Positions 1-64,000 of a stretch of DNA of 64,000 bases are shown one piece after another. The DNA is from Nitrospinaceae bacterium. GTDB taxonomy: Bacteria; Nitrospinota; Nitrospinia; Nitrospinales; Nitrospinaceae. The translations under genes and the position numbers were made by a program. Where the stretch lies: assembly GCA_965237905.1 (NCBI GenBank), contig OZ250172.1, positions 1,472,001 to 1,536,000 on the forward strand. The letters run 5' to 3'. Under the pieces are notes generated by a model that was not told where the DNA came from, ran no database searches, and saw only the letters and a program-made list of their open reading frames with translations. Each line of letters starts with the position of its first letter. Within the stretch, counting starts at the first letter, position 1.

Positions 1-111
1 CAGCGAACTGAAGGCATCACTCTTTCTGAGGATCTCAATTTCAGTCTCTTCCTCTGAATGCTCAGTAATGGGCTGGACTTCCAACTGCTCCTGCGAATCC
101 TGATTCGGCAT
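1..111 (-). CDS. Partial acidic hypothetical protein running off the window edge, probably island cargo
   Basis: Hand translation from ATG at 111: MPNQDSQEQLEVQPITEHSEEETEIEILRKSDAFSSL, open to position 1; lies in the AT-rich segment. Confidence 0.45.
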   Translation of the reverse strand, partial: MPNQDSQEQLEVQPITEHSEEETEIEILRKSDAFSSL

Positions 112-342
112 TCCAATTATTCCTATCTTGTTGTCTAATAACCGTTTCTACCACTGACTTTTTAGTATAAGGGCAAAGTTTGAAAAATGAACACACTCGT
201 ATGGATTTTTTAGCATTATAGATGAATCTACATTATCTCGATACTGTGCGGCATCGATCTTCCCCTTTGAGGCGGCTCAGGTATTTAGGAATTAAAGCTG
301 AATCCCTTATAAAATAAGGAGATATGTTCCGGTTGTCAGGTA

Positions 343-363
343 TTCAAATCCCCCCAGTTCCAC
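343..363 (+). mobile_element. Putative att site: duplicated 3' end of tmRNA (or tRNA-Ala)
   Basis: TTCAAATCCCCCCAGTTCCAC resembles T-loop, T-stem 3' strand, acceptor strand and discriminator A of ssrA; no 5' half upstream; composition changes here. Confidence 0.5.
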
Positions 364-469
364 TCTTCACTATGGGTAAAATCCTACCCTTATTAGAATC
401 CTTTATTTAGCCCTCGCCATCTTACTTGCCTGAACCTTATCGTTAAAAAAACAGGACCTATCGCTTTTC

Positions 470-1954
470 ATGAACACACTGGAAAATTTCGATTGGGCCC
501 ATTCCTTTTTTGAATTGGGGCCGGATTTTTTTGAGGCCAAAGCACCCGTTCCCGTGGCGGCCCCCTATCTCATCGATGGCAACCCTGATGCAGCGGCGCT
601 CATCGGGTTGGACCCGGCGGAATTCGAGCGCAAAGAATTTGTCGAATATTTTTCCGGCAACCTCCCCATGCCGGGAACGCAACCGCTGGCAATGGATTAC
701 TCCGGACATCAATTCGGATCGTACAATCCGCGCCTGGGAGACGGGCGGGGTCTCCTGCTGGGCGCTCTCGGAAACGGATCGGGACGCCCTTGGGACGTCT
801 ACCTGAAAGGTTGCGGTCCGACACGATTCGCCCGCGGGTTCGATGGCCGCGCCACTCTACGCGCCTCCATCCGGGAATACCTGGGCGGCGAGGCGGTGCA
901 TGGGCTGGGCATCCCGACGACGCGGTCGCTGGCGGTGATCGGCATCGGTGAACTGGTATACCGGGAGACGCCGCAACCGGGCGCTCTGCTGGTGCGGTTG
1001 AGTGACACGCATGTCCGATTCGGCAGTTTCGAAAATTTTCACTACACCAACCGCCCGGAAGCCGTCACCCGATTGGCCGACTTTGTGATCCAACATCATT
1101 ACCCTGAAATCGAAAACGAAGCCAACAAATATCAACTGCTGTTCCGAAGCGTAATGCACAAAACGGCGCGGCTGATCGCCTTATGGCAATCGGTGGGATT
1201 CATCCACGGCGTGATGAATACCGACAACATGACCCTCACCGGCGCAACGTTCGACTACGGCCCCTTCGGATTCATGGACCGGTTCAATCCCGACTTCACC
1301 CCCAACCATACCGACGGGCACGGCCGCTATGCGTTCGGGCGGCAGGCGGAAATCGGCCACTGGAATCTCGCCAAGCTGGGTGAAACGCTGACGCATTTGA
1401 TCACACCGGAAATCATCACCCAGGAATTGGAACAATACCAGCCGACGTTCAATCGAATTTACAATGAGCTCATGGGCCAAAAGCTGGGCCTCGAGATTTT
1501 GGACTCGGAGTTCACCACCCTGGTGGGAATCCTGTTCCATGTCCTTTATCAAAACCAGGTGGACTACACCCTGTTCTTTCGGAACCTGTCCGCTTTTCCG
1601 GGGGAAGTGCCGGCGACCCTGCGACGGGGATTCAACAATCCCAAAGACCTCGATTCCTGGCTGGATATGTACCGTAAGTTGATCGAGCGGGAAGACCCCG
1701 ACCTCGATGAAAGAAAAGAAGCCATGAACCGGATCAATCCCAAGTTCATCCTGAGAAATTATCTGTTGGAACGTGCCATCAACAAAGCATTGAAGCAAGC
1801 CGATTACTCGGAAGTGGAACGACTGCGCATTCTCCTGCAGGACCCTTACAACGATCGGCCCGAAATTTTTAGCCAGTACGGCATCGATCCCGAATTGTAT
1901 GCCGCCGAAACCCCGGAATCGCACATGGAAATGCGCCTCAGTTGCTCCGCCTAA
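470..1954 (+). CDS. selO: Protein adenylyltransferase SelO (YdiU)
   Basis: YSGHQFG, LGDGRG, LKGCGPT, DGRA.LRASIREYL, GFIHGVMNTDN, DYGPFGF, NPKFILRNYL; C-terminal SCSA. Confidence 0.95.
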   Translation: MNTLENFDWAHSFFELGPDFFEAKAPVPVAAPYLIDGNPDAAALIGLDPAEFERKEFVEYFSGNLPMPGTQPLAMDYSGHQFGSYNPRLGDGRGLLLGALGNGSGRPWDVYLKGCGPTRFARGFDGRATLRASIREYLGGEAVHGLGIPTTRSLAVIGIGELVYRETPQPGALLVRLSDTHVRFGSFENFHYTNRPEAVTRLADFVIQHHYPEIENEANKYQLLFRSVMHKTARLIALWQSVGFIHGVMNTDNMTLTGATFDYGPFGFMDRFNPDFTPNHTDGHGRYAFGRQAEIGHWNLAKLGETLTHLITPEIITQELEQYQPTFNRIYNELMGQKLGLEILDSEFTTLVGILFHVLYQNQVDYTLFFRNLSAFPGEVPATLRRGFNNPKDLDSWLDMYRKLIEREDPDLDERKEAMNRINPKFILRNYLLERAINKALKQADYSEVERLRILLQDPYNDRPEIFSQYGIDPELYAAETPESHMEMRLSCSA

Positions 1955-1980
1955 CCGGACTACGTCCGGAGGAAACTTTT

Positions 1981-2008
1981 CCCCCTTGTAAAGGGGGCCG
2001 GGGGGATT
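1981..2008 (-). repeat. REP-like palindromic repeat, copy 1
   Basis: Reverse complement AATCCCCCCGGCCCCCTTTACAAGGGGG; matches copies at 14399 and 60046. Confidence 0.75.
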
Positions 2009-2021
2009 CTTCCGCATTGTT

Positions 2022-2041
2022 ACCCTGAGCTTGTCGAAGGG
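2022..2041 (+). repeat. Second REP-like element ACCCTGAGCTTGTCGAAGGG
   Basis: Resembles a widespread intergenic repeat type; single copy in this window, next to copy 1. Confidence 0.4.
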
Positions 2042-2101
2042 GGCGTCCTGATTTAAAATAATGGGAGAGATTCAATACTATGGTTTGCCGGGAGAACCCA
2101 C

Positions 2102-2758
2102 ATGAATGAAGCTTTCAATCCGTCACGCAGAAGCTTTGTGAAAAGCTCTCTTGCGTTGGGGACGTTAATGGCCGCCGAATTTTTAAAACCCGCATCCGTA
2201 CTCGCGGCTTGTGCCCCCACGCCACCGGAAACCGAGGGACCGTTTTATCCTCTCAACTTTCCATTGGACAATGATAACGATCTTACATTCTTAAAGAATC
2301 AATCCCAAAAAGCGCAAGGAGAAGTCATCTGGGTCCAGGGCCGGGTTCAGGACGAAGCCTGTCAACCGGTTCCCGGAGCTTTGGTGGAAATCTGGCAGGC
2401 GTGTACTACGGGACGATACAATCATCCGGGCGACCGTAATCCCGCGAAACTGGACCCGAACTTTCAATACTGGGGAAAAGCCATCACCAATGAAAAGGGG
2501 GAATACGGATTTAAAACCATCAAGCCGGGCTCCTATCCGGCCAGCCGGTTTTGGACCCGCCCGCCCCATATCCACTTTAAGATACACTCACGCAGTCACT
2601 CCGAGTTGACCACTCAAATGTATTTTGCCGGAGAACCGCTCAATCACAAAGACCGGCTGTTCCGGGACCACCCTCCGGAAGAACAAGCGCAATGCCTCGT
2701 CTCCTTCCGCAAGGTGAAGAATGTTCCTGTAGGAACCTTCAATCTAACTTTGAAATAA
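2102..2758 (+). CDS. Intradiol ring-cleavage dioxygenase (protocatechuate 3,4-dioxygenase family) with Tat signal
   Basis: SRRSFVK Tat motif; EGPFYP, VEIWQA..GRY, TIKPGSY, RPPHIH, LTTQMYF. Confidence 0.9.
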   Translation: MNEAFNPSRRSFVKSSLALGTLMAAEFLKPASVLAACAPTPPETEGPFYPLNFPLDNDNDLTFLKNQSQKAQGEVIWVQGRVQDEACQPVPGALVEIWQACTTGRYNHPGDRNPAKLDPNFQYWGKAITNEKGEYGFKTIKPGSYPASRFWTRPPHIHFKIHSRSHSELTTQMYFAGEPLNHKDRLFRDHPPEEQAQCLVSFRKVKNVPVGTFNLTLK

Positions 2759-2832
2759 TTGCAGTGAAGAGGCGGTGGGCGAAGCTGATACGCCAAAGAC
2801 AGAATCCCTGCCACCCTACCAGAAAAACTGGT

Positions 2833-4808
2833 TCAGGAAGGGCTTTGAAGCCAGGATTGGATTTCGGTCTTGAGACGAGCTTCTTCCTCTGAGGTGATGC
2901 CTTGGGGATCGAACCGTTGCCGATTGTGAAGCGCAATGACCTCCGCCAACCCGTTAACGGGGGCTTCCGGATGTTCGCGGTGGATGCGACGCAACCAATG
3001 GGAATAAGTTTCCCATTCCTCCCGCGCGAATCCCAATTGATTGAGTTTGTTCTCGATCAAATTAAAATCCGATGCCATCACCCGGTACAGGGGGATGGAA
3101 GAAGTTTTACCTGTTTGCGCCCTCTGCCTGGCCCGCCGCGTCCGTGAAACAATACGCCAGACTAAAAACAGGATGGGAGGGATGAGTATCCACACCAGGT
3201 ATTGCCGGAAGCCCTCATCTTCCGTTCCCCACCGGAAATGGGAAAACCATAATCCCAGTTGTGACCAGACATCGGAAATCACTTCAAGCGGTGAAGCCTC
3301 TTCCTCCTGCCGGTCAATCCAGGTCGAGGGCGTGGTGTCGAAGTTCTGCCATTGGCCGTTGACGTAGGCGATGACCCAGGAATGCGCGTCGCGCGACCGG
3401 ACCACCAGATTTTCCTGTATCCAGTTGTACTCGTGCGCGGAATAGCCGAAAGCATAACGCGCCGGGATTCCCGCCTGCCGTAACAGCAAAACCGTCGCTG
3501 TCGCAAAATATTCACAGTGGCCTTTGCGGGTCCGCGTTAAAAAATCTACCAGCGGTGGGACATTATTATTCTCACGGATCAGTTTCAGCGAATAGGAGAA
3601 ATTATCTTCAAAGTATTGGTCGACGGTTTTTAAAATCTCGCCGGGAGGTTTGCGGGCCAGTTTCAGGTTATGAACAATATTCCGGAGAACCGGTTGCAGT
3701 TTCCACGGAACTTTCAAATCCCCATCTTTGGGCGCTGCGTTGCGGGAAACGCTGGGATGCACGGCCACCTGGTACTCGATAAACTCCGGACCTTTTTCCA
3801 CCTGGACAGCGCCCAATGGGTTGTATTTCAGATTCAGGACTGGCAGGTTTGTAAACTGAAACGTCTGATTGGGGCAAGGAGCATTCCCTTGCCCTTATTG
3901 AGATCCATCGACACCCGGATTATTTTTTCCGCCTCAAGATTTTTCTCAAATGTCCATTGATCTTCCGAGGATGAGGTGAGGTTTATGAATTTCGATTGCA
4001 CGGCATACCAGACGGAATCTTTATAAACATTATAAGTGGACTGAGGCAGAAGCGTTTTCTTGAGGTGGCCTTTCTCATAGTCGACATAAAAAAGAATGGC
4101 ATCGTCCATTTTGAGTTCCACAATTTCACCGATCGCCGTTCGCGCCCAGAAGGGGCTCTGATCGCCTTGAAATCGCTTGGACAGCCAATCGATCACCTGC
4201 GCGTCGACATAGTTTCTCAATTTGAACAATCCCTGCCCTCCCCAAAATCCGATCAGGACAATAAGACTTAATGAGGCGGACCAGGTGATCCAGGAAAACC
4301 GTCTGGAACGTACGCCCCAGAGAGCCCAGGAGGACAGCAGGCACATGCCCCAATAAAACCACATATTCTTTACGCCAACCGCACACGCGGCTAATATACA
4401 AACGACTAAATAGGGATAGAGACTGTCCATCGTTTTGACGGGTGAATCATTGTTCGGGCTCTCTTTTTCCCGGTAAAAAATTTTGAAGCTAACCGTCGGA
4501 ATTTTACCTTCCGCACTGTATAACTGGGCAGCCACCATCGGTGCGAGCACCAGGGGAATCCATTGCAGAACCACGTAGATGGACCCCAGACCTTTATTGG
4601 AAATATAAATGGTGACGATGAGAATGACAAAAGCCAACAGGCACAAGTTCCAAACGCGATGGAATTCCAGAGCGGATAATTCAAAACGAGGAGACAGAAA
4701 ACGAGAGCCCTCCAGAGTCAGCGCCAGAAATGTTGCAAAGATTATTTGATCCGCCTGCCAGCCCCAGAACAGCAAGGCCATCGCCAAAAGAAGAGGAGGA
4801 GTTTTCAT
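2833..4808 (-). pseudogene. Membrane transglutaminase-like protein (TgpA-type), split by a 1-bp frameshift into ORFs 3834..4808 and 2833..3816
   Basis: N-half has TM helices; C-half has GHCEYFA, GIPARY, DAHSWV, FDTTP; one extra base at GGGG 3871-3874 restores a 658-aa ORF. Confidence 0.8.
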
Positions 4809-6154
4809 AGGCTCTTCAGTCCTTCTTCAATGTGACCCACTGCCAGCACATGAAAGTGATCGGCCTGATTTTTCATGGGTCCCGGATCGATTTCCAACTC
4901 TTCTCCATTCTCTACAATCACGAAAACCTTCAAAGGAACATTGAGGGACTGGAGGTGGCCGACCAGTTGTTGCCGCGGTTCGTCCCAGCTCAAAAAGACG
5001 CAGATACTCCCGCTTAACAGAGCGGAGCGCGACATGACGAGTCTGCTCAGGACGTCAAACGATTGATCCTTGCTATTTTTCACGCTGGCCAGGATTTCCA
5101 GAATCTTATCCGTATGCCCCAGGCTTCGCCCGGTGGTGAAGCAATAGGACTCCGTTCCCACAAACATCAGGTCGAGCAGGGATTCACCCAGATCGATATT
5201 GGCAGAGAAAGAGGCCGCCACTGAAACCGCCTCTTCAAATACAGGAGAATTGGTCGGCGTGAACGTATCCAGAATGAGTGCGTAGCGCGAAAGATATTCA
5301 TTCTGATACTGCTTGACCACCGGTTGTCCCACCTTGGCCCAGCTTTTCCAGTGAATCGTGCGCAAGGGATCTCCCGGCCGGTAATCCCGCAGTGAAACAA
5401 ATTCTTCCGAGTCGCCAACGTGAGAAGCCAGCGCAACGCCTTTCTGGTTATGCTTGCGGCTACCGAGGAATGGCAAGTCTGGAGTTCTGTACATTTTAGG
5501 AATCACCAAAAGGGACTCCTCGCAAGGGACCGTGACGGCGGAACGGTATAGGCCCAGCGGATCCGGGCGGATAATGTCCATACCAATCAACCGCATGTAA
5601 CCTCTTTTTAAAGGAGTGAAGGTATTTTCGATTTCCAATTTTTTTTGCGGGAGCAGGTCGGGCAGGTTTTTATCCGGGATATCCGCACTGACTTCCTTAA
5701 ACAATTGTATGCGTAGAACGTCCTGCTCCATGATTTGCCGGATTTTGTTCCTGCCGGGCTGCGGAGACAATGTCAGGAGCTTGAATTGTGCAAACGAAGG
5801 TCTGGTGTCCTTCAATTTTTCGACAAGGGTCAATCCGGTTTGGAGTTTTCCCGTCTGGTTTTCAATGAAACATTTATAGGAAACCGGTTGTCCAACGGTG
5901 ACTATTCGCGGAAGCCGGCGTTGCACTCGTATTCGGACGGAAAAAAAATAACTGCAGGCCAGCGCAAATAAAGAAATCAGAAACAGGAAAGGGGCGATCT
6001 GGTAGGCGAGAGTTTTGTTGGGGGTCCAGGCCAGCGATCCGGTAAACATAAGACTCAGCACGACCAGTTTTCCGGCCGGAGTCAGCCGGGACTTGATCCA
6101 CCCGACCAGCGAATAATACCCGCGCATAAAACGGTACTGAATGCGATCATACAT
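4805..6154 (-). CDS. DUF58 domain protein
   Basis: EFVSLRDYRPGDPLRTIHWKSWAK; FEEAVSVAAS; between moxR and the transglutaminase. Confidence 0.92.
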   Translation of the reverse strand: MYDRIQYRFMRGYYSLVGWIKSRLTPAGKLVVLSLMFTGSLAWTPNKTLAYQIAPFLFLISLFALACSYFFSVRIRVQRRLPRIVTVGQPVSYKCFIENQTGKLQTGLTLVEKLKDTRPSFAQFKLLTLSPQPGRNKIRQIMEQDVLRIQLFKEVSADIPDKNLPDLLPQKKLEIENTFTPLKRGYMRLIGMDIIRPDPLGLYRSAVTVPCEESLLVIPKMYRTPDLPFLGSRKHNQKGVALASHVGDSEEFVSLRDYRPGDPLRTIHWKSWAKVGQPVVKQYQNEYLSRYALILDTFTPTNSPVFEEAVSVAASFSANIDLGESLLDLMFVGTESYCFTTGRSLGHTDKILEILASVKNSKDQSFDVLSRLVMSRSALLSGSICVFLSWDEPRQQLVGHLQSLNVPLKVFVIVENGEELEIDPGPMKNQADHFHVLAVGHIEEGLKSL

Positions 6155-6191
6155 AATACCTTCTTGATCCGTCTTGAACGGTCGGCGACCC

Positions 6192-7142
6192 TCAGGCGGG
6201 CGAGGGCACGGTTTTTAAAATATTTTCGACGGCTCCCACGGCGGTAACGCCTGAATATTTCGCCTGGGCATCCATGACCAGCCGATGCGCCACGGCGGAT
6301 ACGGCGAGCTCTTGCACGTGATCGGGCGTTACAAATTCCTTGCCTTCCGCCAAAGCCATCGCTTGCGCCGCCTTCATCAACACCAAAGAAGCGCGGGGAC
6401 TGGCACCCATTTGCACACCTTCCGCGCCGCGCGTGGCGGAAATCAATTCGACGATATACCGTTTGATGTCCTCGCTGACCCGCACGCTCTTGGCCTGTTG
6501 TTTGAGATCGAAAATCTGAGGAAGGGACACACAACTTTTTAGGTTCGCCAGCGGGTGTTGTTCAATCTGATCTCCCAGGATTTGGGCTTCCTCTTCGGGC
6601 GAAACATAGCCCAGGCCGAAATGAAAACCAAAGCGGTCCATCTGCGCTTCCGGCAAAGGATAAGTGCCGGCGCTTTCGACCGGGTTCTGGGTAGCAATGA
6701 CGAAAAACAAATCTCCCAGGTTGCACATCTTGCCTTCAATGGTCACGCTGCCTTCCCCCATGGCCTCCAGCAGGGCCGATTGCGTCCGGGGCGAAGCACG
6801 GTTGATCTCATCGGCCAGCAGAATATTCGTAAAAACCGGCCCCTCATGAAAATGAAATTTCTGATCGCTTTGATCGAACACCGAAACGCCCGTGATGTCC
6901 GACGGCAGAAGGTCGGGGGTGAATTGCAGTCGCGTGAACTTGACGTCAATCGACAGCGCCAGGGCCTTGGCCAATGTGGTCTTGCCGGTGCCGGGATTGT
7001 CCTCCAACAGAACATGGCCGCCGCTGATCAAAGCAATCAACAGTTTCTGAATGGAATGCGTCTGCCCTCGGATCACCGTTTCAATATTGGCGACAATTTT
7101 TTGAACCAACTCCTGGGCCATAGGCATTGTGTCTGTTTTCAT
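6192..7142 (-). CDS. moxR: MoxR-family AAA+ ATPase
   Basis: GHVLLEDNPGTGKT, QFTPDLLPSDITG, LLADEINRASPRTQSALLEAM, ATQNP, PLPEAQMDRF. Confidence 0.95.
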   Translation of the reverse strand: MKTDTMPMAQELVQKIVANIETVIRGQTHSIQKLLIALISGGHVLLEDNPGTGKTTLAKALALSIDVKFTRLQFTPDLLPSDITGVSVFDQSDQKFHFHEGPVFTNILLADEINRASPRTQSALLEAMGEGSVTIEGKMCNLGDLFFVIATQNPVESAGTYPLPEAQMDRFGFHFGLGYVSPEEEAQILGDQIEQHPLANLKSCVSLPQIFDLKQQAKSVRVSEDIKRYIVELISATRGAEGVQMGASPRASLVLMKAAQAMALAEGKEFVTPDHVQELAVSAVAHRLVMDAQAKYSGVTAVGAVENILKTVPSPA

Positions 7143-7224
7143 AGAATCCTTCCGCTGGAAAACACAAATCGGCTCGCCGCCTTTTCAAAATCCATAAGCC
7201 ACCACTTAATATAATGATGCTTTT

Positions 7225-7253
7225 AGTGTAAGGGGTTCGACCGGGCGGGTCAA
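7225..7253 (-). promoter_or_regulatory. Sigma70 promoter of the moxR operon
   Basis: TTGACC-17 nt-TACACT on the minus strand. Confidence 0.6.
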
Positions 7254-7333
7254 TTCAGGATAGGTCCAAATGGGTCCGGGAATTATTGCCCCAGCCCTTT
7301 TAGAGGTGCAAAGTGATATCCTATTATCAGTGA

Positions 7334-7537
7334 ATGAGTCGGCTATCCACCCAAATAAGTGTGGTCGCCGTGGTGCCGTTGATCAATGCCGGACACACCG
7401 GCGGGGAGCTGGTCTACAAGTATGGCGCGGCGATGGCTCACCTGTCGCCGGAACACAAAACCGCGATCCAGTCCGGAAAGATTCTGGAACCCCCTGAAAA
7501 GGGAGAACACGAAAATGACCACGATAAAGACGATTGA
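7334..7537 (+). pseudogene. C-terminal remnant of a DUF2231-like membrane protein
   Basis: AGHTGGELVYKYGAAM resembles the DUF2231 terminal motif, with a His/Asp tail; upstream TM region absent. Confidence 0.45.
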
Positions 7538-7605
7538 GAACAAACTGTCGTGTGAGCAGGTGGGTTATCGACTACCACGCTAAACTTTCCCGCCACATGT
7601 GATTC

Positions 7606-8151
7606 TTATTTAAACGAGGTTTTGAACAAGTCGGCAATGGCTTGTTTGCCGGCATCGTTGAGGAAACGGGTGCCGGTGCCGGCGATGTGCCGTTTCTGGA
7701 TTTTAGGATTGCCTTTCTCCCATTTGTCTCCGTTCCACCAGTGCCATTGCTTTTCATCCTGATCGAACACGTGCAGAGGTTTGTTGCACAGCTTGGCGAA
7801 TTCCGCGCCCCAGCCGGTGCCGCCTTTGACCGTATCGTCTTCCAGAATTTTACCGACGACAAAGACTTCTTCTGCGCTGTTGATCTGGTGCCAGATGCAC
7901 TGCAGAACTTTCTTCAAGAGCGGTCCCTGGGTATAGGACCGGTGCATCAGTTTGGAAACGTAGGACAGGCTGACATCGCCATGCAATAATTCTTCCTGGG
8001 TCAAGTGACGCAGGCCGCGCTGGCGGGCGTCCTGATGCCCCTCGAAGGTGAAATTGACTTCTTCCATCCCGGCCTTTTCGGCCGCCGCACCGAATTCCGC
8101 TTCGGCCCCCTTTGCCCCGCCGCTGAATAACGTACACTCTTCCGCTTTCAT
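7606..8151 (-). CDS. Conserved hypothetical protein, possible SLOG-like nucleotide-binding fold
   Basis: SGGAKGAE, GGTGWG, AGTGTR motifs; SD GAGGAG. Confidence 0.65.
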   Translation of the reverse strand: MKAEECTLFSGGAKGAEAEFGAAAEKAGMEEVNFTFEGHQDARQRGLRHLTQEELLHGDVSLSYVSKLMHRSYTQGPLLKKVLQCIWHQINSAEEVFVVGKILEDDTVKGGTGWGAEFAKLCNKPLHVFDQDEKQWHWWNGDKWEKGNPKIQKRHIAGTGTRFLNDAGKQAIADLFKTSFK

Positions 8152-8351
8152 GCCATTCTCCTCAATGCCGCCGGGAAATCTTCCCGCGGGAATCTTTAAT
8201 GTGAGTTACTAAGTTAGGGGAAAATCTCCCTCAGATCAAGTTGATATCGATGAATTGTCTTCGTAGGCTCAAAAAACTGGAGAATATTCCCGTTTCCCTT
8301 TAAACTGGATACTCGGAGTCGGTTAACGGCCAATTTGGAAATCTTCCAAAT

Positions 8352-8500
8352 GGGTACCGGGTCAGCCTCTCCGCTTGGTCTGAACAACCTTGGGTTCAAT
8401 TCCCACGAGGATCAAGTCCGGGAGGCCGGCGATTTCCGCACCACCGGCCCGGCCCTGCGGGTTAAGACCCCCGCCGGTTCGTTGGGGCCTCCCGGTTTGA
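8352..8500 (+). ncRNA. Candidate structured RNA or 5' leader upstream of the slipin gene
   Basis: GC-rich nested stems: CTTGGTC/GATCAAG enclosing T-arm-like TGGG-TTCAATT-CCCA; CCGGGAGGCC/GGCCTCCCGG enclosing further hairpins. Confidence 0.5.
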
Positions 8501-8523
8501 TTCCAAATTTCAGGAGAAGGATT

Positions 8524-9291
8524 ATGGATTTTTGGATGTTACTGGCTGGCATCATTTTCGGTTTTTTGGGTATTTATATATTCAGAAAAACCTTCAAGAA
8601 AATTGTGATCAGGGAATATGAATCCGGAATGCTTTACAAAAACGGAAAATTCAAAAAATTATTAGGCGCCGGTCGATTCTGGATCAACGGTTGGAGCACC
8701 GAGATTACCCGCGTTGACAGCAGACTTAAAACCGAGACCATCCCCGGACAGGAAGTGTTGACGCAAGATCAGGTCGGCCTGAAAGTCAGCATTGGTATTC
8801 AATACCAAATAGAAAATCCGGAAAAGGCGCTCCATATTTCTGAGTCTTATTATAGCGATCTTTATCAAACCGCACAGTTAGCCCTTCGGTCGATTGTGGG
8901 GAATCAAAAAATTGAGGAGTTGTTGGAAAATCGTTCCGCGATAGGCACCGCCCTTTTGGAAATGGTTGTGCCGGACGCCGAAAAAATCGGATTAAAAATT
9001 CACAGGATCGACGTCAAGGACATCATGTTCCCCGGTGATTTGAAAAAGATTTTTGCCGAGGAAGTAAAAGCCCGCAAAGAGTCACAAGCGGCGGTGGAAC
9101 GCGCGCGTGGTGAATCCGCCTCTTTGCGGAACCTGGCCAACGCCGCTAAGATGCTAGAGAACAATCCCGCCCTCATGGATTTACGGGTTCTGCAAGCATT
9201 GTCCAGCAGTGGTGACAATGGCGGGAATATTTTTATCACCCGCCTGCCCCGTGGTATGGGTAAAAAAGACAACTCTTCATCTGATTCTTAA
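8524..9291 (+). CDS. SPFH/Band 7 (slipin) family protein
   Basis: N-terminal TM; GQEVLTQDQV, LRSIVG, VKDIMFPG, ERARGESASLRNLANAAKM; SD AGGAG before ATG 8524. Confidence 0.92.
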   Translation: MDFWMLLAGIIFGFLGIYIFRKTFKKIVIREYESGMLYKNGKFKKLLGAGRFWINGWSTEITRVDSRLKTETIPGQEVLTQDQVGLKVSIGIQYQIENPEKALHISESYYSDLYQTAQLALRSIVGNQKIEELLENRSAIGTALLEMVVPDAEKIGLKIHRIDVKDIMFPGDLKKIFAEEVKARKESQAAVERARGESASLRNLANAAKMLENNPALMDLRVLQALSSSGDNGGNIFITRLPRGMGKKDNSSSDS

Positions 9292-9296
9292 ATTTG

Positions 9297-9635
9297 TTAG
9301 TCCTTCTCCGCGCAGGGGACGCAGAGGGTGGCTTCGGGCATGAGGACAATACGGCCGGGCGGGATGGGGGTGTCACAACCCACGCAGAGTCCAAAATCGG
9401 GTTGATCCACTTTGCCGAGCGCCGTTTCCAACCGGGACAGTTTGTGCCGGGCGGCGTTGAGCGAGGCTTCACTGACGGCGCGGTCGTTCAATGCCTCCAT
9501 GCGGGAGAGTCGCCCAATGGCATTGTCCGGCGCAACCGGCTTCGAGGTTTCGGCCAGACTGGCGATCAGTGTCTTCTGCGCCTCGATGGCCTCCTCAATA
9601 TTTTGCTTCAACTCTCGTCTCTCTACTGTATTCAT
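9297..9635 (-). CDS. TraR/DksA C4-type zinc finger protein
   Basis: PDNAIGRLSRMEA; FGLCVGC...LCVPC. Confidence 0.88.
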   Translation of the reverse strand: MNTVERRELKQNIEEAIEAQKTLIASLAETSKPVAPDNAIGRLSRMEALNDRAVSEASLNAARHKLSRLETALGKVDQPDFGLCVGCDTPIPPGRIVLMPEATLCVPCAEKD

Positions 9636-9655
9636 ACTGGAATTGTACTCTTCAT

Positions 9656-10480
9656 TTACTGGGGCCGGGAAAGCAAATCTGAGGGTTCGTTTTCAGGAGA
9701 TATCCCATACTCACTGCCGGGAGGAGTGGTCGGTGCGGTCATGGCTTCGTGGGCGTGGGAATGATTGTCCGCCGGGAACCCGAACTCGTCGGGGTTCACC
9801 GTGTGCAGATAGCCGTGCATTTGCATCAGGAACAGCAGAGCGCCTGCCACGATCAATCCGTTGTTGGAGACGTTGCTGATTTGCAGAAACGACGGAGTTC
9901 GGCGAAACTTGAATAACAGGGCCACCATAATACACAGAGCCCCCACCTGCCCCAGCTCGATCCCCACATTGAAGGAAAGAATCCGCCAGATCAAACCGTC
10001 GTCTCCCAGCGGGAGTTGTTGCAGGCGCGTGGACAATCCGAAACCGTGAATGAACCCGAACAGGAAAACGGCCAGCAGAAGATTCGGGGATTTTTCGAAA
10101 TACTTTCGGAAGCCTCCGGTGTTTTCGAAACCGATATAGCAAACGCTGAGCGCGATCACCGCGTCGATCAAATAATAATTGGCGGTGACGCCCATGAGTG
10201 TGGCGGAGATCAGGGTGATGCTGTGGCCCACGGTAAACGCGGTGATGTATTTGACCACATCCATAAACGTGGTCAGGAAAAACACGATGCCGAACACGAA
10301 CAGCAGGTGATCGTACCCCGTCAACATATGGGTTGCGCCCAGCCACATGTATTGCAGATAACCGCCGTCCAGCATGGCCTGCTGGTCGGCCTCCGACATG
10401 CCGTGGGCCAACGCCTGGTGCGCAACCAGCAGCAGACCGCCTGCTCCTGCCAATTTGATTAAAGTCTTCGAATTCATCAT
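9656..10480 (-). CDS. HupE/UreJ family membrane protein (possible Ni/Co uptake)
   Basis: HMLTGYDHLLF, FTVGHSITL, FGFIHGFG, FNVGIELGQ; His-rich tail. Confidence 0.9.
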   Translation of the reverse strand: MMNSKTLIKLAGAGGLLLVAHQALAHGMSEADQQAMLDGGYLQYMWLGATHMLTGYDHLLFVFGIVFFLTTFMDVVKYITAFTVGHSITLISATLMGVTANYYLIDAVIALSVCYIGFENTGGFRKYFEKSPNLLLAVFLFGFIHGFGLSTRLQQLPLGDDGLIWRILSFNVGIELGQVGALCIMVALLFKFRRTPSFLQISNVSNNGLIVAGALLFLMQMHGYLHTVNPDEFGFPADNHSHAHEAMTAPTTPPGSEYGISPENEPSDLLSRPQ

Positions 10481-10620
10481 GATTCAACCGTTGATGACAC
10501 TCATCTCAGTGTAAGGCCATCCAGCAGGAATGCCAGTCATTTGAAGCTTTAGGAATTGAAAGGAACTGTATTTGGGGTAATAAGGCGATGAACGAGAATT
10601 TTCACACAAAAATAGCCAAC

Positions 10621-11291
10621 TCAGCGGGCATCATGTTTTTCGAGAATATCCACGATGTCACCCAGATCTTCGTGCTCCGCGATAAACAGGGGCGTGTATC
10701 CATTTTTCTCCTCGGGGTTGGCGTTTGCGCCTTTTTCCAGAAGCACCTGAACCGTCTCGCTCTGCTTTTGAGTCACCGCCAAATGCAAGGCCGTCATCCC
10801 ACCGGTATTTTCCTTAATCTCGGGGTCCGCTTTCTGATCCAGCAGTGCGGCCACGGCAGACGCCTGCCCCGCATACGCCGCCAGGTGCAGGGCGGTTCTC
10901 CCTTCCTTGTCGCGCAAATTGATCGGCGCCCCTTTTTCAACCAACAGGGGAATCACCTGATCCGCTCCGAGAAAACCGGCAAAATGTAACGCGGACATGC
11001 CATCCTGACCGGTCTCTTCCGGGTTGGCTCCCAATGCAGTAAACACGCGGGTCAGAGGGGAATCACCTGATCCGCTCCGAGAAAACCGGCAAAATGTAAC
11101 GCGGACATGCCATCCTGACCGGTCTCTTCCGGGTTGGCTCCCAATGCAGTAAACACGCGGGTCAGAAACGGGCTGTTCTGCTGGACCCCGATTTGTAAAG
11201 TGAGGACTCCTGCTTCGGTTCCTGAAAGGGTCAACCAGAGCACAAGGTACAAGCCGATCAGAAGGGCAAAAAACTTAGCGAATTTTTTCAT
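10621..11291 (-). pseudogene. Membrane-anchored ankyrin-repeat protein disrupted by a 110-bp duplication
   Basis: ORFs 11052..11291 and 10621..11046 share identical sequence; G.TALHLA and GYTPL repeats; removing one copy gives 186 aa. Confidence 0.85.
10946..11165. repeat. Exact tandem duplication, 2 x 110 bp
   Basis: 10946-11055 equals 11056-11165 (AGGGGAATCACC...GCGGGTCAG). Confidence 0.95.
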
Positions 11292-11494
11292 ATTAAATCC
11301 GTAGAGGAATTAGGGGCTCTGCTTTAGGCGGAAGGATACTACTGAAAAGGCCTGATCTGCAAGCCTTGTTATTGTGCCATCAATGGCACCCCTTTTCAAA
11401 TTGGAAACCGCTTTCGGAATATTTTCAGGAACCCGGTGGTCTTTATAGTGTAGGCTATAGGAATTCAAATCATCCGGTCATAAAGGAGAATCCC

Positions 11495-11785
11495 ATGTTC
11501 GTTCGTCAATTGTGGGTCCCGGGCATTTTGCTGATTTTGACTGTTGCGTTGAACGGTTGCGCGCAGTTCTCTAAAGAAGTGAAATTAGAGGATGTCGACA
11601 ATGCCGACAAGGTCCTGCAAACGGAGGAAATCCTGGCAATAGAAGACTTATCCCCGGCGATTCAGGAAACCGTGAAGGCCGAAGACATGAGTGGTGACGT
11701 CGCGGAGTGGGGCCTGGAAACCGAAGAGGAAGACGACCCCTATTTTTGGATGAGCCTTGGTTCTTCCCAGTGTTTTTTTTATTAA
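11495..11785 (+). CDS. Small acidic lipoprotein
   Basis: SD AAGGAG, ATG 11495, hydrophobic core, lipobox LNGC. Confidence 0.7.
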   Translation: MFVRQLWVPGILLILTVALNGCAQFSKEVKLEDVDNADKVLQTEEILAIEDLSPAIQETVKAEDMSGDVAEWGLETEEEDDPYFWMSLGSSQCFFY

Positions 11786-11854
11786 GAGCAGCGATTCCAG
11801 AATTTTTGGATTACCGTAGGTGTTTTTTGATAGCAAGTTTGAGGATATCTTGGC

Positions 11855-12256
11855 ATGGAGCTGGATGGAGTACATCACATCGGTCTTAACGTGCGCGACC
11901 TCGACCGTGCGGAGGCATTCTACACCGAAGTGTTGGGGTTCGAGGTCACCGAACGCTACGCGGAGAACATGCGCCATCTCATGCTGGCCTCCCCCGGCGA
12001 GCCGCCAGGAGCGGCAAAGGTCCACCTGTTTGAAGCCAAAGACCTGGATATACAAGACGCCCTCGCCACTCTGAGCGGACAGGGCTACGCCCACATCGCG
12101 TTCGGCACCACGCGCGAGCGATTTCCCGCCATTGTCGAAGAACTCAAAAAAAGGAAGGTCGATTTCAAAGGACCTTTGGTGATGGGCCAGGGCGAGTCCG
12201 TCCACTTCACCGACCCCGACGGCAATTCCCTTGAAATCCGCTGTCCCTCCGCCTAA
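11855..12256 (+). CDS. VOC/glyoxalase family protein
   Basis: HHIGLNVRDLDRAEAFYTEVLG, HIAF, FTDPDGNSLE. Confidence 0.92.
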   Translation: MELDGVHHIGLNVRDLDRAEAFYTEVLGFEVTERYAENMRHLMLASPGEPPGAAKVHLFEAKDLDIQDALATLSGQGYAHIAFGTTRERFPAIVEELKKRKVDFKGPLVMGQGESVHFTDPDGNSLEIRCPSA

Positions 12257-12900
12257 CCAGCCGACCGCTTCCTTGCGCGATGCGCTGCCGCTTTTGCACG
12301 GTTGCCACACACAGCCATACTGCACCAGCGACGGGTATGGTTCAGACTAACGTCGTGGAACCAGAGTGTGCAAGCCGAGCCTTCACATTTCTTCACAAGT
12401 TCAAAGTCAACACGACAGACCATGTCACCCATGGCTTCTGCAATCGGCAACAACAGATCATTCCGTGAAAGCCAACGCCGTTCCTGCCTCCAGCGCAACG
12501 CCGTAATGCTTATGTCATTGTCCGGTTGCGGCAAATTGTCAGCCTCTATCTGACGGTAGTTATTATCTCCGGCCAGAAGTTGATTGAGAGTAGTCAACTC
12601 ATCCAGCGCGGTTGACTGAAGTGGGCGGCTTGCATGATTGCCGACAAAACCCCGAAACCATTCTCTTAGCTCGCGCGCTTGAGCAGCGACCGCATCGAGT
12701 TCTTCCCGCGTTGCTTCTTTACGGAACAGGGTCAACACCCACGAGGGGATCAAGGAAGAGTGCTCGAGCCAGTCGAGGTAGTCGTAACCTTCGCCGATCC
12801 ACTCAATCTCTTTTCCCCAAGGGGAAGCAATACTATTCAGGAAATCCAAGGCACGGTCATCCGCCAGGAAGAACGGTGCCGGACGTGCATTTTGGGCCAT
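12253..12900 (-). CDS. ABATE / CGNR zinc-finger putative transcriptional regulator
   Basis: ALDFLNS, ARELRE, C....C...F.D.S.N..RRWCSMAVCGNRAK. Confidence 0.93.
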   Translation of the reverse strand: MAQNARPAPFFLADDRALDFLNSIASPWGKEIEWIGEGYDYLDWLEHSSLIPSWVLTLFRKEATREELDAVAAQARELREWFRGFVGNHASRPLQSTALDELTTLNQLLAGDNNYRQIEADNLPQPDNDISITALRWRQERRWLSRNDLLLPIAEAMGDMVCRVDFELVKKCEGSACTLWFHDVSLNHTRRWCSMAVCGNRAKAAAHRARKRSAG

Positions 12901-12958
12901 GATCGGTACCTCACAAATTTTCGCTTAATTTTCGTTAATCTAGTTCAAATTTAATTTA

Positions 12959-13034
12959 TAGTAACCTATAAATTAATACTTGATAAGTTACTATTTCACT
13001 AGTAACCTTTAAAATATATTTTTAACAGTTACTA
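12959..13034. promoter_or_regulatory. Two tandem palindromic operators TAGTAAC-N21-GTTACTA
   Basis: Copies at 12959-12993 and 13000-13034 with identical arms and spacing, in the divergent promoter region. Confidence 0.7.
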
Positions 13035-13223
13035 TTATCAACCCGTATTTCTACTTTTATTGACGATTTGGTTTTTTGATACGGGCCATTTCGCCCTGGA
13101 AACACACCACGCGGACATTGCAGCGATCATGCGTGGCTTTCTTGCTCGGACCGTGAGCCGTTCTGCTGCAGATAAGACTTTGTTGAAGTTCAACCCATAA
13201 ACCAACTTTTAAGGAGATTCATC

Positions 13224-14090
13224 ATGACTAAAACTATTCTCATAACCGGCGCATCGACAGGCTTCGGCCGTGACACCGCAGAAACTTTGGCGAACGCGGG
13301 CCACAATGTGTTCGCCTCAATGCGCGATCCAAAAATCAAAAACCGGGACCATGCCGAGGCTCTGCAAGCCAAAGGCATAGAGGTTGTCGAGCTCGATGTG
13401 ACCGATGCCCAATCGGTTGATCGGGCAGTCGCCGCTGTAGTGGCCAAGGCGGGTCGTATCGACGTTCTCATCAATAACGCCGGTGTCGCTTCTGCTGGAG
13501 TATCCGAAGCGTTTACGGACGAACAGGCGACTGCACTTTTTGATGTCAATGTCATTGGCCTGCACCGGGTAACCCGCGCTGTGTTACCGACTCTTCGCAA
13601 TCAGAAAGACGGCCTGATTATTAATATCGGCTCTGTCGTCGGTCGTGTCACCTTTCCATTTTTCGGGCTTTATGGCGCAAGCAAGTTCGCAGTCGAGGCC
13701 TTGACGGATAGCTATCGTTACGAGGTTTCTCAGCTCGGCGTCGATGTCGCTCTGGTGCAACCCAGCGCCTATCCGACTCAGATGTACAGTAGCGCGTCCC
13801 AGCCTATCGATATGGCGCGGGTGACGGAGTACGGCAAGGTCGGGGAGATTCCCGGTGCAATGTTCCAGAATTTCACGACTATGTTCGAAGCGTCGGATGC
13901 ACCGAACCCGCACGACATTGCCGAAGCAATTTTAGGGCTGATCGACGCTCCCAAGGGGACACGGCCCGCGCGCACAGTGGTGGGTACGAGCTTCGGTGCG
14001 GACACCCTGAACGATGCGACTGCGCCGGTTCAAGCGGGCGTAGTCAAGGCGCTGGGTCTTGACCATCTTGAGAACCTAAGAACAGCTTGA
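13224..14090 (+). CDS. Short-chain dehydrogenase/reductase
   Basis: TGASTGFG, NNAG, YGASK. Confidence 0.95.
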   Translation: MTKTILITGASTGFGRDTAETLANAGHNVFASMRDPKIKNRDHAEALQAKGIEVVELDVTDAQSVDRAVAAVVAKAGRIDVLINNAGVASAGVSEAFTDEQATALFDVNVIGLHRVTRAVLPTLRNQKDGLIINIGSVVGRVTFPFFGLYGASKFAVEALTDSYRYEVSQLGVDVALVQPSAYPTQMYSSASQPIDMARVTEYGKVGEIPGAMFQNFTTMFEASDAPNPHDIAEAILGLIDAPKGTRPARTVVGTSFGADTLNDATAPVQAGVVKALGLDHLENLRTA

Positions 14091-14098
14091 TTCTACAT

Positions 14099-14129
14099 TC
14101 CGGGACGACAGATCGTCCCGGAGCTTTTT
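14099..14129 (+). terminator. Intrinsic terminator-like hairpin after the SDR gene
   Basis: TCCGGGACGA/TCGTCCCGGA followed by GCTTTTT. Confidence 0.55.
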
Positions 14130-14154
14130 AACCTTAAAAATATAGGAGAAGAAA

Positions 14155-14373
14155 ATGCCACTCATACAAGTCAAAGTTTTTAAAGATGAGCTCAGTCAGG
14201 AACAATCCAGGGATTTGATCAATAAAATCACGGATGCGGTAACCGAAGTCACCAGTGAAAAATTGCGCGATGTCACTTGGGTCATCATTGATGAGGTGAA
14301 GAACGGCCACTGGGGCGTAGGTGGTAACGCGATCGGTCTCGATGATGTGAAAAACATGATGGCAACACATTAG
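14155..14373 (+). CDS. 4-oxalocrotonate tautomerase family protein
   Basis: Pro after the initiator Met; LI..ITDAV, TWVIIDEV...WGVGG. Confidence 0.9.
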   Translation: MPLIQVKVFKDELSQEQSRDLINKITDAVTEVTSEKLRDVTWVIIDEVKNGHWGVGGNAIGLDDVKNMMATH

Positions 14374-14398
14374 TGTCCTGGGAGCGCCCGGAAGGAAG

Positions 14399-14427
14399 AA
14401 TCCCCCCAACCCCCCTTTACAAGGGGG
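14399..14427 (+). repeat. REP-like repeat, copy 2
   Basis: AATCCCCCCAACCCCCCTTTACAAGGGGG, followed by a related CCCTCTCCTT/AAGGAGGGG hairpin. Confidence 0.75.
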
Positions 14428-14594
14428 AGTTTTTAACCTCCCCTGTTCCCTCTCCTTACCAAGGAGGGGGATAGGATGGCCTCCCTTATTTTCCGCTTAT
14501 TCAAAAGTGAAACCACCTCCTTATTATCTTTTAACGAACCGGAATTATCCCTTATAATAAAAGTCAGGGTTCGTTTCTCTCATAAGGAGGCATT

Positions 14595-15080
14595 ATGAAG
14601 TTCCTGAAAAAGTTTTTTCATACGGACGATTCCATCACGCACCTCATCCTTCGTGTCACCTTGGGCTGCGTATTTTTCTTCCACGGCGGGCAAAAACTGA
14701 TGGGCTGGTTTGGCGGCCATGGATTCGACGGCACCATGGGATATTTTACGCAAAACCTGGGCATCCCGGCTCTGATCGCTTTTCTGGTGATTATCGGCGA
14801 ATCTTTCGGGGCATTGGGATTGATCACCGGTTTTCTGACCCGGCTGAGCGCCGCTGGCGTGGCCTGCATCATGCTGGGCGCCATTGCCATGATCCATCAG
14901 GGCAACGGGATTTTCATGAACTGGGCGGGCCAGCTAACCAACTGGGAGGACCGGGTAACTGTTGAAGGATTTGAATATCACCTGTTGGCTCTGGCGATAG
15001 CGATACCTCTCATTATATACGGCGGCGGCAAGTTTTCCGTGGATCAGATCGTCGAGAAAAAGTTCCTCAATACAGCCTGA
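14595..15080 (+). CDS. DoxX family membrane protein
   Basis: [44 protein letters not shown]. Confidence 0.92.
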
Positions 15081-15107
15081 TCTTTATTTGAATGCCTAAA
15101 TTTTATA

Positions 15108-15137
15108 CCGTAAAAGGGGTGATTCCCCCTTTTACGG
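15108..15137 (+). terminator. Hairpin after doxX
   Basis: CCGTAAAAGGGG/CCCCTTTTACGG. Confidence 0.55.
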
Positions 15138-15300
15138 CCTGGTCTGGCCCTGAGATTTTAATTTTTTATATTTGTATGGACATTGCCCATTTATGTGCTA
15201 ATGTGGTGAATGAAAGTAGGGTTGTTAGAAGTCATTGAGTAGCGGATCATTGTGACCCATGTCTAGGGACAAGATTACAAGCGATTTTTTTTGACGGACC

Positions 15301-15328
15301 AGCCAACCTCTATGGTTGGTTTTTTTTT
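15301..15328 (+). terminator. Orphan intrinsic terminator upstream of the cold-shock gene
   Basis: AGCCAACC-TCTAT-GGTTGGTT followed by a T-run. Confidence 0.6.
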
Positions 15329-15443
15329 GCCTCCATCTGGCCTGCAGAAACCCTCCCAAGGACCCAACCCTTTTAAAACCGGTAAGGCACTTTCGGGAAA
15401 ATCCGGAATACGCCTTACCAATTGTCACCAATGGAGTATTTTT

Positions 15444-15644
15444 ATGTCAGTAGGTAAAGTAAAGTGGTTTAACGAAAGCAAAGGTTATGGTTTTATTGAA
15501 TCCGAAAATGGGCAGGACCTGTTCGTTCATTTCTCGGAAATTCAAGGTGAGGGTTTTAAAACCCTGCACGAGGGCCAGAACGTTGAGTTCGAAGAATCCA
15601 TGGGCCAAAAGGGTCCGCAGGCCTCGAAGGTCATACCTCAGTAA
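15444..15644 (+). CDS. csp: Cold-shock protein
   Basis: [37 protein letters not shown]. Confidence 0.97.
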
Positions 15645-15661
15645 CGATGGTTTAATCGTTT

Positions 15662-15694
15662 TCCGGCAGGGCAACATGCCCTGCCGGAGTTTTT
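15662..15694 (+). terminator. Intrinsic terminator after csp
   Basis: TCCGGCAGGGCA/TGCCCTGCCGGA followed by GTTTTT. Confidence 0.75.
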
Positions 15695-15739
15695 AATCAA
15701 CGATAGGTGGCGCAAGGCACCGGAAGGAGAAGAGATACC

Positions 15740-15919
15740 ATGCATGAAGTTCGGGTATACGACAGTTCGGGTGCCTTAAAAAAAGTCATTTCCGAGAAAA
15801 CCTTGAAAGCAAGAGCCGACCGGCAGATCCTTTTCCCAGGCGGCTACGCCAAAGGCAAGAAAAAAGCCAAACCTCAGACCATCCCCGATAAAAAAAGCAC
15901 ACAGGCGAAATTGGCCTGA
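15740..15919 (+). CDS. Small basic hypothetical protein
   Basis: SD AAGGAG; MHEVRVYDSSGALKKVIS...; 59 aa. Confidence 0.55.
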   Translation: MHEVRVYDSSGALKKVISEKTLKARADRQILFPGGYAKGKKKAKPQTIPDKKSTQAKLA

Positions 15920-15970
15920 CTCACTGTATCCAATGTCCGCGGGGATTCCCCCGCGCGGTCACCGGTCAAA

Positions 15971-16159
15971 TCAACAACATTTGGAATTTTCAGTCCCGCA
16001 GAATTCCTTGCAGGCTTTCATCAAGTCCTGAAAGGCTTGCTTCTTTTCCGGATCTTTCGGCACCACTTCAATGCGAATACCCTTCTCCGTCTCCTCGACT
16101 TTGTATTCCAGCTTGTCTTTCATGAACTCACTCGAATGAGTACAACAACAATCAAACAT
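15971..16159 (-). CDS. Small Cys-rich protein (CCC...CxxxC...CC), possible metal(loid) binder
   Basis: SD AAGGAG; 7 Cys in 62 aa; last gene of the arsR operon. Confidence 0.7.
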   Translation of the reverse strand: MFDCCCTHSSEFMKDKLEYKVEETEKGIRIEVVPKDPEKKQAFQDLMKACKEFCGTENSKCC

Positions 16160-16199
16160 GGCAATCTCCTTTAATTAAAGGTTGGTGATTTATCCGGAT

Positions 16200-16661
16200 T
16201 TAACTGACTGGCAAAGCGTCGAACCCTCCGGACGGGCTGTCATAAAACACTTCGTTACCATTCACGCCGTCTTCCAGCACGTCCTTGTACAGGACATCCC
16301 AAACACCGTCTTCGTTCACGTCGACTGCATAGAACAGCGGATACCGTGCGGTGATGTAATAGAATCCCTCAGCGCCGTAGTCGACCCAGAACACCGGATG
16401 ACCCGGGTTGTAGCGACCCACCATTTCGATCGGCTCGGTGGAAATGTATTTGTCCAGCACAATACGGACCGTGAAGAAATCCGGCCGTCCGTTATGGTTG
16501 AGATCATATCCAACCGTCAGCATGCCGTTTGGCTCGAGGTTCCAGCCGACCCGTGCATTCATCGCCGGCTCGGCCTGCAGCATTTCGTTCCCCGACCAGG
16601 CGGGGGAGCCGAAAGACAGTAGGGCGATTATGAGAATGATGGAGAATACGATGCGTTTCAT
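16200..16661 (-). CDS. Secreted hypothetical protein with DxNxxG calcium-loop-like motifs
   Basis: Signal peptide; DLNHNGRPD, DVNEDGVWD; SD AGGAGG. Confidence 0.75.
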   Translation of the reverse strand: MKRIVFSIILIIALLSFGSPAWSGNEMLQAEPAMNARVGWNLEPNGMLTVGYDLNHNGRPDFFTVRIVLDKYISTEPIEMVGRYNPGHPVFWVDYGAEGFYYITARYPLFYAVDVNEDGVWDVLYKDVLEDGVNGNEVFYDSPSGGFDALPVS

Positions 16662-16680
16662 GATATCCTCCTTTATTTTA

Positions 16681-16702
16681 AAGTTCGATAACTATCGAAC
16701 TT
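16681..16702. promoter_or_regulatory. Perfect palindrome, putative ArsR operator
   Basis: AAGTTCGATA-AC-TATCGAACTT. Confidence 0.7.
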
Positions 16703-16717
16703 CTGTGATAAATTTTT

Positions 16718-17032
16718 TTAGCTCAGGAAGCTCTTTACAGCCTCCACCGACTCCTCATTCACCTGGCACATGAAGGTTTGCCCCTGGCGCGTGCAGGTAA
16801 TGAGTCCGGCATTCTGCAACTCCTTAAAATGATGGGATATGGTGGATCGTGATAGATCCAGGCATCCGCATGCCATGGTGAATGCCTTTTCGATGCCTTC
16901 GCAGCACCCTTGCCCATCTTTTTTAGCCCGGATCTCCTCCAGCTGGCACTGACCGTAAATCAGCCGGAACAGCTCGAGCCGGTGCTCATTCGATAATGCC
17001 TTGAAAACTTTAGCCAAATTCATCGTTTTCAT
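16718..17032 (-). CDS. ArsR/SmtB family repressor
   Basis: FKALSNEHRLEL, LSRSTISHHFKELQNAGLI...RQGQ; several Cys. Confidence 0.92.
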   Translation of the reverse strand: MKTMNLAKVFKALSNEHRLELFRLIYGQCQLEEIRAKKDGQGCCEGIEKAFTMACGCLDLSRSTISHHFKELQNAGLITCTRQGQTFMCQVNEESVEAVKSFLS

Positions 17033-17057
17033 GATAAATCAACCACCTTAATTCGAT

Positions 17058-17108
17058 AGTTCTATAGTTATCTAACTATAGTATAGTACCGCCACCCCCA
17101 ATTGTCAA
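17058..17108 (-). promoter_or_regulatory. arsR sigma70 promoter with overlapping operator
   Basis: TTGACA-17 nt-TATACT (17108-17080); AGTTCTATA-GT-TATCTAACT (17058-17077) matches the 16681 palindrome at 16/18 arm positions. Confidence 0.75.
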
Positions 17109-17130
17109 GGCCAGCACCGGAAAAATCCAA

Positions 17131-17832
17131 TTAACCACTTTTGGCCCGTGTGAACACCAGGAAATTCTGGCGCGGCAGGAAGTCGTGACTTTTGTCCAGC
17201 ACATACCCGGCGGCCTTAAACTCCTCAAGCAGGACCGTGCGTTTGGTGAAATGGCGGAACGCGCCTTCCCGGAAATCGAGGATCGCTATCCGTCCTTCGG
17301 GCTTGAGGTACCGAGCAGCGTTTTTGAAATAGGTGGCGCGGTCTATCAGATGATGGTACGCGTTGACCGAAAAAATGAGATCCACCTTTTCCGGAATCAA
17401 CGGATCGTGCCCCACCGCCAGAATAGTTTTCACGTTCTCCATCTGCTTGGCAACTGCCTGTTTATCAATGCTGGCGTTCATCTCTTCATCGATATCGACC
17501 GCGTAAACCTTGCCGGAGGAGCCCACCGCTTCCGCCAGTTGGAAGGTGAAGTAACCGGTGCCGGAGCCGAGATCCACTACCTTCATGCCCGGTTCCAACT
17601 TAAGAGCTTTGATCACCCGTTCGGGATACTGCCAGGTGTAGCGATCCGGCTCCTGGTAGCGAAGGTGTGTGCCCTCATCCACGCCAACGTGCTTGTGCTT
17701 GTGGCCGATCGAATGGGTGGGTGGCTCACTGAACATGCCACATCCCGCAAGCGCCAGTGCCCACAGAAACAAAACCGCCCAAACGCGGCAAGACCGATAC
17801 CTGCTTAACGAGTGCTTTCGATTAGTCATCAT
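17131..17832 (-). CDS. Class I SAM-dependent methyltransferase, predicted lipoprotein
   Basis: Lipobox LAGC; VVDLGSGTG, YAVDID, YHH, LKPEGRI. Confidence 0.88.
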   Translation of the reverse strand: MMTNRKHSLSRYRSCRVWAVLFLWALALAGCGMFSEPPTHSIGHKHKHVGVDEGTHLRYQEPDRYTWQYPERVIKALKLEPGMKVVDLGSGTGYFTFQLAEAVGSSGKVYAVDIDEEMNASIDKQAVAKQMENVKTILAVGHDPLIPEKVDLIFSVNAYHHLIDRATYFKNAARYLKPEGRIAILDFREGAFRHFTKRTVLLEEFKAAGYVLDKSHDFLPRQNFLVFTRAKSG

Positions 17833-17992
17833 TGCATTTCCTTCATTGGTTATTGATCGGGTTCTCTTCGAAGGGTCTACTGCCTGCCATAAGGGGAAAG
17901 GGAATGGTTTGGCTCCCTTGATATAAAAGTCTCATTCACGCCCGGAAAATTTTCTCATAGAGACGGGAGGATTCAAAATCAGAAAACAGCGG

Positions 17993-18172
17993 TCAATTGA
18001 CGCCATAGTTTCTGGGATAGTAGGCAGGCTGTTTCAGATAATATTGTTGATGGAGGTATTCGAAATAAAATTGGACCACGCCGTTCTGGAACGTGGGGAA
18101 TGAGGTCAACCCCCCGTGGCCGAGGGCGTATCCCAGAAACATGAAATAACGGACAATGCGGTTGGGAATCAT
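17993..18172 (-). CDS. Small aromatic-rich hypothetical protein (59 aa, below the ORF-track cutoff)
   Basis: Hand translation MIPNRIVRYFMFLGYALGHGGLTSFPTFQNGVVQFYFEYLHQQYYLKQPAYYPRNYGVN; GGAG just upstream. Confidence 0.4.
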   Translation of the reverse strand: MIPNRIVRYFMFLGYALGHGGLTSFPTFQNGVVQFYFEYLHQQYYLKQPAYYPRNYGVN

Positions 18173-18415
18173 GACTCCATCCGGTAAAAAGTTTTAACCG
18201 TTTTCAATGTATACTGCCTTCTCCTTCGGGTCAAAATTATATTTCCGGGATCAGAAAAATAGGCGGTGACCCACCTCCGGGGTAGTCAAATTTTCCACCA
18301 ATTGGCACCCTTCGGTTGATAAAGTATCCATCAGATTTTACCCTCCTTTCAGGGGAAACCTGTAAATCTTCATATTTAATGGCCTTCAGCGATCCAGTAG
18401 CCAGTCCTCCCGGCG

Positions 18416-18431
18416 TGGCACGAGTTTTGCT
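18416..18431 (+). promoter_or_regulatory. Sigma54 -24/-12 promoter
   Basis: TGGCACGAGTTTTGCT, consensus match, 42 nt before ATG 18474. Confidence 0.75.
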
Positions 18432-18473
18432 TTATTTTTCAGTAAGTTATAAGACTAACGGGGAGATGAAAGC

Positions 18474-18704
18474 ATGGCAGACTTAAAGCTGAAACGTGAA
18501 AAAGTGGATTATAGCGACGTGAACGAGCATCTGGATCAACAATCCAAACTGTATGAGCGGAATCTGCACATCAAAAATTCGCTTCGGATGCAGGAGTTGT
18601 TGAACGCAGAGTCGTTCCGAAAATGGAAAAAGCTACGCTCCGGCGGGCAGAATCCACCGGCGGATCTGGAACCGTCGGATCAGTTTAAAAATCAACGATC
18701 CTAA
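18474..18704 (+). CDS. Small hypothetical protein, sigma54-driven
   Basis: 76-aa ORF with SD GGGGAG and its own promoter. Confidence 0.6.
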   Translation: MADLKLKREKVDYSDVNEHLDQQSKLYERNLHIKNSLRMQELLNAESFRKWKKLRSGGQNPPADLEPSDQFKNQRS

Positions 18705-18726
18705 GCGATGTCCAATCCGGCAAGCC

Positions 18727-18921
18727 TTATTGATTCAAAAGATGAACGAGACTGCTGACGGCCCAAAGGGCGACCAGTGCCCAGAAGCCGGATACGGCGG
18801 TCTTGAAAAAAACATTTTCCCAATGCTTACTGAACCGGGAAGCCACGAAGGCCCCAGCGAACAAGATGAATAGTCCGGCGGTAATCATGTAATAGGGAAT
18901 GTTCCATCCGAACAGCGACAT
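18727..18921 (-). CDS. Small 2-TM membrane protein
   Basis: Two hydrophobic helices; starts 3 nt after ychJ. Confidence 0.6.
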   Translation of the reverse strand: MSLFGWNIPYYMITAGLFILFAGAFVASRFSKHWENVFFKTAVSGFWALVALWAVSSLVHLLNQ

Positions 18922-18924
18922 GGC

Positions 18925-19437
18925 CTATTTTCCACAACACTTCTTAAATTTCTTACCACTGCCGCACGGGCAGGGATCGTTGCGGCCCACTTTGGGACCT
19001 TCGCGCACCACAGGTTGTTGGGGTTCCTCATGAACTTTCTTATGGATGGTGGATTGCTTTTCGCTGTAAGTCCATCGGCCGTTCTCTTTCAGGAATTTTG
19101 ACGATTCGCGGATGGAATGTTCTTCGTCATCCTCTTTATAAAATGCGGCGAAGGTCACCTCCCCTTCGTCATCCTGCAAACTCCCTTTTTTGGAACCCAA
19201 TATTTCCAGTTTGAGCCACTCCACGCCCTTGCCCCATTTTTCAAATGTCTTCCGGCTTTTCTCAGGACGTTCGCTGGAGTGCGTGGTTTGTATCAGGTAA
19301 TCCCAGTTTCTTAGCGTGTAAGCGGTGTAACGCGAGCGCATCAAATCTTCTGCGGTATCCGCATAGCCGGTGCCGCGAATCAAAGGACCGCAACAATCGG
19401 AATAAGGGGACTGCAACCCGCATGGGCAATCTTTCAT
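18925..19437 (-). CDS. ychJ: YchJ family protein with SEC-C motifs
   Basis: CPCG...[35 protein letters not shown]. Confidence 0.92.
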
Positions 19438-19592
19438 TTCTCATTCACCTTTTAAAATTTGCGACGCAGAACAGGAACCGTATTGAAACAGAAATCCAAA
19501 CAGACCTGATAAAGCCAACGCTCTTAATGTTCGCGTGGGAAGTATACAATCAAGCGAGGTTCCCGGGGAGAGAAAACGGACGTGACGAAACA

Positions 19593-20441
19593 TCAATCGA
19601 AGAAAAGACCGACCGCTTCATCCACCTGGTCGCGGACATAACCCTGGACCTCCGTTAAATAGGAACGGGTGAGTCCGGTCCGCTGGATAGCGGCCGGGTC
19701 CAGTACGGGTATGGTGGGCTCGCCTCCAGTCCCCAAATCCATTTCATAGGCAATGATATCGGCCAGGTGCACGATGGCTGGAAACAAGGGGTGGTCCTTT
19801 GCTTCGGAGGGACGATGGTGATACTGCACCGCTTCGACAAGACTTCTGGGAAGTCCCCATTTTGTAAATACGATGGCACCCACCTCGGCATGCGTAAAAC
19901 CCAGCACCTCCTCCTCCACAGTGGACAGCGGCAGACCCTCGGATTTGCACCGGGTGAGAATCTCCCGGGCTTTGTCAGGAATTTCCTTATAAAGGATCAG
20001 ACTGCCGATATCGTGAAGCATGCTGGCGGTGTAATACGGTTCCACATGTTTCTCCCCCATGTTTTGGGCAATGGTGCGTGCGGCCAAACCGCAACCGATG
20101 CTATGCATCCAAAAGGACTGCATGTTGACCAGGCCCTTATCGATCCCTTTAAACTGCTTGATCATGGTGGTGGCCAGAGCCAATTCTGATAACTGCTCGA
20201 TGCCGACAATTCCCAAAGCGTGGACAATGGTTTCCACTTTGGAACCTCGTCCGTAAAATGGGCTATTGGCCATTCGCAACAGGTGCGCGGCCAGACTGGG
20301 ATCGGCATTGATGATATTGCTGAAATCATCAAAGGACGCATCCGGGTCCTGCATGGCTTGATAAAGTTTATGGTAAACCGGAGGAGGCGAACCGATCCAA
20401 TCCGCTACCACATCATTAAAAATCTCACTTGTTTTATCCAT
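19593..20441 (-). CDS. HDOD domain protein
   Basis: DPSLAAHLLRMANSPFYG, FWMHS, LHDIG, HAEVG...WGLP...YHH. Confidence 0.92.
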   Translation of the reverse strand: MDKTSEIFNDVVADWIGSPPPVYHKLYQAMQDPDASFDDFSNIINADPSLAAHLLRMANSPFYGRGSKVETIVHALGIVGIEQLSELALATTMIKQFKGIDKGLVNMQSFWMHSIGCGLAARTIAQNMGEKHVEPYYTASMLHDIGSLILYKEIPDKAREILTRCKSEGLPLSTVEEEVLGFTHAEVGAIVFTKWGLPRSLVEAVQYHHRPSEAKDHPLFPAIVHLADIIAYEMDLGTGGEPTIPVLDPAAIQRTGLTRSYLTEVQGYVRDQVDEAVGLFFD

Positions 20442-20494
20442 ACCTCAAACAACTCCCAATTACCGTATACGATCAACCTCTAGCGGACCCGTCC

Positions 20495-21487
20495 TCAGGG
20501 AAGGGTCCGATGACGCAGGTAAATCGCAACGATCAATATCAATAACGCGACCACCCAAAACACAATATAGGTGGTCATGGATTGCCGGGCCTTTAGCTTC
20601 TCCAAACCGGTGCGCGGTTTGATGCCCCGGGCAAGAAACGTTACTTTTGCGGACAGGTTGACGCAGACCACGTTCACTGCCAGTAACAACGCCGCTCCCA
20701 TCGCTGATTCCATTTTTCCCGCGCCCAGCATCAGTCCCATGGTAGCGGTAGGGGGAAGCAGAGCGACTGCCACCATCACCCCAACCAGTACGCTGGGCAA
20801 TCCGGTGGACAAGGACAACACTGCCGCGGCACCGGAAGCCAGCGCCAGAGCAATCGAGTCCAACCCAACATCTGTCCGTGCCAGCAATTCCCGGCTGTCA
20901 AAATTGAGATGCCATAATTTTCCGATCAGTATGGAAAGCCCCAACGCTACGACGAAACCGACCGCTCCGGTCTTCAAGGATTTCCAGATCAGTTCTGTAT
21001 CCCCAAGAGCGGTAGCCAGAGCAAGAGCAATATTAGGTCCCAGCAAAGGAGCGATCACCATGGCGCCGATCACCACCGTCACATTATCTTCCAACAGGCC
21101 GATCGCCACGACGATGGTCGACAGCACCACCAGGATCACATAAGTGCTGTTCAACCGCGCATTTTTTTCTATGTTGCTATAGAGTTCCTCGCGTGTTGTG
21201 GATCCGGACTTCTCCATCTTCGAGTTTTTGTCCCCGTTGGTTTCCACACGGGGCAAAACCGCTTCCACGGCGGAAACGACGATCTTGGCTTTGGCACTGT
21301 TGCCCAACGCGCCCTGGAGTGCATCCAAAACCTCCTGCCTTTGCCCGTCTCCGACGATCAAACGGATCACCCGGCGGCCATCTTCCCCTTTTGGCCCCAG
21401 CCAGCAATCCTGCACTTCATGCTGGTCGGCAATGGTGGTGATGATGTCCTGATAGCTGACGTCGGCAATGACTTCAATAATTTTCAT
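20495..21487 (-). CDS. TIGR00341 / DUF389 family membrane protein
   Basis: VVIGAMVIAPLLGP, LVGVMVAVALLPP; start set at MKIIEV. Confidence 0.88.
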   Translation of the reverse strand: MKIIEVIADVSYQDIITTIADQHEVQDCWLGPKGEDGRRVIRLIVGDGQRQEVLDALQGALGNSAKAKIVVSAVEAVLPRVETNGDKNSKMEKSGSTTREELYSNIEKNARLNSTYVILVVLSTIVVAIGLLEDNVTVVIGAMVIAPLLGPNIALALATALGDTELIWKSLKTGAVGFVVALGLSILIGKLWHLNFDSRELLARTDVGLDSIALALASGAAAVLSLSTGLPSVLVGVMVAVALLPPTATMGLMLGAGKMESAMGAALLLAVNVVCVNLSAKVTFLARGIKPRTGLEKLKARQSMTTYIVFWVVALLILIVAIYLRHRTLP

Positions 21488-21750
21488 AGGAGACTTAGCA
21501 GTTTGAGCAGGTTGTAAAAATGGATAGACCGCTGAATGGCACCGACCTTGATCCCCAAACAATACGAATATAAATATTGTAAGGAGGGTCGGGGTAAATT
21601 AAAAGGATGAATTTAAGCATGTATCTCTTTTTGTTTATATTACAGCACCTGATTTTCTTCCTGTTTGCTTCAATTTGCCTTATCCTGATAAAGATATCCT
21701 TCCCGCCGTGCAGACATTCACGGCTAATCCAATTTTAACTTCTACCATTC

Positions 21751-23256
21751 ATGCCCTTGAAATCACAATACAGCCTCCTCGCCCGGATTTTGGTTTACTG
21801 CTACGCGATCAACGCCTTTGCCTATGCCGGCTCCGATTTTGACCTGTGGGGCCATATCAAGTTCGGCGAAGATATCTGGCAAACGGGAGCGGTGCCTAAA
21901 ACCGATCCTTACAATTATGTTTTTCCAAACCACGCATGGTTCAATCATGAATGGTTGACGGAAGTCCTGTTTTACCTGCTGTACAAATTTTTTGGGTCCA
22001 CCGGCATCCTGATCTTCAAACTGGGACTCGGCTTGACCATCATACATTTGCTTTCCCAGTTATATTTTGAGCGCTCCAAAAATATTCCCGTGTACTGCCT
22101 CTTTTTCGTCTTGTGGACACATGTTATCGCTACCGGTTTTGCCAGCCGGCCTCACTTGATGACCTTCCTGTTCCTCACGGTTCTGCTGGTGATTCTGTAC
22201 CGCTACTCAGAAGGCAAACGGCAGGCGATCTGGTGGGTGCCTCCCTTGATGGCGCTCTGGGTGAATTGCCACGGCGGCTTTGTGGCGGGATTCGGAATTT
22301 TCGGGATGTTTGTTTTTATCGAGTCGATCACTCGCATTCGGGAGCGGGGAAAACCGGACACCATTTTATTGTATTCTCTGGGAATTTCATTTCTCGCGCT
22401 TTTGGTCAATCCATACGGCTACCACTTGTTAACATTTCTTCTGGAAACCATTCCCCGTGAACGGCAGGTGCAGGAGTGGTGGCCCATCCCCTTATGGAGC
22501 ACACAATTCATCCATTATAAAATTCTGGCGCTTCTGTTCTTAGCATCCCTGTTTTCTCCGGCGCGCAAACGACCCTGGGAGTTGGCGATTATCGCTTTCA
22601 GTGTGTTTTACGGATTCAAACACCAGCGGCATTCGGTCCTGGCCGTTATCGTCATGGCACCGATGGCGGCCGCCTGCTTCGCCCAGTTGATGGAGTCCTG
22701 GACCGCTTCCCACAAAAGCCGGACCTGGCCGCGCTGGGTCCATGTGGGGGTTCTGGTATCCATGGGCTTGTTCGCGGGTTTCCAACTGAGCCATAATTTT
22801 TTAAAATGGCAGAGATACGGGTTTCAGATCCACGTCGACCCGGCTACCAACCCGGTATACGCGGTTCGGTTTCTTCAAGAGAACGGGGTGAACGGCAATA
22901 TCCTGACCACTTCGGACTGGGGGGAATATGTGATTTGGAAATTGCCGGAGTCGAAGATATCCGTGGATGGCCGTTACTGGACGGTGTATCCACCGGATTC
23001 CATTATTCAGAATATGGTCTTTCAAGCCGGTTGGGAGGGATGGAAGTATTATCTGGACCTCTATCCACACGAAATCATTTTAACGATTCTGAGAAACCAG
23101 GCCCTAGAATCCCACGAGGGATGGGTAAAAATTTATCAGGATCATAATTCGCGGATTTTTGTGCGCAATACCGATCCACCGCACCCGGCTCACAAAAAAT
23201 TTGTCGACCGCACGTTGATATACAACAACAGCCCGCCCTCGCGGGTGTTCCCTTAA
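21751..23256 (+). CDS. Multi-TM putative GT-C glycosyltransferase
   Basis: DFDLWGHIKFG...DPY...WFNHEWL, RPHL, LWVNCHGGF, NPYG, periplasmic WGEY...VDGR. Confidence 0.7.
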   Translation: MPLKSQYSLLARILVYCYAINAFAYAGSDFDLWGHIKFGEDIWQTGAVPKTDPYNYVFPNHAWFNHEWLTEVLFYLLYKFFGSTGILIFKLGLGLTIIHLLSQLYFERSKNIPVYCLFFVLWTHVIATGFASRPHLMTFLFLTVLLVILYRYSEGKRQAIWWVPPLMALWVNCHGGFVAGFGIFGMFVFIESITRIRERGKPDTILLYSLGISFLALLVNPYGYHLLTFLLETIPRERQVQEWWPIPLWSTQFIHYKILALLFLASLFSPARKRPWELAIIAFSVFYGFKHQRHSVLAVIVMAPMAAACFAQLMESWTASHKSRTWPRWVHVGVLVSMGLFAGFQLSHNFLKWQRYGFQIHVDPATNPVYAVRFLQENGVNGNILTTSDWGEYVIWKLPESKISVDGRYWTVYPPDSIIQNMVFQAGWEGWKYYLDLYPHEIILTILRNQALESHEGWVKIYQDHNSRIFVRNTDPPHPAHKKFVDRTLIYNNSPPSRVFP

Positions 23257-23265
23257 TCCAAGCGC

Positions 23266-24141
23266 TTACGGCGGGCCGATCCAGGTTCTCCAATCATCGC
23301 CGATCATGCCCTTGTTCCGGTAACGTTGCAGGGCCTCCTTGCAATGGCAGGCGCGCTCCCGGTCTTTTAACAGGGTCAGGCTGGCGGCGAGGATGGCAGG
23401 GAACTGCAGAACGGATTTTTCGACGGCGGATTTCTCCTGATCCGTTTGCATCCCTTCAAATAATTGGCCGGTTTTGAATTCCCGATCGGTTACTCCCTCC
23501 GCGTAATTGGTCAGGTAGCACACCGGCGCATAGCACATCTCCAACTCCCGCGCGAGAAAAGTTTCCGGCACGAGAGTCATTCCCACCAGATCAGCTCCGA
23601 TGATTCGAAATTTTTTAATCTCCGCGGGTGACTCCAGACGCGGTCCTTCCGTGCACACATACACGCCTTCTTCATGATGGGGAATGCCGGAATGGTGAAC
23701 CGCATCGTGCAGAACTTCCCGCACTTCCGGACAGAACGGATGGCTTTGCCGGATGAAACCAACGCCGCTATTCTTGAAGAAGGTGGATTCCCGGTTGCGG
23801 GTTTCGTCGATGATGTCGTGGGGAACAACAAAGTCGCCCGGCTTGAACGCGGTGTTGATGATGCCGGGCCCCGACCAGGAGATAATGCGTTCCACTCCGC
23901 ATTCCTTGAGTGCGTAAATATTGGCGCGGTAATTGACGAAGGGCGCGGTGATCGAATAATCGGTTTCGCCGTGGCGGGACAAAAATAGAAAGCCGATGTC
24001 TCCTGCTTTCAATCGGTGAATGGGGGCACTGGGTCCGAAGGGAGTGTCGAGGGTCTGGCATTCGGTCTCTTCACCCAGGCGGTTCTGGGTCAGCAAATGG
24101 TAGGCTCCGCTTCCTCCGATGACGGCCAGACGTTCTTTCAT
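23266..24141 (-). CDS. mtnP: MTAP-family purine nucleoside phosphorylase
   Basis: IGGSG, TPFG, LSRHG, NYRANIYAL, EGPRLESPAE, VGMT.VPE. Confidence 0.88.
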   Translation of the reverse strand: MKERLAVIGGSGAYHLLTQNRLGEETECQTLDTPFGPSAPIHRLKAGDIGFLFLSRHGETDYSITAPFVNYRANIYALKECGVERIISWSGPGIINTAFKPGDFVVPHDIIDETRNRESTFFKNSGVGFIRQSHPFCPEVREVLHDAVHHSGIPHHEEGVYVCTEGPRLESPAEIKKFRIIGADLVGMTLVPETFLARELEMCYAPVCYLTNYAEGVTDREFKTGQLFEGMQTDQEKSAVEKSVLQFPAILAASLTLLKDRERACHCKEALQRYRNKGMIGDDWRTWIGPP

Positions 24142-24154
24142 AACATGAAGGGGA

Positions 24155-24661
24155 TTAATCCAGGTAAGTTTCGATATCGCCGACATAATGCGCGGCGGAT
24201 TCGCGGATGCTTCGGGCTTCCGCATCGGTGAGCGGCCGTTTAACCTTGGCAGGCGACCCCATCGCCAAACTGCCCGGCGGAATTTTCGTGCCCGGCGTTA
24301 CCAGGGAGCCGGCGCCTACGATAGAGTTCTCTCCCACTTCGGCGTCATCCATCACTACGGCCCCCATGCCGATCAGGCACCGGTTGCCGATGGTGCAGGC
24401 GTGCAGGGTGACATTATGACCGACGGTCACTTCGTCACCGATCATCAACGGCAACGTCCGGCGCGCAACGTGCAAAACGCATCCATCCTGGATGTTGGTC
24501 CGCTTGCCGATACGAACGTAATTGACGTCGCCCCGGATGACCGCGTTGAACCAAACACTGCTTTCTTCGCCAATGACCACGTCGCCGATCACCTGCGCGC
24601 TTTCGGTCACCCAGGCGGAGGAATGAATTTGAGGTGTTGTGTCTTTAAATGGATGGATCAT
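24155..24661 (-). CDS. Gamma-class carbonic anhydrase family protein (YrdA/PaaY-like)
   Basis: Hexapeptide repeats; RGD, NIQD...H, GH...H. Confidence 0.93.
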   Translation of the reverse strand: MIHPFKDTTPQIHSSAWVTESAQVIGDVVIGEESSVWFNAVIRGDVNYVRIGKRTNIQDGCVLHVARRTLPLMIGDEVTVGHNVTLHACTIGNRCLIGMGAVVMDDAEVGENSIVGAGSLVTPGTKIPPGSLAMGSPAKVKRPLTDAEARSIRESAAHYVGDIETYLD

Positions 24662-24851
24662 TCTGGTTTGCTTACTCCTGATTAGAAAACGGTTTTCTCA
24701 GGCCATTTTGCTACAGGGACCGGATACGAAAGCCCAGCTTTCAATTGCAATTTGGGTAGTATACCCTTAATCTTAAATGGAGGATATTATAATGCTTATG
24801 CATAGTTTTTGGCGTTAATTTTTTGGAAAACTTCATCCCCTTTAAGGCCAC

Positions 24852-26741
24852 ATGGCTGCCGACCCTGCCTCCATTCCCGATCACAAATTAACACCTGATC
24901 CCTTCCAAAATTTTAAAATCGACCGATGGGGTCCCATCATACTTTTACTGGCATTACTGGTAATGGCTGCGATCAGTTGGGGAAAGTGGCTGGATATTCT
25001 CGTGGATTTTGGCCTGCAGGTTTATACTCCCTGGCAGTTATCCCAGGGGCAAGTCCTATACAAGGATATTGTCTACATTCACGGCCCTCTATCGGCCTAC
25101 ATACACAGTTTGTTGTTTATGGTGTTTGGGCCTGGAATTTCCGTACTCGCTTGGTTTAATACCGGCCTGATCATCATCCTGACGGTCATCATTCGCCATC
25201 TTTTTTGCAATCTATACGATCCTCTAACCGGATTTCTTGCCGCGTTATCTTTTGTCGTGGTCTTTGCTTTTGGAAATTATCTCCATGTGAGCAATTACAA
25301 TTTCGTTTGCGCTTACGAATACACCTTGCCTCACGCAGTTTTTCTGAGTTTTGTGGCCATCTATCAATTCGTCAACTACCTCAGAAACCCTCTATCCCGC
25401 ACGCTATTTTGGATCGGCTTACTTTCCGGTTTAATCCTTTTGACAAAGCCCGAGGTATTTTTAGCGGAGATAACCGCTATCGGAACAGGCCTCCTGCTGC
25501 CCTTTCAACTCCAGGAAACGTCTTTGAAAAACAAGCTGCATAAAATTTTAATTTTCTTTTCAGCTTTTTTCATTCCCTATCTGGTATTTGTATTTTACTT
25601 CTCATTTCACATGCCGATAGCACAAGCCCTAGAGAGTCCTTTCACCCATTTGACGTACATCTTTAATTCTGGGATCAAAGCATTGCCCTTCTACCAGGCG
25701 GTCACGGGTACCGGGTTTTTCTGGGAAAACATGCGTAATCTGTTCATCGTTTTAGGGAGCTACCTGTTTATTTACATAGCCCTGATATTTCTCAACAAAG
25801 GGATAGTGATCCGTTATGGAAATACCCGGATATCCTATTGGATTTGTTTTGCAGGTTTTTTAACTCTTTTGATTATTTTCAAGAATGATATTTTTTGGTT
25901 GGATATGATGCGTCCTCTTCCCCTGATTCTAATCGTGTACATAGGAATTTTTATTTACCGGTGGTTTTCTCATTCTCAAACCCCGCAAGATAAAAGGCGG
26001 CAGATATCCATTTTTGTATTGTCTCTATTTTCACTGGTGTTATTGCTAAAAATTTCTTTAAAAGTACATGTCCCGCATTACGGATTTGCTCTGGCTCTAC
26101 CCGGATTCCTTATTTTCGCTGCGCTTTTGATTCATGAGTTACCTCTGGTTTTCAAAAAATTTCAGGGGTCCGCGCTGGTACCTTCAGCATTTGGACTGGC
26201 CCTTCTGCTGGCTCACACGGGTGTTATGGGATGGCTCTCTTTCAACATGTACCAAATGAAGGATTTCCCTGTCGGCAAGGGGAGAGACCGGGTTTATGAT
26301 TTTCCCCCTCACCGTGCGGGAACACCTGCGGAACCGTACATGCGCGGAATTATATTCAACTCTGCCCTTGAGTGGATTGATCAGCAACTGGGTCCAGACG
26401 AAGAATTTGTTACTTTTCCCGCAGCGCCCATGCTGAATTACATGTCACGGAGAAGGAGCCCCATCATAACGGGACTTTTTAATCCGGGTGTTTTGCTGCT
26501 GACCGGAGAAAGTCTCATACTCAATTCCCTGAAGGAAAAGTCTCCCGATTATATTGTGCTGGTAGACCAGGATTTTGCTCATCTGGGTGCGCGCTTTTTC
26601 GGAAGAGATTATGCCCAAGCCACCTTCAAATGGATCATTCAAAATTATAAAGTTGCATTACAGATTGGGGCAAAACCGCTTTCCGATCAGGGTTTTGGTA
26701 TTCAAATTCTAAAAAGACAATCACCTCATTCGGATGAATGA
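24852..26741 (+). CDS. GT-C (ArnT/PMT-like) glycosyltransferase, paralog 1 of 3
   Basis: DILVDFG..Y.PW.LSQGQVLYKDI.Y.HGPL, LTKPE, many TM helices. Confidence 0.72.
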   Translation: MAADPASIPDHKLTPDPFQNFKIDRWGPIILLLALLVMAAISWGKWLDILVDFGLQVYTPWQLSQGQVLYKDIVYIHGPLSAYIHSLLFMVFGPGISVLAWFNTGLIIILTVIIRHLFCNLYDPLTGFLAALSFVVVFAFGNYLHVSNYNFVCAYEYTLPHAVFLSFVAIYQFVNYLRNPLSRTLFWIGLLSGLILLTKPEVFLAEITAIGTGLLLPFQLQETSLKNKLHKILIFFSAFFIPYLVFVFYFSFHMPIAQALESPFTHLTYIFNSGIKALPFYQAVTGTGFFWENMRNLFIVLGSYLFIYIALIFLNKGIVIRYGNTRISYWICFAGFLTLLIIFKNDIFWLDMMRPLPLILIVYIGIFIYRWFSHSQTPQDKRRQISIFVLSLFSLVLLLKISLKVHVPHYGFALALPGFLIFAALLIHELPLVFKKFQGSALVPSAFGLALLLAHTGVMGWLSFNMYQMKDFPVGKGRDRVYDFPPHRAGTPAEPYMRGIIFNSALEWIDQQLGPDEEFVTFPAAPMLNYMSRRRSPIITGLFNPGVLLLTGESLILNSLKEKSPDYIVLVDQDFAHLGARFFGRDYAQATFKWIIQNYKVALQIGAKPLSDQGFGIQILKRQSPHSDE

Positions 26742-28591
26742 ACGAGATGAATCAAAATCAACTCCTGACCCGTCTAAAGAACAGGCTACAAATAATCTCT
26801 TGGGAACCCTGGCTGTTGGTTGCTTCAGGGGTGCTTATGGCCGTCATCAGTTGGCAAAAATGGCAGGATTTGATCGTCGATTTCGGGCAACAAGTGTACG
26901 TTCCCTGGCAATTGTCCGAAGGCCAGGTTTTATATCGTGATATTTTTTATATATACGGCCCACTATCGGCCTATGTGCATGCTTTATTATTCAAGATATT
27001 CGGCCCGGGTATTCTTGTTATCGCCTGGTTTAATATCGGACTGATCGTTGGCTTGACGATTATTCTGTATCAGTTATTTCGGGATCTTTCAGACGCAAGA
27101 ACAGCAAACTTTATCTGCCTGACCTTTCTGGGTGTATTTGCTTTTGGCCAATACAAACTCGGCGGTAATTACAATTTTGTCTGTGCCTATGTCTATGAAC
27201 TGTCACATGGCGTTTTCCTCAGCTTCCTGGCCCTTCTTCAATTCAAAAAATATCTGGACCGCCCCGCCCCTAAAAACCTGGGGATACTGGGCCTGCTGAC
27301 AGGACTGGTGTTCCTGACCAAACCCGAAGTGTTTTTGGCGTTGTCAGTCTCCCTTGCCGCGGGATTGGGTTTGACGTGGTATTTCAAAATAAAAACCGTC
27401 GACCGCAAATCCCTGGCTTTATTTTTGGGAGGCCTTATGTTGCCGGGCCTGGTATTCATCGTCTATTTCAGTTTTCATATGCCGGTAGCGGAATCTGTGA
27501 AATCTATTGTCGGCCCTTACCTCTTTCTTTTAAATTCCGATTTACGTGCTCTACCTCTTTATAAATGGATCATGGGAATCAATGATCCATGGACCAATCT
27601 ATCTAAAATGCTTTTATACTTCCTGGTATTCAGCCTTTCTCTCTTCCTGATTTACCTGGTGAACCGGGCTTTGAACAAAAGCATTCAAAAATATTTATTA
27701 GGGTTCAGCGTGACCGCGTGCCTGTTAATTGCCTATGCAATCCTTTCCATTCCCAATGTCCCCTGGCTATCTCTCGGACGCCCTTTGCCACTAATGATGA
27801 TGGTATTAGGAACTTTTCTTTTAATTCGAATTTTCAGGAACCGATCCGAACCCTTGCCGCAGACCTTGGGGCAATTCGTACTGGTGGTATTTGCTCTGGT
27901 TCTTCTTCTGAAAATATTTTTAAACGCACATATTTATCATTATGGATTTGCGTTAGCTTTACCGGGAACGTTAATCCTGGTGGCCTTTCTGGTTTATGAA
28001 CTGCCCTTGCGCCTTCAACCGCTTCTGGGCTCGTCACGGTTTTACCGATCTATCATGATGACTCTGGTACTTGTATTTGTGGGTTACCATGCCTGGTTCA
28101 CCAGCCGGATATATGAATTAAAGAATTATCCAGTCAGCGAAGGCCGGGACTTGGTTATCGACTACAACCGGGATTTTAATAGCCGGGGAGAAGTCATGAA
28201 TCTGGCATTGAACTATATAGATAAAAATTTCCAACCCGAAGCTGGGTTTGCCACTTTCCCCGACGGGATCATGCTGAATTATCTGGCGCGCAGGAAAAAC
28301 CCCATTGCGGATATCACTTTAAATCCCGGCGTCTGGGTCCTGGTTGGGGACAAAGCGGTACTCGAGCGATTGGAAAAAGCTTCTCCGCCTTACATTGTTT
28401 ATATTGATCGGGAGTTTCCCTATTTCGGCTACAACCATTTTGGCAAGGACTTCGCGCAAAAAATCCATGCCTGGATTCAAACCCACTATTCCATCCAGGC
28501 TCAAATCGGCGCCACCCCCTTCACCGACAAAGGATTTGGAATTCAAATCCTAAAGCGAAATACCATTCGAAAGGACCCCAGTAATGCCTGA
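26738..28591 (+). CDS. GT-C glycosyltransferase, paralog 2 of 3
   Basis: DLIVDFGQQVYVPWQLSEGQVLYRDIFYIYGPL, LTKPE, HYGFALALP. Confidence 0.72.
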   Translation: MNEMNQNQLLTRLKNRLQIISWEPWLLVASGVLMAVISWQKWQDLIVDFGQQVYVPWQLSEGQVLYRDIFYIYGPLSAYVHALLFKIFGPGILVIAWFNIGLIVGLTIILYQLFRDLSDARTANFICLTFLGVFAFGQYKLGGNYNFVCAYVYELSHGVFLSFLALLQFKKYLDRPAPKNLGILGLLTGLVFLTKPEVFLALSVSLAAGLGLTWYFKIKTVDRKSLALFLGGLMLPGLVFIVYFSFHMPVAESVKSIVGPYLFLLNSDLRALPLYKWIMGINDPWTNLSKMLLYFLVFSLSLFLIYLVNRALNKSIQKYLLGFSVTACLLIAYAILSIPNVPWLSLGRPLPLMMMVLGTFLLIRIFRNRSEPLPQTLGQFVLVVFALVLLLKIFLNAHIYHYGFALALPGTLILVAFLVYELPLRLQPLLGSSRFYRSIMMTLVLVFVGYHAWFTSRIYELKNYPVSEGRDLVIDYNRDFNSRGEVMNLALNYIDKNFQPEAGFATFPDGIMLNYLARRKNPIADITLNPGVWVLVGDKAVLERLEKASPPYIVYIDREFPYFGYNHFGKDFAQKIHAWIQTHYSIQAQIGATPFTDKGFGIQILKRNTIRKDPSNA

Positions 28592-30434
28592 CACTCTGGC
28601 TCCAGGTCCCAACCCACGGTTCAGTGAGCAATGGAAGAATCTCTTGATATTGGTGCTTCTTGGCAGCGCTGGGTTTTTCATGGCATCCATCAGCTGGCTC
28701 AAATGGCCGGATCTGCTGATCGATTACGGGGAGCAAGTATACATTCCCTGGCGCCTATCGGAGGGCCAGGTCCTCTACAAGGATATTGTTTACATGTACG
28801 GGCCGCTATCGCCTTACATTCACGCTCTTTTATTTAAAATGCTTGGCCCAGGGATTGATGTTCTCATAGGATTCAATTTATTGATCGTTGCCGGGCTCAC
28901 GGGTCTCATCTATTTTCTGTTTAAAAAGCTATCCAACCCCTTAACCGCATTTCTCTGTTCTTTCGTTTTCATAACCCTTTTCGCTTTCGGCCAATACCAG
29001 GGGGGAGGAAATTTTAATTTTATTAGTCCTTATGCTTACTCCCTTCCTCATGGAGTGGCACTGAGTTTTTTGGCCCTTTTTCTGTTTCTTGGATTTTTAA
29101 ATAATCCATTCCCGAAATATCTGATCTTTACCGGCGGTGTTATGGGATTAGTTTATTTGACCAAGATGGAGGTGTTTTATGCTTTGGCGTTTTCTCTCTT
29201 CTCGGGATTGTTAGGTTCATGGTATCAGCGTCGACCCAAAAAACTGGAAGCTACCCGGGAGGTACTTTTTGTACTGGCAGGATTTTCGATTCCCATCCTT
29301 TTTTTCTATGCCTATTTTTTGATACAGATGCCGTTAAAAGAAACACTGCAAATTATACCGAATCCGTTTTCATTTCTGAATAATGTCGCTTCATTAAAAT
29401 CCCTTCAACTCAATCAATGGATTTTAGGATTGGACCAGCCCATGTTCAACCTTCTCAAACTTTTACAGTATTTCTTTGTGCTGGTTTCAGTCCTGGGTCT
29501 TATCATAGGGGCTGGTTTGCTGTTGTCGGGTCCCTTGCGACACCTCAAATCGCTTCCCCTGTTTTTTCTGATTTCCCTGGCAGGGGCGATGTTCGTTGTA
29601 TTCAATGAAATCCCATGGCTATCTCTAGGCCGGCCTCTTCCTTTGCTTTCCCTTTTGATCACCGGATATTACGCCTATCGCTTGTTTCGGGCAACGAATG
29701 AAAACCAACACTCAAACAACGATTTATTCCTGATGGTCTTTTCTGTATTTTGCACCCTCCTTTTGCTGAAAATAGTTTTGAATGCGCATGTCTTTCACTA
29801 CGGCTTTGCGCTTGCCTTACCCGCCACTCTCCTGGTGATTCATACGCTTTTGTTTGTTGTTCCAGAATATTTAAAAACCCTTAAAATTTTACCGGGTTTT
29901 TACCAACGAGCCGTACTTGTGTTGGTCCTTTTTTTTGTGGGCGGACATTTACAGGTTGAACATCAGGTTTATCAATTCAAAACTCTTCCGGTATCTCAGG
30001 GGCGGGACCTTCTTCTGGACTACGATCCGAGCTTGGAACAAAGGGGGGTTATCGTGAATCAAACTTTGGATTACCTGGACCGGAAACTCGAACCGGGAAT
30101 TCAAATTCCGACCGTTCCCTATGGAAGCATGATCAATTATTTGTCACGTCATCCCCATCCACTTCCCATTCTTAATTTCAATCCCTATACCGTGGCCCTG
30201 GTGGGAGAGCAGGGCTATCTTCAGTCCCTCCGAAATGCGTCCAGCCCATATATCCTGCTTGTAGATATAGATTCTTCTATTTTGGGAGTTCGGTATTTCG
30301 GGCGGGACTACGCCCCTAATGTTTACCAATGGATTATTCAGAATTATAAATTAGAGAAGCAATTTGGAGCCGAACCCTTTTCCGGCCAGGGGTTTGGCAT
30401 TCAATTATTAAGAAAAAAAGCCTCCGCTGAATAA
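28584..30434 (+). CDS. GT-C glycosyltransferase, paralog 3 of 3
   Basis: DLLIDYGEQVYIPWRLSEGQVLYKDIVYMYGPL, LTKME, HYGFALALP, GFGIQLL. Confidence 0.72.
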   Translation: MPDTLAPGPNPRFSEQWKNLLILVLLGSAGFFMASISWLKWPDLLIDYGEQVYIPWRLSEGQVLYKDIVYMYGPLSPYIHALLFKMLGPGIDVLIGFNLLIVAGLTGLIYFLFKKLSNPLTAFLCSFVFITLFAFGQYQGGGNFNFISPYAYSLPHGVALSFLALFLFLGFLNNPFPKYLIFTGGVMGLVYLTKMEVFYALAFSLFSGLLGSWYQRRPKKLEATREVLFVLAGFSIPILFFYAYFLIQMPLKETLQIIPNPFSFLNNVASLKSLQLNQWILGLDQPMFNLLKLLQYFFVLVSVLGLIIGAGLLLSGPLRHLKSLPLFFLISLAGAMFVVFNEIPWLSLGRPLPLLSLLITGYYAYRLFRATNENQHSNNDLFLMVFSVFCTLLLLKIVLNAHVFHYGFALALPATLLVIHTLLFVVPEYLKTLKILPGFYQRAVLVLVLFFVGGHLQVEHQVYQFKTLPVSQGRDLLLDYDPSLEQRGVIVNQTLDYLDRKLEPGIQIPTVPYGSMINYLSRHPHPLPILNFNPYTVALVGEQGYLQSLRNASSPYILLVDIDSSILGVRYFGRDYAPNVYQWIIQNYKLEKQFGAEPFSGQGFGIQLLRKKASAE

Positions 30435-30523
30435 TGAACTCCGCCACTTCAAATTCATCCGTACAAATTGAAAACCGCCGCTCCAGCCCGGCCCTGGCTC
30501 AATATTTTCGCGGTGTTTGAAAT

Positions 30524-31300
30524 TCACGGCCTTGCGACCGGCGAGCCAGCCGATTCCTGATATTTTTCGCTGATAAGGGCCCGGCTTTTTTCCGCAAGGA
30601 CCTGGCGGTCGGTTTCCCCCGTGACTTGAGGCAAAACCCATACTTTGACATTTAAGCGGGGATGCATTAACAAACGCTTTATATTTGCCATAAATGATAT
30701 TCCAATGGGCCAGCGGGCCACCGAAGGTTCTCCGCCATCATAATAACGGATCGTGACAGGGATAACGGAACTTCCTGCCCGCACCACCGCTTCGAATGCG
30801 GACGATTTAAAGCGTCCCACCTGATGCCCCGACGTGGCGCCCCCTTCCGGAAACACGACCACGAAATGCCCCGACCGCAATCGATCGGTAATGGCCTGGA
30901 CCATGGCCGCCAACTCCCTTCGCCGGGTTCGGTCAATATAAATTGTATTCGCGATTCGGGTCAGGTATCCGACCAAGGGCCATGCCCGCACATCACTTTT
31001 GGAAACAAAAGACATCTTGAAGCACGCCGCCATCACAAAAATATCCACCGAGCCGACATGATTGGAAACAATCAGCGCTCCGTGGCCAAGCCGTTCGGTC
31101 GAACCCACCTGGTGAATGCGAATGTTCATCATCCGGCAACACAATTTGCCCCACACCTGCATGACACGGGCCACCATCGTATAGCGGGCATCCTGGAAAG
31201 GGCTCAACACAATCACCGTCACCAAGCCCACCAAACCCAATACGAGCTGAATCAGCACCAGACCGGTCAGTCTGTAAACCAAACGAAAATAACCCTTCAT
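30524..31300 (-). CDS. Lysophospholipid acyltransferase (PlsC family)
   Basis: NHVGSVD (HX4D), FVSK, FPEG. Confidence 0.92.
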   Translation of the reverse strand: MKGYFRLVYRLTGLVLIQLVLGLVGLVTVIVLSPFQDARYTMVARVMQVWGKLCCRMMNIRIHQVGSTERLGHGALIVSNHVGSVDIFVMAACFKMSFVSKSDVRAWPLVGYLTRIANTIYIDRTRRRELAAMVQAITDRLRSGHFVVVFPEGGATSGHQVGRFKSSAFEAVVRAGSSVIPVTIRYYDGGEPSVARWPIGISFMANIKRLLMHPRLNVKVWVLPQVTGETDRQVLAEKSRALISEKYQESAGSPVARP

Positions 31301-31312
31301 CTCTCGCTTTCC

Positions 31313-32113
31313 TTAAAAATGTTCTGGGTTTTTCTTTTTGAATCCCGTCATGTCCGACCCAACTACCTGCCAGAACTCCTTCCAATAAGATTGTAGCATC
31401 CCAGACAAAGGGATTCCCTTTGTACTCTCAACCCCCAAAACTCCCAGCATGACCTGCGCCACGTGAGACCAAGCGTGGTGCGCGCACAACCACCCATAGT
31501 GGATTTCGTCGAAGCCCAGATAACGATCCATATCAGGAATCAAATGGCCCTGCCCCGAAGCAGACTCCTTTAAAAACTGATTCACCTCAATGATTCCCGC
31601 AACAGCTTCATCATAGGAAACTCGTGAAAAAGGAAACAATAGCGAACGAAGAATATAAAACCAGATCGGGTGGACTTTCTTTTCAAAAGCAACCGGTAGC
31701 GTGGTATAAAAAACCTTCGCATTCATCGATTGCAGTCTGGCGAATACCTGCTGAATAGTCTCGATCACCTTCTCGGCCGACACACCATACATAATATCGT
31801 TGCCAATGTCCGTAACCAAAGCCACCACCTGATAGCCAGATTCCGATTTGTTGTGTGCCACCTCGAGAATATCACTGGAATGAATCGGAGGGTAGACCAC
31901 ATTCAATAATCCTCCAGAAGCGTGATACGCCCGTCCGGGACCGGAGGCAATCAACACATCCACCTTCCGGGGATGCAGACAGGCCTTCATGTGTCTGGCA
32001 AAAGCGAAGCACCCGCGGGATAGATTACTGGCACCCAGAAAAATCAGCAGAACCGGTAATTCCGGATGAAGGGAAGGAACGTTTGCTGACTTCTCATCAA
32101 GGTGAACCATCAT
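31313..32113 (-). CDS. SGNH/GDSL-like hydrolase
   Basis: LGASN, DIGND, DEIH blocks. Confidence 0.6.
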   Translation of the reverse strand: MMVHLDEKSANVPSLHPELPVLLIFLGASNLSRGCFAFARHMKACLHPRKVDVLIASGPGRAYHASGGLLNVVYPPIHSSDILEVAHNKSESGYQVVALVTDIGNDIMYGVSAEKVIETIQQVFARLQSMNAKVFYTTLPVAFEKKVHPIWFYILRSLLFPFSRVSYDEAVAGIIEVNQFLKESASGQGHLIPDMDRYLGFDEIHYGWLCAHHAWSHVAQVMLGVLGVESTKGIPLSGMLQSYWKEFWQVVGSDMTGFKKKNPEHF

Positions 32114-32202
32114 GAACCCTCATGACTAGCGGTCGAATGGAATAACCATCCGCTCAATATACATGGAAATTTTTTGAAAGAGTGAGTTCCCCGCCCGAGG
32201 CC

Positions 32203-33096
32203 TCAAGGGTAGGAGCGGTATTTTTTGGGAAGGTTGGCGAGGTCCGCGCGGCTCTCCAGCCCCTCATGGAGTTTTTCGTAATGGGTGATCAGTCTTTTGA
32301 TTTCCATCGTTTTACGCACATCACTGCCGCCTTGATGGGCGGCACGCTGTAATTGACGAAGGTTTCCCGAGTAAGCTTTATATTTTTTCTTCCACCAGGC
32401 TCCGTTTTTCCCATCCCACAACTCGTCTTCCGGACTGCCAAGGGGCTTCAGAATCAATTCCGAGTTTTCCCGGTCCATTTCCATTCTGAATTCGCCAAGA
32501 AATGTTATCCCCAAAAGGCCATCCATTTTCCCCATATGCGGATTGGTACTGGCCTCCACGTTGAACACTTCTGCTTCGCCTATTTTCAAAGAATCCAAAA
32601 CAAACAACGGAGTTTCCAGCTTGCCGCCAGCGGTAGTCATTTCAATTTTCGGAAGGTTGGAACGAGGATGGATTCCCAAGCGCTTCCCAATGCGGTCGGA
32701 CAAGATGATCATCGTTGCACCGGTATCGACGATTAAATCTGCCTTGACCGTTCCATTGAGGAGCACCTCTACGACATAATGTCCGCCGGAGCCCGACTTG
32801 GCCTTGATCACATGGGTGATCGGCCTGCCTCTCGGCTCCTGCTGCTCCTTCTTCTGACGTCGTGTCTGCACCGGTTTCGAAGATTTGGCCGGTGTACCGT
32901 CTATCGTTTTCAGCTCGCCTTTTTCCCGGTATTGGGGAGGAATTTTGGAAAGGCTGTCGGTAAAATGCGTTTTACCGTTTTCATCTTTCCATTTGAAAAC
33001 GGCGGAGTGGGAGGGGGACGCCAACATCAAAGCCAACAATACACCTAAGGCACAGGAGAACTTAATCCATGGACTCAAAGGATATCGGTTTGACAT
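32203..33096 (-). CDS. Exported clan AA (retropepsin-like) aspartyl protease with N-terminal DUF4124
   Basis: Signal peptide; FKWKDENGKTHFTD; IVDTGAT; GLLGITFL; start overlaps the ftsK end. Confidence 0.85.
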   Translation of the reverse strand: MSNRYPLSPWIKFSCALGVLLALMLASPSHSAVFKWKDENGKTHFTDSLSKIPPQYREKGELKTIDGTPAKSSKPVQTRRQKKEQQEPRGRPITHVIKAKSGSGGHYVVEVLLNGTVKADLIVDTGATMIILSDRIGKRLGIHPRSNLPKIEMTTAGGKLETPLFVLDSLKIGEAEVFNVEASTNPHMGKMDGLLGITFLGEFRMEMDRENSELILKPLGSPEDELWDGKNGAWWKKKYKAYSGNLRQLQRAAHQGGSDVRKTMEIKRLITHYEKLHEGLESRADLANLPKKYRSYP

Positions 33097-35476
33097 AAAC
33101 ATCTCGCGGTTTGATTCCATCTGAAGGCCCAACCACGCCTTCGCGTTCCATAATTTCAACCATGCGCGCCGCCCGGTTGTAGCCGACACGCAGTTTCCTC
33201 TGAATCATCGAAATCGAAGCTTGCCGTTCCCGTGCAACGAGAGCGACGGCTTCATCGTATTTCTCGTCAAACTCGTCTTCGTCCTCTTTCTCACGGGTGG
33301 CCTCAACCACCTGCTCGAACACATCTTTTTCGTATTCCGGCTTTTTCTCCTGATCCTTGATGAACTTTAGAATCCGGTTGATCTCCTCGTCACTCACCAT
33401 CGCCCCGTGGATTCTATGGATCTTGGACGTTCCCGGCGGGAGGAACAGCATGTCACCTTTACCCAACAATTTCTCGGCACCGGAACAGTCCAGAATCGTC
33501 CGGGAATCCACACGCGAGGTAACCTGATAGGAAATCCGCGCCGGAAAATTGGCTTTGATGATGCCCGTCAGCACGTCTACGGACGGCCTCTGGGTCGCCA
33601 CAATCAGGTGAATCCCCGCGGCCCGGGCCATTTGCGCCAGCCGCGTCAACGAGTCTTCTACGCCCTTACAGGCTACCATCATCAAATCCGCCAACTCATC
33701 TATTATTATTACAATGTAAGGGAGTTTGATGGGAATTCCCATCTCTGTTTTTTCGGTAGTGAACTCCTCACTCAATCCGTCTGTAGTTTCGGCTTCCCCT
33801 ATCGGGTCTTTTCTTTTGAATTTCCGGCTTTTAAGTTTTCGTTTCCGGTCGTCCCCCAACTGAAGTTTTTCCACCATCTGGTTGAAACCAGAAATATTAC
33901 GCACGGAATTTTCGGCCATCAACTTGTAGCGCCGTTCCATTTCCGAAACCGCCCATTGCAAAACTCCCGCCGCCTTTTTAGGATTGGTCACCACCGGCGC
34001 AATTAGATGGGGAATGCCGTCGTACATGTTCAGCTCCAGCATTTTGGGATCGATCATGATCATCTTCACCTCTTCCGGAGTCGCGTTGAGGAGCAGACTG
34101 CAGATCATGGTGTTGATGCCGACCGATTTGCCGGAGCCGGTGGAACCCGCCATCAACAAATGCGGCACCTGTGCCAGGTCTTCCGTGACGGGGCGGCCGA
34201 TGTGATCCTTGCCTACCGCCAGGGCCACCTTGGAATGAGTTTCCTGAAACGATTCCGAGCAAATGATTTCCTTGAAAGATACGGTTTCGCGCTTCGGATT
34301 GGGGAGCTCGATGCCTACCACCGACTTGCCAGGGACAGGAGCCAGAATACGGACGCTGGGGGCGCGCATGGCCAACGCCAGGTCATCGGTTAACGACAGG
34401 ATGCGGCTGACTTTGATTCCCGGCGCCGGTTCAAATTCGTACAGGGTGATGACCGGACCCGGCAGGACCTGAACGACCCGCCCTTCCACTCCAAAGTCGG
34501 CCAGTTTCTTTTCCAAAATGGTGGAGTTGAGCATCAGCTCTTCCCGCATCTTCCCCACGTTCCGGATTTTGGAAGGGTCATTCAACAGGGTGACTGGAGG
34601 CACCTGGTAATCACCCGACTCGTTTTCGAAAGGAAATTTTTTCTGAACCGCAAACTCTTCTTTCTTTTCCGGAGCTTTTTCTTTTTTCTTCGTCCTGAGA
34701 AAATCGTCCAGAGTTTTCGGCACAGGGCTCAACAGTTCACGCGAGACAATGACGGGTTCGCTCAACTTCCGGTACTTGCCTTTTTCCTTGCGGGCCGACC
34801 GCCAGATGCGCACCGTCTCCCGTAACCAGTCCTTAAATTCTCCGATGATCTGCACCAGCAAGGTTCCCACGGCGCTGATACTTCGCAATCCCCACCGGAA
34901 CAAAATCACGAAAGCGAGGCCGGTGGTTTGAAACAATTTGTTCGCCGGTACGCCGGACATGGCCAGCGTGGCAACAAATACGGTTAAGATCAACACAAGA
35001 TGAGCGCCGACAACGCTCAACCAGAGAACCAGCCACATGGAAGTATGCGCTCCAACCACGCCTCCCGTTTCAACATCTTTTCCAAAAAAGGGATCGTGGA
35101 CGAATTGCAGAGCTAGCAAAGAACAGAGCGCGACCAGAAAAATCGAACCAAAAAATAACACCAGCGGCCAGCGGCGAAACTCCTGCCCGCGAATCACCGC
35201 CCAGCCCACCAGGATTGCGACAAGCGGAAACACAAACGCCCCGGTACCGAAAATTCGGACGAGGCCGTCGGATAAATAAGAACCTACCAAGCCTCCATAA
35301 TTCTGGATGTCACCGCCCTGCGATGAAAACTGATGGAACGAAGGATCATGAGGCGAATAGGAAATCATTGAAATCAACGCAAAGATGGCAAACCCGGCGG
35401 TTCCGATTCCCAGGAAATCACGGGTCAGAGTATGATCACGGGTCAATGCAGGGTCAGGAGATTTTTTTCTACTCAT
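33062..35476 (-). CDS. ftsK: DNA translocase FtsK
   Basis: 4-TM N-domain; PHLLMAGSTGSGKS, IIDELADLMM, ATQRPSVDV, gamma domain GYNRAAR. Confidence 0.97.
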   Translation of the reverse strand: MSRKKSPDPALTRDHTLTRDFLGIGTAGFAIFALISMISYSPHDPSFHQFSSQGGDIQNYGGLVGSYLSDGLVRIFGTGAFVFPLVAILVGWAVIRGQEFRRWPLVLFFGSIFLVALCSLLALQFVHDPFFGKDVETGGVVGAHTSMWLVLWLSVVGAHLVLILTVFVATLAMSGVPANKLFQTTGLAFVILFRWGLRSISAVGTLLVQIIGEFKDWLRETVRIWRSARKEKGKYRKLSEPVIVSRELLSPVPKTLDDFLRTKKKEKAPEKKEEFAVQKKFPFENESGDYQVPPVTLLNDPSKIRNVGKMREELMLNSTILEKKLADFGVEGRVVQVLPGPVITLYEFEPAPGIKVSRILSLTDDLALAMRAPSVRILAPVPGKSVVGIELPNPKRETVSFKEIICSESFQETHSKVALAVGKDHIGRPVTEDLAQVPHLLMAGSTGSGKSVGINTMICSLLLNATPEEVKMIMIDPKMLELNMYDGIPHLIAPVVTNPKKAAGVLQWAVSEMERRYKLMAENSVRNISGFNQMVEKLQLGDDRKRKLKSRKFKRKDPIGEAETTDGLSEEFTTEKTEMGIPIKLPYIVIIIDELADLMMVACKGVEDSLTRLAQMARAAGIHLIVATQRPSVDVLTGIIKANFPARISYQVTSRVDSRTILDCSGAEKLLGKGDMLFLPPGTSKIHRIHGAMVSDEEINRILKFIKDQEKKPEYEKDVFEQVVEATREKEDEDEFDEKYDEAVALVARERQASISMIQRKLRVGYNRAARMVEIMEREGVVGPSDGIKPRDVYVKPISFESMD

Positions 35477-37134
35477 TATTTTGAACTCACATCTTTCTTG
35501 GGGGTTATCAATCGTTGAACGGTGTCCTGCAGGATCGTGTTCTGCACTTCATGGGCATCGTCCGGCCGGGGATAATCCAGGCTGTAGTGCAGGCCGCGGC
35601 TTTCTTTCCGCTCCAGGGCCCCGTTGATAATCAACTGGGCGGTGAGCGCGATGTTGCGCAACTCCAGTGTATCGCGCGTGATTTTGAAACTCCAGTAATA
35701 CTCTTTAATCTCTTCCAGCAGCATCTCGACCCGGCGACGCGCCCGATATAGCCGTTTGTCGGAACGCACGACGCCGACGTAATTCCACATCAGCCGCCGG
35801 ATTTCGTCCCAGTTGTGGGAAACGACGACAGACTCATCGCTTTCAACTGCATCGCCGCTGTCCCATTCCGGCAGGCGTTCCTGAAGTTCTTCGAGTTTTG
35901 TGGAGGGCTTGTTCAATTCAGCTGCTTTGGCGGCGGCCCGGTGCGACAGCACCAAACCTTCCAACAGGGAATTGCTGGCCAACCGGTTGGCTCCGTGCAA
36001 TCCGGAATAACACACTTCACCTGAAGCGAACAGGCGGGGGATGTTGGTCTGGCCGTTCAAATCCACCATCACTCCGCCACACATGTAATGCGCCGCCGGA
36101 ACAACGGGGATCGGTTGTTCAGTCATATCGAAGCCGAACGATTTGCAGGTCTTGTCAATATTCGGGAAGCGTTCCCGCGTGCGGTACCCCTCCAGGTGTG
36201 TGACATCGAGGTACACGCAGTCGTCGCCGCTTTTTTTCATTTCGTAATCGATCGCTCGGGCCACCACGTCACGCGGCGCCAGGCAACCCAGGGAATGATA
36301 ATTTTCCATGAAAGTGTCACCGTTTTTCAAGCGAAGGACGCCCCCTTCTCCGCGCACCGCTTCCGAAATCAAAAATGATTTCGCCTGCGGATGGTACAGG
36401 CAAGTGGGATGGAACTGAAAAAATTCCATATTGGCGATTTGGGCACCTGCGCGATAAGCCAACGCGATGCCGTCGCCGGTCGCGGTATCGGGATTGGACG
36501 TATACAGGTAAACTTTGCCCGCTCCTCCCGTGGCCAACAAAATGGCTTTGCCGGTAAATGTGATCACCTCGCCGGTTTGTTCGTTCAACGCGTACAGGCC
36601 GAGTGCCTCGTCCCTCTTGTCCCCCGGTTGAATGGCAGGGTCGATATTAGAACGGGTGATGATATCAATCCCCATATGATAGGGGTAGATTTCGATATTC
36701 GGTTTGGTGCGGACGGCTTCGATCAGGGCACGCTCGATTTCCCAGCCGGTGAGATCGTCGGCGTGCAGAATGCGGCGTTTGGAATGGCCCCCTTCTCGTG
36801 TCAGATGAAAGCTGTCCTCCCCTTGGGTGCGGGTAAACCGGGTTCCCAGTTGGATCAATTCCCGAACCCGGGCGGGTCCTTCGCGGACAATACAGCGAAC
36901 CACGTCTTCCTGGCACAGGCCGCGCCCGGCTTCGATGGTATCGCTCACATGGAGGTCGACCGAATCATCCTCTGCCATGACCGATGCGATCCCTCCCTGG
37001 GCGTAGCGGGTGGCAGACTCTTCCACGGCATCCTTGGTAATCAGGGCTACGGAGCCATATTCAGCAATCTTCAGGGCAAAGGTGAGGCCAGCGAGGCCAC
37101 TACCAATAACGATGTAATCCCGAGCGACTTTCAT
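35476..37134 (-). CDS. nadB: L-aspartate oxidase
   Basis: GSGLAGL, AQGGIA, REGGHS, QFHPT, APRDVVAR, GLHGANRLASNSLLE; start set at MKVARD. Confidence 0.96.
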   Translation of the reverse strand: MKVARDYIVIGSGLAGLTFALKIAEYGSVALITKDAVEESATRYAQGGIASVMAEDDSVDLHVSDTIEAGRGLCQEDVVRCIVREGPARVRELIQLGTRFTRTQGEDSFHLTREGGHSKRRILHADDLTGWEIERALIEAVRTKPNIEIYPYHMGIDIITRSNIDPAIQPGDKRDEALGLYALNEQTGEVITFTGKAILLATGGAGKVYLYTSNPDTATGDGIALAYRAGAQIANMEFFQFHPTCLYHPQAKSFLISEAVRGEGGVLRLKNGDTFMENYHSLGCLAPRDVVARAIDYEMKKSGDDCVYLDVTHLEGYRTRERFPNIDKTCKSFGFDMTEQPIPVVPAAHYMCGGVMVDLNGQTNIPRLFASGEVCYSGLHGANRLASNSLLEGLVLSHRAAAKAAELNKPSTKLEELQERLPEWDSGDAVESDESVVVSHNWDEIRRLMWNYVGVVRSDKRLYRARRRVEMLLEEIKEYYWSFKITRDTLELRNIALTAQLIINGALERKESRGLHYSLDYPRPDDAHEVQNTILQDTVQRLITPKKDVSSK

Positions 37135-37141
37135 ACCCGTC

Positions 37142-37170
37142 ATTATATGGATTTAGGCCTTTAAAATCAA
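37142..37170 (-). promoter_or_regulatory. Sigma70 promoter of nadB-ftsK, possibly leaderless
   Basis: TTGATT-17 nt-TATAAT, 7 nt before ATG 37134. Confidence 0.65.
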
Positions 37171-37252
37171 CAAGATATTGATAAATCGGGAGTTATGGAG
37201 AGAATCGGGGCTGCGGAAGGGTCCTGAAAATCACTGAAACCGGGCAATACCT

Positions 37253-39607
37253 TTATTTATAAAGTGTTGTGTCGGACTCAAGAGGTTTGTCAGGACCCGA
37301 ATCAGAAGGCAGAGAAGGTTTGAACTGGAGTCTTTTTATCGGCTTGCAGAGCGGCAGAACGATCAGGATGAGCAGGAAAATGGAGCTGACGATCAGCCCT
37401 TCCTTGAACCCTTCCGGAAAGTAATCGAATTCCAGAGTATGCTCGCCCGGTCCCAGTTGAACGGCCCGGTAAAAATGATTGGCCCTCAGGATTTTCCGCT
37501 CTTTGCCATCAACGGTCACTGTCCAGCCAGGAAAGTAGATATCATTCAATACCAGAAACCCGTTCCCATCCTGATGCGTTTTGATGGTGACGTGGTTGGG
37601 CCGGTAAGCCACCTCTTCGACCTGCCCCTGGAAGTGATCGGAAGGCTGGAATTGCACCGGTTGGCTCAGCAGGACTTCCTTGAGAGGATCGAACGATGCG
37701 GCGTAGTAAGTATTAAGAACGGCTCCCTCTGCCAGGACTCTCATTTTGGGAGCGAGGTAGGCCCGGGGTAAAGCGTCCTTAAAAACGCGTATTCGATCGG
37801 AGAGAAGTACCGGTTCTCCGTCCGGGTTAAAATGGGTCTCCTGATCCAGGTTGATCCAATAGCCAACATTACTACGCTTTAAGATACGCAATCTCATTTC
37901 AGGATTGGATTTTCTCAATATCGACATCCAAATCAACTGGTATTTTAATCCCAATCCCAGGCCCGGTCTTCCCACAACATTTTCTACTCCATAAACCATT
38001 CCGGTATAAGGCGTTAAATATTGTTTCATCGCCTTAACGCTATGCAGGGCAGAAGGAGCGTTTGGAAATTCTATGGTGCCGGGATCCTTTTGAATGCTTC
38101 CCGAAAAAATCCGGTATTTGCCGAAGGTGCTCTGCAGATATTTCATATATACCGGTTTTTCGTCATAAAAACTTCTGTCTATCAGCGGAAGCAATTTAAA
38201 ATCTTTGATACTCAAATCAACAAAAATAAAAAGAAAAACTACCGCCGTAAAAACGGATTTTTTGAGCTTGCCAAAATAAAACAGTATGTAAACGAAACCA
38301 AAAACAAACAGAATGGCCATAGAGTTTTCAATTCCAAGAGTCGGTTGCCATATTCCGAGAACTGCAACCATTCCAAAAGTAATGATTGAAACCGACAAAA
38401 CCGGACCAATTTTGAGGCGGCGGTTTTGTGTATGCTTCAAAATATAATCTAAAACGTAACCTGTGAGAAATACTGCGGCAAACGAGGACACATAAAAATA
38501 TTTGGATGGAAACCGAAACAGTTTTAACAAAGGCACCGAATGATAGATATATTCATAGAAGGGGTTGTATTTTCCCAACGCCAACCATAATCCAAATAAA
38601 AAAACCACCAACCAGAAACCGATGGGTTTTTCCTTTCGAATGAAGAACCCGATAAAGATAAAAACCAGCGCCAGGAGCCCCATATGAACGGTATGCAGAA
38701 ACCCGTATAAAAAATCACCCGTGCTCGAATCCCCTATATAACCGGGGGATAACACAAGCGTGGCCAGCTTGGACAGTTCCAGGGACCATGTGGCATGGGC
38801 TTCATAACTCATCCCCGCCTCTCGGGGTGAATAGGGGAGAAGCTCGGCGGCAGGCCACAGTTGAAGCGCCGATAGCCCCAGGGCCAGAAACACTGCTAGT
38901 CCCAGTGAAAGAGTCAACCGGAGGTAAGCCGCAATCCCCTGCTCTTTGGGAGTGAACCAGAGTTCATGCAGAAACAAAAGTCCCACGGTCATGATACTAA
39001 TTTCCGGACATGCCGCCAGCGTCTGGGTGGCAATGGCCAGCACTGTTCCAATAAAATAGCCGATATGTTTTTCCTGCCGGTATTTCAGGAACAACCAGAA
39101 AATCAGGGGAAGCCAAACGGCAGCCATGAAGTAATTACTGAGAAGCACCGATCCGAAAATAAATCCACTCAACATCCCGGTAACGCTGGCACACAACCGG
39201 GCGGCAAGGGAAAGTCCCCAGATTTTCCCCAACAGAAATACAGAAATTCCCAATACCAGAAAATGGAGAAAATAAAACAGGTTGATCGCCAAAACAGAAT
39301 CCTGCAAAAAGAACAGAACGCTGGGAGGATAAAATACTCCCGGATGAAACAGGGACATGAACGGCATCCCGCCATAAACATGAGGAGACCAGTAAGGCAT
39401 CACTCCCTGCTGGTAGGCTTGACCGATGAAATACCTGAAAGGATAGGTGATGAAATGGTAATCCCGGTGGAAAATAGCTTTGCCCGTGAAGAACATCGGG
39501 GAAAAAACATTCAGGGCCACGAGGAACAACAACAGCATCCCGGAAATCTCCTGTAATAATCCAGGATTTAATTTAAAGTTTTTATACTCCAGTTTGTTGA
39601 TTGACAT
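37253..39607 (-). CDS. YfhO-family GT-C membrane protein, paralog 5
   Basis: RD...TYP, PYW.P...GGMPF, FYPP, FRFPSK, PRAY, YFPGW.V.VDG, G.H.LEF.Y.P. Confidence 0.85.
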   Translation of the reverse strand: MSINKLEYKNFKLNPGLLQEISGMLLLFLVALNVFSPMFFTGKAIFHRDYHFITYPFRYFIGQAYQQGVMPYWSPHVYGGMPFMSLFHPGVFYPPSVLFFLQDSVLAINLFYFLHFLVLGISVFLLGKIWGLSLAARLCASVTGMLSGFIFGSVLLSNYFMAAVWLPLIFWLFLKYRQEKHIGYFIGTVLAIATQTLAACPEISIMTVGLLFLHELWFTPKEQGIAAYLRLTLSLGLAVFLALGLSALQLWPAAELLPYSPREAGMSYEAHATWSLELSKLATLVLSPGYIGDSSTGDFLYGFLHTVHMGLLALVFIFIGFFIRKEKPIGFWLVVFLFGLWLALGKYNPFYEYIYHSVPLLKLFRFPSKYFYVSSFAAVFLTGYVLDYILKHTQNRRLKIGPVLSVSIITFGMVAVLGIWQPTLGIENSMAILFVFGFVYILFYFGKLKKSVFTAVVFLFIFVDLSIKDFKLLPLIDRSFYDEKPVYMKYLQSTFGKYRIFSGSIQKDPGTIEFPNAPSALHSVKAMKQYLTPYTGMVYGVENVVGRPGLGLGLKYQLIWMSILRKSNPEMRLRILKRSNVGYWINLDQETHFNPDGEPVLLSDRIRVFKDALPRAYLAPKMRVLAEGAVLNTYYAASFDPLKEVLLSQPVQFQPSDHFQGQVEEVAYRPNHVTIKTHQDGNGFLVLNDIYFPGWTVTVDGKERKILRANHFYRAVQLGPGEHTLEFDYFPEGFKEGLIVSSIFLLILIVLPLCKPIKRLQFKPSLPSDSGPDKPLESDTTLYK

Positions 39608-39638
39608 GAATGAAATAGAGATTGTTAAAAAACGGTTG

Positions 39639-41948
39639 TTATATCGAACTTTTCAAACGTCTTCTCCAAAACACATACCCCACCAGACCCAACACGGGTG
39701 TCACACCGGTGACGATCAAGCCTTCCTTGAACCCTTCCGGGAAGTAATCGAATTCCAGAGTATGCTCGCCCGGCGCCAGCTGAACAGCGCGGTATAAACC
39801 ATAAGCCCTCAAAATCGTTTGTTCCCGGCCATCCACTTTAACCGTCCAGCCAGGAAGATAGGTATCCAGTAACACCAGAAATCCGTTGCCCTCCTGCGCG
39901 GTTTTCACCGTCACATGGTTGGGGCTGTAGCTCACCTCTTCGACTTCCCCTTTAAAATGAGTGGACTCCTGAAATTCTACGGGTCCTCTCAGCAGGACTT
40001 TCTGTAGAGGATCGAACGATTCATCGTAGTAATCAAAAAGAACCCGACCTTTTTCCGGCACCCGCATCTTAGGCACTAAAAACGCCCGGGGCAAAGCATC
40101 TTTAAAAACTTTCACCCGGTTCGGCAGTATAATTGGAAATCCTCCCTTAGCATGATACGTCAGAGAATCTCCATCGATCCAATATTTAACATTACTTCTT
40201 TTTAGTATCACCCTTCTGCGGTCCGGTTCGGATTGAATGAGGAATTGATACCAAATCATATGATTTTGAATATCCATAGCAAGTCCCGGCACTCCGCCCA
40301 CATGCTCAACTCCGAAAATCATTCCCAGAAAAGGATACGCCTGCTGTTTCGCGGCACGCATACCGGCCAAGCGGGAGGGTCCATTGGGGTAGACCATGGG
40401 GTTCGGTTCTTTTTCGATACGGCCGGAATAGGTTCGGTATTTCCCGGCGGAGCCAGCTAATATATCCATCAACATCGGTGGCTTCTCATAAAAATTCCGG
40501 CCGATCAACGGAAGCAGATGGAAATCCTTAACGGACAAATCCATTAAAATCATGGCGAACAAAATCGCCGCGAATCCGTTTCTCTTTATCCTGTTAAAAT
40601 AAAACAGGACATAGGTCACGCTGAAAACCATTACAAAGACCAGAGGGAGTTGGGGTTGCAGATTGGGCTCCAACAGTGCCAATACGGAAGCCGTGCCGAA
40701 AATCAGAATTAAAAGGGTTAAAACCGTGAAGATTTTAATCTGGCGGGTTTGGGTGGCGTTGATCAAGGCATCCAGGCAAAATCCAACAAGAAAAATTGCG
40801 GCAATAGAGGAAACGAATAAATATTTTTCCGGGTATCTGAAAAAATTCAAAAACGGCGTCCAGTTATAAATAAACTCATAAAACGGATTGTATCTCCCCA
40901 GGGCAAAAAATATTCCGAAAAAAAAGACTGCCAACCAGAAACCTACGGCCTTGTTCTTTCGAAACAGGAATGCCAGGACGACGAAAACAAAACCAAAGAT
41001 ACCCATATACAACGTGTGCAAAAAACCTGAGAATATGTTCGAGGCGTCCTTTAGCGGAACTTCCAGGTATCCCTTATATCCGGGAGATAATATAAACGTA
41101 GTCAACTTGGAAGGCTCCAAAGACCAGCGCGAGTGGAAGTCAAAGTCCAATCCGTTTCCTCTAAACGTATGTTCCAGAAGTTGAGCGGTGGGCACCAACT
41201 GAAAAGCCGTCAACCCCAAAGCAAGTAGAACAGCCAGGCCGAGCGTTCCGGTAATACGCACCATTTCCGCCTTATTCCGCGTCTTAGATGTAAACACTAT
41301 GGCGTGAAGATAAAGCAGAATCATGGTCATCACGCTGATTTCCGGGCAGGCCGCAAGTGGTTGAGTGGCGATCGCCAACACCAATCCAATAAACCAGCCA
41401 ATATGATTCCGCTCTTTGAACTGGTAATACAACCAGAAGATCAAGGGCAACCAGACCGATGACAAGAAATAATTACTGCAAAGGGTAGAGGCGACTATCA
41501 ATCCACCCAACATGCCTGTGACACCACAACACAAGGCCGCAAACCAGGAAAGATTCCATGTGCGGCTCAATAAAAAAACGAACACGCCCATGATCAGAAA
41601 ATGCAATACATAATACAGGTTCAATGCCAGGGTAAAGTCATTCAGAAAAAAAAGAATGCTGGGAGGATAAAACACGCCGGGATGCAGGGTCGCCATGAAA
41701 GGCATTCCCCCAAACGTGTGGGTTGTCCAATAAGGGATTACCCCCTGATGATAGGCTTGGGCAAGGAAGTAGCGTACGGGATAGGTGACAAATTGAAAAT
41801 CACGGTAGAAGATAACTTTCCCGTCAAATAACAACGGATAAAAAAAGGCTATTGCGATCGCAAATAAAATGAAAACGCCTATGGCATTTTTTGTGGGTTC
41901 GGAAATTTCCGGATGAGTCTGACCATCAAGAGGCGGTATCTTTTGCAT
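39639..41948 (-). CDS. YfhO-family protein, paralog 4
   Basis: Same motif set (FRYPEK, PRAF, YLPGWTVKVDG). Confidence 0.85.
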   Translation of the reverse strand: MQKIPPLDGQTHPEISEPTKNAIGVFILFAIAIAFFYPLLFDGKVIFYRDFQFVTYPVRYFLAQAYHQGVIPYWTTHTFGGMPFMATLHPGVFYPPSILFFLNDFTLALNLYYVLHFLIMGVFVFLLSRTWNLSWFAALCCGVTGMLGGLIVASTLCSNYFLSSVWLPLIFWLYYQFKERNHIGWFIGLVLAIATQPLAACPEISVMTMILLYLHAIVFTSKTRNKAEMVRITGTLGLAVLLALGLTAFQLVPTAQLLEHTFRGNGLDFDFHSRWSLEPSKLTTFILSPGYKGYLEVPLKDASNIFSGFLHTLYMGIFGFVFVVLAFLFRKNKAVGFWLAVFFFGIFFALGRYNPFYEFIYNWTPFLNFFRYPEKYLFVSSIAAIFLVGFCLDALINATQTRQIKIFTVLTLLILIFGTASVLALLEPNLQPQLPLVFVMVFSVTYVLFYFNRIKRNGFAAILFAMILMDLSVKDFHLLPLIGRNFYEKPPMLMDILAGSAGKYRTYSGRIEKEPNPMVYPNGPSRLAGMRAAKQQAYPFLGMIFGVEHVGGVPGLAMDIQNHMIWYQFLIQSEPDRRRVILKRSNVKYWIDGDSLTYHAKGGFPIILPNRVKVFKDALPRAFLVPKMRVPEKGRVLFDYYDESFDPLQKVLLRGPVEFQESTHFKGEVEEVSYSPNHVTVKTAQEGNGFLVLLDTYLPGWTVKVDGREQTILRAYGLYRAVQLAPGEHTLEFDYFPEGFKEGLIVTGVTPVLGLVGYVFWRRRLKSSI

Positions 41949-44352
41949 TCCAAATGAACCTTTCCATATATTTTTTTAAGAACAAACTCCCGAAGGTAAC
42001 CAACAAAAAACTGAAACCGCTGATCACCAAACCCATCTTCATTCCTTCCGGCAGGTAATCGAATTCCAGTGTATGCTCACCGGGACCCAGTTGCACCGCG
42101 CGATAATAAAAATTGGCTGTTAATATCGGGCGTTCCTGGCCGTCCACCTTGACGGTCCACCCGGGAAAATACGAATCCATCAACACCAGAAATCCGTTTC
42201 CCTCCTGACGGGTCTTTACGGTGGCATGGTTGGGGCGGTAGGCCACCTGCTTCACCTCTCCTTGAAAATGATTCGATTCCTTGAAGTCCACTTTTTCGTT
42301 CAACAGAACTTCCTTGTGCGGATCGAAAGATTCATCGTCGTAGTAGACATTGAGCACGTGATTACCCTCTTCCGGCAGTCTCATTTTGGGAACGAGATAG
42401 GCCCGGGGAAGAGCCCCATTCAACACTTTGACACGGTCCGGAAAAATGACGGGATAGCCCCCCGAATAAGGCGTCAGCGTATCGCCATCAATCCAATATT
42501 TCACATTGCTCCGGGTTAAAATGCGCCTTCTTCTTTCGGGCTGACTTTTGGCAAACACCCGCATCCAGAGAAAATGATTGTTTGGCGTGAGGGCCAACCC
42601 GGTATACCCGTTGACATGCTCCAACCCGTACACCATTCCCGAATACGGCACCAAATGCTCCTTGCTGGCGATAATCTGCGCCAATCGGGTCGGACCCGCA
42701 GGATACATTAAAGGTCGGGGTTGCTGGTCGAGGTTTCCAGAATAAATTCGGTATTCCCCAAAAGATGGGCCCAGAATATCCAAAAGTATCGGTTTCTCTT
42801 CATAATACTTGCGGTCGATCAACGGCAGAAGCTTGATCCCTTTGACCGATAAATCCAAAAGGATCACCACCAGAACCAACACGACAAATGCGCCTTCCTT
42901 CATTCTGCCAAAATAAAACATGACATAGGCAAAACCGAAGGCCGCCAGCAGGCTCATGGAATATCCGGGACTGAGGTGCGGTTTCTCTAACGCCCCCAGC
43001 CCGATAACGCCGAATAAAACGATCACTATTGTGAGCACTGGATAAATTTTGATTCGACGTTCCCGCGTAGAGCGGATCATATAATCCAATCCATAGCCAG
43101 TCAGGAAAACGGCGGCGAAGGCTGATAGATATGTGTATTTTTCCGGGTAGCGGAATAGGCTCAAAAAGGGAACCGCTGGATAAAAAAACTGATAAACAGG
43201 ATTATCTTTTCCAAACGCAAGGAAAAGACCCAGGAAGAACACCGCGAGCCAAAAACCCACCGCCTTTTCCCGGCGAAATAGAAAACCGAATAAGACAAAA
43301 AACAAGCTGATCAATCCCATATAGATCGTATGCAACAGTCCGGAGTTTTGGGACGGTGAGCTTTTTGAAATTGGATTCGAAGGGCCGGCGGAATCGGCTT
43401 CGGATACAGAGGCAATCTCGCCGTCGAGCTTATTGCCATTCACATCAAATCCGGTCATGGAAGATAAAGGTTTGTCAAAGTAACCCTCATAATCGGGGGA
43501 AATCACCAGAGAAGATAATTTGTCCAGATCTATGGACCATTGGGTATGTTGTTCAAAACTCAACCCTCCGCTTCGAAAAGTATGCTTGACCATCTTTGCC
43601 GTGGGGACAAGCTGTAATGCCGATAGTCCCAGAGCCAGGATCACCGCCAATCCAAGAGAGGCCGTCATGCGGGCAATGCCGGGAAATCCCGGCGCCCTGG
43701 GCAGGAAATAAAGAGAATGCGCATACAACAGCAACATGGTCATGATGCTGATCTCCGGGCAGGCCGCCAATGTCTGGGTGGCTATTACCGCGATCAACCC
43801 GATAAAATAGCCGACGTGTTTTCGAACCCAAAATTGGTGAAACATCCAGAAGACCATCGGCAACCAGACCGCGGAAATGAAAAAGTTGCTGACCAAAGTG
43901 GAAGCCATAATGAATCCGCTCAACATACCCGTAATCCCGCAACACAACGCCGCCGCAAAAGAAAGGTTCCAAATCCGAGCCAACAGGTATGTAAAAATTC
44001 CCAGAATTATGAAATGCAGAACATAGAATAAATTCAGAGCATAGGTGGTGTCATCCAGAAAAAATAAAAGACTGGGAGGATAAAACACACCTGGGTGAAA
44101 GCTGGCCATAAAGGGCATTCCTCCATTGGCATGGGGAACCCAATAAGGAATCTCTCCTTGATTAAAAGTATGGCCAAGAAAATACCGGAGGGGATAAGTG
44201 ATCAGGTTGTAGTCGCGGTAAAAAATGACTTTCCCGTCAAACAACATGGGATAAAAAAAACACGCCGCAATCAACAACAGAATGACAACACCGAGGATTT
44301 CCACTCGAGCTTTGGAGTTGTCATAAATAGTTGGATTCTCGGAAGGCTGCAT
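41926..44352 (-). CDS. YfhO-family protein, paralog 3, with an expanded Ser/Pro-rich loop
   Basis: Same motif set; insertion before GLLHTIYMG. Confidence 0.85.
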   Translation of the reverse strand: MQPSENPTIYDNSKARVEILGVVILLLIAACFFYPMLFDGKVIFYRDYNLITYPLRYFLGHTFNQGEIPYWVPHANGGMPFMASFHPGVFYPPSLLFFLDDTTYALNLFYVLHFIILGIFTYLLARIWNLSFAAALCCGITGMLSGFIMASTLVSNFFISAVWLPMVFWMFHQFWVRKHVGYFIGLIAVIATQTLAACPEISIMTMLLLYAHSLYFLPRAPGFPGIARMTASLGLAVILALGLSALQLVPTAKMVKHTFRSGGLSFEQHTQWSIDLDKLSSLVISPDYEGYFDKPLSSMTGFDVNGNKLDGEIASVSEADSAGPSNPISKSSPSQNSGLLHTIYMGLISLFFVLFGFLFRREKAVGFWLAVFFLGLFLAFGKDNPVYQFFYPAVPFLSLFRYPEKYTYLSAFAAVFLTGYGLDYMIRSTRERRIKIYPVLTIVIVLFGVIGLGALEKPHLSPGYSMSLLAAFGFAYVMFYFGRMKEGAFVVLVLVVILLDLSVKGIKLLPLIDRKYYEEKPILLDILGPSFGEYRIYSGNLDQQPRPLMYPAGPTRLAQIIASKEHLVPYSGMVYGLEHVNGYTGLALTPNNHFLWMRVFAKSQPERRRRILTRSNVKYWIDGDTLTPYSGGYPVIFPDRVKVLNGALPRAYLVPKMRLPEEGNHVLNVYYDDESFDPHKEVLLNEKVDFKESNHFQGEVKQVAYRPNHATVKTRQEGNGFLVLMDSYFPGWTVKVDGQERPILTANFYYRAVQLGPGEHTLEFDYLPEGMKMGLVISGFSFLLVTFGSLFLKKYMERFIWNAKDTAS

Positions 44353-44442
44353 ATTTTATAAATTCTGGAGGGTGCCGGTTCATCCGCAGACTTTTAATTC
44401 ATCCTCAATGGTTAACGCCCAGGCCACCGGAACCCCGGTCAT

Positions 44443-45393
44443 TTACCCTTTGAGATTGCGGTTGTATCCCATGTCAAATAGCATGGCGAACAATAGGAAC
44501 AGCAAACCCATCAAGGTGAGGAAGGCAGCGAACAATGCGGTTATGGGAGTCACTTGCCCGATAAAAATGCGGTAGAAGAAATAATATATTCCCATACCGG
44601 ATCCCAATGGGAAAGCAATAAATCCCATGACATAAAAAAATACCAGGGGATGAAAATCCCGGATGACGTACTTACCAAACATCCTGCTGAAAAATCCTTT
44701 AAAGAGCAAAAATGAAATATCGGGAATTACTTTATACAGACGTATTCCGGATTGCTCCCCCACCCCATAGACCGGGCGAATAGGCACGTCCACCACTCGC
44801 ATATTCTCAATATTGAGCTTTACCAGAATATCGTTGGGCACTCCATAGCGCTGAAAAATTTTATCAATATTGATACATTTGAGTGCCTTCAAAGAAATGG
44901 CGGTAAACCCGCATTGGGAATCCGCCACATGCCAATATCCGCCGGCGATTTTTGTCATGAGGGAAAGAATAGCATTGCCGATATATCGATTATGCGGAAT
45001 CAATTCCCACGCTTCGCCATGAAACAGGCGGTTGCCCTTCGAGTAATCGGCGATATCTGTCGCAACGGGATCGACAATGTGAGGCAAATCGTCGGGATGC
45101 ATCTGAGCGTCACCGTTCATGACCACAGTAATATCTATATTGTTTTCCAAGCATACTCGATAACCTGATTGAATGGCTCCGCCCACTCCACGGTTCTCCG
45201 CATGACGGATCAGATCCACTCTGCCGTCTACCTTCACATATTGCTCAACGATTTCGGCTGTTTTATCATCACTGCGATCGTCGATCACAAACACTTTGTC
45301 GACCCAATGCGGCAAGGTCTCGAGTACCTTGATGACCAACTTCTCTTCGTTATGCGCAGTTACCACGACGGCAACCGATTTATTTTTATACAT
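44443..45393 (-). CDS. GT2 polyprenol-phosphate sugar synthase-like protein (DPM1/GtrB type) with 2 C-terminal TM helices
   Basis: AHNEE, DDRSDDKT, NRGVGGA, MNGDAQ, KGNR, DSQCGF; start set at MYKNKS. Confidence 0.88.
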   Translation of the reverse strand: MYKNKSVAVVVTAHNEEKLVIKVLETLPHWVDKVFVIDDRSDDKTAEIVEQYVKVDGRVDLIRHAENRGVGGAIQSGYRVCLENNIDITVVMNGDAQMHPDDLPHIVDPVATDIADYSKGNRLFHGEAWELIPHNRYIGNAILSLMTKIAGGYWHVADSQCGFTAISLKALKCINIDKIFQRYGVPNDILVKLNIENMRVVDVPIRPVYGVGEQSGIRLYKVIPDISFLLFKGFFSRMFGKYVIRDFHPLVFFYVMGFIAFPLGSGMGIYYFFYRIFIGQVTPITALFAAFLTLMGLLFLLFAMLFDMGYNRNLKG

Positions 45394-45532
45394 GGCTTTT
45401 TGGATTTCTAAGAAGATATTAGATTGGCTGAAAAATATAAAACCCTTCCTTATTATAGTAACGAATCCATAGAACAAAAAAAGGGTTTTTTAATGACATT
45501 CATGGATCCGGCCCCCGCCCAGAGCCCTTCTC

Positions 45533-47845
45533 CTATTTACCCTGAACCGGGCTCGCCTGCCGCCATCTCCACAGAGGCAAAGCCATCAGGAAAACGCCTA
45601 CGAAGGAGCTGACTATCAGACCCGCCTTGAACCCTTCCGGAAAATAATCAAACTCCAGAGTATGAGACCCTGAATCCAGTTGAACTGCCCGGTAAAAATG
45701 ATTGGCCCTTAAAATAGGTTTTTCTTCACCGTCTACTTTGACGGTCCAGCCTGGGAAATAGGAGTCCATCAACACCAGAAACCCACTGCCCTGCTGGACG
45801 GTTTTAACCGTGACGTGGTTGGGGCGGTAGGCCACCTCTTCGACAGTTCCATTGAAATGAGAAGACGGCTCAAAATTGACCGGCTGGCTGAAAAGAACTT
45901 CCGACAGCGGATTGAAGGATTCATCATAATAGGTGTTGAGTATTTTGGACTCTTCTTCTAATTTGATCCGGCCCACCATGTAAGCCCGGGGAAGAACATC
46001 CTCCCATATCTTGACCCGGTCCGGCAGAATTACCGGGACGCCCCGGACACTGAAGCGAGTTAAAGAGTCCCAGTCAATCCAGTATTTCACGTTACTGCGT
46101 TTTAAAATCCGAAACCGCTTATCCGGAGGAGCATCGATCAATGCGTAAAACCATACCAGATGTTTTCTTAATTCGAGACCCAAACCCGGGTGTCCCCCCG
46201 CATGCTCCACCCCCAGAACCATTCCGGTAAAGGGCCGCAGATATTGTTTCGCTAAAAATAATTCGTCCATCCAGGTGGGTCCGGGAGGATTCATGTCAGG
46301 ATTCGGTGTCTTTGCAATCCAACCTGAATAGATCCTGTATTTTCCAAATGAATCTCCTACAGTATCCATGACCAGTGGTTTTTCTTCATAAAACGTTCGG
46401 TCAATCATAGGCAGAAGCCGCAAATCCTTTGCGCTCAAATCCAATAAAATCAGTAGACATACCACAGCGCCAAACACCGATTGACTTAATTTTCTGTAAT
46501 GAAACATCACCAGGGAACAACCAAAGATCAGCAGAACAACCAAAGGCAACTTTGGATCAAGATACGAGTGCCCCATTGCAAGGCTCAGGGTTACTCCAAA
46601 CAAAAAAATCAGAACGGTCAAAACCGGAATAATTTTTAACTGGCGTTTCTCGACATGCTGGATGAGAGCATCCAAAATATAACCTGAAAGAAAAACAGCC
46701 GCGAAAGAGGATATAAAAAAATACTTTTCAGGAAAGCGAAACAAATTCAGTAAAGGAACCCAGGGATACATCACTTCATAGATTGGATTGAATTTTCCAA
46801 ACGACAGGAATAGACCCAATAAAAAAACCACAAACCAAAATCCGATAGGTTTCTCACGGCGGAAAATAAACCCAAGCAGAATAAAAGCCAAACCCAATAC
46901 ACCCATATAAATCGTGTGAAGAAAGCCTGAAAACCACGACGGATAATCGCGGGTGTCCAACAGCCCCCCATAATCTGGAGACAACAGCAGGGTGGCCAAC
47001 TTGGCCGGCTCCAGAGACGATTGCGTATGGTTCTCAAAAGTCAGCCCGGTATCCCTTAAGGAATGCTCCATGAGTTTGGCTGTGGGAATCAATTGCAGGG
47101 CGGCAAAGCCCAGAGCCAGGATCACGGCTAATCCCAGGGAAGCTGTCATGCGCGCAACGCCGGGAATCCCCGGCGCCCTGGGCAGGAAGTAGAGCGAATG
47201 GGCATACAGCAGTATCATAGTCATAATACTGATTTCCGGGGATGCCGCCAGCGTCTGAGCGGCAATGGCCACCACCAATCCAATAAAGTAACCGATATGA
47301 TTACGCATCCAGAATTTGTGGAACAGCCAAAACACCATGGGCAACCAAACCGCGGCCATAAAAAAATTACTGAGCAGGGTGGAAGCAACTATAAACCCGC
47401 TCAACATCCCCGTAATCCCGCAACATAACGCCGACACAAAAGAAATGCCCCAGCTTCGGGCCAACAGAAATGAAAAAGAACCAAGAATCAAAAAATGAAC
47501 AACATAGAACAAGTTGAGCGCCAGCACAGTATCTTTTAATAAGAATAGAATTCCCGGAGGGTAAAACACGCCCGCATGAAACCCCGCCATAAACGGCATT
47601 CCGGCGTATACATTGGAATTCCAGTAGGGGATCGCCCCTTCTTGAAAAGTCTGAGCAAGAAAAAATTTAAACGGGAAGGTGACAAAAGTAAAATCGCGGT
47701 AGAACATCACCTTATCCCCAAACAGCATAGGAGAAAAGAAAGTTACCGCGATCGCAAACAATATAAAAATGCCAAGACCATTTTTTTCAGGTCCAAAAAT
47801 TCTCCGATTTACCTGAGCGTCGATTTCTCCCATATTGCTGATCAA
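45533..47845 (-). CDS. YfhO-family protein, paralog 2
   Basis: Same motif set (FRFPEK, DSYFPGWTVKVDG). Confidence 0.85.
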   Translation of the reverse strand: MISNMGEIDAQVNRRIFGPEKNGLGIFILFAIAVTFFSPMLFGDKVMFYRDFTFVTFPFKFFLAQTFQEGAIPYWNSNVYAGMPFMAGFHAGVFYPPGILFLLKDTVLALNLFYVVHFLILGSFSFLLARSWGISFVSALCCGITGMLSGFIVASTLLSNFFMAAVWLPMVFWLFHKFWMRNHIGYFIGLVVAIAAQTLAASPEISIMTMILLYAHSLYFLPRAPGIPGVARMTASLGLAVILALGFAALQLIPTAKLMEHSLRDTGLTFENHTQSSLEPAKLATLLLSPDYGGLLDTRDYPSWFSGFLHTIYMGVLGLAFILLGFIFRREKPIGFWFVVFLLGLFLSFGKFNPIYEVMYPWVPLLNLFRFPEKYFFISSFAAVFLSGYILDALIQHVEKRQLKIIPVLTVLIFLFGVTLSLAMGHSYLDPKLPLVVLLIFGCSLVMFHYRKLSQSVFGAVVCLLILLDLSAKDLRLLPMIDRTFYEEKPLVMDTVGDSFGKYRIYSGWIAKTPNPDMNPPGPTWMDELFLAKQYLRPFTGMVLGVEHAGGHPGLGLELRKHLVWFYALIDAPPDKRFRILKRSNVKYWIDWDSLTRFSVRGVPVILPDRVKIWEDVLPRAYMVGRIKLEEESKILNTYYDESFNPLSEVLFSQPVNFEPSSHFNGTVEEVAYRPNHVTVKTVQQGSGFLVLMDSYFPGWTVKVDGEEKPILRANHFYRAVQLDSGSHTLEFDYFPEGFKAGLIVSSFVGVFLMALPLWRWRQASPVQGK

Positions 47846-50136
47846 ACAGACCTTTTCAAATATTTTCCCCAGAGTAGGCCCCCGAGGGTGAGTAGTAATA
47901 AACTGATCCCGCTAATCACCAAACCCAACTTTAATCCTTCCGGGAAATATTCAAATTCCAGAGTATGCTCACCCGGACCCAACTGCACCGCCCGGTAAAA
48001 ATGATTGGCTTTTAGAATAGGTTTTTCTTCACCGTCCACCTTGACCGTCCAGCCCGGAAAATAGGAATCCAATAAAACCAAAAACCCATTGCCTTCCTGA
48101 CGGGTTTTAACTGTAACGTGATTGGGGCGATACCTCACCTGTTCGACTTTACCATTAAAATTGGGAGATGCATCGAATTTCACCGATTCACTTAGCAGGA
48201 CTTCCTTGAAGGGATCGAACGATGCATTATAATATGCGCTTAATATATGGCGATCTTTTTCAAGTCTCCGATTGGGCACCATGAAGGCGCGAGGCAGGGC
48301 GGCTTTCAATATCTTTAACCTGTCTGGCAGAATGATCGGACGACCTTCGGAAAACATCGTGGGGCTATCTCCATCAATCCAATATTTCACATTACTTCTC
48401 TCCAAGATTCGGATCCTTTGAGCCGGGGAAGATTGATTAAGCCCTTCATTCCAAATCCAGGGATTCTTTAACTCCAAACCTATACCCAAAATACCGTTGG
48501 GATATTCCACACCAAAAATCATCCCATAATAGGGATAAAGATGTTCCCTGGCCGCATAATACCCTCCCTTAATATTAGGCTCGTTTGGAAATCCTTTAAA
48601 TATCTGAGTGTGTATTTTGCCTGTATAAACGCGAAAATGCTCATTTTCACTTTTAATATGCGCCAGCAACTTGGGCTGTGTTTGATAAAAATCGTTGCCC
48701 ACTGTCGGAATCACCTTATAACCCTGTGTCGCCAAATCCAGCCCTAACAACAATAAAATAGACGCATAAAATAAATTTCCCCCCAACTTTCCAAAATAAA
48801 ACAGCAAATAGATTCCACCAAAGACAAGGAGCGTGATGAATGACCCGGTCGCGTTTTTTTCAGGTTGAACGACAGACGCGACTACAACCATACCCAAAAC
48901 CAGAATCAGGGGCAGTAACACCGAACGTAATTTTATTTCCCGCTTCTGAGTCGCCGTAACCAGTATATCCAAAACATGGCCTGTCAAAAATACCAAAGCA
49001 AAAACAGAAAGATTAAAGAACTTCTCTGGAAACCGAAACAAATCCATTAAAGGAATCCACGAATAGATCCACTTATAAATCGGGTTGTGAGACCCTGACG
49101 CCAGAAAAATGCCAATCAAAAATACCCATAACCAAAATTGAACCGCTTTTTGTTGACGAAATTTAATGGCCACAATCAAAAAAAGGAATGGAATGAGGCC
49201 CATGTAGATACTTATAAAAAATGTGGTGATTCTGCCTCGGGGTCCGCTACCGGAAAAGTATTCATCAAAATTATTCGGCACTATGAGTTCGCCTAACTGC
49301 TTGAAGGCCATGGACCGGTATGAGTGGACCTCGAAAGACAATCCTCCTTCCCTTAAAGAAAGCTCAATCAATTGATAAGTGGGTATCAATTGTAAAGCCG
49401 ATGCCCCCAATGCCAGGATCACCAGGGCGGCTAACGCCGTTATTCGACCAGTCAGAGAAAGCGAAAATTGTTCTTTGGGAACCAAAATCAGGGAATGAGC
49501 CAGGAGCAATAATACCGTCAGAATACATAGCTCAGGGCTGGCGGCCAGAATTTGGCAAACCAAGGCAAGGGTTGCCGCGATAAAATACAGCGCTTTTTTT
49601 TCAATAACAAATTTTTGAAAAAGAAGGAATATTAAGGGTAACCAGACTACCGCCAAAAACCAATTACTGAGCATGGTGGAGGATAGGAAAAAACTGCTCA
49701 ATAAAGCCGTGAGAGAGGAACACAACGCCGCCGGCACAGAAAGCTCCCAACTTCTGGCCAAATAGTAAATGGGTATTATCAAAATAATAAAATGAAATAT
49801 ATAAAATATATTTAATGCAAGGGTGGAATTCGGCAGGGAAAAGATAATGCTGGGCGGATAAAAAACTCCTGTGTGAAAGGCCGCCATAAAAGGAGTTCCC
49901 GAATCAATTGACGGCGTCCAAAAAGGCAGGGCGCCCGACTGAAACGTCTGAGCAAGGAATGATTTAATGGGATAGGTTATAAATGAAAAATCGCTATAGT
50001 ACAGACTCCTTCCAAAAAATAAAATGGGGCTGAAAAAAACAACCAAACAAAGTAGTAGTATAAAAATACCCAGGCTGTCTTCTGACCAAACTTGGCTTTT
50101 TTTACCGAAATTGATCTTCAGAAAACCACTCTTCAT
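47842..50136 (-). CDS. YfhO-family protein, paralog 1
   Basis: PFWTP...SGTPF, FRFPEK, PRAF, DSYFPGW. Confidence 0.85.
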   Translation of the reverse strand: MKSGFLKINFGKKSQVWSEDSLGIFILLLCLVVFFSPILFFGRSLYYSDFSFITYPIKSFLAQTFQSGALPFWTPSIDSGTPFMAAFHTGVFYPPSIIFSLPNSTLALNIFYIFHFIILIIPIYYLARSWELSVPAALCSSLTALLSSFFLSSTMLSNWFLAVVWLPLIFLLFQKFVIEKKALYFIAATLALVCQILAASPELCILTVLLLLAHSLILVPKEQFSLSLTGRITALAALVILALGASALQLIPTYQLIELSLREGGLSFEVHSYRSMAFKQLGELIVPNNFDEYFSGSGPRGRITTFFISIYMGLIPFLFLIVAIKFRQQKAVQFWLWVFLIGIFLASGSHNPIYKWIYSWIPLMDLFRFPEKFFNLSVFALVFLTGHVLDILVTATQKREIKLRSVLLPLILVLGMVVVASVVQPEKNATGSFITLLVFGGIYLLFYFGKLGGNLFYASILLLLGLDLATQGYKVIPTVGNDFYQTQPKLLAHIKSENEHFRVYTGKIHTQIFKGFPNEPNIKGGYYAAREHLYPYYGMIFGVEYPNGILGIGLELKNPWIWNEGLNQSSPAQRIRILERSNVKYWIDGDSPTMFSEGRPIILPDRLKILKAALPRAFMVPNRRLEKDRHILSAYYNASFDPFKEVLLSESVKFDASPNFNGKVEQVRYRPNHVTVKTRQEGNGFLVLLDSYFPGWTVKVDGEEKPILKANHFYRAVQLGPGEHTLEFEYFPEGLKLGLVISGISLLLLTLGGLLWGKYLKRSV

Positions 50137-50218
50137 AAAGTTAACTCTTCCAGAACAAAAGGGTCAATCTCTCAAGTTTTAGTTGTAATTGATGTCAAAC
50201 AGCATAGCCAGCGATTTT

Positions 50219-52483
50219 CTATTTATTTTGATTCAACTCCTTCGCAAGAGCCATCAGTTCCCGGACATTGGAGATATAACTTTGAGTCTTCAGGAAAGCG
50301 GCTTGGGCCGATGGATTCATTTTCAAATCCCTAAGAGTTTTAGCTATTTCCAGATGCACCCGAAAAGACCGCGGATTAAGTTGTTCCGCCTGCCGGAATG
50401 AATCCAATGCCACTTGTAATTGCCCCTGAGCTCTGTAAAGCAAGCCCTTTCCCAACCACGCCTCAAAGCTTTCCGGAATCTTTTCTGTGATCTGGTCCAG
50501 CAGTATTTTCGCCTTCTCCAAACGACGATCGGCAATCAAATTATCCAGATACTGAAATATCCATTGCGGATTACTATGTTGCCCCAGGAATTTCCCTATC
50601 ATCGTGAGCACTTCCCGCTCCAATTCATATTGTCCCGTATCATGAAAATAATCCCGCATTGAATAAATCCAGACTTTCGGGTTATTCAGCCAATCCAAAT
50701 CGCGGCCGCTATTCGGTCTTGAAAGCTCCGCTTCCAACAAACTTTTAAACTCCTCCCAGGACCGCTGGTGTGAAAATTCATTACCCGTGAAAGAAGAAAC
50801 TGGAGAACCATATTGCAGTAAAATATTGCGATAGGGTTGCCAGCGGGAAGTAAATTTTGTTTGTTCGTATATAACCGAGTTTTGCTCCATCACCACTGGA
50901 GTCAAAACAGCATTTTTCTCAAGAAATTCCTGAGTATAGTCGGAAATACCCTCGAGGGATTTAAAATCATGTTTTTCATTATCAGGTAAAAAAAGATTTG
51001 GGTATCTTTTTGAAGTCAGCAGACCGGTACGGTGCGGGGAAATGAGGTCCCACACAGTCACTGCCGTCACATCATCCCTGAGGCGGCGCACATCCTGATT
51101 ATAATTGTAAAAAAACCAGGACAGACCGCTAACGAACACGGCCCGGTCAGGAAGGGTCAAGTACACCTGGCGGGTAAACGTTTCCGAAAGATGGTTCCAG
51201 GAATGATCAACTCTCACATAATTGTTCTTAATCATCGTCCAGGGAATAGCTAGGCTGATAAGCAGTAAAGCCACTCTTCCCCAACGAATCCCAAGAGGCC
51301 CGGGTTTATTGAGTATAATTTTTTCGAGGGATTCATCGGAAGGGTTAGGGGTCCGGGATTTCCACCACCGGGTAAATAGTATCTGGTAAAGAAACAGCGC
51401 TGTAAACAGGGAAACAATGACATAAGAAGGCAAAAAGGCCTCCCCCCGCCACGATGTAAAAAAGACGATATTGGTCCCTACAATCACCGCGCAAAAGAGA
51501 AAAAAAGGCAGACTTTTTCTAAAACAGATCACCGCTCCCGCCAAAAACCCGATCGCAGATACCAGGGAAAGGTTATGGTGGATATCCATTATGAAAACAG
51601 ATCCGATATGCCGGATTTTTGAAAACAGGCCAGCGATCCAACTCATTGCCGATTCCCGGGTTTCCGCTACCGTGGTGGCAACCGCTGCTGGCTGGTTTAA
51701 AATCTCAAAATGCGTGTGGGAATCCTTCTGATCCGTGATCTGAAATAAAAATCCCCGTAATGTCTCCGGGTTACCCCAATCAAAGGTCGGTTCCGTTAAG
51801 GAACGGATTGGCAAATACATGTAAATCGAAAAACCCAAAAGAAAAAACAGGACAGATAACGAGAGATGTCGCCATCGATTGTGCCGACACCAGAAAAGGA
51901 ACAAAATCAAAATGGCGGGAAGGTAAAAGGCCACCGTTCCATGATTCCCGGCGCTCAAACCATAAACCAGTGCCGCAGAATACAGATAACGGATGTCCTC
52001 CTTTTCTTTCCATTTCAAGAGACCCAATATGACTAAAACCGTAAACAGGGTATGCAGGGTGTACACTTCCGCCAGCATGGTGTTTCCCCAGAAGGGCATG
52101 CAAAAAGCCATAAAACCGACCGGCAATAATGAGGGCCATAAAAAAGAAGAGCCCGAATCCTCTGGCCCCGCCAGCACTCTCAAAAATGTGACCGAAGCCA
52201 TATAAAGAGCTAATAAAGCCAGACACGCCATCAGACTGGAGAAGAGATTGACCTTGAAGGGAATGGCCCCCATCGGGAAAAAAGTCACCGCCTTGGCCAT
52301 CAAATTATAGATGGGAAATCCGGCCGGGTGGCTGATACCCAGCGAAAAAGCGGTATTGACAAACTCCGGGGTATCTCTATAAAAAACGGTCGGGGAAAGA
52401 CTGGATAAATAAACGAACCAGGCAAGGACTAACAAACAAAAGATGGGAATATTTCTTGAATAGGCGGGATTCTCAGAGCACAT
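50219..52483 (-). CDS. DUF2723 / TMEM260-like protein O-glycosyltransferase with C-terminal TPRs
   Basis: PTV..RDTPEF......LGISHPAGFP.Y, AEVYTL, NH, YLPIRS, DWGNP; TPR-like helices at the C-terminus. Confidence 0.85.
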   Translation of the reverse strand: MCSENPAYSRNIPIFCLLVLAWFVYLSSLSPTVFYRDTPEFVNTAFSLGISHPAGFPIYNLMAKAVTFFPMGAIPFKVNLFSSLMACLALLALYMASVTFLRVLAGPEDSGSSFLWPSLLPVGFMAFCMPFWGNTMLAEVYTLHTLFTVLVILGLLKWKEKEDIRYLYSAALVYGLSAGNHGTVAFYLPAILILFLFWCRHNRWRHLSLSVLFFLLGFSIYMYLPIRSLTEPTFDWGNPETLRGFLFQITDQKDSHTHFEILNQPAAVATTVAETRESAMSWIAGLFSKIRHIGSVFIMDIHHNLSLVSAIGFLAGAVICFRKSLPFFLFCAVIVGTNIVFFTSWRGEAFLPSYVIVSLFTALFLYQILFTRWWKSRTPNPSDESLEKIILNKPGPLGIRWGRVALLLISLAIPWTMIKNNYVRVDHSWNHLSETFTRQVYLTLPDRAVFVSGLSWFFYNYNQDVRRLRDDVTAVTVWDLISPHRTGLLTSKRYPNLFLPDNEKHDFKSLEGISDYTQEFLEKNAVLTPVVMEQNSVIYEQTKFTSRWQPYRNILLQYGSPVSSFTGNEFSHQRSWEEFKSLLEAELSRPNSGRDLDWLNNPKVWIYSMRDYFHDTGQYELEREVLTMIGKFLGQHSNPQWIFQYLDNLIADRRLEKAKILLDQITEKIPESFEAWLGKGLLYRAQGQLQVALDSFRQAEQLNPRSFRVHLEIAKTLRDLKMNPSAQAAFLKTQSYISNVRELMALAKELNQNK

Positions 52484-52494
52484 CCAATGAACTC

Positions 52495-52533
52495 AAAAAA
52501 GAAACTCTTCCCACCCCAAAGGGTGGGAAGAGT
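52495..52533 (-). terminator. Strong intrinsic terminator after pilin 1
   Basis: 13-bp perfect stem ACTCTTCCCACCC/GGGTGGGAAGAGT followed by TTCTTTTTT on the minus strand. Confidence 0.85.
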
Positions 52534-52566
52534 ATCATTGCAATTAAAACCAAACTCCAAATAACC

Positions 52567-52935
52567 TTACATCCGGGCAATTGCGCCAAGAGAGTTGAGG
52601 CTGAAAGAATTGGTAGAGTTAGTATTTTGTCCAGTGCCATTGAAACTGGTCTCAATACCTGTAGCGACAACACTTACGCCAGTCGACTGAATGTAGCCAT
52701 AAGTCGTCAGGGTGTACTGGGCTGAGTTACAAGTAGCCAGAGATCCTGAATCGGCCCAGTAAGCCTTACAAGCCAGATAAATGTTATGCAAGTTGGCTTG
52801 GGCGTCAGAATCGTACGCACGTGATTTATACTGATTGAACTGCGGGATAGCAATAGCCGCCAAAATACCGATGATGGCAATAACGATCAGCAGTTCGATC
52901 AAAGTGAAACCTTTTTGATTTCTTAATTTAGTCAT
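52567..52935 (-). CDS. pilA: Type IVa major pilin, copy 1
   Basis: [33 protein letters not shown]; 113-aa mature protein. Confidence 0.95.
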
Positions 52936-53045
52936 TCTATTTACTCCTCCTAAAGACATCAATAATATTTGCCAATAATAAAACCAAAAGCTTTTTGGGA
53001 CTCTCCCCAAATTTTGAATCTAGTATTCGGTTTTGCCATTTAAGA

Positions 53046-53114
53046 GGCAATACCAATGCCATACCTTGCAAACCCCACTGAAAATAATACTTTCCCTTAT
53101 TTTTCAAATAGTTA
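53046..53114 (-). promoter_or_regulatory. Sigma54 promoter plus IHF-like site for pilin 1
   Basis: TGGCATTGGTATTGCC (53061-53046); TTTCAA-ATAG-TTA at 53102-53114. Confidence 0.75.
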
Positions 53115-53169
53115 AGGTACTTTAATTTAATTTCTTCCCGGACGTTATCTTATGAAAATTCTCAAAAGA

Positions 53170-53205
53170 GACAAATTGTGTCACTCTGGAAGACAAAAAT
53201 TGTGC
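53170..53205. promoter_or_regulatory. Putative enhancer (PilR-like activator sites)
   Basis: GACAAATTGTGTC and GACAAAAATTGTGC, starts 22 bp apart, 110-145 bp upstream of the sigma54 site. Confidence 0.45.
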
Positions 53206-53444
53206 AACTCCATTTGGTACAAGGGGTTCCCCCGAATTACCCAAACTCATTCCGCAAACTGTCTGACGATGATGCCTCTTTAAATATTCTATCGAGGTTG
53301 ATGCAATAATTTGAGTTTTGTTGGAGTAATCCAAGGGAGGTTTGAGGGGGAATTCATCCCCCATCAACGGAAAGCTATCTGACTTGTGAGAATAGAAGGA
53401 ATGTAACAGATGGGAACAACACTTGAAAGACCAAGATGCCGTTA

Positions 53445-53846
53445 TTACAGCCGGTTGATTGTCCCTTTTTGGTCGATACTATACGAGTTGGTGCTGTTGG
53501 TGTTCTGAGCAACGGCCGTAAAAGCCCAATCCACGCCCAAGCCGCTTATACTAACATCCGTTGACTGAATGTAGCCGTAAGTCGTCGTCGCATAGTAAGC
53601 CGAGGTACAAATCGCATTAGACCCACTATCTCCCCAATACGCTTTACAGGCAATATAAACATTATGCAAGTTGGCTTGGGCGTCAGAATCGTAAGAGCGG
53701 CTTTTATATTGATTGAATTGCGGAATGGCAATCGCCGCTAAAATCCCAATGATGGCGATCACAATCAACAACTCAATCAGGGTAAACCCAGCCTGAGAGC
53801 CGGAAGTTTTTCTTTTCAAATTTTTCAACTTATTGACACCTTTCAT
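53445..53846 (-). CDS. pilA: Type IVa pilin, copy 2
   Basis: [24 protein letters not shown]; 113-aa mature protein; 82/113 identical to copy 1 by hand count. Confidence 0.93.
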   Translation of the reverse strand: MKGVNKLKNLKRKTSGSQAGFTLIELLIVIAIIGILAAIAIPQFNQYKSRSYDSDAQANLHNVYIACKAYWGDSGSNAICTSAYYATTTYGYIQSTDVSISGLGVDWAFTAVAQNTNSTNSYSIDQKGTINRL

Positions 53847-53898
53847 TACCGCTCTCCTCATCTTCTTTCTAGAGTTGAATCTTAACAAGCCTAGACAG

Positions 53899-53967
53899 TG
53901 CAAGGGCAATGCCAACTCAACCATAGTTTCCAGTATAAGGGGCAACTTTCCGTTTATCAATTAGTTA
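53899..53967 (-). promoter_or_regulatory. Sigma54 promoter plus IHF site for pilin 2
   Basis: TGGCATTGCCCTTGCA (53914-53899); TATCAA-TTAG-TTA at 53955-53967 matches WATCAA-N4-TTR. Confidence 0.78.
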
Positions 53968-54125
53968 TAAACTTACTCTTGAATATCCTAATTCCAATAC
54001 TATGTATAATCCGAAGTTCCACACCATAAACTGACAAAAATAGGAACTATGATAGACTCTATGGCCGAAAATTGTTTGGACTCCATTCGATTTCAAGGTA
54101 AGGTTTTTGGAATAAGGATAAATTG

Positions 54126-54833
54126 ATGATGAAAAACTCTCCCAAAGAAAAATCAGGCATCCTTGGAGGAACCTTTGACCCGATCACTTTGGGGCATCTG
54201 GGCCTGGCGCAGGATATTCAGAAAAAAATGAACCTGGACCAGGTATGGTTTATTCCCGCCTGGCAGTCCCCTCATAAACAAGGCCAACCCGCCACCGACG
54301 CCGGCCACCGGTTGAACATGCTGAAGGAAGCCCTGGCCCTATATCCAAATTTTGAAATTTCGGAAATCGAACTCAATCAAAAAAGAGTTTCCTATACCAT
54401 TAATACCCTGACCGCGCTCCAAAGCCAGCACCCGGATACCGAATGGTATTTGATCCTGGGAATGGATACCTTTCGGGACTTTGCTACCTGGAAAAATGTC
54501 CGGGAAATTTTAGAGAGAGTTCACCTGGCCGTCGCCACCCGTCCCGGCTACCCGAACGACCTCGCCCCAAAAACCTTGCAAGTCCTGATGGACAACCTCC
54601 CCTTTTCATATCAGTTGCACCGGCAGACAAGCGAGGTCCGGACCTACCTGTGTCAAGAGACCGGGAAGACTCTCGTTTTTTGTGACATCGAACCTATCGA
54701 TGTATCCTCCAGCGAAACACGTGAAAAGGTAAAGTCCGGTTTATCAGTCAAAAAGATGTTGCCACCCGAAGTTGAACAGTATATTATGACCCATCATTTA
54801 TACCAAGCAGACCCCCGGCCGCAACCTGAATGA
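54126..54833 (+). CDS. nadD: Nicotinate-nucleotide adenylyltransferase
   Basis: GGTFDPITLGH, SPHK, SYT..TL, ILGMD...W, VSSSETR. Confidence 0.95.
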   Translation: MMKNSPKEKSGILGGTFDPITLGHLGLAQDIQKKMNLDQVWFIPAWQSPHKQGQPATDAGHRLNMLKEALALYPNFEISEIELNQKRVSYTINTLTALQSQHPDTEWYLILGMDTFRDFATWKNVREILERVHLAVATRPGYPNDLAPKTLQVLMDNLPFSYQLHRQTSEVRTYLCQETGKTLVFCDIEPIDVSSSETREKVKSGLSVKKMLPPEVEQYIMTHHLYQADPRPQPE

Positions 54834-55186
54834 AAGCACCCTTAAGCGAGCTTCAACAATTGGTGGTGGATGCCGCTACCGAAAAAAAAGCTTCCGACAT
54901 TATCATTCTTGACTTGAGAACCCGAACCGATCTAACGGACTACTTTATGATCTGTAGTGGCCGGTCCAAGGTTCAGGTGCAGGCTATTGCGGATAGCATT
55001 CTGGAACGATCCTATCAAAGCCCCTTCAAGGTGCATACCGTGGAAGGCCGTTCCACCGGCAACTGGATCATCCTGGATCTGGGAGATTTGATGGTCCATG
55101 TGTTTCATCAAGAAACAAGAAGTCATTACGATTTGGAACGGCTGTGGGGAGATGTTCCCGTTATCGCTGAAATGAGTGGTTCATAG
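54830..55186 (+). CDS. rsfS: Ribosome silencing factor
   Basis: KKASDI, DYFMICSG.S..QVQAI, WIILD.GD..VHVF..ETR..YDLERLW. Confidence 0.96.
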   Translation: MKAPLSELQQLVVDAATEKKASDIIILDLRTRTDLTDYFMICSGRSKVQVQAIADSILERSYQSPFKVHTVEGRSTGNWIILDLGDLMVHVFHQETRSHYDLERLWGDVPVIAEMSGS

Positions 55187-55206
55187 AATGTGGAGAATCT
55201 TAAAGC

Positions 55207-55602
55207 ATGAAGTACGAAAATCTTCCGGAAATGAAATCCAAATTGCAGGACATCCGCTCCCGATTACTGGGCGGAATCGAAAAAACCCTCAAAACGAGCC
55301 AGGATGAGGGATTCACCCAGCTCATTCCTGATATCACAGACGACGCGTCCCGTTCCTTTTCACGGCAAATGCTACTCAACCTTGGAGAACAGGACCGAGA
55401 AAGATTGATTCAGGTGGAGGAAGCTCTCTATCAAATCGAAAACGGCGGATATGGAATCTGCAAATTATGCGAGACATCCATTCCCGAGGCCCGGTTGAAA
55501 GTGGTCCCTTTTACCCAGCATTGCGTTGCCTGCCTGAATCAAGTCGAACAGGGCCAGAAAAACAACGGACATAACGGATCGGATCAACTCGAAGCCTTTT
55601 AA
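55207..55602 (+). CDS. dksA: DksA-like C4 zinc finger protein
   Basis: PDITDDA coiled-coil tip; YGIC..C...I...RL...P....C..C. Confidence 0.8.
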   Translation: MKYENLPEMKSKLQDIRSRLLGGIEKTLKTSQDEGFTQLIPDITDDASRSFSRQMLLNLGEQDRERLIQVEEALYQIENGGYGICKLCETSIPEARLKVVPFTQHCVACLNQVEQGQKNNGHNGSDQLEAF

Positions 55603-55697
55603 ATCCGCTTTTCCAGACCACCTGCCGACCAAATTCCACCTGAGGGCTAAAATTGGTTATACTGTTATGAACCAATCTATATAAGGGCTGCCGTCAC

Positions 55698-57014
55698 GTG
55701 TCTCTACGACTGATCATTACTTTCGTCTTTTTCACTCTCCTGACCGTATATTTCACCTTATTGAATCCGGGAGATGTTGAAATCCACCTGACCCAGAACA
55801 CCTCTTTTCCCATTCCGGCGGCGGTGTTCCTGTTGATTTCTGTTTTGATCGGGGTACTGCTGACTTCCATCTTTACCGGTTACAGCCAAATCAAAAACGC
55901 CTTCAAGCGGTTTCTGAAAAACCGGCCCCTGGAAAACAAAATCCGTCGACGAAAACAATGGAAAAAACTGTACCAAAAAGCCGAAAACGCCCTGAAAGGC
56001 GGGCACCGTGAGCGGGCGCTCTCACTATTCAATAAAATTTTGAATGGAAACCCAAAGCACATTGCTGCTCTGATTCAATTGGGCAACATTTACCGGGAAA
56101 TGGGAAAAACCACAAAAGCCCTCGAGGCGCACCAAAAAGCGGTCGATGCCGACCGGGACAACCCTCAGGCGCTCCAATGCCTGGCAGAGGATTTCGCCAC
56201 TGCAGGACAGTTAAGCAAAGCCATCGACGCTCTGAAACAAGCCCGCCATTTGGAACCTGATTCCCTATTCACCCTCCGTAAATTGAGAGAAGCTTACCGG
56301 AAACAGGGCACCTGGAATCTGGTTCTGCAAATTCAAAAATCCATTTTGTCGCATATCTCGAACGCCAAAGAACTTGAACAGGAAAAAGAATATTCCAGTC
56401 AAATCGCCTACCTCCGGGGATGCGAGCTGATCAGTCAACAACAAATTGAACCGGCAATTTCCGAATTGAAACGGGCCATCAAAGAAAACCCGAAATCGCT
56501 TCCCCCTTATATTAAATTGGGAGACCTGTATCAGCAAAACGGCAATTCGAAAGCGGCGATCAAAACCTGGAAATCCGGCTTTGAAATCACCGGATCCCAC
56601 ATCTGCCTGCTTCGTCTGCGAGCGGCCTATGAACAAGCGGAACAACCGGACGAAGTGATCAAACTGTATCAGGAAGCCGTTCGCGCTTCCCAGAACTCGA
56701 AAAAGGAAACGTTGGTCCTCACCCTGGCCGGGCTGTATCTTGATCAAGGCAAATTGGAAGAAGCCATGCAAATCCTGTGGAGTATTGCATCACCTTCCAT
56801 CCCTGCCCACCTTCTTCTCATCAAGGCGCACCAGGACAAACACGAAGCGGAAAAGGCGGATCAAGTCATTCGCGCCGCCTTGAAAAAATTGACGACCTCA
56901 CTTTCCAAGTTCGTCTGTCGGCAATGCAATAGTGAATTTGATCAATGGTCGGGGATATGTCCGGAGTGTCAGGCGTGGGACAGCCTCGATTCCGCCATAC
57001 AACATACCCTCTGA
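55698..57014 (+). CDS. lapB: LapA-like TM domain fused to LapB-like TPR and rubredoxin domains
   Basis: TM-N-loop-TM at the N-terminus, TPRs, C-terminal CRQC...W...CPECQAW. Confidence 0.75.
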   Translation: MSLRLIITFVFFTLLTVYFTLLNPGDVEIHLTQNTSFPIPAAVFLLISVLIGVLLTSIFTGYSQIKNAFKRFLKNRPLENKIRRRKQWKKLYQKAENALKGGHRERALSLFNKILNGNPKHIAALIQLGNIYREMGKTTKALEAHQKAVDADRDNPQALQCLAEDFATAGQLSKAIDALKQARHLEPDSLFTLRKLREAYRKQGTWNLVLQIQKSILSHISNAKELEQEKEYSSQIAYLRGCELISQQQIEPAISELKRAIKENPKSLPPYIKLGDLYQQNGNSKAAIKTWKSGFEITGSHICLLRLRAAYEQAEQPDEVIKLYQEAVRASQNSKKETLVLTLAGLYLDQGKLEEAMQILWSIASPSIPAHLLLIKAHQDKHEAEKADQVIRAALKKLTTSLSKFVCRQCNSEFDQWSGICPECQAWDSLDSAIQHTL

Positions 57015-57116
57015 TTTTCAGCAGGGAATAGCGACGGCAAGACAGGGTAACCGCTCCCGGGAAGGCACACGGGTGCCGACCCGATTCGCGTCATAAAGAA
57101 AAACGTGGGGATTTTC

Positions 57117-57659
57117 TTAGGGATTCATCAAGTGGGCGTCTATCAACTTGGTGCCGTTGGCATAGTTCTTCGCCGAAAGTAAGCGCTCATTGTTCAATTG
57201 AAAGTATAGACCCAGCTTGGGATATCGCATCACCTGTGAAGTCAAAGAAGTGGGCAGGCCATATTCACCGATCAGCATTTCGTACTTAACCCCCAGCTTG
57301 ATCCCGCTTGCAGACTTGAACTTTCCTTTAAAGGTAGGCCCCACTTCAATTCCCTCAATTTTAGATCCGCCCGACATGGCCCGCACCACCAAACCGTATT
57401 TGGCATAGGTAATCTCGATACTGTCGCGGTCCGGCGACGTTCCACGAATCACTTTAACCTTGTCGGGAATTCCCAGTAGCACCATTGTACTGCTCAAAGG
57501 CATTCCGGGTTTCACGTTTTCACCGATCACAATTTGACCCGGAGTAAGGGACGCCCCCGGAACCGTGGACCTCTCTTGGGCAATCGCCACACTGGCTATC
57601 AAACTCATTAACAAGACCCAAAACATCGTTTTTCCGGTTCTCACAATGTTCTCCTTCAT
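57117..57659 (-). CDS. Secreted hypothetical protein
   Basis: Signal peptide; two similar halves (LGIPD / YGLPT). Confidence 0.7.
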   Translation of the reverse strand: MKENIVRTGKTMFWVLLMSLIASVAIAQERSTVPGASLTPGQIVIGENVKPGMPLSSTMVLLGIPDKVKVIRGTSPDRDSIEITYAKYGLVVRAMSGGSKIEGIEVGPTFKGKFKSASGIKLGVKYEMLIGEYGLPTSLTSQVMRYPKLGLYFQLNNERLLSAKNYANGTKLIDAHLMNP

Positions 57660-57953
57660 ATGGATTGAATGGAAACAGTAAACCCAACTCCCGAAAACCC
57701 TTCACATCGGGCCGGGGTCGCATAACTTTTTAGGATTCAATGTATTAAATCCAGTATAAGGGATTTAGGATAGATTGGTAGGACTTTTTGCCCTTTATCC
57801 CTAAAATTTCAAGGACTTCGGGCCGCTCCGCGAGGTCCGATTGTGGACGGGGCGGCGGCGTATCGCCGCGAATAGCTTTAAAACTGTAAACCGCGCGTAG
57901 AGATCATCGCCTGCCGTCAACGGTTAGCAAGTTTCCCCTCCCCGTCAGGGGAG

Positions 57954-59279
57954 TCAGTCATTTCCCTCTCCGGGCAGGAGGCGCCTCCGGTCCCGTTTTT
58001 TACGGGTTTTATCGCGCTCAAACTCCCGCCAGCGCCGGGGATCTTCCTTCAACTGGAGCAGGGTGTCCTCGGCCTCCTCTTCCAGCCATAAATCCTCCAA
58101 AACAGAGCCTTTTTTCGCCAATTTTGTGGGTTCTTTCGGCAGGTATTTGCGGCGCTCCTCGGCCTCTTTCTGGGTCAGGCCCAGCTCCATATCCAGCAGA
58201 TCCTTGCCCACTAACCCCTTTTTTCTCTTGGCCAGGGCCTCGCCGCGGAGTTTGATTTCCTTGCCATTGACCAACCCCGATTGCCAGTCCTGCGGGATAC
58301 CAGCCAACCCGTGAACGGCCCCCGCCCAACAACCGACGAGAGCGCCCAGCTTATCCGCCTCCCTCCCCAGATTGAGTGTCCCGGTTAACACGTTCGAAAA
58401 ATCCTGACCCGGCGTCAACAACCGCACCAACGCCAGCGGCAAAATGGTCAGTGCATGTCCCTGCGTCGCATGTACAATTTCCGTTTTGATATAAGAAGAC
58501 GCGTTGTCACAAATCCAGGCCAGCAAATTTTCCAATTGCCCTTGTGAATATTGATTAGCAAGATCGTTCAATGTCCGGCTCATGGCCTCCGGATTTTTTT
58601 CCGCTAACGTAAAGCGGTCCGGATAGTTTTCGCGATACCACGCCTCCGCCGCCTTGCAAAATTCCGCCGTCTCACTCAGCAAGGCCGCACCTTCCGGCAA
58701 TCCCTCTTCATTCAAAAGACGCACGGTAATAAATCCCGTCACCGCCACACCCACGACTTCCCACGGGTGACGGCTCAACAACAGTGCCGCCTCGATACAA
58801 TACTGCATCAACGTTTTGGACGGTCGTTGTTGATACAGGGCAAGCGGCACCGCCATAGAAAAATAACAGGCATAAGCCGAAGCCTGATCTGCCCTCAACG
58901 GCTCGGAGCGATTGGGAATCTCCTGCACGCTTTTATAAAAGCACCCCTCCGGCCGGCGAAACATGCCGAAATAGTTTTCTGGTCCGTGGGCGCTCAATCG
59001 TACCAGCAGATCGCAGATATCCTCGCCGTTCGGTTTTTTGGTTTTCAACAACGAATCGCACACCGCCAGCGCGCGTTGGGTCTGCACCCCATATAATCCT
59101 GCCATGCGGTACTGTTTGATGCCCTTACCGATGAACGGTCGTACGTCATGGTAGCGGTCGACCTGCTTGAAATACTGCTTCACCGTCTCCGGCTTGAGAC
59201 CCTTGACCGACTGCCCCAGCGCATCCCCAATGGCCATGCCCATCCAACTGCCTAATATTTTGTCCTTCAGATCACTCAT
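57954..59279 (-). CDS. ADP-ribosylglycohydrolase family protein, degenerate active site
   Basis: G...GMAIGDALG and GALVG..AGA.HG..GIP..W; canonical TDD and DxDT motifs altered. Confidence 0.8.
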   Translation of the reverse strand: MSDLKDKILGSWMGMAIGDALGQSVKGLKPETVKQYFKQVDRYHDVRPFIGKGIKQYRMAGLYGVQTQRALAVCDSLLKTKKPNGEDICDLLVRLSAHGPENYFGMFRRPEGCFYKSVQEIPNRSEPLRADQASAYACYFSMAVPLALYQQRPSKTLMQYCIEAALLLSRHPWEVVGVAVTGFITVRLLNEEGLPEGAALLSETAEFCKAAEAWYRENYPDRFTLAEKNPEAMSRTLNDLANQYSQGQLENLLAWICDNASSYIKTEIVHATQGHALTILPLALVRLLTPGQDFSNVLTGTLNLGREADKLGALVGCWAGAVHGLAGIPQDWQSGLVNGKEIKLRGEALAKRKKGLVGKDLLDMELGLTQKEAEERRKYLPKEPTKLAKKGSVLEDLWLEEEAEDTLLQLKEDPRRWREFERDKTRKKRDRRRLLPGEGND

Positions 59280-59425
59280 AATCCGTGAAAGGTATCACGA
59301 AACAAACCTGTTTTGCTAGACCGCGCTAAAGTAGCGTGATTAATCACTCCCGGATATTACCTGTCCAAAATACCCGCCAATATTTTATACTGAATGAAAG
59401 TTTCTCAATTTTTCCTGGAGACTCC

Positions 59426-60013
59426 ATGAAGAAAACATGCATGATTAGCATTATGATCTTGATGTTATTTTCAGACCCTGCCTATGGCCATCCCAGAGAT
59501 GTCCCCGTCACCAAACAGGTAAAAACCATAAATCTGTTTTTTAAAGTGCTATCCAAAACCTCCGTTCAAAAATATTCCGACTTGGTCACCCTATTTGGTC
59601 ACCATGGAGATCATGAATACGGAGTTCTAATAGGATTTTTTCCTCAAATTGACTTTTCAAAAGTTGAATGGTCGAACTTACCACCTGAGGTTAGGGAATT
59701 TTTAAAAAAATACACTCCCCCTCAGGAAAAAAAATCGAGATATTTGCAATGTATCAAATTTTCAGAACCTGATAAGTTTGAAGACAATTTAAAAATAGAT
59801 ATTCAACTCCCGCCCAAATTTATAGGATCCTATAACGACAGAGAATTTACGGTAACCAGAGGAGACCGCACCTATATGTTCCAATTCGATTCCGATGAAA
59901 CAATGATCAACCGCATGATATTTCCCAACGGGAAAAATGAAATCGAGTTACTAGATCAATGCCCAAAACTTATAAAACTGGATGTGGAAATCCCCAAAAT
60001 AAATAAAAAATAG
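59426..60013 (+). CDS. AT-rich secreted hypothetical protein
   Basis: SD GGAG, MKK signal peptide ending AYG, low GC. Confidence 0.7.
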   Translation: MKKTCMISIMILMLFSDPAYGHPRDVPVTKQVKTINLFFKVLSKTSVQKYSDLVTLFGHHGDHEYGVLIGFFPQIDFSKVEWSNLPPEVREFLKKYTPPQEKKSRYLQCIKFSEPDKFEDNLKIDIQLPPKFIGSYNDREFTVTRGDRTYMFQFDSDETMINRMIFPNGKNEIELLDQCPKLIKLDVEIPKINKK

Positions 60014-60045
60014 TGATTAATGCCTGGCTATTCTCTGCGGTGCTA

Positions 60046-60074
60046 AATCCCCCCAGCCCCCTTCAAGAAGGGGG
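60046..60074 (+). repeat. REP-like repeat, copy 3
   Basis: AATCCCCCCAGCCCCCTTCAAGAAGGGGG between convergent genes. Confidence 0.72.
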
Positions 60075-60080
60075 AGTTTT

Positions 60081-60851
60081 CTATTCCACGGGGATGAGGA
60101 CGGAGGGGGTGCTTTGGCGGGCGGGGAAGAGGGTGGCAGGGTGGTCGCCCAAAACCCTACGGGCGTAATCCATTGCGATTTCCGGATGGTTGTTGGATTC
60201 GCTCAGGTGCATCAATACTACCGTTTTAAGCGCATCGTGTTTTACCTGCGCCAGCAGATCGGCGCAGGCCTCGTTCGACAAATGGCCAACGTCGCTTTGG
60301 ATTCTCTGCTTGAGCGGCCACGGGTAAAATCCGTTCTCCAGCATGCGTTCGTCGTGATTCGATTCCACTAGCAGGGTGTCGCAGTCTTGCAATTTCTCTA
60401 CGATGCGCGGGGTGATCCGGCCCAAGTCGGTGATATGCCCGAGCTTCTTTGATCCACAGCGCACCACATAAGCGACCGACTCCGCCGCGTCGTGCGGGGT
60501 ACCGAACGACTCGACCGTTAAATCCCCGACTACGGCTTCGTCCTCTCTCTCAAGGGTCCGCCAGTCGACGTCGGGGCTGACGTGCCGCCGCAGTGCTTCC
60601 CGCGTGCCGCGCGTGCCGTAAACGGGTGTGCCGTGTTTTTTGGTGAGGGCTCCCGCGCCGCTGATATGGTCGGAATGTTCGTGGGTGAGAAACAAAGCTG
60701 TAACGTCCTGCGGCTCGCGCCGGATATGTTCCAGCCGCTTTTTCAGGACGCGCGGACCAAGACCAATATCGATCAGGATACGCGCCTGGCCGCTTTCGAT
60801 ATAGACGGCGTTACCCTTACTGCCGCTGGCGAGTACGGAAAACTGAAAAAT
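60081..60851 (-). CDS. MBL-fold metallohydrolase (YycJ/WalJ-like), apparent ATT start
   Basis: Frame extends 52 codons upstream of the TTG call: FQFSVLASGSKGNA...LIDIG...THEHSDH, PHDA, ESNHD, GHLSN, HLS..NN. Confidence 0.88.
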   Translation of the reverse strand: MFQFSVLASGSKGNAVYIESGQARILIDIGLGPRVLKKRLEHIRREPQDVTALFLTHEHSDHISGAGALTKKHGTPVYGTRGTREALRRHVSPDVDWRTLEREDEAVVGDLTVESFGTPHDAAESVAYVVRCGSKKLGHITDLGRITPRIVEKLQDCDTLLVESNHDERMLENGFYPWPLKQRIQSDVGHLSNEACADLLAQVKHDALKTVVLMHLSESNNHPEIAMDYARRVLGDHPATLFPARQSTPSVLIPVE

Positions 60852-60978
60852 GGTTTTTCCCCTTTCTGCGCCCTCTACCGAGGGAGGATACTGGCTGACG
60901 ATTCATTGCAACCGATGAGTCCCGTGCGCAATTTAAAAATGAGTCCAGCGTCACGCTGGTTCGCCCCACGCGGAGCGG

Positions 60979-62466
60979 TCAATCGTGCTCGATCTGGGCT
61001 TTTTGCAGTGTGCCGCTGTAATCGACATAGACCGATTTCCATTCGGAAAAAATTTCGAGCGCCGTGGTGCCCGCTTCGCGATGGCCGTTGCCGGTGCCCT
61101 TGGTGCCGCCGAACGGCAGTTGGATTTCCGCGCCGATAGTCGACGCGTTGATGTAGGTAATTCCGGTATCCAGGGTTTCGATCGCTTTGAAGGCCCGGTT
61201 AACATCGCGCGTGTAAATGGCGGAGGACAGGCCGAATTTAGAATCGTTGACGATCTCCACCGCCTGTTCGAAGCTGTTGCAGGGGATGATGCCGAGCACC
61301 GGCCCGAAAATCTCCTCCTGCGCAATACGCATTTTGGGGGCCACATCGGCAAAAATCGTCGGCTGATAAAACGACCCGTTCTTGCAATCCTTGCCCGTGG
61401 CATGGTCGCCGCCGGTGAACAGTTTAGCACCTTCGTTCTTGCCGATTTGAACGTAGTTGTGCACCTTGGTGCGTTGGCTTTCGTTGATGAGCGGACCAAC
61501 GTCGGTTTTGGCATTGAGCCCGTCGCCCAGCTTCAGGGTTTTGGTGCGCGCGACCAGCAAGTCGATGAATTTTTTCACGATCTTTTTGTGAGCGATGACG
61601 CGGCTACAGGCGGTGCACCGCTGGCCGGTGGTGCCGAACGCGCCGAAGAGAACGCCTTCCACCGCAAGATCGAGATCGGCGTCGTCCATCACGATAATGG
61701 CGTTCTTGCCGCCCATCTCCAGGGAATACTGCTTCATGTTGCGCGCGCAGGAGGACGCGATCACTGCGCCGGTATCGGTCGATCCGGTGAAGGAAACGAG
61801 GTTGACCTTGTCGTGTTCGATCATGGGCGTGCCGACTTCAGTGCCGGAGCCGGTGACCAGATTCAATACGCCGGGGGGCAGTCCGGCTTGTTCACATATC
61901 TTGACGAAATTGACGACCGACAACGGCGTATCCGTCGCGGGTTTGATGATCACGGTGTTGCCGCAAATCAGTGCCGGCACCAGTTTCCATGACGGAATGG
62001 CGATGGGAAAGTTCCACGGGGTGATGGCAGAAACAACACCGACGGGCATCCGCACGGACATACAGAATTTATTTTTGAGTTCGGAGGGAACCGTTTCGCC
62101 GAGCAATCGGCGGCCTTCCCCGGCGGTGTAGTAGGTGAGGTCGATGGCCTCCTGCACGTCGCCGCGTGTTTCGCTGATCACCTTGCCCATTTCGCGCGTC
62201 ATGTCCTGTGCCAGAGATTCCTTTTGTTGCAGGAGCAGTTCGGCGACCTTGAACAGGATTTCCCCGCGCTTGGGAGCGGGAGTGGATCGCCATTTGGAGA
62301 GCGCCTCTGCGGCGGCTGAGATGGCTTCGTTCGCGTCTTTTTGATTGGATTTCTGGAACCGCCCCAAGACCTCGTTGTGATTGGCGGGGTTTACGTTTTC
62401 AAACGTTTCTCCGCTGGAAGACGCTTTCCATTGGCCGTTGATATAGTTTTTGAATAATTTTGACAT
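60979..62466 (-). CDS. Aldehyde dehydrogenase family protein
   Basis: ITPWNFP, FTGS, EMGGKN, GQRCTA, EEIFGP, PFGG.K. Confidence 0.96.
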
Positions 62467-62667
62467 GGGACACCTCTGATCTTTCAGGCGTTAACCAAAT
62501 TGCGATGAAGAAGATGAAGGGTTTGATGTATTTCAATGTGCGCCAAAACGCACCCAAAAATCCGTTGAGACGAGAACGCTCAAGCGGGAAGTGATTTCAC
62601 CTTCGAATATAACAAAAGGCCAAGGGAAGTCAAGGTGCAGGTAAGAATACCGGGGACGCTTTAAAAG

Positions 62668-63744
62668 TCAGGGGGTCAGAATTTTCTGAATATCGGCCTC
62701 GGCGACGCGGTCGACGATTTCCACGGTGCCAATATCACGCACCAGAACGAAGCGGATATTTTTGTCGTGCGCTTTTTTGTCCCGGTACAGGGTTTCGATG
62801 TACTCGCTGGCAGAGAATTCCGGCAGGCGCGAGGGCAGGCCGTATTGTTCGACCAGAGCCTCTATTTTTTGTACCACTGCTTTGGAGCATTGCCCCAGTT
62901 GGCAGGACAGTTTGGCGGCGTAGACCATACCGATGGCAACGGCTTCGCCATGCTTGAACTGGGAGTAACCGGTCAACGCTTCAATAGCGTGCCCGATGGT
63001 ATGGCCGAAATTCAAGACCATGCGGTAATTGCTTTCCCGTTCGTCGCGCTCCACGATTTTGGCTTTGATGGCGCAGGAAGTTTCGATGATGTGTTGGAGG
63101 CACTCCGTGTCCTGTTCCAGAATTTTTTCGGAGTTCTGTTCAAGGAAAGCGAACAGCTTGGGATCTTCGATGACTCCGTATTTGATGATTTCGGCCATAC
63201 CGGCACGGAATTCATCGAACGGCAGGGAGCGCAGGCTGTCGAGATCGATCGCTACCAACTGAGGCTGATAGAACGCGCCGATCAGGTTTTTCCCCTGGGG
63301 ATGGTTGACGGCGGTTTTCCCGCCCACACTGCTGTCCACTTGTGACAGCAGTGTGGTGGGAACCTGGATATAAGGTACCCCTCTCATGAAAGTTGCCGCG
63401 ATAAATCCGGTCAGATCGCCGATGACTCCACCTCCCAGGGCCACCAGCAGTGTGTTGCGGTCGTATTGGTTTTCGATCAGATGATCGTATACCGTTTGGG
63501 CGTCCTGCAGGGTTTTGTGCGTTTCTCCCTCCGGGATTTCCGCACATTCTATTTCCAGACCTGCGCTTTGGAGTCCTTCGGATAAAACTTTTCCGTAGAG
63601 TTTGTTGACGACGGGATTCGTGACTACCAGAGCCCGGCGGGTTCGTTCCCGGTGCACAAGATGATCACCCACGCGGGGAAGGAGGTTCCGGCCGATCAGG
63701 ATATCGTAACTCCTGTCGGCCAGATCAATCCTCAGTTTCTTCAT
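62668..63744 (-). CDS. aroB: 3-dehydroquinate synthase
   Basis: GGGVIGD, PTTLLSQVDSSVGGKT, KNLIGAF, LNFGHTIGHAIE, HGEAV. Confidence 0.97.
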   Translation of the reverse strand: MKKLRIDLADRSYDILIGRNLLPRVGDHLVHRERTRRALVVTNPVVNKLYGKVLSEGLQSAGLEIECAEIPEGETHKTLQDAQTVYDHLIENQYDRNTLLVALGGGVIGDLTGFIAATFMRGVPYIQVPTTLLSQVDSSVGGKTAVNHPQGKNLIGAFYQPQLVAIDLDSLRSLPFDEFRAGMAEIIKYGVIEDPKLFAFLEQNSEKILEQDTECLQHIIETSCAIKAKIVERDERESNYRMVLNFGHTIGHAIEALTGYSQFKHGEAVAIGMVYAAKLSCQLGQCSKAVVQKIEALVEQYGLPSRLPEFSASEYIETLYRDKKAHDKNIRFVLVRDIGTVEIVDRVAEADIQKILTP

Positions 63745-64000
63745 TGATTGGTGAACGACGTTTCACTCCGCACTATGGTCGGAGTAACGAAAATCAGCAA
63801 TTCAGAAATATCGTCCTGCTCTGAGCGGTTTTTGAATAGATAGCCGATGATGGGAATATCGGCAAAGAAGGGTACATTGTTACGGTTTTCGGAAGTCGAT
63901 TTCTGATAGAGGCCGCCCAGCACGGTGGTGGCTCCGTTGTACACCAGAACTTCCGTAAACGCTTCCTTGGTGGCAATCGTAGGAATGCCCAGGACCGTTC
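63741..64000 (-). CDS. pilQ: Type IV pilus secretin, C-terminal part
   Basis: T.VLV.NG.TTVLGGL, VPFFADIPIIGYLFK, ELLIFVTPTI; overlaps the aroB start. Confidence 0.88.
   Translation of the reverse strand, partial: TVLGIPTIATKEAFTEVLVYNGATTVLGGLYQKSTSENRNNVPFFADIPIIGYLFKNRSEQDDISELLIFVTPTIVRSETSFTNQ

Follow-up and report, generated by a model that had tools for sequence, protein, structure and literature searches.

Introduction

The question raised by this locus is what acceptor is served by a set of membrane glycosyltransferase genes that directly follows two type IV pilin genes in a Nitrospinaceae genome. In the window (the whole stretch of DNA analysed, 64,000 nucleotides), nine intact ORFs, all on the minus strand, stand in the order pilA2-pilA1-DUF2723/TPR-yfhO-yfhO-GT2-yfhO-yfhO-yfhO (Table 1). 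We interpret this cassette, with a probability of a little over 60%, as a candidate pilin O-glycosylation system in which the GT2 loads the donor, the DUF2723 protein transfers it, and the YfhO proteins act in parallel. In this scheme the GT2 would charge polyprenol phosphate with one sugar, which the TMEM260-like enzyme linked to the pilin would pass, in the periplasm, to Ser or Thr of the adjacent type IV pilin; the YfhO paralogues would likely be extra transferases working in parallel rather than obligatory extenders. The pilin would be the acceptor, the linkage would be O-linked to Ser/Thr of a β strand or loop, and the purpose might be masking of the pilus, for example from phage.

Human TMEM260 is a protein O-mannosyltransferase of family PF11028 (PDB 9RQL, 9RQM and 9RQN; PMC10214176; bioRxiv 10.64898/2026.03.17.711096). 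For its bacterial homologues, the study in which the enzyme was defined goes no further than the words "distant homologs" (PMC10214176), and no assigned substrate for them was found in the literature searched, nor was a published description of a pilin-linked DUF2723 cassette. If our interpretation is true, pilin would be the first substrate for bacterial TMEM260 relatives; because a small, abundant candidate acceptor is encoded next door, the question can be put to a direct test with a construct of three genes. That a GT-C enzyme can glycosylate pilin from a lipid-linked sugar is, as a principle, already established by group IV TfpW of Pseudomonas aeruginosa, which is reported to D-arabinofuranosylate pilin from a lipid-linked monosaccharide and also to polymerise; supply of the arabinose depends on DprE1/E2 and a GtrA-like flippase (bioRxiv 10.1101/2020.04.19.049825).

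Results

Gene order and products of the cassette

A sequence-only reading had reported the nine co-oriented genes in this order between nadD and nadB, and both the order and the placement were borne out. The junctions between the cassette genes are short or overlapping, and the region is lower in GC content. In most relatives nadD adjoins pilA, which is the usual arrangement of the order, whereas in two relatives nadB lies directly 3′ of pilA; therefore, the variable insert is between pilA and nadB. A GT-C gene is found directly 3′ of the major pilin gene, as for TfpW, where the order is pilA and then the enzyme. Profile searches, which that reading had proposed, matched the respective products to PF07963, PF11028, PF09586 and PF00535.

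Table 1. Features of the pilin cassette and its surroundings, in positions of the window.
Feature	Position	Strand	Remarks
nadB	35476..37143	minus	downstream flank, outside cassette; above NCBIfam cut-off
YfhO-family GT-C Y5	37253..39607	minus	PF09586
YfhO-family GT-C Y4	39639..41948	minus	PF09586
YfhO-family GT-C Y3	41926..44352	minus	PF09586
GT2, predicted polyprenol-phosphate sugar synthase	44443..45393	minus	hydrophobic C-terminus; 316 aa from ATG
YfhO-family GT-C Y2	45533..47845	minus	PF09586
YfhO-family GT-C Y1	47842..50136	minus	outside Y2-Y5 expansion
DUF2723/TMEM260-like GT-C	50219..52483	minus	luminal alpha/beta domain and TPR; PF11028 and model
Intrinsic-terminator-like hairpin	52504..52533	minus	pilA1-DUF2723 gap; 13 bp stem, T tail
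pilA1, proximal type IVa prepilin, likely major pilin	52567..52935	minus	113-aa mature form
Sigma-54-type promoter motif	53047..53061	minus	upstream of pilA1
pilA2, distal type IVa prepilin	53445..53846	minus	113-aa mature form, 2 Cys
Sigma-54-type (-24/-12) promoter motif, putative function	53900..53914	minus	upstream of pilA2
nadD	54123..54833	plus	divergent upstream flank, outside cassette; above NCBIfam cut-off

The pilins as candidate acceptors

Both prepilins match PF07963 (E-values of 1.5e-11 and 6.6e-9), and the features of type IVa major pilins are present: a G|F-x-x-x-E prepilin motif, a short leader, and pilus ATPases encoded in the genome. Of the ATPase matches, three are PilB-like but score under the equivalog cut-off, and two shorter ones are PilT-like by inference. 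On a reading of RBS plus ATG, the likely starts are 53846 for pilA2, after AGGAG (the longest ORF begins at 53960), and 52935 for pilA1.

The 20 Ser/Thr counted earlier in the last 60 residues of pilin 1 were found again, as 10 Ser and 10 Thr, and pilin 2 has 18. Relative to a background of about 11% in the long ORFs of this genome, this richness is real. However, it is a trait of the whole pilin family and not of its DUF2723-linked members (median of 34% in linked pilins, n = 28, vs 29-47% in pilins without a GT-C neighbour, n = 5; p = 0.11), and we dropped it as evidence for the link because it does not separate linked from unlinked pilins. The QNTNSTNS motif is present in both pilins, as had been stated, but its conservation stops at close relatives and it is not diagnostic. 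In the alignment of linked pilins there is no invariant Ser/Thr column in the globular domain and no conserved N-x-S/T column, many linked pilins having no N-sequon; therefore, neither QNTNSTNS nor an N-sequon was kept as an acceptor motif of the system. STT3 gave 0 matches in this complete-contig genome, which, together with the lack of a conserved sequon column, argues against N-linkage and sets the locus apart from STT3/PglB N-glycosylation.

Linkage of pilin and DUF2723 across genomes

Conservation of the pilA-DUF2723 adjacency in relatives had been named beforehand as a test of the proposal, and the adjacency was conserved: a pilin gene lies directly upstream of DUF2723 in 16 of 17 DUF2723-positive relatives (the 17th is at a contig end) and in 68 of 80 GTDB loci, which were chosen by DUF2723 motifs and not by the presence of a pilin. 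A single DUF2723 clade of 79 rows (SH-aLRT 100) contains 71 pilin-linked rows, 2 unlinked rows and 6 at contig ends, whereas the 49 rows outside it comprise 5 pilin-linked, 41 unlinked, 2 at contig ends and 1 unscored. Thus, a pilin is directly upstream in 71/73 scorable clade rows vs 5/46 outside, and the linkage label changes 6 times on the tree, compared to at least 26 times after shuffling. The conserved core is pilin-DUF2723, usually with the GT2.

The clade spans at least 6 phyla, and immediate adjacency to the pilin is kept amid differing flanking genes. This bears on the possibility that the cassette modifies LPS, another glycolipid or other surface proteins, the position after pilA being a hotspot for variable surface genes. 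Such a target would agree with the action of B. subtilis YfhO with CsbB on lipoteichoic acid, as reported in PMC5836110, with the YfhO copies of this group that sit away from pilins, with a GT2 subfamily that is not exclusive to pilins, and with the lower GC of the region. The persistent adjacency speaks against it, as does the occupation of the slot by three GT-C families that have protein-glycosylating members, and we consider it the least probable of the alternatives weighed here; it fits the YfhO array better than it does DUF2723.

The DUF2723 protein and human TMEM260

The DUF2723 protein matches PF11028 with an E-value of 1.9e-28 (99.9 bits vs a curated cut-off of 24.2), and its profile matches human TMEM260 (9RQL) with an E-value of 3e-53 over residues 31-490. 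As in the human enzyme, a GT-C core is followed by a luminal Rossmann-like domain and C-terminal TPR (model pLDDT 88.8; a single-sequence AlphaFold model with a pLDDT of 43 was set aside as unusable). A Foldseek check for a GT-C or TMEM260 fold, also proposed earlier, gave GT-C enzymes as the top matches (STT3/AglB/PglB, ArnT and ALG9/12); 9RQL was not among the matches listed. Prediction of a complex between the DUF2723 protein and the pilin globular domain scored 0.00, which counts neither for nor against an interaction.

Sugar-recognition residues are retained: D37, equivalent to TMEM260 D52, in 63/63 ungapped clade rows, and H52, equivalent to H67, in 68/68. E40 is also kept in 63/63 clade rows, and E139, H181 and R227 hardly vary within the clade. 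In contrast to these likenesses, the catalytic base D441, which is essential in human TMEM260 (bioRxiv 10.64898/2026.03.17.711096), falls in the sequence alignment on a two-residue gap before S-W-F, so that the loop is two residues shorter. The equivalent of D441 is absent in 74/75 scorable clade rows and present in 41/49 rows outside the clade. The donor-loading loop is remodelled: in the alignment, D251 stands in place of R264 and D254 in place of Y267; the adjoining residue is usually Arg and is Gln in this protein. D251 and W345 are clade-specific, and R355 of TMEM260 has no confident alignment. A further difference is that the proposed acceptor is a pilin without an IPT sequon.

The missing base and remodelled loop could mean that the clade, while binding a lipid-linked sugar and pilin, serves as an inactive adaptor or a pilin chaperone, or that it uses another acceptor atom (an Asn amide or Tyr). 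Tyr27 and Tyr50 are kept in 84/90 and 82/90 linked pilins, far above any globular Ser/Thr, although both also occur in pilins without DUF2723. The near-invariance of D37, E40, H52, E139, H181 and R227, the donor synthase GT2 that travels with the clade, and the many linked pilins without N-sequons argue against this alternative, which we think quite unlikely. In the preferred reading, an active O-glycosyltransferase, D37, proposed as the base in other GT-Cs, or D251 may take over the role of the base. The difference offers a natural comparison for the human disease enzyme TMEM260, whose mechanism was recently described.

Loss of D441 and linkage to a pilin amount to one inherited event, there being 3 independent pairs only (sign test p = 1), and are not counted here as repeated co-evolution. 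The sequence-only reading had overlooked the absence of D441.

The GT2 and the sugar donor

The GT2 (longest ORF from 45477) matches PF00535 with an E-value of 2e-22. The best solved relative of its profile is dolichol-phosphate mannose synthase 5MLZ (E-value of 8.8e-18), with ArnC and GtrB-type enzymes next, which agrees with the earlier prediction of a polyprenol-phosphate sugar synthase; a PDB sequence search with the single GT2 sequence gave 0 matches. The DxD position reads N-G-D, the first Asp being N or A, and the second Asp plus Gln are invariant in 22/22. The best named-enzyme model, AglJ, reached 72 bits vs a cut-off of 325, and with the GT2 below the cut-off of every named enzyme's model, mannose is only a candidate for the transferred sugar.

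By hand count, 20 of the 25 sampled genomes that carry a pilin-linked or clade DUF2723 have the GT2 subfamily, and 0 of the 22 whose DUF2723 proteins are all of other kinds have it; over all genomes not in the pilin-linked/clade set, the count is 16 of 276. The subfamily also adjoins STT3 and other glycosyltransferase clusters. The predicted lipid-linked monosaccharide donor and a candidate pilin-dedicated membrane transferase are features in common with TfpW, unlike which the cassette uses a different enzyme family and no GtrA flippase was found in a search of the genome. Other GT-Cs of the genome (8 PMT_2 matches), or the products of its two O-antigen-ligase-like genes, could use the donor or modify the pilin instead.

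The YfhO array and the variable slot after pilA

The five YfhO proteins match PF09586 with E-values of 3e-15 to 9e-26 (56-91 bits vs a cut-off of 28.5), the best stretch being the C-terminal 80 residues; searching PDB sequences with a profile of these proteins gave nothing meaningful. D51 in the first outer loop is invariant in 33/33 aligned rows, and we infer its role from other GT-Cs. In streptococci, as reported in PMC12041528, a GT2 makes Und-P-sugar and a YfhO-family GT-C modifies Ser/Thr-rich regions (GtrB/PgtC2 and PgfS/PgfM1/PgfM2), PgtC2 and PgfM1 being primary Ser/Thr protein glycosyltransferases. The pairing of GT2 and YfhO-family GT-C is similar here, and the matches to the PgfM1/PgfM2 and PgfS models are weak: the YfhO proteins reach 18-41 bits vs equivalog cut-offs of 1400-1500, and the GT2 37 bits vs 500. 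The streptococcal systems differ in their Gram-positive hosts, disordered acceptors and, as far as described, the lack of a TMEM260-like partner. The B. subtilis CsbB-YfhO pair likewise transfers outside the cytoplasm from a lipid carrier but, as described, has a wall-polymer acceptor, a single YfhO and no pilin (PMC5836110).

It had been proposed that DUF2723 primes the pilin and the YfhO array extends the glycan. This was not supported, since each occurs without the other. DUF2723 is found without YfhO in 7/17 relatives and in every one of the 50 GTDB loci whose titles do not name Nitrospinota; YfhO is a Nitrospinota add-on of 0-5 copies. Of the 20 fetched relatives that lack DUF2723, 4 carry a TMTC-like DD-motif/TPR gene together with YfhO 3′ of pilA, and in 3 pilA is immediately followed by YfhO; therefore, TMTC-like enzymes can fill the DUF2723 slot. 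The absence of YfhO from many DUF2723 loci, YfhO after pilins alone, and TMTC-like substitutes leave the division into priming and extension unsupported. At a second locus, 12/13 fetched YfhO genes are within 900 nt of a different pilin-type gene.

A stepwise relay, with the first sugar placed on the pilin by DUF2723 and the glycan extended or branched by the YfhO paralogues, is nevertheless consistent with the closely spaced co-oriented genes, with the different linkages that distinct Y2-Y5 orthogroups could make, and with the ability of the GT-C TfpW to polymerise on pilin (as reported in bioRxiv 10.1101/2020.04.19.049825). It is unlikely given the separate occurrences above, the initiating role of YfhO-family enzymes elsewhere (PMC12041528), the mannose of human TMEM260, which stays unelongated (bioRxiv 10.64898/2026.03.17.711096), and the presence of one GT2 for five YfhO proteins. 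Under parallel transfer, the reading that we prefer, each retained YfhO orthogroup may add a different site or sugar; Y2-Y5 are distinct orthogroups retained across species of the genus. There was no sign of recent gene conversion among the paralogues, whose best local DNA identity was 65-74%.

A broader reading, to which we give less than even odds, is that an old, pilin-dedicated TMEM260 branch in at least 6 phyla glycosylates type IV pilins via a rewired active site without the human enzyme's luminal base, that in Nitrospinales TMEM260-like, TMTC-like and YfhO enzymes replace one another or stack in the slot following pilA, which would make it a swap site, and that tandem YfhO gain and loss diversifies the pilus glycoforms of marine nitrite oxidisers under phage pressure. 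The bacterial TMTC-like proteins encoded in the slot resemble a further human family of O-mannosyltransferases, TMTC, for which no bacterial substrate is known. Pilin glycosylation blocks phage in Pseudomonas, according to bioRxiv 10.1101/150227; if that role carries over, the slot would endow a major group of marine nitrifiers with a variable defence trait.

Transcription signals

A scan with a sigma-54 -24/-12 consensus gave 3 matches in the window vs 0.35 expected, two of which are upstream of the two pilins. The motif is upstream of 40/84 linked pilins vs 43/3150 random windows. The hairpin between pilA1 and DUF2723 has the longest stem in the region, and the 90-nt intergenic stretch folds at -30.5 kcal/mol. 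Read from these motifs alone, the putative operon structure would be a sigma-54 motif, the pilin, a terminator and then the enzymes.

Organization of the cassette

All nine genes that the sequence-only reading had placed between nadB and the divergent nadD were found, intact and on the minus strand: pilA2, pilA1, DUF2723 (PF11028, a TMEM260-like GT-C protein with TPRs), Y1, Y2, GT2, Y3, Y4 and Y5, where Y1 to Y5 are YfhO-family GT-C paralogues of 44-57% pairwise identity. The mature pilins have 113 residues each; Ser/Thr make up 20 of the last 60 residues in pilA1 and 18 in pilA2, and QNTNSTNS is present in both, as had been read. The genome that holds the window (G000; one contig, 96% complete) has a single DUF2723 gene, and the only YfhO copies found in it are these five. 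The names given to its nearest homologues put the host in Nitrospinaceae. A sigma-54-type motif was matched three times in the window versus 0.35 expected, with one match upstream of each pilin gene, and it lies upstream of 40/84 DUF2723-linked pilins versus 43/3150 random windows. Between pilA1 and DUF2723 lies a 13-bp hairpin that has a T tail. This layout would suit strong pilin expression with weaker read-through into the modifying enzymes.

The cassette is a real, non-chance system, and its most likely function is pilin O-glycosylation with a sugar taken from polyprenol phosphate (probability about 0.63). Full-text literature searching, in which few subscription papers were covered, gave no link of DUF2723/TMEM260 homologues to pilins among the matches listed; DUF2723 appears there in one paper (PMC10214176), in which bacterial homologues are mentioned only as distant. 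The window adds a DUF2723 clade without the catalytic base, an interchangeable enzyme slot after pilA, and a YfhO expansion.

Coordinates of motifs, genes and loci (L, loci in other genomes)
Sequence	Position	Strand	Feature	Basis
Window	53900-53914		Sigma-54-type motif upstream of pilA2	Motif match
Window	53047-53061		Sigma-54-type motif upstream of pilA1	Motif match
Window	24852-30434	+	Three tandem multi-membrane proteins, 616-629 aa	Weak PMT_2 matches
Window	21751-23256	+	Membrane protein, 501 aa	No Pfam match
G000:C1	2876683-2877081	-	Third close pilin paralogue	58% identical to pilA1
G000:C1	959919-993041	-	ORF of 11,040 codons	
L204	5082-7304		GT2 subfamily member directly after STT3/PglB gene	
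L205	4903-7137		GT2 subfamily member directly after STT3/PglB gene	
L046	5993-6361		Pilin with degenerate prepilin motif, empty slot	
L049	1206-1562		Pilin with degenerate prepilin motif, empty slot	

Linkage of pilin and DUF2723 genes

Of 41 Nitrospinales genomes searched, 18 have PF11028, G000 included. The pilA-DUF2723 adjacency is kept in these relatives, with a pilin gene directly upstream in 16 of the other 17 and a contig end there in the last. The GT2 gene is in the cassette of 13/17 (absent from 2, cut off in 2), and YfhO in 9/17, with 1 to 4 copies seen (absent from 7, cut off in 1).

When GTDB was scanned with motifs taken from ten distant DUF2723 homologues, 80 of 87 loci were retained. 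A pilin gene was upstream in 68 (67 by automatic scoring and one overlapping ORF by hand) and missing in 8, and 4 loci were at contig ends. Of the 80, 30 have Nitrospinota titles and overlap with the order survey; the other 50 are labelled Nitrospirota, Thermodesulfobacteriota, Myxococcota, Binatota, Bdellovibrionota and Zetaproteobacteria, among others, and in these, many with short flanks, a profile of the five window paralogues detected no YfhO. One 1.8-kb contig titled Cyclobacteriaceae (L068), whose pilin and DUF2723 closely resemble those of the window, is probably mis-binned. In an unselected control, PF11028 occurred in 47/301 genomes of one phylum, that of G041 (67 matches), and 66 further control loci, scanned 1.5 kb upstream, comprised 20 linked to a pilin, 42 not linked and 4 at contig ends.

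Of 148 aligned DUF2723 rows, 20 were removed (6 duplicates, the others shorter than 330 residues) and two identical pairs were kept. In the resulting quick-search, midpoint-rooted tree, the window protein falls in a 79-row clade (SH-aLRT 100) with 71 pilin-linked rows, 2 unlinked and 6 at contig ends. Of the 49 rows outside it, 5 are linked and 41 are not; 2 lie at contig ends and the status of 1 is unknown. Therefore, the pilin link is a mark of one DUF2723 clade. The linked outside cases are L154, L155, L158 (with L175 and L176), L174 and L195, some of them tandem pairs; pilin linkage may thus have evolved repeatedly.

DUF2723 active site

Human TMEM260 uses D441 as general base, and its donor is bound by D52, H67, R264 and Y267; for other GT-Cs the D52 equivalent is the proposed base (bioRxiv 10.64898/2026.03.17.711096). 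D37 (D52) and H52 (H67) are conserved in the window protein, and its alignment-based structure model (pLDDT 88.8) matches GT-C enzymes. In the sequence alignment the clade's D441 loop is two residues shorter and has no Asp; Asp is absent in 74/75 scorable clade rows and present in 41/49 outside rows, including L174 and L195. D251 occupies the R264 column in 73/79 clade rows, and W345 is invariant. The architecture is therefore like that of TMEM260, but two of the human enzyme's catalytic features are lacking. The D441 loss and the pilin link are a single inherited event, not repeated evidence.

The slot after pilA

We examined pilA surroundings in 20 of the 23 PF11028-negative genomes. A membrane protein with TPRs plus YfhO follows pilA in 4, YfhO directly in 3 and a YfhO remnant in 2; 3 have no GT-C at pilA, 1 has several GT-C genes around pilins, 5 (all one genus) have pilA elsewhere without a GT-C neighbour, and in 2 the contig ends there. 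In G003, of the window's genus and with no DUF2723 match, YfhO lies 300 nt after pilA by coordinates. The first loop of the membrane-TPR proteins carries an invariant DD, which resembles the TMTC motif (PMC7801869). PMT_2/TPR clusters and a TMTC_DUF1736 cluster at 0.94 are among their Atlas neighbours. Pfam matched only TPR in them, so the label "TMTC-like" is tentative. In two of the three empty-slot genomes (L046 and L049), the degenerate prepilin motif suggests that pilus decay accompanied cassette loss.

YfhO paralogues

Y2 to Y5 are part of an expansion at genus level (12 rows, support 100), with orthologues of each paralogue in other species; Y1 is separate. The first-loop Asp is kept in 33/33 aligned rows. 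A relay had been proposed, with DUF2723 priming the pilin and YfhO extending the glycan. Since pilin loci occur with YfhO but not DUF2723, and with DUF2723 but not YfhO, parallel action of the two enzymes is simpler. Two YfhO-family proteins, PgtC2 and PgfM1, glycosylate Ser/Thr-rich regions of proteins with sugar carried on Und-P (PMC12041528); the acceptor of B. subtilis YfhO is lipoteichoic acid (PMC5836110).

At 12 of 13 loci, picked because coordinates suggested such a neighbour, a YfhO gene of a more distant group has a different pilin-type gene no more than 900 nt away. In 13 Nitrospinales genomes (L222-L234), this YfhO adjoins a small pilin with a P-K/R-F-x-D-L motif, and a PMT_2 protein often follows; no such second locus was found in G000. 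We take this small pilin to be MshA-like.

GT2 and the putative sugar donor

GT2 identity across phyla is 52-83%. Among solved structures the closest match is a dolichol-phosphate mannose synthase; ArnC and GtrB-type enzymes are among those that follow. On its best named model the window GT2 scored far below the cut-off. By a hand count, in which up to 7 candidates per genome were scored, the subfamily occurs in 20/25 sampled genomes with pilin-linked or clade DUF2723, in 0/22 with only other DUF2723, and in 16 of 276 outside the first set. Some of the 16 have it next to STT3 or other glycosyltransferase genes, so this predicted donor synthase is a general one. Neither a GtrA flippase nor STT3 was found in G000.

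Pilins as candidate acceptors, and other candidate enzymes

Median Ser/Thr content was 34% in DUF2723-linked pilins (n = 28), 26% with other GT-Cs (n = 11), 29% at empty or remnant slots (n = 3, two degenerate-motif pilins dropped) and 37% in the genus without an adjacent GT-C (n = 5), with no significant difference. The count of 20 Ser/Thr read in pilin 1 was correct, but Ser/Thr richness does not mark the DUF2723 link. Among 90 linked pilins, no Ser/Thr column in the globular domain is invariant (best columns 50-70%); several of the best conserved are at alternating strand positions.

G000 also carries other GT-C and ligase-like genes, which counts against assigning pilin glycosylation to the cassette. 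The PMT_2-like trio lies 7 kb from the cassette, is also in tandem in G002 and would be a second GT-C array. The 501-aa protein is possibly another GT-C; it has homologues that adjoin the pilins in G022 (L050) and immediately follow DUF2723 in L098. The third pilin has no glycosyltransferase neighbour and 28% Ser/Thr in its C-terminal part; it is a possible acceptor in trans. The 11,040-codon ORF may encode a giant surface protein, a possible alternative GT-C acceptor.
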